A stretch of DNA of 22,117 nt from NCBI GenBank assembly GCA_963814585.1, contig CAWFDF010000001.1:1-22117 (forward strand), given 5' to 3'. Below are positions 1 to 22,117 of the stretch, piece after piece. Origin of the DNA: an uncultured delta proteobacterium (GTDB taxonomy: Bacteria > Myxococcota > Myxococcia > Myxococcales > Anaeromyxobacteraceae). The notes under the pieces are model-generated. The model saw only the letters and a list, made by a program, of their open reading frames with translations. It ran no database searches and was not told the DNA's origin. The stretch's first letter is position 1; every line of letters starts with the position of its first letter. A program made the translations under genes and the position numbers.

Positions 1-199
1 CCAGCTCCGCGGCCGCGGCCAGCAGGGCCGGGAAGGCCGTGACCGTGATGGCCGCCAGGGTGGTGAGCAGCCAGGCCAGGCTGTCGCGCACCGAGAGCCG
101 CTGCGTCCGGATTAGCTGGATCACCCAGGCCAGGAACGAGACCAGCACGGCCAGGGAGAGGAGCTGGAGCTCGAGGGGGAGGAAGGACGGAGCGTTCAT
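1..199 (-). CDS. DUF2304-family small membrane protein (3' end runs off the window)
   Basis: Not in the ORF track. ATG at 199 overlaps the GT2 stop (ATGA). Manual translation MNAPSFLPLELQLLSLAVLVSFLAWVIQLIRTQRLSVRDSLAWLLTTLAAITVTAFPALL... shows the TM-IRxxRLxxRxSLxW-TM pattern of DUF2304, a family commonly found right after DPM1-like GT2 genes. Confidence 0.7.
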   Translation of the reverse strand, partial: MNAPSFLPLELQLLSLAVLVSFLAWVIQLIRTQRLSVRDSLAWLLTTLAAITVTAFPALLAAAAEL

Positions 200-889
200 G
201 GCGACGCCTCGGGGGAGCGGACGGTCAGGCCCCGGACCGGGAGGAAGAGCAGGGCCAGCGACACCTTGGCCAGGTAGTAGAGGGAGCGGAGCGCGGTGAT
301 CGAGGAGCTGCCGTGGATCCGCTCGCGCATCCTCACCGGCACCTCCACGACGCGCAGGCCGGCGCGGTGGGCCACCGCGATTGACTCCGGCTCCGGGTAG
401 TCGGAGGGGTAGGCGCGGGCGAAGAGCAGGATGGCGGCGCGGTTCGCGGCGCGGAAGCCGCTGGTCGGGTCGGTGACGCGCACGCCGCACCGCAGCCGCA
501 GGAACCAGGACAGGTAGCGGATCCCGACGCGTCGCGCGGCGGTGGAGCGGAAGCCGCCCGGCGCCAGGAAGCGCGAGCCGGTGACGAGGTCGGCGCGCGC
601 CGCGTCGCAGGATGGCGCCCAGGAGCGCCTCGGCAGGTCCGCTCGTGATCGTGCTGGCCGTCGCCGTCGAGCTGGACGGCCGCGTCCGCGGCTCGGTCCC
701 GGGCCAGCAGGTAGCCAGCCTGGACGGCGCCGCCGATGCCCAGGTTGACGGGGAGTCGAAGCACCACCACGCCGGACCGGGCGGCCACGTCGGCGGTGGC
801 GTCGGTGCTCCCATCGTCGACCACGCAGGCGGTGGCCTCGGGCACCTCCCGACCCAGCGCGGCCAGCAGGGCGGGGAGGGTGGTGGCCT
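196..889 (-). CDS. Glycosyltransferase family 2, DPM1-like (polyprenol-phosphate sugar synthase type); 5' end missing, indels near 600-650
   Basis: Joined ORFs 333..845 and 196..483 give VVDDGSTD, NLGIGGAVQAG, QLDGDGQH (DxD), DLVTGSRF, VTDPTSGFRA, YPEPE and VVEVPVRMRERxxGxSSI. The expected N-terminal IPAYNE strand and start codon are absent; an in-frame TAG lies at 897-899. Confidence 0.85.
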
Positions 890-1900
890 TGGTGGGCTAC
901 GAGCTGTGGCGCGACGCCAACCTGGTGGCGAGGCCGGCCGGAACCACGGCCACCATCGACGGGTTCACCGCCGCCACCCGCGCCTGCTTCACCGTGGTCG
1001 CCCTGGACAAGGCCGGCAATCGCTCCGGGCCGAGCGAGCCGGCCTGCGCCACCACCCTGGACCTGACGCCGCCCACCTCACCGCTGCAGCTCACCGCCCG
1101 TGCCGCGAGCGACCGCCGCATCGAGCTGGGCTGGATGCCGGCCAGCGACAACGTCGGGGTCACGGCCTACCAGGTGGTGCGGGGCGGCAAGGCCCTCGCC
1201 ACCGTCCCGGAGCTGCAGTGGGCCGACGAGAAGGCCGCGCCCGCCGTCCGCGCCTGCTACGTGGTCCACGCCCTGGACGCCGCCGGCAACAGGTCGAAGC
1301 CGGGCAACGAGGCCTGCGCCTATGCCCCCGGACCTGACGCCGCCCACCATCCCGGGCAGCCCGGCCGCCCGGGCGCTCTCCTTCGACACCGTCGTCCTCG
1401 CGTGGAACCCGTCCCGCGACGACGTGGGCGTGACCGCCTACGAGGTGGTGCTCAAGGGGCGCAAGCCCTTCCGCGTGGCCAAGCCGCCGGCGACCGCCGC
1501 GGGCCTGGCGCCAGTGACCGAGTACTGCCTCCAGGTCCGAGCACTCGACGCCGCGGGGAAACGCATCGGAGCTTACCGGCCCGTCGTGCGCCACCACGGC
1601 GGTGGCCGGTGCCCCGCGGGCCATCGAGGACCTCCAGCCGATGGCCGACGGCGGCAGGCTCACCCTGCACTGGACCGCCTCGACCACGCCCGGCGTGATC
1701 TACCTGGTCACGGTGGACGGCGGCGCGTCCCTCGGTGCGAGCGTCGAGCCGTCGTTCCGAGTGGTGGGGCTGAAGCCCGGGGAGCGTCGCTGCTTCCAGG
1801 TCACGGCCCAGGATCCGTCTGGGCGCGAGTCACCGCGCTCCCAGGAAGCTCTCGTGTCGCCGGCCCCGGAGGCGTGGCAGCCCCGGCCGGCAGCCGATGA
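890..1900 (+). CDS. Fibronectin type III repeat protein, about 4 domains visible; 5' truncated, frameshifts near 1325, 1580 and 1850
   Basis: Repeating unit DLTPPTxP...LxW.xS.DxVGVTAYxV...CxxVxAxDxAGNxS across ORFs 736..1698, 1100..1900 and 1602..2012. End placed at TGA 1898-1900 because lower-GC, promoter-like sequence follows; the end is uncertain. Confidence 0.75.
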
Positions 1901-2026
1901 GGAAGCGGATGTTCATGCAGGAGATTCTTGCGCTGGATGCGCGCACGTGCGCACCTGTTGCACCTCGGGTCGAAGGCGAGGACGGACAAGCAACCGTACC
2001 TCGGTCGGGTAGGCGCGCACGGCTCC

Positions 2027-2042
2027 CGGCATGTGTTGTGCA
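2027..2042 (+). promoter_or_regulatory. Candidate sigma54 (-24/-12) promoter of the first chaperone gene
   Basis: CGGCATGTGTTGTGCA fits GG-N10-GC and the consensus TGGCACG-N4-TTGCW. It ends 34 nt before ATG 2076, with SD GGAG at 2064-2067. Confidence 0.55.
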
Positions 2043-2075
2043 CAGGCCCAAGCCTCAACTCCCGGAGAGTCCTGG

Positions 2076-3666
2076 ATGATCCTGACAGTCCTGAGCCTGG
2101 TGCTCGCACTGACGCCCCCCGACGCCGTGGTCGCCCGTGTGAACGGCGAGGCCATCACGGCGGCCTTCGTCACGACCCGGATGACCGGCACCCGCACCAG
2201 TCCCCAGGTGGCGGCCGACGACCTGATTGCCGAGGTGCTCCTCGGCGTCGAGGGGGCGAAGCTGGGCGTGAAGGCGCCGGCGACCGCAGCCCCGGCCATC
2301 GACCTGGCCCGCCGGAGCGCCGCCGTCGAGCGGTACCTCCAGGTGGTGGTCTTCCCGGGCGTGCAGGTCCCCGAGGCCGACCTCCGCGAGCGCTTCCAGC
2401 CAGCGCGGCGACCAGGTCCGGCTGCTCCTGGTGGCCCGACCGGACGAGGCGCAGGCCAGGGCCACCCTGGCGCGGATCGCCGCGGGCGCCAGCTTCGCGG
2501 ACGAGGCCGCGACCTCGGTGGACCCGACCTCCAAGGCAAAGAAGGGAGACCTGGGCTGGCTGCCGCGCTCGGCGCTCTCCGCGGGCCTGGCCAAGGAGGC
2601 CTTCGTCGCGCCCATCGGAAAGGTGCAGGGCCCGGTCCTCGCCGAGGGCGCCTGGAGCGTCTACCTGGTGCAGGACCGGCGCCTGCCGGACGACGCGGCC
2701 TACGGCCTGGTGAAGGACCGGCTCCGCGCCGACCTCGAGCCCCAGGCCCGCTCCGCCGCCGCGGAGAAGCACCGGGCGAAGCTCGTCGCCGACCTCAAGG
2801 GCCGCGTGGACCAGAAGGCCATCGCCGCCACCGGTGACGGGCTCCAGGCCACGCCCGAGCAGTCCGCCAAGGTGGTGGCCAGCGCCGGCGGCGTCACCGT
2901 CACCTACGGCCAGGTGCTCAAGGAGCTGGGGGGCGGCCACGGCGGCGCCGGTGGATCCGGTCGCGCCTCGCCGGAGGTGAAGGCCACGCTCGCCCAGGAC
3001 CTGCTGGGGCGGGCCGTGCTCGAGCAGGCCGCCATGAAGCGCTTCTCGAAGGACCCGGCGGTCCAGGCGGCTGCGGCCAGGGCCGAGCGCGCCGCGGTCG
3101 CCGTCGCCTACGCCGAGAAGCTGCGCCGCGAGGCTCCCGGGCCCAGCACGGCCGAGGTGGAGGGACGGTACGAGGCCCGCAAGCGCGACTTCATGACCCC
3201 CGGCGGCCGGCGCTGCTTCCAGCTGGTCGCGCCGACGGAGGACGGCGTGAAGAAGCTGGCGGCCCGGGTCGCCGCGGGAGAGGACTTCGCCAAGGTGGCC
3301 GCCGACAGCTCGGATCGCCGCAGCGCCGCCAAGGGCGGCGAGGTCGGCTTCATCACCGACGACGAGATCGCGCGGGTCGAGCGGCCGGATGGCGAGCCGG
3401 CGCTGGCGGCCGCGGTGCTGGGCACGCCGGCCGGGCAGCTGAGCAAGCCCATCAGGACCGCCGCCGGCTACCGGGTGATGCGCTGCGAGGCCCACGTCCC
3501 GGCCAAGGGGGCCACGCTGGACGAGGTGCGCCACCGGATCACCATGGAGCTGAAGGGCGAACGCTCCGTCGCTGCGGTCCGCCAGCGGGCCGCGGCGCTG
3601 CGGGAGAAGGCCACCGTCCAGGTCGACGAGGCCGCGCTCACCGCCATGGTCCCTCCCAAGAAGTGA
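2076..3666 (+). CDS. Periplasmic PrsA/SurA-type chaperone with two parvulin (PpiC) domains; one frameshift near 2400; OscH-like
   Basis: Signal-like MILTVLSLVLAL, then VVARVNGEAIT. After the shift: GASFADEAATSVDPTSKAKKGDLGWL and GEDFAKVAADSSDRRSAAKGGEVGFI...GQLSKPIRTAAGY, ending in LREKATVQVD. Confidence 0.85.
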
Positions 3667-3667
3667 G

Positions 3668-3705
3668 GCTGGGTGATCTCGCCCATGGCTGGGGGATTTG
3701 CCGCT
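3668..3705. promoter_or_regulatory. Putative tandem activator (bEBP) binding sites
   Basis: Palindrome TGGGTGATCTCGCCCA (3670-3685) and a degenerate copy TGGGGGATTTGCCGCT 20 bp later. Same motif and spacing as at 8171 and 8191. Confidence 0.5.
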
Positions 3706-3756
3706 ATCCTCACCGTTGCCGGTCGGCCAACCACCTGATAGGGCTGGCCATGTCGG

Positions 3757-3772
3757 TGGCACCACGAATGCT
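3757..3772 (+). promoter_or_regulatory. Sigma54 (-24/-12) promoter of the 42-heme cytochrome
   Basis: TGGCACCACGAATGCT: exact TGGCAC, GG-N10-GC spacing, intergenic and correctly oriented. Confidence 0.7.
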
Positions 3773-3868
3773 GTGAAGCGAACGGCTCCATCCTTCTCCG
3801 ACCCCGCTGGCGGCTCTCCCCCCCGGGAGCCGCGTCCGCGGCCGCGAGCACCAGGACCCGAGGAACGA

Positions 3869-6800
3869 ATGCCCGACCGCTCTCCCTTGATGCTCCACGC
3901 TGGTCCGAAGCCCGGCGGGCGCGGACCCCACGGCGCCACGCTCCTCCCGCTGGCCATCCTCGCCGCGGCGGCGCTGGCCCTGGGCGGGTGCTCCACGGGC
4001 GCCGGTGCCCGCGGCGGCGGCGCCGGCGGGGGCGGGCGGAAGGTGGCCGCCAAGGAGTGCGTGGCCTGCCACGCGGCGACGCTGAAGCAGCAGGAGCGGA
4101 AGCTCACCCACAAGCCCTTCGCGGACGCCAAGGGGTGCGAGTCCTGCCACCGCCGCCACGGCATCGTCGGCGTCAACGTGCTCCAGAAGGAGGAGCCGGA
4201 GCTCTGCTTCGGCTGCCACGAGAAGCAGAAGAAGGAGTTCGGGCAGGGCGTGGTGCACGAGGCCATCCGCGGGACCGGCAAGGCCAAGTGCACCTCGTGC
4301 CACGCGGCCCACGCCTCCGACCTGCCGAGCCTGATGCGGGTCTCGACCAACGAGGCCTGCGCCACCTGCCACAAGAAGGCGCAGCTGCAGGGGGCCAAGG
4401 TCCACGCGCCGGCCGCCAAGGACTGCGGCACGTGCCACACGCCGCACGCCAGCCCCCAGAAGCGGCTGCTGGTGAAGGAGGAGAAGGCGCTCTGCGGCGG
4501 CTGCCACGAGGCGGGCGACGCCAGGATGAAGAAGGCGCACGGTGGCCTCCCGGTGGCCAGCGCCAGCTGCGTCCAGTGCCACTCGCCGCACTCCGCCGCC
4601 GCCGCCGGCGGGCTGCTGCCGAGCGTCCACGCGGTCGGCTCGGACTGCGCCGAGTGCCACACCGGCGGCTCGGACAAGGCCAAGCCCTTCGCCGTCAAGA
4701 AGGCAGCGCCGGAGCTCTGCTTCGGCTGCCACGACGCCCAGCAGGCCGACCTCAAGAAGAAGGTGGTCCACCCGCCGGCCGAGGGCTGCACCGACTGCCA
4801 CTCGCCCCATGCCGCCAAGGGGCCCAAGCTCCTCGTCCAGGGGGTCCGCGAGACCTGCGCCGGGTGCCACGAGCCCATCGCCGCGAAGCTGGCGACCAGG
4901 CCCCACGCTCCGGCCCGGGACGGAAAGTGCGCGTCCTGCCACGCGCCGCACGGCTCGGACAACAAGCGGCTCCTGGTCGCCACCGGCCCGGCGCTCTGCA
5001 CCGGCTGCCACCAGGCCGCCGCCGAGTGGCTCAAGGCCAAGGTGGTCCACGCCCCGGCCCGGTCCGGCGACTGCGGCGGCTGCCACGATCCGCACGGCTC
5101 GCCCAATGGCAAGCTGCTGGTCAAGGGGGCCGGCGAGCTGTGCTACGGCTGCCACCAGAAGCAGAAGGAGGCCTTCACCGGCGACAACCTCCACCGCCCG
5201 GTCCGCGAGGGCCAGTGCGCCGCCTGCCACCAGCCGCACGGCTCGGCGCAGGCCAAGCTCCTGAACGTCCCGGCGGCGCGGCTCTGCGACGGCTGCCACG
5301 CCTTCGACAAGCGCTACGAGAAGACCAAGCTCCACGCCCCGCTCGCCAGCGGCGGCTGCTCCGCCTGCCATGACCCCCACGTGGCCGGCCAGCCCAAGCT
5401 CCTCAAGTCCCCGGTCGCCAGCCTCTGCGCCGGGTGCCACGAGAAGGTGCCCAAGGGGCTCGACGCCAAGGGGATCGTCTCCTCCCACCGGCCGGTCCGC
5501 AACGGCGAGTGCACCGCCTGCCACGAGCCACACGGCTCGAAGGACAAGGCCTTCCTGAAGAAGGGGCGGCTGGAGGTCTGCGGCGACTGCCACGGCGAGC
5601 TGGTGAAGCGGCTGGCGCGCCGGGACGCCCCCAGCCACGCTCCGGCCCGGGACGGCGACTGCGACGCCTGCCACGCCGGTCATGCCTCGGCCCAGCCGTC
5701 GCTGCTGCTGAAGGCCGGGAAGCAGCTCTGCCTCGAGTGCCACGACGCCAAGGACGCGGCGCTGGTCAAGACCCACTCCGGCTACGACATCGACGGGAGC
5801 TCCTGCCTCGGCTGCCACGATCCCCACTACGGCGACCGGAAGGGGCTGATCCGCCGCGTCGGCCACTCGCCCTTCGTCAACCGGGACTGTGGCTCCTGCC
5901 ACGTCCAGCCCAAGCCCGGCGGCAGCGAGCCGAAGACCGTGGCCTCCGGCCGCGCGCTCTGCGAGGTCTGCCACGGCGACACCCGCACCAGCTTCGCCAA
6001 GAAGTTCGTCCACACCGCCGTGAAGCAGGAGCGCTGCGGTGCCTGCCACGCCCCGCACGCCTCCTCCTCCGACAAGCTCCTCTCCAGGACCGGCGGGGCC
6101 CTCTGCTACACCTGCCACGACCCCAAGGCCTTCCAGAAGAAGGAGATGCACGCCCCGGTCAAGGCCGGGGAGTGCCTCAAGTGCCACTATCCGCACGCCT
6201 CCGACGCCAAGGGCGTGCTGGTCAGGACCGGCAATGAGCTCTGCCTGGGCTGCCACGCCGAGCAGAAGCGCGAGCTGGCGTCGAAGCACGTCCACGCCGC
6301 CGTCACCGGCGGGGCCTGCACCGACTGCCACGACCCGCACGGCTCTCCATACCCGGCCATGCTGGTCTCGTCGCGCGAGAAGCTCTGCCTCAAGTGCCAC
6401 GACACCAAGGCCCCGGCCATCCAGGCGGCGCACCAGCGCTTCCCCCTGGCCGGGGTGGACTGCGCCTCCTGCCACAACCCGCACGGCTCCAGCCAGGCCG
6501 GGCTGATCCGCTCCAACAAGCACCAGGTGTTCGGCGCCTGCGCCCGCTGCCACGCCACCACCGGCGCCAAGCCCCAGGCGCTCCTGGCCCAGAGCCCCGC
6601 CCTCTGCTTCCGCTGCCACGGCGACAAGAAGACCGAGGTCTCCGCCAAGACCGGCGTGCACGCCGCCGCCCAGGGCGACTGCACCGACTGCCACACGCCC
6701 CACGCCTCCAACGAGAAGGGGCTGGTCAAGGGCAACAAGGAGCGAGCCGTCTGCCTCGGCTGCCACGATGGGATCAAGGGCGACCTGGAGCGGTCCAAGT

Positions 6801-7141
6801 CGATCCACCCGGTCAAGGCTGCCGGCGGCCGCTGCACCGCCTGCCACCGCCCCCACTCCTCGAGCCAGGTCCGCCTGCTCAGCCAGCCCGCCGGCGAGCT
6901 CTGCCAGACCTGCCACAAGACGCACGCCCAGTTCACCCACCCCATCGGCAAGGGCGTGACCGACCCGAACACCGGCAAGGACATGAACTGCCTCTCCTGC
7001 CACGGTCCCCACGGGACCAGCCAGGATCACATCCTGCTCGGCAACCCGGCCCGCGGGCTCTGCATCCGCTGCCACGACGCCGACTCCGAGGACATGAAGG
7101 GGATGCGCAAGCCGAAGCCCGCAGGGCCAGCGGGAGGCTAG
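3869..7141 (+). CDS. Giant multiheme cytochrome c lipoprotein, 42 CxxCH motifs (paired-CxxCH repeats), about 1090 aa
   Basis: Intact ORF; 42 CxxCH counted by hand. Hydrophobic signal ends in lipobox LGG-C (Cys at 3989-3991), followed by a Gly-rich tether. Start at ATG 3869 (SD GAGG at 3860-3863); ATG 3890 is an alternative. Confidence 0.95.
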   Translation: MPDRSPLMLHAGPKPGGRGPHGATLLPLAILAAAALALGGCSTGAGARGGGAGGGGRKVAAKECVACHAATLKQQERKLTHKPFADAKGCESCHRRHGIVGVNVLQKEEPELCFGCHEKQKKEFGQGVVHEAIRGTGKAKCTSCHAAHASDLPSLMRVSTNEACATCHKKAQLQGAKVHAPAAKDCGTCHTPHASPQKRLLVKEEKALCGGCHEAGDARMKKAHGGLPVASASCVQCHSPHSAAAAGGLLPSVHAVGSDCAECHTGGSDKAKPFAVKKAAPELCFGCHDAQQADLKKKVVHPPAEGCTDCHSPHAAKGPKLLVQGVRETCAGCHEPIAAKLATRPHAPARDGKCASCHAPHGSDNKRLLVATGPALCTGCHQAAAEWLKAKVVHAPARSGDCGGCHDPHGSPNGKLLVKGAGELCYGCHQKQKEAFTGDNLHRPVREGQCAACHQPHGSAQAKLLNVPAARLCDGCHAFDKRYEKTKLHAPLASGGCSACHDPHVAGQPKLLKSPVASLCAGCHEKVPKGLDAKGIVSSHRPVRNGECTACHEPHGSKDKAFLKKGRLEVCGDCHGELVKRLARRDAPSHAPARDGDCDACHAGHASAQPSLLLKAGKQLCLECHDAKDAALVKTHSGYDIDGSSCLGCHDPHYGDRKGLIRRVGHSPFVNRDCGSCHVQPKPGGSEPKTVASGRALCEVCHGDTRTSFAKKFVHTAVKQERCGACHAPHASSSDKLLSRTGGALCYTCHDPKAFQKKEMHAPVKAGECLKCHYPHASDAKGVLVRTGNELCLGCHAEQKRELASKHVHAAVTGGACTDCHDPHGSPYPAMLVSSREKLCLKCHDTKAPAIQAAHQRFPLAGVDCASCHNPHGSSQAGLIRSNKHQVFGACARCHATTGAKPQALLAQSPALCFRCHGDKKTEVSAKTGVHAAAQGDCTDCHTPHASNEKGLVKGNKERAVCLGCHDGIKGDLERSKSIHPVKAAGGRCTACHRPHSSSQVRLLSQPAGELCQTCHKTHAQFTHPIGKGVTDPNTGKDMNCLSCHGPHGTSQDHILLGNPARGLCIRCHDADSEDMKGMRKPKPAGPAGG

Positions 7142-7143
7142 GC

Positions 7144-8124
7144 GTGCGGCTCGGCGCGGTCGGCTCCGTCGGCCTCATCCTGGCGGCGCTGGCGGCGCCC
7201 GGCCGAGCCAGCGACCTGGAGGCCGGCTCGCCGCTGGCGGTGGAGGAGCTGGCCCCGGTCGCCATCACCTACGGCCACTTCTACGAGGGCGCCTTCCAGG
7301 GGCCGACCGGCGTGACCTGCGACGCCCGCAGCGGCGAGATGTACGTGGCCGACGCGGGCCGCGGGCTGATCGGCATCTTCGACCGGAAGGGCGCCCCGCT
7401 CTTCACCTTCGGCGACCCCGGCCGGCTCCGGGTCCCGGTCAAGGCCGTGGTCGATGGCCAGGGCCGGATTGTCGTCCTCGACTCCGCCGACCGGCGGCGG
7501 CTGCGGCTCTACAGCTATCGCGGCGAGTTCCGCACCTTCCTGGCGCTGGAGGGGCTGGACGCCAAGCCCAACCTCGCCATCACGGCCATCGCCGTGGACG
7601 CCCTGGGGAACCTGCTGGTCGGCGACTCGGGCCACGGCGAGGTGCTGGTGTTCGACCCGAAGGGGCGGCTCCTGTTCCGCTTCGGCAACAAGGGCAAGGG
7701 GCCGAACGAGTTCGACTCGATCATGGGGATTGCCGCCACCGCCGACCGGATCTTCGTCTCGGACAGCGCGGGGATCGGCGTTCAGGTCTTCGACCGGCGC
7801 GGCCGCTACCTGCGCGGCTGGGGACGCCACGAGGCCGGGCGCGAGAACGTCTCCTTCCCGCACGGCATCAGCGTGGACGGGAAGGGCCGGATCGCGCTGG
7901 TGGACTCGCTGCGCCACGAGATCAAGCTCTACGCGCCGGACGGCAAGATGATCGGCCAGTACGGCGGCGCCGGCCAGCGCCCGGGCGAGGTCCTCTACCC
8001 CGCCGACGCCTCCTTCGACGGCGAGGGGCGGCTCTGCCTGGCGGACCGCGGCAACGACCGCGTGCAGGTCCTCCAGCCGCGCGAGCCGCCGCCGCCCAGG
8101 CCGGAGCCGAAGCCGGCGCCGTGA
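7144..8124 (+). CDS. Secreted NHL-repeat six-bladed beta-propeller protein, 326 aa
   Basis: GTG 7144 with SD GGGAGG and a signal peptide. Repeats FQGPTGVTCD..MYVAD, AIAVDALGNLLVGDS, FPHGISVDGKGRIALVDS and YPADASFDGEGRLCLADRGNDRVQV. This is the 3' part of ORF 6394..8124. Confidence 0.9.
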   Translation: MRLGAVGSVGLILAALAAPGRASDLEAGSPLAVEELAPVAITYGHFYEGAFQGPTGVTCDARSGEMYVADAGRGLIGIFDRKGAPLFTFGDPGRLRVPVKAVVDGQGRIVVLDSADRRRLRLYSYRGEFRTFLALEGLDAKPNLAITAIAVDALGNLLVGDSGHGEVLVFDPKGRLLFRFGNKGKGPNEFDSIMGIAATADRIFVSDSAGIGVQVFDRRGRYLRGWGRHEAGRENVSFPHGISVDGKGRIALVDSLRHEIKLYAPDGKMIGQYGGAGQRPGEVLYPADASFDGEGRLCLADRGNDRVQVLQPREPPPPRPEPKPAP

Positions 8125-8168
8125 TCCACGGCGGGCCCCTGGATCGGGGCACCCAGGTCAATTTTCCT

Positions 8169-8239
8169 GCTGGGCCAAAACACCCGGTGCTGGGGCACAA
8201 GACCCGCCCGGTGGCCAGCCCTGTGGGCCAAAGCACCCG
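8169..8239. promoter_or_regulatory. Three imperfect palindromic repeats, putative bEBP enhancer sites
   Basis: TGGGCCAAAACACCCG (8171), TGGGGCACAAGACCCG (8191) and TGGGCCAAAGCACCCG (8224), lying 87-140 bp upstream of the sigma54 element. Confidence 0.6.
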
Positions 8240-8310
8240 AAGCGCTGCCGGTGTGCGGATCTGTCGTCGGATTTCTCCAGCGATTCCAGGTCGGTCCGGG
8301 TCGGTCCGGT

Positions 8311-8326
8311 TGGCACTCCCGATGCT
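8311..8326 (+). promoter_or_regulatory. Sigma54 (-24/-12) promoter of the omcS-like operon
   Basis: TGGCACTCCCGATGCT with GG-N10-GC spacing, inside a 334-bp intergenic region. Confidence 0.75.
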
Positions 8327-8458
8327 AAGGACCCACATCACGAACTCACCAGATGGTCGACGTGGACCGGCGGAGCTCGCCGGGCAGCAGAGCAGGCAGG
8401 GGAAGTCCGTCGCAGCCAATCGCGCAGTGAACCAGACGCCAACCGGAGTCCAACCACC

Positions 8459-9595
8459 ATGAAGAAGCTCACCTTCATCGCCCTCGCCGCCTTCGCCAGC
8501 ACGGCGCTCGCCGGCGAGTTCCACACCTACACCACGCTGGTGTGCAGCGACTGCCACACCATGCACGCCAGCCGGACCCACAGCTACGGGACCGACTCCC
8601 TCAACGCCAACGACACCGTCGTCTTCGGCGCTGGCGACACCGGCGGCCACGAGGCCCTCCTGCTCGGCGCCGACGTCAACAAGACCTGCCTGACCTGCCA
8701 CAACGGCGCGCGCGGCCCGGACGTCTTCGGCCTGAACGCCGGCCTCTTCTCCCCGAACAGCCGCTCCGCCGGCGCCCTGAACTCCACAGCCGGACATCGC
8801 CCAGGCGGCGGCTACATGCCGTACATGGGCCACTCGCTCGGCTCGACCGCGATGCCCCCGGCTACATCGCCGCCAACTGGAGCGCCACCTACCGGTACCC
8901 GGGCCAGGACCTGCAGCCATCCAGGGTTCCCGCTGCCACACGGCCCACGGCCGCAGGAACCTTCTCGCGTAACCTGCGCGACCGCGGCTCCGACGCCGCC
9001 ATACACAAGCCCCGACTGCGTGACATCATGCCCGGCCGGCAGCTGACCCTCAACTACGGCTACGACGTCAACATGTTCGGCAACGACTACCAGTTCCGAC
9101 AGCATCTTCTACACGTCGGCCACCGGCTCGACGCTCCGCCTGAACAAGATGACCGCCTTCTGCGGCATGTGCCACGGCAACTACCACGACGACGCCGTCG
9201 GCGGCGTCGCCGGACGACTACTTCAAGCGTCACCCGACCGACCAGGTCACCCTCACCCCGCGCCGCGCTCTTCACGGCCGAGGCGGTCGAGGCCACCAAC
9301 GTGTCGGTCAAGCTGACCTACATCCGGGCGCGGGCGTCACCCGCGGCACCGAGCCCGGCACCATCAACTTCCAGGCTAATCCCACCGCGACGGCGACCGT
9401 CGGCTGCCTCACCTGCCACAAGGCCCACGGCAACCTGAACTCCTTCGGCCTGTTCTTCCCCGGCAACTCGGTCGGGCCGACGGGCGCCGAGTCCACCTCG
9501 ACGGCAACCACGAGCAGGGCCCGGGCAACTCGATCCGGAACCTCTGCAACACCTGCCACGGCCAGGGCCGCACGCCCGTGACGGTAATCCCGTAA
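8459..9595 (+). CDS. omcS: OmcS-family hexaheme outer-surface cytochrome c (candidate nanowire subunit); several indels at 8855-9540
   Basis: Signal peptide MKKLTFIALAAFASTALA, then FH-x6-CSDCHTMH, LL..TCLTCH, SAG/GHSLG, a garbled xRCHTAHG..RNL (about 8931), MTAFCGMCHGNYH, KRHPT, VGCLTCHKAHG and RNLCNTCH. Order and context of motifs are those of Geobacter OmcS. Stop TAA 9593-9595. The symbol denotes family, not proven orthology. Confidence 0.8.
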
Positions 9596-9612
9596 CCAGC
9601 TGAAGCAGTCCG

Positions 9613-9642
9613 GCGTGGGGAGGGCGAGAGCCCTCGCCACGC
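9613..9642 (+). terminator. GC-rich stem-loop after the omcS-like gene (weak terminator or mRNA 3' stabiliser)
   Basis: GCGTGG-G-GAGGGC-[GAGA]-GCCCTC-G-CCACGC: 12-bp stem with a GNRA loop and only a weak U tract (TGCATTTC). Confidence 0.6.
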
Positions 9643-9670
9643 TGCATTTCGTGGCATACTGCGAGGCGAC

Positions 9671-10590
9671 GTGTCGAAAGGGACGCCCATCAGGCCCGGA
9701 AGAGCGCACACCGCGGGCTGGCCGCACGCCGCGCTGCTGCTCATGGCGCCGCTCCTCCTCGGGGGCTCCTGGCACACCTCCAATCGGCTCGTCTGCAGCG
9801 ACTGCCACACCATGCACAACAGCGCCGCCGGCCAGGCGATGCGCTACGACCTCGACGACACCCCGGTCCAGTACCTGCTCCGCAGCGCCAGCCCCGACCC
9901 TACGCTCTGCCTGCACTGCCACGGCTCGATGCCGACGCAGGGCGCCCCCCGGGGTGGCGCTGAGGAGGGCGCGGTGCCCCCCTTCGACTCGGCCGCCGGG
10001 TTCTTCACCACCGCCGGCGGGGGCCAGCCGGTCACCGGCTGGCCACGTCGTCGGCGTGGCGCCGACCCAGGACCCGGCCGAGTACTTCTCCAGCGCGGCC
10101 ATGACGCTCGGCTGCCTGGTCCGCGACCAGCACGGCAACGCCCTCTACCGGAACCTCCGCCAGCCATTGAGGACCGGGTCAGCGCCTCGCCGCTGGTCAC
10201 CGAGCGGCGGGTGCTGGCCAGCCAGGCCCAGGCCGGCCCCGGTCTACGGCACAGCCGACGTCCCTACAGTCGGGCTTCGCCAAGGTGGTGCCTCAACTGC
10301 CACGACCAGTACAGCCGCTACCGCCGCGGTCGACATCCTCGACCCGCCCCGACACCTCTACTACCTCTACTACGCCGCCAACGCCCTCTCGGCCACGGGG
10401 ACGCCGCTGCCGCGGCCGCGCGTCCAGGCGCCCTCGTCGAGGCCGTCCCGGATCCGACCAACCAGCTCTTCTGCCTCTCCTGCCACAAGGCCCACGGCAG
10501 CGGGGCCCCTGCGTGGTCTACCCCGACCCCGCCGACACCAGCTCGCTGTGCGCCCGCTGCCACGTGCCGCCGGCGGCGGTGGCGCCATGA
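9671..10590 (+). CDS. Second, compact OmcS-family hexaheme cytochrome c, about 305 aa; multiple indels
   Basis: GTG with SD GAGG and a hydrophobic signal. WH-x6-CSDCHTMHNS, YLL..LCLHCH, AAGFF/GH, garbled LGCLVRDQHGN..YRNL, WCLNCH, LFCLSCHKAHGS and SLCARCH. TGA 10588-10590 overlaps the next ATG. Confidence 0.75.
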
Positions 10591-12011
10591 GCCGGGTCCT
10601 GCCCGGCACGCGCGGCCTGCTCCGCGGCCTCTCGGCCGCGGCGCTGCTGGCGGCGCTGCCGCTCGTCGCGACGGCCGGCCCCGAAGCCTTCCGCACCTCC
10701 CGCCACGCCGACCGGTGAGCGGGCCGTTCCGCGATCGCAAGTACCGGCCCGGGACCTGCCTGCAGTGCCACGGCAGCGGCGGCGCCTCGACGATGGACCG
10801 TCCAACGGGATCGCGCATCGCCGCCAACGACGACCAGCTCTGCCTGACCTGCCAGGCGGCGGCCCGCGGCTCGTTCCCCGAGGTACGCCTCACTGGTGAC
10901 CCGCTCGACGCACAGCCAGTCGCCGCGGGTGGTCTGGCCCGGGCCGGTGCCCAGGGCTCGCCCGCGGGGGGGCGGGGGACGCTGCCTCAACTGCCACGAC
11001 CCGCACGGCCGGGTCGATGCGCTCAGGCCCCATCCCGGACATGCTGGTGGCCCGCGGCGACGACCTGTGCCTCGCCTGCCACGGCGGGGTGGGGGCGGCG
11101 CCGACATCGCGGCCACCTCGACGGGATCAGCCGGCACCCGCGCGCCACCGGCGGGGCGGTGAAGGGCGGCGCCTGCGGGGACGGTTGCTGGATTGCCGCG
11201 ACCCGCACCTGGCTCGGCGCGACACCACCGGCGCCCTGGGCGGGACCGTCGGCCTGGTGGACGGCGTCCGCCGGGTCAGGCTGATCGACGGCGCGGCCGT
11301 CCCTCCGCGGCCACCCCGGGTGGGACCGGAGCCGCTCCCCGACCCCGGAGTACGAGGTCTGCTTCCGCTGCCACGCCGGCGCGGCGGGCGACTCCGCCAC
11401 CGTGCTGGCGGCGCCGACGGGGGTCACGCTGGGCCACCGTCCGGTGCCGGGGCGGTCCCGGCGGGGGGCGCGATCACCGCGGTGGCGCGCGGCGAGGTCG
11501 CTCGGGCTTCAACCCGGCCAACGCCTCCTACCACCCGGTGAGGCCCCGGGGCGGGACGGCGCCATCGACCCGGCCGCGTTCGCCGGTGGCTGGCGAGCCG
11601 GGCGGATGGTCAGCTCAGCGACTGCCACGGCTCCGGCAACGGCCGGGTCCGGGGCCCACGGCTCGAGCTTCCCGAAGCTGCTGAAGAGGCGGTATCCGGT
11701 CGCGGCCCAGGCCGCCCAGCAGGAGCCGTCCGACCTGCTTCGACTGCCGTGCCTGGAGCACCTACGCGGCCGCCGGCGCCGGGCTGGCCGCCACGGTCAG
11801 CCGGTACGGCGGCCACACCTCGCACGCCGGCCAGGGCCTCTCCTGCCAGGCCTGCCACGAGCCCGCGGGAGCCCGAAGCTCCCCTCGCTGGGCGCTCCGC
11901 ACGCCGGGCCTGGTCACCTACCAGCGCGACGCCTCGGGCGGCACCTGCACCGTCAGCTGCCACGCCAAGACCCCGCCCGCCGCCAGCTACCGGCTGGCCT
12001 ACCCCCGGTAG
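10587..12011 (+). CDS. Secreted multiheme cytochrome c, about 10 heme motifs, heavily frameshifted
   Basis: Signal peptide MSRVLPG...ALPLVATA. Intact motifs across frames: CLQCH, CLNCHDPH, CLACH, CFRCH, CQACH and terminal CTVSCH (Cx3CH). Four damaged ones: CLTCQ, DCRDPH, SDCHG, FDCR. Stop TAG 12009-12011. Confidence 0.75.
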
Positions 12012-12026
12012 GCCAGCACCGCCTCG

Positions 12027-14182
12027 ATGGAATCCCAGGCCCAACCCCGCGCCCGCGCAACCCTGGTCGCCTGGCTGCTCGCGCTCGCCCCGGGCCTGGC
12101 GTCGGCGGCCGTGGACGGACTGGGGGCCACCGCCACGCTCCAGCTCAACCGGTTCGAGACCGCCGACACCGCCTCCGACGGGGTGAACCAGCGCTACTAC
12201 CTGTTCTTCGAGAACCCGCTCTCGGGGCTGCTCAAGTACCGGGCCAAGCTCGGCTACATCGAGGATCACGCCAACGTCTTCACCGAGGGGCCGCGCCTCG
12301 GACAGCGGGCCGTCCAGCCGGGGCTCCAGCTCGACTACGGGCGCGACTGGCTGTCGCTGAACGGCCTCTACGAGTACCAGTGGATCGAGCGGTTCTCCCA
12401 GGTCGCCGAGTCGGTGGCCGGCACGAGCCACCGGGGCCCCACCACGCTGGGCATCCAGGCCACCGAGGACCTCCGCTTCGGCGCCCGCTTCGAGTGGCAC
12501 GGGCAGCGGGAGGCGAGCACCGACGTGCGGCTCGACCGCTACCGGGCCGACGTCAGCGGCACCTGGCAGCGCGGGGTCAACTCCGTGTCGCTCGGCCCGG
12601 TCCTCGACGTCTACAAGAACTCGGCCAACGGCTACCTGCGGACCACCGTCTCCCCGACCCTCAAGGCGAACTATGGCGACACGTGGCTCGGCGGGAAGCT
12701 CAACGTCTACCTGAACGGCACCGCCGCCTACAGCCAAATCAACGAGTCGGCCGGCGGGGCCCTACCGGTCAGCGAGCCGCGCGAGATCGAGCCGCTCGCC
12801 GCCTCCTGGGTGGTGAGCGGCACGACCGCCGACACCACCGCCACCCCCTCCACCTCGGTCCCCGCGCTGATCGACGGGAACTACGTCGCCAGCACCGGCA
12901 TCTCGCTCGGGCCCGACGGCGTCTCGTCCCAGAACCTGGCGTTCGACATGGGCCGGGTGATCACCCTCGACGAGTTCCCGATCTACCTCCGCGACCCCGG
13001 CGGCAACCCCCTCCAGGAGGGCGGCCCTGTGACCTGGACGGCCTACACCAGCCTCGACGGGCTGCGGTGGACCCCCACCAGCTCGGCCGGGGCCAGGTTC
13101 GACCTGGGGCTGAGCGCCTCGATCATCGCCTTCTCGGCGACCGAGGCGCGCCACTTCAAGGTGGTCAACTTCGGGGTCAACCGGCTCCCCACCCTGGTGA
13201 CCGAGATGGAGATCTACGAGCACCGGGTCATCCTGCCCAACGAGACCCGGACCTCCTGGACCGCCACCCAGGTGGTGGGCGGGGGCGTGACGCTGCAGAT
13301 CGCGGAGAAGCTCGCGGCCACGGTGACCGGAAACATGGGGCCGACCGCAGCGGCCGGCGGGGCGCGCGCCGTACGACTCCATCACCGACAACTACCTGGT
13401 CGGCCTGACCTCCGGCCCCTGGGCCGGCTTCCCTCTCGGGCTCGCTACTGCCCACAACGACTTCATGAGGACCCTCTCCCCCACGCTCCGCGGGGACGTC
13501 GGCTCGCTGGGGGTGGGCTCACGCCGAACGAGGTCCTGTCGACCGGGCTGGTGGCCTCGGCCCAGCGGCAGGACTACGGCGAGTACCGGCTCGAATCGCA
13601 GGGGCTGTCGCTCACCGCCGCCTGAACCCCCATCAGGAAGCTCAACCTGGGCGCCTACGCCGCGGTGAACTGGTGCGGTCAACTACCCGTACGGGCTGGA
13701 GCAGACCGTCATGTCGGCCGGCGGCAGCGCCGTCATCTTCCTGCACCGGACCTTCGACGTCGCGCTGGCCGCCACGGCGCAGAAGATCCTCTCGGGGGAG
13801 GCGAACCTGATTCCGGAGGGGGTCCATCGTGCCGCCGGCCATCCAGCGCAGCTACTCGGCGACGCTCCGCTACCACCCGAACTCCCAGCTCGATCTGAGC
13901 GCGCAGTTCGGGTATACCGAGACCGGGGCGGCCGATGGCCCGGTCCAGAACTACCGGGTGAGCTGGCTCCCGTTCCCGAACGGCGCCTTCAGCCTCATCC
14001 TCAACTACCAGCAGAACGTCGAGCCCATCTCCGGCTCGAGCCTGAGCCGTCTCTCCGTCATCCCGGGGTGGAACATCAGCAAGCACCTCTCACTCACGGC
14101 CTCGCTCTTCCGCAGTGGGGGTCGGGCCCGTTCGCCGTCCCGCTCGAGACGCTACTACCTGGCGCTGACCTTCTACCTATGA
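12027..14182 (+). CDS. Putative outer-membrane beta-barrel protein with inserted discoidin (F5/8C)-like domain; indels at 13340-13850 and near 14120
   Basis: Signal peptide ending ASA-A. Alternating amphipathic strands (LKYRAKLGY, GLQLDYG, LSLNGLYEY, RYRADVSGTW, YSATLRY, LDLSAQFGY) and terminal strand YYLALTFYL*. Stop overlaps the next ATG. Joins ORFs 12027..13625 and 13829..14182. Confidence 0.7.
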
Positions 14183-14763
14183 GCCCCACTGCGCAGCCAC
14201 GCTCTCGACTCCCCGGCGGACTGGCCGGCTGGCCCCTCCTGCTGGCGCTGGCCCTGGGATGCGCGGCGCCGAGCCCGTACGTCAGCGAGAACGCCGACTT
14301 CTCGCTGATCCGGTCCGTGGCCATCCTCCCGTTCGACGACGCCTCGGGGGAGAAGATGGGGGCAGAGCGGATCCAGCGGATCTTCATGACCGAGCTGCTG
14401 GCCCTCGGGGTCTTCGATCCGGTCGAGCCCGGGCAGGTGGTCCGGGCGGTCCGCACCGAGCGGATCGACCCCGCCTCCTTCACGCCCGACGACATCAAGA
14501 AGCTGGGGAAGCTGCTGGGTGTCCAGGGCGTCTTCGTCGGCTCGATCATCGAGTACTCCGAGGGGAGGTCCGCCTCGCAGTCGGCGCAGGTGACGCTGCA
14601 AATCCGGCTGCTCGACGTGGAGTCGGGCAAGACGGTCTGGTCCACCAGCCGGAGCGGGACCGGCGCGACGGTGACCGGACGGCTCTTCGGGATGGGGTCG
14701 CTCACCGCCTCCGAGGTCGCGCGGCAGCTGATCCGCGAGGAGCTCGAGCGCCTCGTCCGGTGA
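14179..14763 (+). CDS. PelC/CsgG/GNA1162-fold lipoprotein, 194 aa (OscF-like)
   Basis: Lipobox LALG-C. Motifs SVAILPFDD, FDPVEPGQV, LGKLLGVQGVFVGSIIEY and VTLQIRLLDVESGKTVWS. ATGA-coupled to the barrel gene. Confidence 0.85.
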   Translation: MSPTAQPRSRLPGGLAGWPLLLALALGCAAPSPYVSENADFSLIRSVAILPFDDASGEKMGAERIQRIFMTELLALGVFDPVEPGQVVRAVRTERIDPASFTPDDIKKLGKLLGVQGVFVGSIIEYSEGRSASQSAQVTLQIRLLDVESGKTVWSTSRSGTGATVTGRLFGMGSLTASEVARQLIREELERLVR

Positions 14764-14766
14764 ACC

Positions 14767-15831
14767 ATGAGCCTCCGGGCGGCCGTCGCACTCCTTCTCC
14801 TCGCCGCGCCCCCGGCCTCCCCGGCCGCCGAGGGGCGGCTGGTGCTGCTCCCGTTCGACGGCCAGGTCGGCCCCGCCTTCCGCCAGGCGGTGGCCCAGAC
14901 CGTCATGGTCGCCCTGGCCCGGCGGGGCTACACGGTGGTGGGCGGCGAGGTGGCGGAGCGCTTCCTGGAGGAGCGCCGCATCCGCTACCTCGACTCCCTG
15001 ACCGAGGCCGACATCCGCGCGCTCAGCGGGGAGTTCCACGCCGACGGCGTGGTGCTGGGGGCCTTCATCGCCATCCCCGACGAGCAGTCGCCGGAGGCCG
15101 CCCTCTCGGCGCGGCTGATCCGGGCGGACGGACGGATGGCGTCGACCGCCACCTCCGGCCTGTCGTCGCGCGGCGAGCAGCGGCGCCCCTACGCCGAGGG
15201 TGACACCAGGGCCACCCTGCGCCCGGTCGAGCAGCTCACCGCGGTCGCCGCCCGGCTGTTCCAGGGGTTCCCCGAGAACGGTGCGCCCCTGCCCGTGCGG
15301 GTCGCCGGCTACACGGTCGGCTCGTCGCCCAGGACCTACCGGGCCCCCGGCTTCTTCCGGGAGCGCCGGCGCGTCTGCCTGCTCCCGTTCTCCAACGTCA
15401 CGGCCACGCAGGCCGCCACCCGCGCGGTGGAGGCGATCTTCGCCCGGGCGCTCGGGGAGCGGAACCAGTTCAAGGTGGTCGAGCCGGCCGAGCTTCGCCG
15501 CGCCTTCGTGGAGGAGGAGATCTGGAGCCCGCGCTGGCTCACCCTGGACCACTACCGCCGGCTCAGCGCCCGGGTCGGCGGCTGCGCCTTCCTGAGCGGG
15601 GACATCCTGACCTACGGTATTGTGAGCGACTCGGTGGGCGGGACCACGCCCGCCGTGGAGATCTACGTCAGCCTGGTCGAGCCGCCGGCCGGCCGGGTCG
15701 TCTGGTCGGCGCTGCACGTGCGGCGCGGCCAGGAGTACGAGCACCTGCTCGGCCTGGGCGTGCTCCAGAGCAGGTTCGAGGTGGGCGAACAGGTGGTGCA
15801 GGAGCTGGTCAGGGGGCTCTACGCCCCGTGA
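14767..15831 (+). CDS. Secreted protein with two tandem PelC/CsgG-like domains, 354 aa (OscG-like)
   Basis: Signal peptide. Domain 1: LVLLPFD...ADGVVLG...LSARLIRADGR. Domain 2: VCLLPFSN...FKVVEP...LSGDILTY...VSLVEPPAGRVVWS. Confidence 0.8.
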   Translation: MSLRAAVALLLLAAPPASPAAEGRLVLLPFDGQVGPAFRQAVAQTVMVALARRGYTVVGGEVAERFLEERRIRYLDSLTEADIRALSGEFHADGVVLGAFIAIPDEQSPEAALSARLIRADGRMASTATSGLSSRGEQRRPYAEGDTRATLRPVEQLTAVAARLFQGFPENGAPLPVRVAGYTVGSSPRTYRAPGFFRERRRVCLLPFSNVTATQAATRAVEAIFARALGERNQFKVVEPAELRRAFVEEEIWSPRWLTLDHYRRLSARVGGCAFLSGDILTYGIVSDSVGGTTPAVEIYVSLVEPPAGRVVWSALHVRRGQEYEHLLGLGVLQSRFEVGEQVVQELVRGLYAP

Positions 15832-15859
15832 AAAGGTCGTGAGACCGAAGGGAAGGCAC

Positions 15860-17709
15860 ATGAAGAAGCTGCTCCTCATCGTCGCGGCGGCCGGGCTGTG
15901 CTCGGGCTGCGCCGCGCCGCGCTACCTCGCCAAGGTCAACGGCGAGGAGATCACCGGCACCGACATGCGCCGCGAGTTCGGCAAGCGCCATCGGTCGATG
16001 GAGAAGTACCTGGCGACCGAGGCCGAGGTGCGAAGGGTGCTGGACTCGGTCATCGACCGGCGGCTCTTCCTCCAGGAGGCCCGCCGCGCCGGCCTCCAGG
16101 ACAATGCCGGCCGTCCGCGAGGCCATCAACGGTGAGCGCGAGCGCCGACTCGTCGAGACCCTGGTCCGGCGCGAGGTCGAGCTTCCGGCCCAGCCGACCG
16201 AGGCGGAGGTGGCGGCGGCCTACAAGCTGATGGAGCAGGGAGGGCTGGCGCGGGAGGTGGTCACGGCCACCCGGGCCGAGGCGGAGGAGGTGCGGATCCG
16301 GGCCCTCGCCGGCGACGACTTCGAGGCGCTGGCGCGCGAGCGCTCCATCGCCCGGAGCCGGCTCAACGGCGGGCTGCTGGTGCTCCGCTTCGGCGACGCC
16401 GAGGTGGCGCGAGAGGAGGTCGGGCGCGCCCTGCGGGAGGGGGACATCTCCCCGGTGTTCGAGCTGAAGCAAGGCTGGGCGGTCCTCAAGCTGGAGGAGC
16501 GCAAGCTCATCGTCCCGCCGGACCTGCCGGTGGTGAAGGAGAAGCTCGCGGCCATCCTCAAGCGCCGCAAGGTGGAGGTGCTGGACCGGGAGTTCATCGC
16601 GGCCATCCGGGCCAAGTACGCCGCCCAGGTGGCGCCGTGCGACTTCTCGCTGGCCTCCCTGGAGAAGGCGCGCGCCACCCCGATCACCACCGTCTGCGCC
16701 ACCTGGACCGGCGGCTCCTACACGCTGTCCGAGCTGGCGGCCAGGCTGCCGCTGGACCGGCTCCGCGCCGCCCCGCCGGAGCGATACGACGCCGAGGTGG
16801 AGATGAGGATCGGCGACGTGGTGGCCGAGCGGCTGCTCCTGGCCGAGGCCATCGCCCGCGGCCTCGACAAGGACCCGGAGGTGGTGGAGCCGGTCCAGTC
16901 GCTCGAGGAGAAGCTCCTGGTCGAGCTCTACCTGGAGCGCTACGTCACGCTCGAGGTGACGGTCAGCGACGCCGAGGTGGAGGCCGGCTACCTGGCGCAG
17001 AAGTCCGAGCTGATCGTCCCCGAGTCACGCCTCCTCTCGCAGATCGAGGTGGCCAGCGCCGAGACGGCGGCCGCCGCCCAGCGGCGGCTCGGGGAGGGGG
17101 AACGCTTCGAGGAGGTCGCCAGCGAGCTCACCACCAACGTCGAGCAGGCCAAGCGGGGTGGCCTGATCGGCTGGAAGACCAAGGCGGAGCTCACCGAGCC
17201 CTTCGCCTCGGTGTTCGAGGCGCGGCGGGGCGTGGTGGTGGGCCCGGTCGCGGCCGGGGCCACTTCTACCTCGTCAAGGTCCTGGAGATCCGGCCGGAGT
17301 CGTCGCTGGAGCGACCCGAGGCGGAGGCCAAGGTCCGGGAGGCGCTGCTGACCGGCCGCCGCTTCGACCGCTTCGAGCGCTTCCGCGACCAGCTCCGGAA
17401 GGCCTCCGAGATCGAGCTGAGCGACGCGGGCATCAAGCGCTACCTGGAGGAGAACCCGGCCCCGGTGGTGAACCCTCCCCCCCGCCGACCGCCGGGAAGG
17501 GTGGTCACGCCGGCATGGGTTCGATCCCGGCCGACCTGCCGCCGGGCGGCATGCCCGGGGGGATGCCGGGTGGCCACGGTGGGCGCACGGCGGTTCCGCC
17601 GAGCCCGACGACGCCCAAGCCGGGCGCCACGCCGCCGGCCGCGACGTCGCCAGGAGCTGCGCCGCCGGGCCCGACGACGCCCAGGCCAAGACGCCCTGAT
17701 CGAAGATGA
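15860..17709 (+). CDS. Second PrsA/SurA-type chaperone (likely lipoprotein) with two parvulin domains and a Pro/Gly/Met/His tail; frameshifts near 16103, 17255 and 17480
   Basis: MKKLLLIVAAAGLCSG-C, YLAKVNGEEIT, LFLQEARRAGL, GDDFEALARERS..GDISPV, GERFEEVASEL..KRGGLIGW and QLRKASEIEL. TGA 17707-17709 overlaps the next ATG. Confidence 0.8.
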
Positions 17710-19567
17710 AGCAGGGCGCGAAGGCCAGGCCGCTGCTCCTGCTGGCGGGGCTCCTGCTCGCCACCGGCCTGGCCTACACCGGCTCGCTGGACGGCGGCTG
17801 CTGTTCGACGACACCAACCTGATCGAGCAGAACGCCGACGTCCGTGATCTCGCCGCCTTCCCGGGCCAGGTCCTCCGGGAGCGGCTCGGCACCGGCACCC
17901 GCGTCCTCACCGACCTGACGTTCGCCCTCGACTACGCCCGTTCCGGGCTGGCGCCGCGCGCCTACCACGTGACCAGCCTGGCGCTCCACCTCCTGGCGGT
18001 GGTGCTCGCCTTCCTCCTCGGGCGGCGGCTGCTGGCCGGGCTCGGCTGGACGGATCCCGAAGGTCCGGCGCCTGGCGGCCGCGGGCTCGGCGCTCCACCC
18101 GCTCAACAGCCAGGCCGTCAACTACGTGGTGCAGCGCGCGGAGGTGATGGCCTCCCTCTTCTACCTGCTGGCGGTCTGGCTGGTGCTGATCGCGGTGGAG
18201 CGTCGGCGCACCCGGGCCGGCGCCGCCGCCTACCTGGGGCGCTGGTGGCCACCCTGGCCGGGCTCGACTCGAGGCGATGGTGGTGACCATCCCCGCGTCG
18301 TCGTCCTGCTGGCGCTGGTGACCGACCGGGGCGCCGCCCGGACCTCTCGCAGGCCCTGGCTGGTCCGGCTCGGGCTGTCGGCGCCCTTCGCGCTGCTGGC
18401 CCTCGGTCGCCACCCGCACCATCCCCACGCTCGAGGGGAACAGCCACGTCGGTTCGACATCCCCGCTCTTGCCCGCGAGGCTACCTTCTGAGCCAGACCC
18501 CGGTTGTCGTCCGCTACCTTGGGCTGCTGGCTCGCCGTCCGGACTCAACCTGGATCGCGGCCGCACCCCGAGCCACTCGCTGCTCGAGCCGGCGGTCCTG
18601 GCCTCCGCCACGCTCCTGCTGGCGCTCTCGCGGCGCGCTCGCGCTCGCCTCGTCGGGCTCACGGCCGTGCCGCGACCGCGGCGCTCGTCCGCCGCCCGGC
18701 TGGCGCCGTTCGGCCTGGCCTCGTTCTTCGTGGTCGCTCGCCCACCTCCAGCGTCGTGCCGCTGGTCGACCTCATGTTCGAGCACCGGGTCTACCTGGCC
18801 TCCTGGGGGGTGATCCTCGCGGGGGTGGTGCTCGTGTCGCTTGCCTGTCGAGGCTGCGTCCAGCCGCGGCGCGCGCGGCGACCACGGGGCTGGTGCTCGT
18901 CCTCGTGATCGCGCCGCGCTCGGCGTCGCCCTCCACCGGCGCAACCGGGTGTGCGCCGATCCGGCCAGCCTCTGGGCCGACGTCGTCGCCAAGGCCCCAG
19001 GCAACTGGCGCGGCTACCAGAACCTGGCCCAGGTGCTCGCCAGCCGCGGCCAGACCGCCCGGCCGTCGAGCTGCGGGAGCGGGCCCTGGCAGTCGCCACC
19101 CAGCCCCAGGACCGCGCCGAGGTGCCGCGCGATTCGGGCGAACCACATCGAGCCCGGCAGGTCGATTAGGCCGCCACCGCGCTGCTCCGGGCGGAACGGC
19201 TCATCCCGCGGGACGCCGGCGTGCAGAACAACCTGGCCATCTGCGCCAAGGAGCTGGGGCCGCTTCGAGCAGGCGGACAGCGCGCCCGCGGCCATCAGCT
19301 CGACCACGCAGCCCCCCAACGCCTACGGCACGCTGGGCCAGATCCTGGCGCGCCCGCGGACCTCGACGGAGCACTACAGGCCTTCGACCAGCGGCTGCCC
19401 TGACCCCCAACGACCTGGTCCCGCTCCACGACCTGGCATCCCCCCGAGCTGGTCAGCCAGCCCGGCGAAGAACCTCCGCCAGCCTGGCGGCGCTCCAGCG
19501 GGTCCGCGGCGGCATCGGCCACCCGGAATCCCGCAGCGGCGCCGGGCCAGCCCCCACTCCCCCGTGA
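17706..19567 (+). CDS. TMTC-like GT-C protein O-glycosyltransferase with C-terminal TPRs; many indels, 3' end approximate
   Basis: TM1-AYTGSL..LFDD.NLIEQN, RVLTDLTFALDY, YHVTSLALH, LHPLNSQAVNYVVQRAE, PTSSVVPLVDLMFEHRVYLAS and RNRVxADPASLWADVV. TPR-like segments RGYQNLAQVL, NNLAI and NAYGTLGQIL follow. Confidence 0.8.
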
Positions 19568-19624
19568 TTCTGGCCCCGGCTTCCCGGCTGAAGGCCGCGA
19601 CGCCTCGGCTCTCCTCACGCCGCC

Positions 19625-21224
19625 ATGGCCCCCACTCTCCTGGCCTGCCTCGCCTCGGCGCCTGGTCGGGCTGGGGGGCGTCGCGTCCGCCGCGCCGATC
19701 CAGCGCTACGAGGCTGGCATCGCCGGGCTACTCGGCCGCGGCATCGCCGGATCACCACGACGGTGACCCGCTTCGTCGCGCCGGTCACCTTCAGGTCGCC
19801 CTCGCCATCTGGCTGGCACGGCCTGGCGCCTGCGCATCGCCCGTCAGGCGCTGGCTGTCGAGGCGGCCGACCAGCGCCACCTGCTCCCGCTCGCCGCCCT
19901 GCTCGCGCGGCGGCCATCCTCGCCCGCTCCCGGACTTCCAGTACGACACCGCTCTCCCGCCTGCAGCAGGTCGCCTCGCTCCGGCGCGCCTGGTTCTCGG
20001 CGCCCGCCAACGTGCGTGCCGGCTCGCTTCGACGCCTCTCGTCACCGTGACGGCAGCGGCTCAGCTCCCCTGGCTCAAGGGAAGAGCACCTTCTTCCTCG
20101 CCCTGCTGCCATGCTCTTCGCCCGGCAGGCGGTCCTGGTCGGGATCGCCGGCCTGCTCCGGGCCGCTGCGTACCTCGCCGCCTGGCTCCTGGCCAGCGGC
20201 CCGCTTCCGCTGGCCAGCGCCACCTCGGCGTGGGCAGGCTTCTTCGTCGACTATTCGCTCTCGCGCTGGTCGCTTCCTCGCCTCGGCGCCTGGGCGGCGG
20301 CCCTGAGCGCGGCGAGGGCGGGCTGGCCGGGCCCTCCCAGCGGCGCTGCTTCGATCCTCGCGCTTCCTGCTCAAGGCCTCAGCCGCCCCACTCCTGGGCT
20401 CGGCGTGCTCCTGCTCCTGGTGCGCGCGGCTCGGTCGAGCGGATGGACGTGGATGCGCACTGGCCGTCGCCGTCCGCCGGCGGTCCTGCCCTGGCTGGCG
20501 CGCGGGTGGCGCAGTCGGCTGCCTCGTCTTCCCAGGCGGCCGCCCGCCTCCTGTCGTTCCTCTCGGCAGCTTCCCACGTGACCACGTCGCCGGGGTCGCC
20601 CGGGTGATCAGCGACTCGGCCCGGCGCCCGGCTCACGCTCCGCCCCTCTCCCCCTGGGTGCCCCACTCTGGCTCCCCGGCGTCCTGGCCGACTACCGGAG
20701 GCGAAGCTGCTGCCGGCCCTCTTCCTGCTCGGCCTCACGCTCCTGGTGGCGTTCCGGCGCGCCTGCGCCGCCTTCGCCTGGGTGGCCGCGGCGCGGCGCT
20801 CTCCAGCGCCTCTGGTTCCTCCGGCCCCCGACCTGCGGTACCACCTCAGCACCCTCCACGCGCTGGCCCTGGCCCCAGCGGCCTGGCGCTCGGCCGGCTC
20901 GCGTCGGCGAAGGTCCCAGCCCCTGGCTCGGATCTCGGCCGCCCTGGCTCCAGGGCGGTACCTAGCAGCAGGCGCTCATGCTGACCCTCGACAGCCAGGA
21001 GCGAGCGGCGCCCACCTGAACGCTGCCGCCGTAGCCGCCCACCCGTGCTGGAGTCGCCGGTGCGTGCCGGAGAGCAGATGGTCCAGGTGAGGACCAGGCG
21101 CGGGGGTGGGCTCTTCGCGCCCGATTGAGGCGAGCGCTGCTGGGCCGCCCCGCTGCCCTGCACGCCGGAGCCGGACGACGCGCTGCGCTTCGACGGCTAC
21201 TACCACGTGGGGCAGCGGCCCTGA
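19625..21224 (+). CDS. Polytopic membrane protein, LIC_10190-like (probable GT-C fold); very error-rich, start approximate
   Basis: Fragments read across frames: YDTALx.LQQV, LVLG.AN...RL.FD, WLARG..SGCLVFP, APDLRY and C-terminal CWAAPLPCTP...GYYHVGQRP* (TGA 21222-21224). Family assignment is from recalled motifs only. Confidence 0.45.
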
Positions 21225-22117
21225 TGCCCTGACCCAGGCAAGATGCCTGCTGCGAGAGTCGATCCTCTCGCTGCGGCAGGCGGCCTCGTCGGTCCGCTGC
21301 TCTCCGCTGCTCCCTCCCGGGCGCCAGCCTCGCTTCGGTCTCGGCGCTCTCGTCTGGCCGCCGCCGCCGCCTCCTGGCGCTCCTGCCCTTCTTCGCGCTG
21401 TCCCTGCTCCTCGGCTCGGTCACCCTGTGGTTCCAGTGGACCCGCGCGCTCGCCAGCACCGGAGACGCCCGCTCCGTCGCGGAGCGGCTGCTCTGGCCGG
21501 GGTGGACGGTGGCGACCTACCTGCGTCACGCCGTGCTGCCGATCGACCTGGCGCTGCTCTACCCGCCCTGGCCCGTCTCGCCCCGGACCTGGTGGTTCGC
21601 GGTGCCCACCTTCCTGGTGGCGGCGCTGCTCGCGGCGGCCTGGCGCTGGCGGTCCGGCCCGGGTCGTGGGCTCTTCGAGGCGCTCGCCTACCACGCCACC
21701 ATGGTGCTCCCGGTGTCCGGGGTGGTCCACATCGCCTTCTTCCTGTGGAGCCGGTCGCCAACCACCTGCAGTACCTGGCCCTGCCCGGACCGCTGGCGTG
21801 GGTGGCGTCGCTCCTGGCGGGGCTCCGGCCCGGGCGGTGGCGCCGCGCCGGGGCGGTCGTCATGGCCGGCGTCGCCGTGGCCATGGCGACGTCGACGCAC
21901 CTGCGAGCCCGCGCCTTCGAGGACGACTCCACGCTCTGGGCGGCGGCGGCCAGCCAGGCCCCGGACAGCCTCCACGCCAGCTGGAAGCTGGCGGCCTGGA
22001 GGGCAGCCTGTAGCGAGCCGGACCGCGTCGGGTGGGCCTGCCATTGCCCAGCAAGGCCGGCGCCAGCGCGAGGATCGGCTCTCTCCGGAGGCATCTCCTC
22101 CGGAGCGAGGCCCTAGC
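21224..22117 (+). CDS. Second TMTC-like GT-C membrane protein; N-terminal catalytic region apparently missing, 3' end unresolved
   Basis: LLPFFALSLLLGSVTLWFQ, ERLL..TVATYLRHAVLPIDLALLYP, MVLPVSG, VANHLQYLALPG and RARAFEDDSTLW. Probable start at the TGATG overlap (21224) or ATG 21242-21244. Confidence 0.65.

Follow-up and report, generated by a model that had tools for sequence, protein, structure and literature searches.

The DNA analysed here (the window, 22,117 nucleotides) carries a gene cluster that probably represents a divergent osc-type locus, whose products are predicted to assemble and export an OmcS-like cytochrome filament outside the cell and to supply it with electrons. The preliminary description had proposed an OmcS/osc-like locus for nanowire production and export, and the core of this prediction is supported by the grouping of the hexaheme cytochromes and by the co-occurrence of the accessory genes. 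The gene order is parv1, 42-heme cytochrome, NHL propeller, hex1, hex2, cyt3, barrel, lipo1, lipo2 and parv2. Every gene type listed before was found, throughout on the + strand, and the earlier coordinates fit. Frequent ATGA coupling had been described as well; two true ATGA overlaps exist (hex2/cyt3 and barrel/lipo1), but all remaining junctions are spacers of 2-28 nt or one of two longer intergenic regions, so this wording was too strong. The proposed high-GC, non-Geobacter host is confirmed by a GC content of 73% and by nearest named homologs from Anaeromyxobacter or Anaeromyxobacteraceae MAGs. The gene set lies far beyond chance, because the identical order recurs in related loci of other phyla. 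The assembly holds three versions of the locus, on contigs C1 (the window), C16 and C6; the parv1 start was placed with the help of C6, where this gene is intact. The features are as follows.

2076-17699, + strand: probable osc-type locus of ten co-oriented genes, from the parv1 start to the parv2 end
2076..3666, + strand: parv1, SurA-like PpiC/parvulin chaperone with signal peptide; one private frameshift near 2399
3757..3772, + strand: predicted sigma-54-type -24/-12-like element TGGCAC-N5-ATGCT; the start codon of the 42-heme gene follows 97 nt downstream
3869..7141, + strand: 42-heme c-type cytochrome, 1090 aa, 21 paired-CXXCH modules, predicted lipobox LGGC; intact
7144..8124, + strand: NHL-repeat beta-propeller with signal peptide and GTG start; intact
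8311..8326, + strand: predicted sigma-54-type -24/-12-like element TGGCACTCCCGATGCT; the ATG of hex1 follows 133 nt downstream
8459..9595, + strand: hex1, OmcS-family hexaheme cytochrome of the long type; the intact copy on C16 has 375 aa
9596..9670, + strand: GC-rich hairpin directly 3' of the hex1 stop codon, predicted terminator or attenuator
9671..10590, + strand: hex2, short-type OmcS-family hexaheme, GTG start, mature protein about 276 aa
10587..12011, + strand: cyt3, cytochrome with nine CXXCH and one CX3CH, 481 aa in C16, signal peptide; start overlaps the hex2 stop (ATGA)
12027..14182, + strand: predicted outer-membrane beta-barrel with central discoidin/CBM32-like domain, 719 aa in C16; OscE position
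14179..14763, + strand: lipo1, lipoprotein of 194 aa with one PelC/CsgG/LpoB-fold domain and lipobox LALGC; its start codon shares an ATGA with the stop of the barrel gene; intact
14767..15831, + strand: lipo2, two PelC-like domains, 354 aa, signal peptide, no lipobox Cys; intact
15860..17699, + strand: parv2, SurA-like PpiC/parvulin chaperone, a lipoprotein of 616 aa in C16 with lipobox LCSGC; OscH position
17706..21213, + strand: two downstream membrane proteins, the first multi-pass with TPR repeats, the second weakly LIC_10190-like; 83 private indel events

Hexaheme cytochromes and their flanking elements

The two hexahemes are homologous to OmcS in sequence and fold. A profile of the hex1 family hits OmcS (6ef8) with E 8.7e-21, spanning residues 1-405 of the chain, and matches OmcE-type nanowire subunits less strongly. 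The hex1 model superposes on 6ef8_A with Z 10.5 (rmsd 4.2, 233 residues), while the runner-up, a chain of the Mtr complex, reaches Z 4.8; confidence in the model is low (pLDDT 62.7) and Foldseek alone gave OmcS at E 0.25 only. The intact C16 copy of hex2 matches OmcS 6ef8 at E 2.6e-9, the window piece at E 1.4e-6, and hex2 shares 27% identity with hex1 (E 9e-19). In the family tree hex1 falls into a long clade (50 members) and hex2 into a short one (21 members, support 0.99), and both clades are old and co-inherited. All 62 family sequences compared share the six CXXCH motifs, each of which is found in hex1 of C16, and a set of further histidines without variation. Among these residues is a CHTMH histidine that aligns with the N-terminal CHTMH of OmcS, where it ligates a heme of the neighbouring subunit. 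Thus, the hexahemes group with OmcS both by sequence profile and by fold, as the preliminary description had assumed.

hex1 is the predicted major filament subunit. Points for this role are a conserved hairpin, a conserved promoter-like motif upstream and the old, co-inherited clades. The C16 hairpin folds at -48.4 kcal/mol (z -4.4) and none of 200 shuffles folds as well. Hairpins of differing sequence follow hex1 in 9/9 sequences examined, several of them then running into a T-run; a simple terminator scan did not flag the post-hex1 hairpin. The element upstream of hex1 is identical in C1, C16 and C6, despite copies differing by about 6-12%, and of 72 regions upstream of hex1 (loci from the best 80 of 231 matches), 10 contain a site that agrees with the consensus at 9 or more of its 11 positions, compared with none of the 72 on the opposite strand. 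The element in front of the 42-heme gene has one mismatch to the consensus and is kept in C16 and C6; across related loci from the same best 80 of 231 matches its signal is weak: 4 of 37 regions contain such a site, compared with 1 of 37 for the control strand. Sigma-54 control, as put forward earlier, is therefore a prediction that has a conserved -24/-12-like motif on its side but no sigma-54 activator gene on the contig.

Accessory genes and their conservation

Related loci were drawn from the best 80 of 231 hex2 matches, a sample biased towards closer relatives, and the profiles for the accessory counts were built from the same 73 loci that were counted. In this sample NHL propellers are present in 60 loci, PelC-like genes in 44 (33 as adjacent pairs), the barrel in 32 and a PPIase, following the PelC-like pair, in 18. 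Among the 30 fully flanked loci of the same best 80 of 231, with at least 8 kb on either side, the numbers are 27, 23, 15 and 11, and at least one accessory gene accompanies the hexaheme in 29 of them, across many phyla. Barrel and PelC/CsgG-like genes therefore do co-occur with OmcS homologs, a point on which the earlier reading depended. The gene order is common to Myxococcota and Acidobacteriota loci; gene set and order are conserved across phyla. Within its own genome (4.3 Mb) the accessories are almost confined to the locus: the OmcS and barrel families are limited to the three copies of the locus, and the PelC-like family gives six matches at the locus copies and two weak ones elsewhere.

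The 42-heme protein contains 42 CXXCH motifs and matches Paired_CXXCH_1 in 21 stretches (E 3.6e-214). It had been taken for an expansion; the cytochrome is present, but it is a conserved module and not specific to this genome, with full-length orthologs of exactly 42 CXXCH (32-71% identity) in 24 of 73 loci from the best 80 of 231 matches. The propeller matches Pfam NHL (E 9.5e-21) and a 6-bladed propeller family (DUF5128, E 2e-13). cyt3 matches Paired_CXXCH_1 (E 1.2e-28) and is recovered from syntenic loci by tblastn at E 1e-60 to 1e-107; its likeness to the OmcS family is local, covering 83 columns. Both chaperones that had been described are real. Two PPIase stretches are found in parv1 (Pfam Rotamase, E 2.1e-21), behind a SurA-like N-terminus, and two in parv2 (Rotamase_2, E 1e-20; Pfam Rotamase, 8e-17), together with a SurA_N domain. 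Their doubling is, however, lineage-specific, as of the 73 loci from the best 80 of 231 only L012 and L017 share with this genome a second PPIase gene at the parv1 position.

lipo1 and lipo2 have the PelC/CsgG fold. lipo1 scores 30.2 bits with Pfam CsgG (cut-off 20.8) and 25.7 bits with LpoB (cut-off 22.3), matches PelC 9h80_C at E 0.019 and aligns with the C-terminal domain of the lipo2 family at an hhalign probability of 99.5%. The lipo2 family comprises 729 representatives; the C-terminal half of its profile matches PelC (5t11, E 1.2e-13; 9h80, E 8.6e-11) and the N-terminal half GNA1162 (4hrv, E 6.7e-8), while 49, 46 and 29 of 86 members match the Pfam families GNA1162-like, LpoB and CsgG, respectively. 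For the lipo2 model (pLDDT 91.6) the top Foldseek matches are PelC dodecamers (E 1.8e-9, TM 0.72-0.76). That the protein of about 720 aa is a beta-barrel is weakly supported, by weak family matches (of 22 members, two hit OMP_b-brl and one BBP2) and by feature similarity (residues 400-719 score 0.93 to outer-membrane beta-barrel clusters). It has a signal peptide, its family consensus ends in Phe, an F5/8 type C domain is seen in six of the 22 members, and it matches the CBM32 structure 2jd9 at E 0.0022.

The two downstream membrane-protein genes probably lie outside the conserved cluster. They had been described as adjacent glycosylation genes, a claim that is not confirmed: the family search matched TPR families (E 1e-14) and no glycosyltransferase or sugar-pathway family, the second protein reaches LIC_10190_fam with 76 bits (under the cut-off of 100), and the first, a TPR gene, is kept in 2 of 73 loci from the best 80 of 231.

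Proposed filament assembly and alternative readings

In the proposed mechanism, Sec would export the hexahemes, heme would be loaded in the periplasm and the SurA-like parvulin chaperones would keep the proteins folding-competent. hex1 would be the abundant subunit, with its own sigma-54-like promoter and the hairpin 3' of the gene, and by analogy with OmcS it may polymerise through the conserved CHTMH histidine. The PelC-like proteins might form a ring beneath the barrel, like in the PelBC polysaccharide exporter, and so provide filament exit and anchor, while the 42-heme lipoprotein and the 10-heme cytochrome could carry electrons over the periplasm to the filament base.

Belonging to the OmcS family is no proof that a protein forms wires, because among the four hexaheme paralogs of G. 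sulfurreducens OmcS alone is known to polymerise. The same fact speaks for an alternative that we regard as unlikely, namely a porin-cytochrome conduit without filament, comparable to MtrCAB or Geobacter Pcc/Ext, made of the barrel and the 10-heme and 42-heme cytochromes, with hexahemes that stay monomeric in the periplasm or at the surface. Sub-threshold matches of cyt3 and the 42-heme protein to DmsE/MtrA-type decaheme families would fit such a conduit, as would the Mtr chain as second-best structure of the hex1 model. The conserved partners of the hexahemes point away from it; the PelC-like pair and the SurA-like PPIases are not known as parts of Mtr- or Pcc-type conduits. Furthermore, the histidine that bridges OmcS subunits is invariant in the hexaheme family, and the post-hex1 hairpin would suit a structural subunit made in many copies. 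The PelC-like pair and SurA-like PPIases are linked to folding and secretion of the OmcS filament in papers that cite Shen et al. 2025. An OmcS-like filament is thus the reading we prefer.

The locus had been called complete, which does not hold for the window copy, where six of the ten genes are frame-broken. Compared to the other two versions C1 has 154 private indel events, of which 144 are frame-breaking, against 16 in C16 and 17 in C6. These indels are mostly 1-2 nt long and in C1 are concentrated at 8-12 kb and 17-21 kb. Frame-breaking events hit hex1 (12), hex2 (12), cyt3 (17), barrel (6), parv2 (7) and parv1 (1); the 42-heme, NHL, lipo1 and lipo2 genes are intact in C1, and hex1, hex2, cyt3, barrel, lipo2 and parv2 on C16. 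If the C1 frameshifts are real, the window copy is dead. A truly decayed, pseudogenised paralog, next to a working C16 and a possibly working C6, is nevertheless quite improbable in our view. The three versions in one bin do show real substitutions between them, at 5.7-12% of sites and somewhat in excess at third codon positions, and the lipo2 frame is open in all of them (amino-acid identity 95% and 82%). However, the excess and clustering of short indels in C1 argue against decay, and the ratio in hex1, 16 indels to only 52 substitutions, is judged far above that of natural decay. In addition, C1 and C6 are short contigs that align over their whole length to part of C16, without unique flanks, a pattern that would suit alternative haplotypes or long-read contigs with poor polishing. 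The window is an error-rich or strain-variant copy, and the C16 version represents the locus better.

Finally, it is hardly credible that the barrel, PelC-like and TPR genes are an exopolysaccharide or other non-cytochrome export module placed here by chance: PelC and the PelBC exopolysaccharide transporter as top structural matches of lipo2, the TPR membrane protein downstream and the carbohydrate-binding-like CBM32/discoidin domain of the barrel would suit such a module, but the PelC-like and barrel families adjoin OmcS-family genes in many phyla with the order usually kept, are essentially absent elsewhere in the own genome, and neither the family search for sugar-pathway genes nor the rarely kept TPR gene favours it.

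Relation to the osc system

The osc (omcS-companion) system is a known and widespread machinery (Shen et al. 2025, as cited by later papers), and in G. sulfurreducens a GSU2501-type hexaheme is described next to an eight-gene block. In G019, a complete genome from the same family, a cluster in Geobacter gene order comprises a hexaheme, a 473-aa propeller lipoprotein, a barrel homolog, two PelC-like proteins, a PPIase and a 26-heme cytochrome; order and properties match those published for GSU2501-GSU2494. Five window proteins are homologous to the G019 genes in the matching slots: the barrel matches at E 7e-55, lipo1 at E 1.7e-24 (33% identity), the other PelC-like protein at E 1.8e-8, the second chaperone at E 1e-14 and the giant 42-heme protein, compared to the 26-heme cytochrome, at E 5e-114 (38% identity). 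The window propeller family also matches propellers of G019. The link to the Osc proteins of G. sulfurreducens hence runs via homology to G019 and published descriptions, not via direct sequence comparison. Compared to osc, the locus differs in its giant cytochrome of exactly 42 hemes, in filling the OscD slot with a 10-heme cytochrome and in its extra chaperone. The novelty claimed for the locus is lower than supposed, since the osc system itself has already been characterised (Shen et al. 2025). The locus is a distinct architectural variant of this published, widespread system, informative but not new in kind.

Gene map and OmcS-type hexahemes

The locus described here is a new architectural variant of the published osc kind, the omcS-companion cluster of Geobacter sulfurreducens. 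Its mapped genes run from 2076 to 17699, and the preliminary description, which had placed the locus at 2076-17709, was accurate in this respect. The ATGA coupling that it had described for the genes is seen as a true overlap only at hex2/cyt3 and at barrel/lipo1, and the other genes are separated by short spacers. Contig C16 of the same genome carries a copy of the locus that served as reference wherever the window copy is broken; where C16 is itself broken (42-heme gene and parv1), the window or a third copy on contig C6 was used.

Genes of the locus and its downstream flank, with the number of frame-breaking indels private to the window copy
2076-3666, + strand: parv1, PpiC/parvulin chaperone; 1
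3869-7141, + strand: 42-heme cytochrome; 0
7144-8124, + strand: NHL beta-propeller; 0
8459-9595, + strand: hex1, long OmcS-family hexaheme; 12
9671-10590, + strand: hex2, short OmcS-family hexaheme; 12
10587-12011 (C16:22767-24212), + strand: cyt3, 10-heme cytochrome; 17
12027-14182, + strand: barrel, predicted outer-membrane protein; 6
14179-14763, + strand: lipo1, PelC/CsgG-fold protein; 0
14767-15831, + strand: lipo2, PelC/CsgG-fold protein; 0
15860-17699, + strand: parv2, PpiC/parvulin chaperone; 7
17706-21213, + strand: two membrane proteins with TPR repeats and a sub-threshold LIC_10190-like match

Both hexahemes carry six CXXCH motifs in the intact C16 copies, and all six are invariant in the aligned sequences of either family (62/62 for hex1, 30/30 for hex2). 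Searched alone against the PDB sequences, hex2 matches OmcS (6ef8) at E 2.6e-9; hex1 alone gives no match there and requires a profile. The two proteins are paralogs (27% identity, E 9e-19). A profile made from 62 of the 110 hex1 homologs found aligns over its positions 24-358 with residues 1-405 of the OmcS 6ef8 chain at E 8.7e-21, and its matches to the OmcE-type subunits 7tfs and 9yuq are weaker (OmcE E 4.3e-7, N-terminal part). The AlphaFold model of hex1 is of moderate confidence (pLDDT 62.7, pTM 0.69), which we think is to be expected without the hemes. Foldseek ranks OmcS top for this model, yet at E 0.25, and an exhaustive search with VIA-align returns OmcS at Z 10.5 (rmsd 4.2, 233 residues, chain 1-407), with the runner-up at Z 4.8. 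Thus, the grouping of the hexahemes with OmcS claimed in the preliminary description is borne out by the sequence profile and, for the hex1 model, by the fold. Pfam and NCBIfam returned only generic multiheme families and no OmcS- or Osc-specific model.

Besides the six CXXCH motifs, the hexahemes share with OmcS (6ef8/6nef) a mature N-terminus with an aromatic-His pair followed by C-x-x-C-H-T-M-H. They differ from it in their low identity (~24% in the structural alignment with the hex1 model) and in their length, OmcS having 407 aa compared to ~356 aa for mature hex1 and ~276 aa for mature hex2. The further histidines required for bis-His ligation show little or no variation in the hex1 family. 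The histidine of the N-terminal C-x-x-C-H-T-M-H is invariant (H36 in hex1, H25 in hex2) and aligns with the N-terminal CHTMH of OmcS, in which His16 bridges the subunits. Its presence is probably no criterion for telling wire-forming members from non-wire paralogs. Ligation of an OmcS heme by a histidine of the adjacent subunit is described in published passages. In a tree of 113 six-heme members, hex1 belongs to the clade of long members (337-439 aa, 50 sequences, support 0.97) and hex2 to that of short members (276-301 aa, 21 sequences, support 0.99).

We scanned species-representative genomes with the hexaheme alignment and obtained 231 relatives, the best 80 of which gave 73 related loci; these are skewed to closer relatives, and the profiles used for counting were built from the same loci. 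At least two OmcS-family members are present in 54 of these 73 loci. The OmcE subunit of Desulfuromonadia clusters (PMC13712944) is a tetraheme protein with a fold unlike that of the OmcS-type hexahemes. The overall logic of those clusters parallels that of this locus, whereas a PelC-like pair and a PPIase, both present here, are not mentioned in the available cluster descriptions.

Taken together, the locus is probably an osc-type machinery that would fold, polymerise, export or anchor, and charge an OmcS-like filament. The main rival, a porin-cytochrome conduit that works without a filament, we consider unlikely.

Giant cytochrome and accessory proteins

The giant cytochrome has a lipobox, and its 42 CXXCH motifs are arranged as 21 paired modules. 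In 24 of the 73 loci there is an ortholog of full length that likewise has exactly 42 CXXCH motifs (32-71% identity over ~1024-1088 aligned residues), and these loci span Myxococcota, Acidobacteriota, Zixibacteria, Ignavibacteria, Gemmatimonadota and others; 26-heme versions occur in 5 of the 73. A search of the accessible literature found no mention of a 42-heme cytochrome, a protein that Shen et al. (2025) and its supplements may cover. The second non-OmcS cytochrome, cyt3, has nine CXXCH motifs and one CX3CH motif. It matches the OmcS family over a local segment of 83 columns in the heme-4/5 region, RHP motif included (hhalign probability 98.3%), and since this local match was the only support, cyt3 was rejected as a member of the family. 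Distant descent from the OmcS family could explain this segment, as could a heme-packing module that is simply common to both. Elsewhere in the same genome (G000:C14:170276-179632, minus strand) lies an ORF of 3118 aa from stop to stop with 58 CXXCH motifs. The genome contains 46 ORFs with at least four CXXCH motifs, indicating a cytochrome-rich lifestyle that is likely based on extracellular electron transfer.

The preliminary description had recognized two proteins of CsgG/PelC fold, and this is correct by profile, Pfam and Foldseek evidence, with PelC as the closer analogue. A search with lipo2 at a limit of E 1e-3 gathers 729 cluster representatives; word-indexed searches for lipo2 homologs gave few matches and no Geobacter names. 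The profile of the lipo2 family (86 members) matches PelC with its C-terminal half (5t11 at E 1.2e-13, 9h80 at E 8.6e-11) and GNA1162 with its N-terminal half (E 6.7e-8), and among the 86 members Pfam finds GNA1162-like domains in 49, LpoB in 46 and CsgG in 29. The lipo2 model is of high confidence (pLDDT 91.6, pTM 0.88). For this model, Foldseek ranks PelC dodecamers and the PelBC transporter highest (E 1.8e-9, TM 0.72-0.76), compared to E 1.1e-4 for CsgG. This difference, together with the presence of a separate barrel gene, led us to reject the CsgG-type curli channel as the nearest analogue. The smaller protein, lipo1, exceeds the Pfam cut-offs for CsgG and LpoB and matches the C-terminal domain of the lipo2 family with 99.5% probability. 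It has a lipobox (LALGC), and lipo2 has a signal peptide without the lipobox cysteine. A complex prediction for lipo1 with residues 23-354 of lipo2 scored 0.01 against a mark of 0.32, a result that bears neither way on their pairing.

The similarity to PelBC (9h80; PelC 5t10/5t11) thus comprises a PelC/GNA1162/LpoB/CsgG-type domain in lipo1 and in both halves of lipo2, and the lipo genes adjoin the gene of a large predicted outer-membrane protein, as PelC does with PelB. In contrast to PelBC, three PelC-like domains are distributed over two genes here with a lipobox on lipo1 only, no relation between the barrel and PelB can be detected, and the cargo of the putative PelC-like ring is predicted to be a heme protein polymer instead of a polysaccharide.

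The barrel protein has a signal peptide, and its family consensus ends in Phe. It contains a central discoidin/CBM32-like domain (F5/8 type C in 6/22 members; 2jd9 at E 0.0022), and this CBM32 domain is the sole match of the family profile in the PDB. Among the family members, OMP_b-brl is matched by 2/22 and BBP2 by 1/22, and residues 400-719 have a feature similarity of 0.93 to outer-membrane beta-barrel clusters, which is to be read as a lead only. From these features, which support the fold less firmly than in the case of lipo1 and lipo2, the protein is predicted to be an outer-membrane barrel. The NHL propeller (326 aa, Pfam NHL E 1e-20) is encoded upstream of hex1. Both parvulins contain two PpiC domains, and parv2 has in addition a SurA-like N-terminal domain. 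The osc protein OscH is reportedly a prolyl isomerase.

Locus copies, frameshifts and regulation

The window comprises the entire contig C1 (22,117 bases, GC ~73%) of an assembly with 18 contigs and 4.34 Mb. Its positions 890-21354 align to 13068-33649 of the 110-kb contig C16 with 93.6% identity and 309 gaps, and the window also aligns to all of the 23.6-kb contig C6 (87.4% identity, 351 gaps). In a three-way alignment, C16 and C6 differ by 9.8% substitutions and just 32 indel events, compared to 168 indel events between C1 and either of them. Private to C1 are 154 indel events, 144 of them frame-breaking, compared to 16 for C16 and 17 for C6. The C1 indels are mainly of 1-2 nt and are concentrated in two stretches, with 49 events at 8-12 kb and 94 at 17-21 kb. 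In hex1 of C1, 16 indels stand against 52 substitutions, a ratio that in our judgement speaks for an error in assembly or polishing, or for a muddled haplotype, and against natural decay. We hold genuine decay of the window copy to be unlikely. The window copy is a poor-quality representation of the locus, and expression or modelling work would be better served by the C16 version.

The substitutions that separate the copies appear genuine; the lipo2 frame is intact in each of the three, with amino-acid identities of 95% and 82%. The bin thus holds three diverged versions of one locus. These versions of a 22-24 kb locus (G000 C1, C6 and C16:10917-35037) are 5.7-12% substitutions apart, and two of them are stand-alone short contigs. 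They are either co-binned strain variants or true paralogs, and would inflate gene counts for this genome.

Several features flank the locus. The sole clear minus-strand gene fragment of the window (2-814) has a DUF2304 match (E 1.7e-7); it is unrelated to the cluster and marks its upstream boundary. Upstream of parv1, a frameshifted gene with weak fn3 (fibronectin-III-like) repeats is found at 736-2012, with a sub-threshold NCBIfam match to the repeat region of the exoglucanase CbhB. C16 and C6 are each ~1.3 kb longer in this region, which suggests variation in repeat copy number. At the other end, a dispersed repeat of ~130-150 bp (21225-21354) recurs at ~25 other sites in the genome, spread over at least 10 contigs and both strands, with 77-84% identity. 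The repeat has no significant fold (z -1.5) and no Rfam match, and Rfam finds nothing across the whole window. C6 ends just short of this repeat, and C16 carries ~750 extra bases beside it. Possibly, it is a MITE- or REP-like element at which assemblies break.

The adjacent glycosylation genes of the preliminary description were not recovered, as neither of the two membrane proteins encoded directly downstream of parv2 matched a glycosyltransferase family in the family search. The first of them is kept in 2 of the 73 related loci. OmcE clusters often have GT39 and TPR genes on their 3' side (mBio 2026, PMC13712944), and by this parallel the downstream pair may have a glycosylation role.

The hex1 start codon is preceded, at a distance of 133 nt, by a -24/-12-like element (TGGCACTCCCGATGCT) that does not vary between C1, C16 and C6. 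The element is a 10-of-11 match to the sigma-54 consensus (GG-N10-GC; TGGCAC-N5-TTGCW), and comparable sites occur in 10/72 hex1 upstream regions compared to 0/72 on the opposite strand. A second element of this kind, with weaker support, lies 5' of the 42-heme gene (4/37 upstream regions, 1/37 in the control). Sigma-54 motifs are not enriched in the whole window (4 found, 6.5 expected), and none of the ~25 sigma-54 activator genes of the genome lies on C1, C6 or C16. Hence, sigma-54 control of the locus is a prediction from sequence motifs. Directly 3' of the stop codon of the long hexaheme, a GC-rich hairpin is present in 9/9 sequences examined, with stems of differing sequence and, in several cases, a T-run behind it. 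The hairpin of hex1 escaped a simple terminator scan. Such a hairpin would be consistent with hex1 being expressed more strongly than the genes behind it, as is the case for the major subunits of other fibres.

Relation to the osc cluster, distribution and proposed mechanism

The osc cluster comprises GSU2504-GSU2493 of G. sulfurreducens (Shen et al., 2025, Cell Chem Biol 32:239, as described in citing papers). According to these descriptions, its accessory block contains the beta-propeller-like OscD, which papers citing Shen et al. (2025) tie to morphology, the channel-like OscE/F/G and the folding factor OscH. They further assign oscC to GSU2501, a hexaheme, oscI to GSU2495 with 26 hemes, and oscJ to GSU2494, a further cytochrome, and state that the eight-gene block GSU2500-2493 is always found 3' of a GSU2501-type hexaheme. 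OmcS homologs were earlier reported in Anaeromyxobacter dehalogenans. Geobacter is not among the best 80 of the 231 relatives of the hexaheme scan and the control genomes include none, and osc was compared by its published descriptions with a complete 5.03-Mb genome of the same family, G019, as a bridge.

In G019, a cluster at C1:3612001-3650000 (L086 and L087) has the order hexaheme, propeller lipoprotein of 473 aa, barrel, two PelC-like genes, PPIase, 26-heme cytochrome, 16-heme cytochrome, two NHL genes and hexaheme, in agreement with the published osc slot order. An ORF with 33 hemes lies near this cluster. From the gene order in the available osc descriptions, the barrel and the two PelC-like slots of G019 would correspond to OscE/F/G.

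Similarity of the genes of the locus to their counterparts in G019
Barrel: E 7e-55
lipo1: E 1.7e-24
lipo2: E 1.8e-8
parv2, with the PPIase after the PelC-like pair in both: E 1e-14
42-heme cytochrome and the 26-heme cytochrome of G019 (3' of the PPIase): 38% identity, E 5e-114
NHL propeller: E 1e-22

This same-slot homology to a cluster in Geobacter order identifies the window as an osc-type cluster. With osc taken as the citing papers describe it, the window has a counterpart of each kind of osc part, the NHL propeller being a candidate counterpart of OscD, and hex2 is followed by cyt3, barrel, lipo1, lipo2 and parv2, so that an OmcS-like hexaheme lies directly 5' of the accessory block. The differences concern arrangement and parts. 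Unlike in osc, the giant cytochrome, the NHL propeller and an extra PPIase are encoded upstream of the hexahemes, and the giant cytochrome has 42 hemes instead of the 26 of GSU2495. The OscD slot 3' of the short hexaheme is filled by the 10-heme cytochrome, whereas G019 has the 473-aa propeller lipoprotein there; the propeller of the window is a 326-aa NHL protein in place of the ~473-aa lipoprotein, and its barrel has the discoidin/CBM32-like insert.

The 73 loci from the best 80 of the 231 relatives come from Anaeromyxobacter-type MAGs, Acidobacteriota, Planctomycetota, Armatimonadota, Zixibacteria, Ignavibacteria, Gemmatimonadota and others. The accessory families were counted in them with iterated profiles, and again in the subset of 30 loci that extend for 8 kb or more in either direction.

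Occurrence of accessory families in the 73 related loci and in the 30 flanked loci
NHL propeller: 60/73; 27/30
PelC-like: 44/73 (33 as adjacent pairs); 23/30
Barrel: 32/73; 15/30
PPIase: 18/73; 11/30
Cytochrome with at least 20 hemes: 34/73; 20/30
At least one of the NHL, barrel, PelC-like and PPIase families: 29/30 flanked loci

Barrel and CsgG/PelC-like genes thus co-occur with OmcS homologs, as the preliminary description would have it. In the genome's own 4.3 Mb, taken as a control, the barrel and OmcS families are found only in the three locus copies, and the PelC-like family has six matches in these copies and two weak ones elsewhere. A lipo2 search of 40 relatives gave matches in 9/24 genomes of the same family and 0/16 from other families of the order, indicating a patchy distribution. 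The gene order of the window recurs at near-identical offsets in nine loci (L012-L017, L022, L023 and L028), and among the 73 loci only L012 and L017 share the extra upstream PPIase, parv1. Other orders are seen as well. In Planctomycetota (L021, L024, L033) the PelC-like pair and a PPIase lie upstream of a 26-heme gene. Loci from Zixibacteria, Ignavibacteria and GN15 (L036, L038, L041, L044, L051, L055, L067) include a Zixibacteria-/Ignavibacteria-type order of 42-heme gene, short hexaheme, PelC-like pair, NHL gene and long hexaheme. The module appears to have been reshuffled repeatedly with its parts kept.

A passage of a review describes the assembly, export, anchoring and charging of cytochrome nanowires as largely unresolved. 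For the osc-type machinery proposed here, the parvulins would fold the OmcS-like subunits, which would then polymerise with the long hexaheme as the main subunit. The filament would be exported or anchored by the barrel together with a PelC-like ring, by analogy to PelBC, and the 42-heme and 10-heme cytochromes would charge it with electrons. Of this picture, the analysis shows homology, folds and synteny, and the filament, the ring, the route of export and the path of the electrons are inferred. With the PelC ring of a polysaccharide exporter as the nearest structural analogue of the small accessory proteins, this export model is concrete and testable. We tentatively extend it to a more detailed reading that we regard as doubtful as a whole. 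Here, the 42-heme lipoprotein would be a wire of fixed length that spans the whole periplasm and links inner-membrane respiration directly to the foot of an OmcS-type filament. A PelBC-like channel of barrel and PelC-like ring would hold this filament, the long hexaheme would polymerise, and the short one would act as base or adaptor unit. If true, nanowire machinery would exist in a second, widespread architecture that differs from the 26-heme type of Geobacter.

In many phyla, the OmcS-type subunit is accompanied by the same stable set of parts, namely propeller, barrel, PelC-like pair, PPIase and giant cytochrome. At least two architectures of this set exist, one with the 26-heme cytochrome in the order of Geobacter and one with the 42-heme cytochrome and an added 10-heme cytochrome. 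The findings place candidate nanowire production in Anaeromyxobacteraceae-like soil bacteria, with a related cluster in a complete genome of the family, G019, whose strain, if it can be cultured, would offer a good starting point for experiments.
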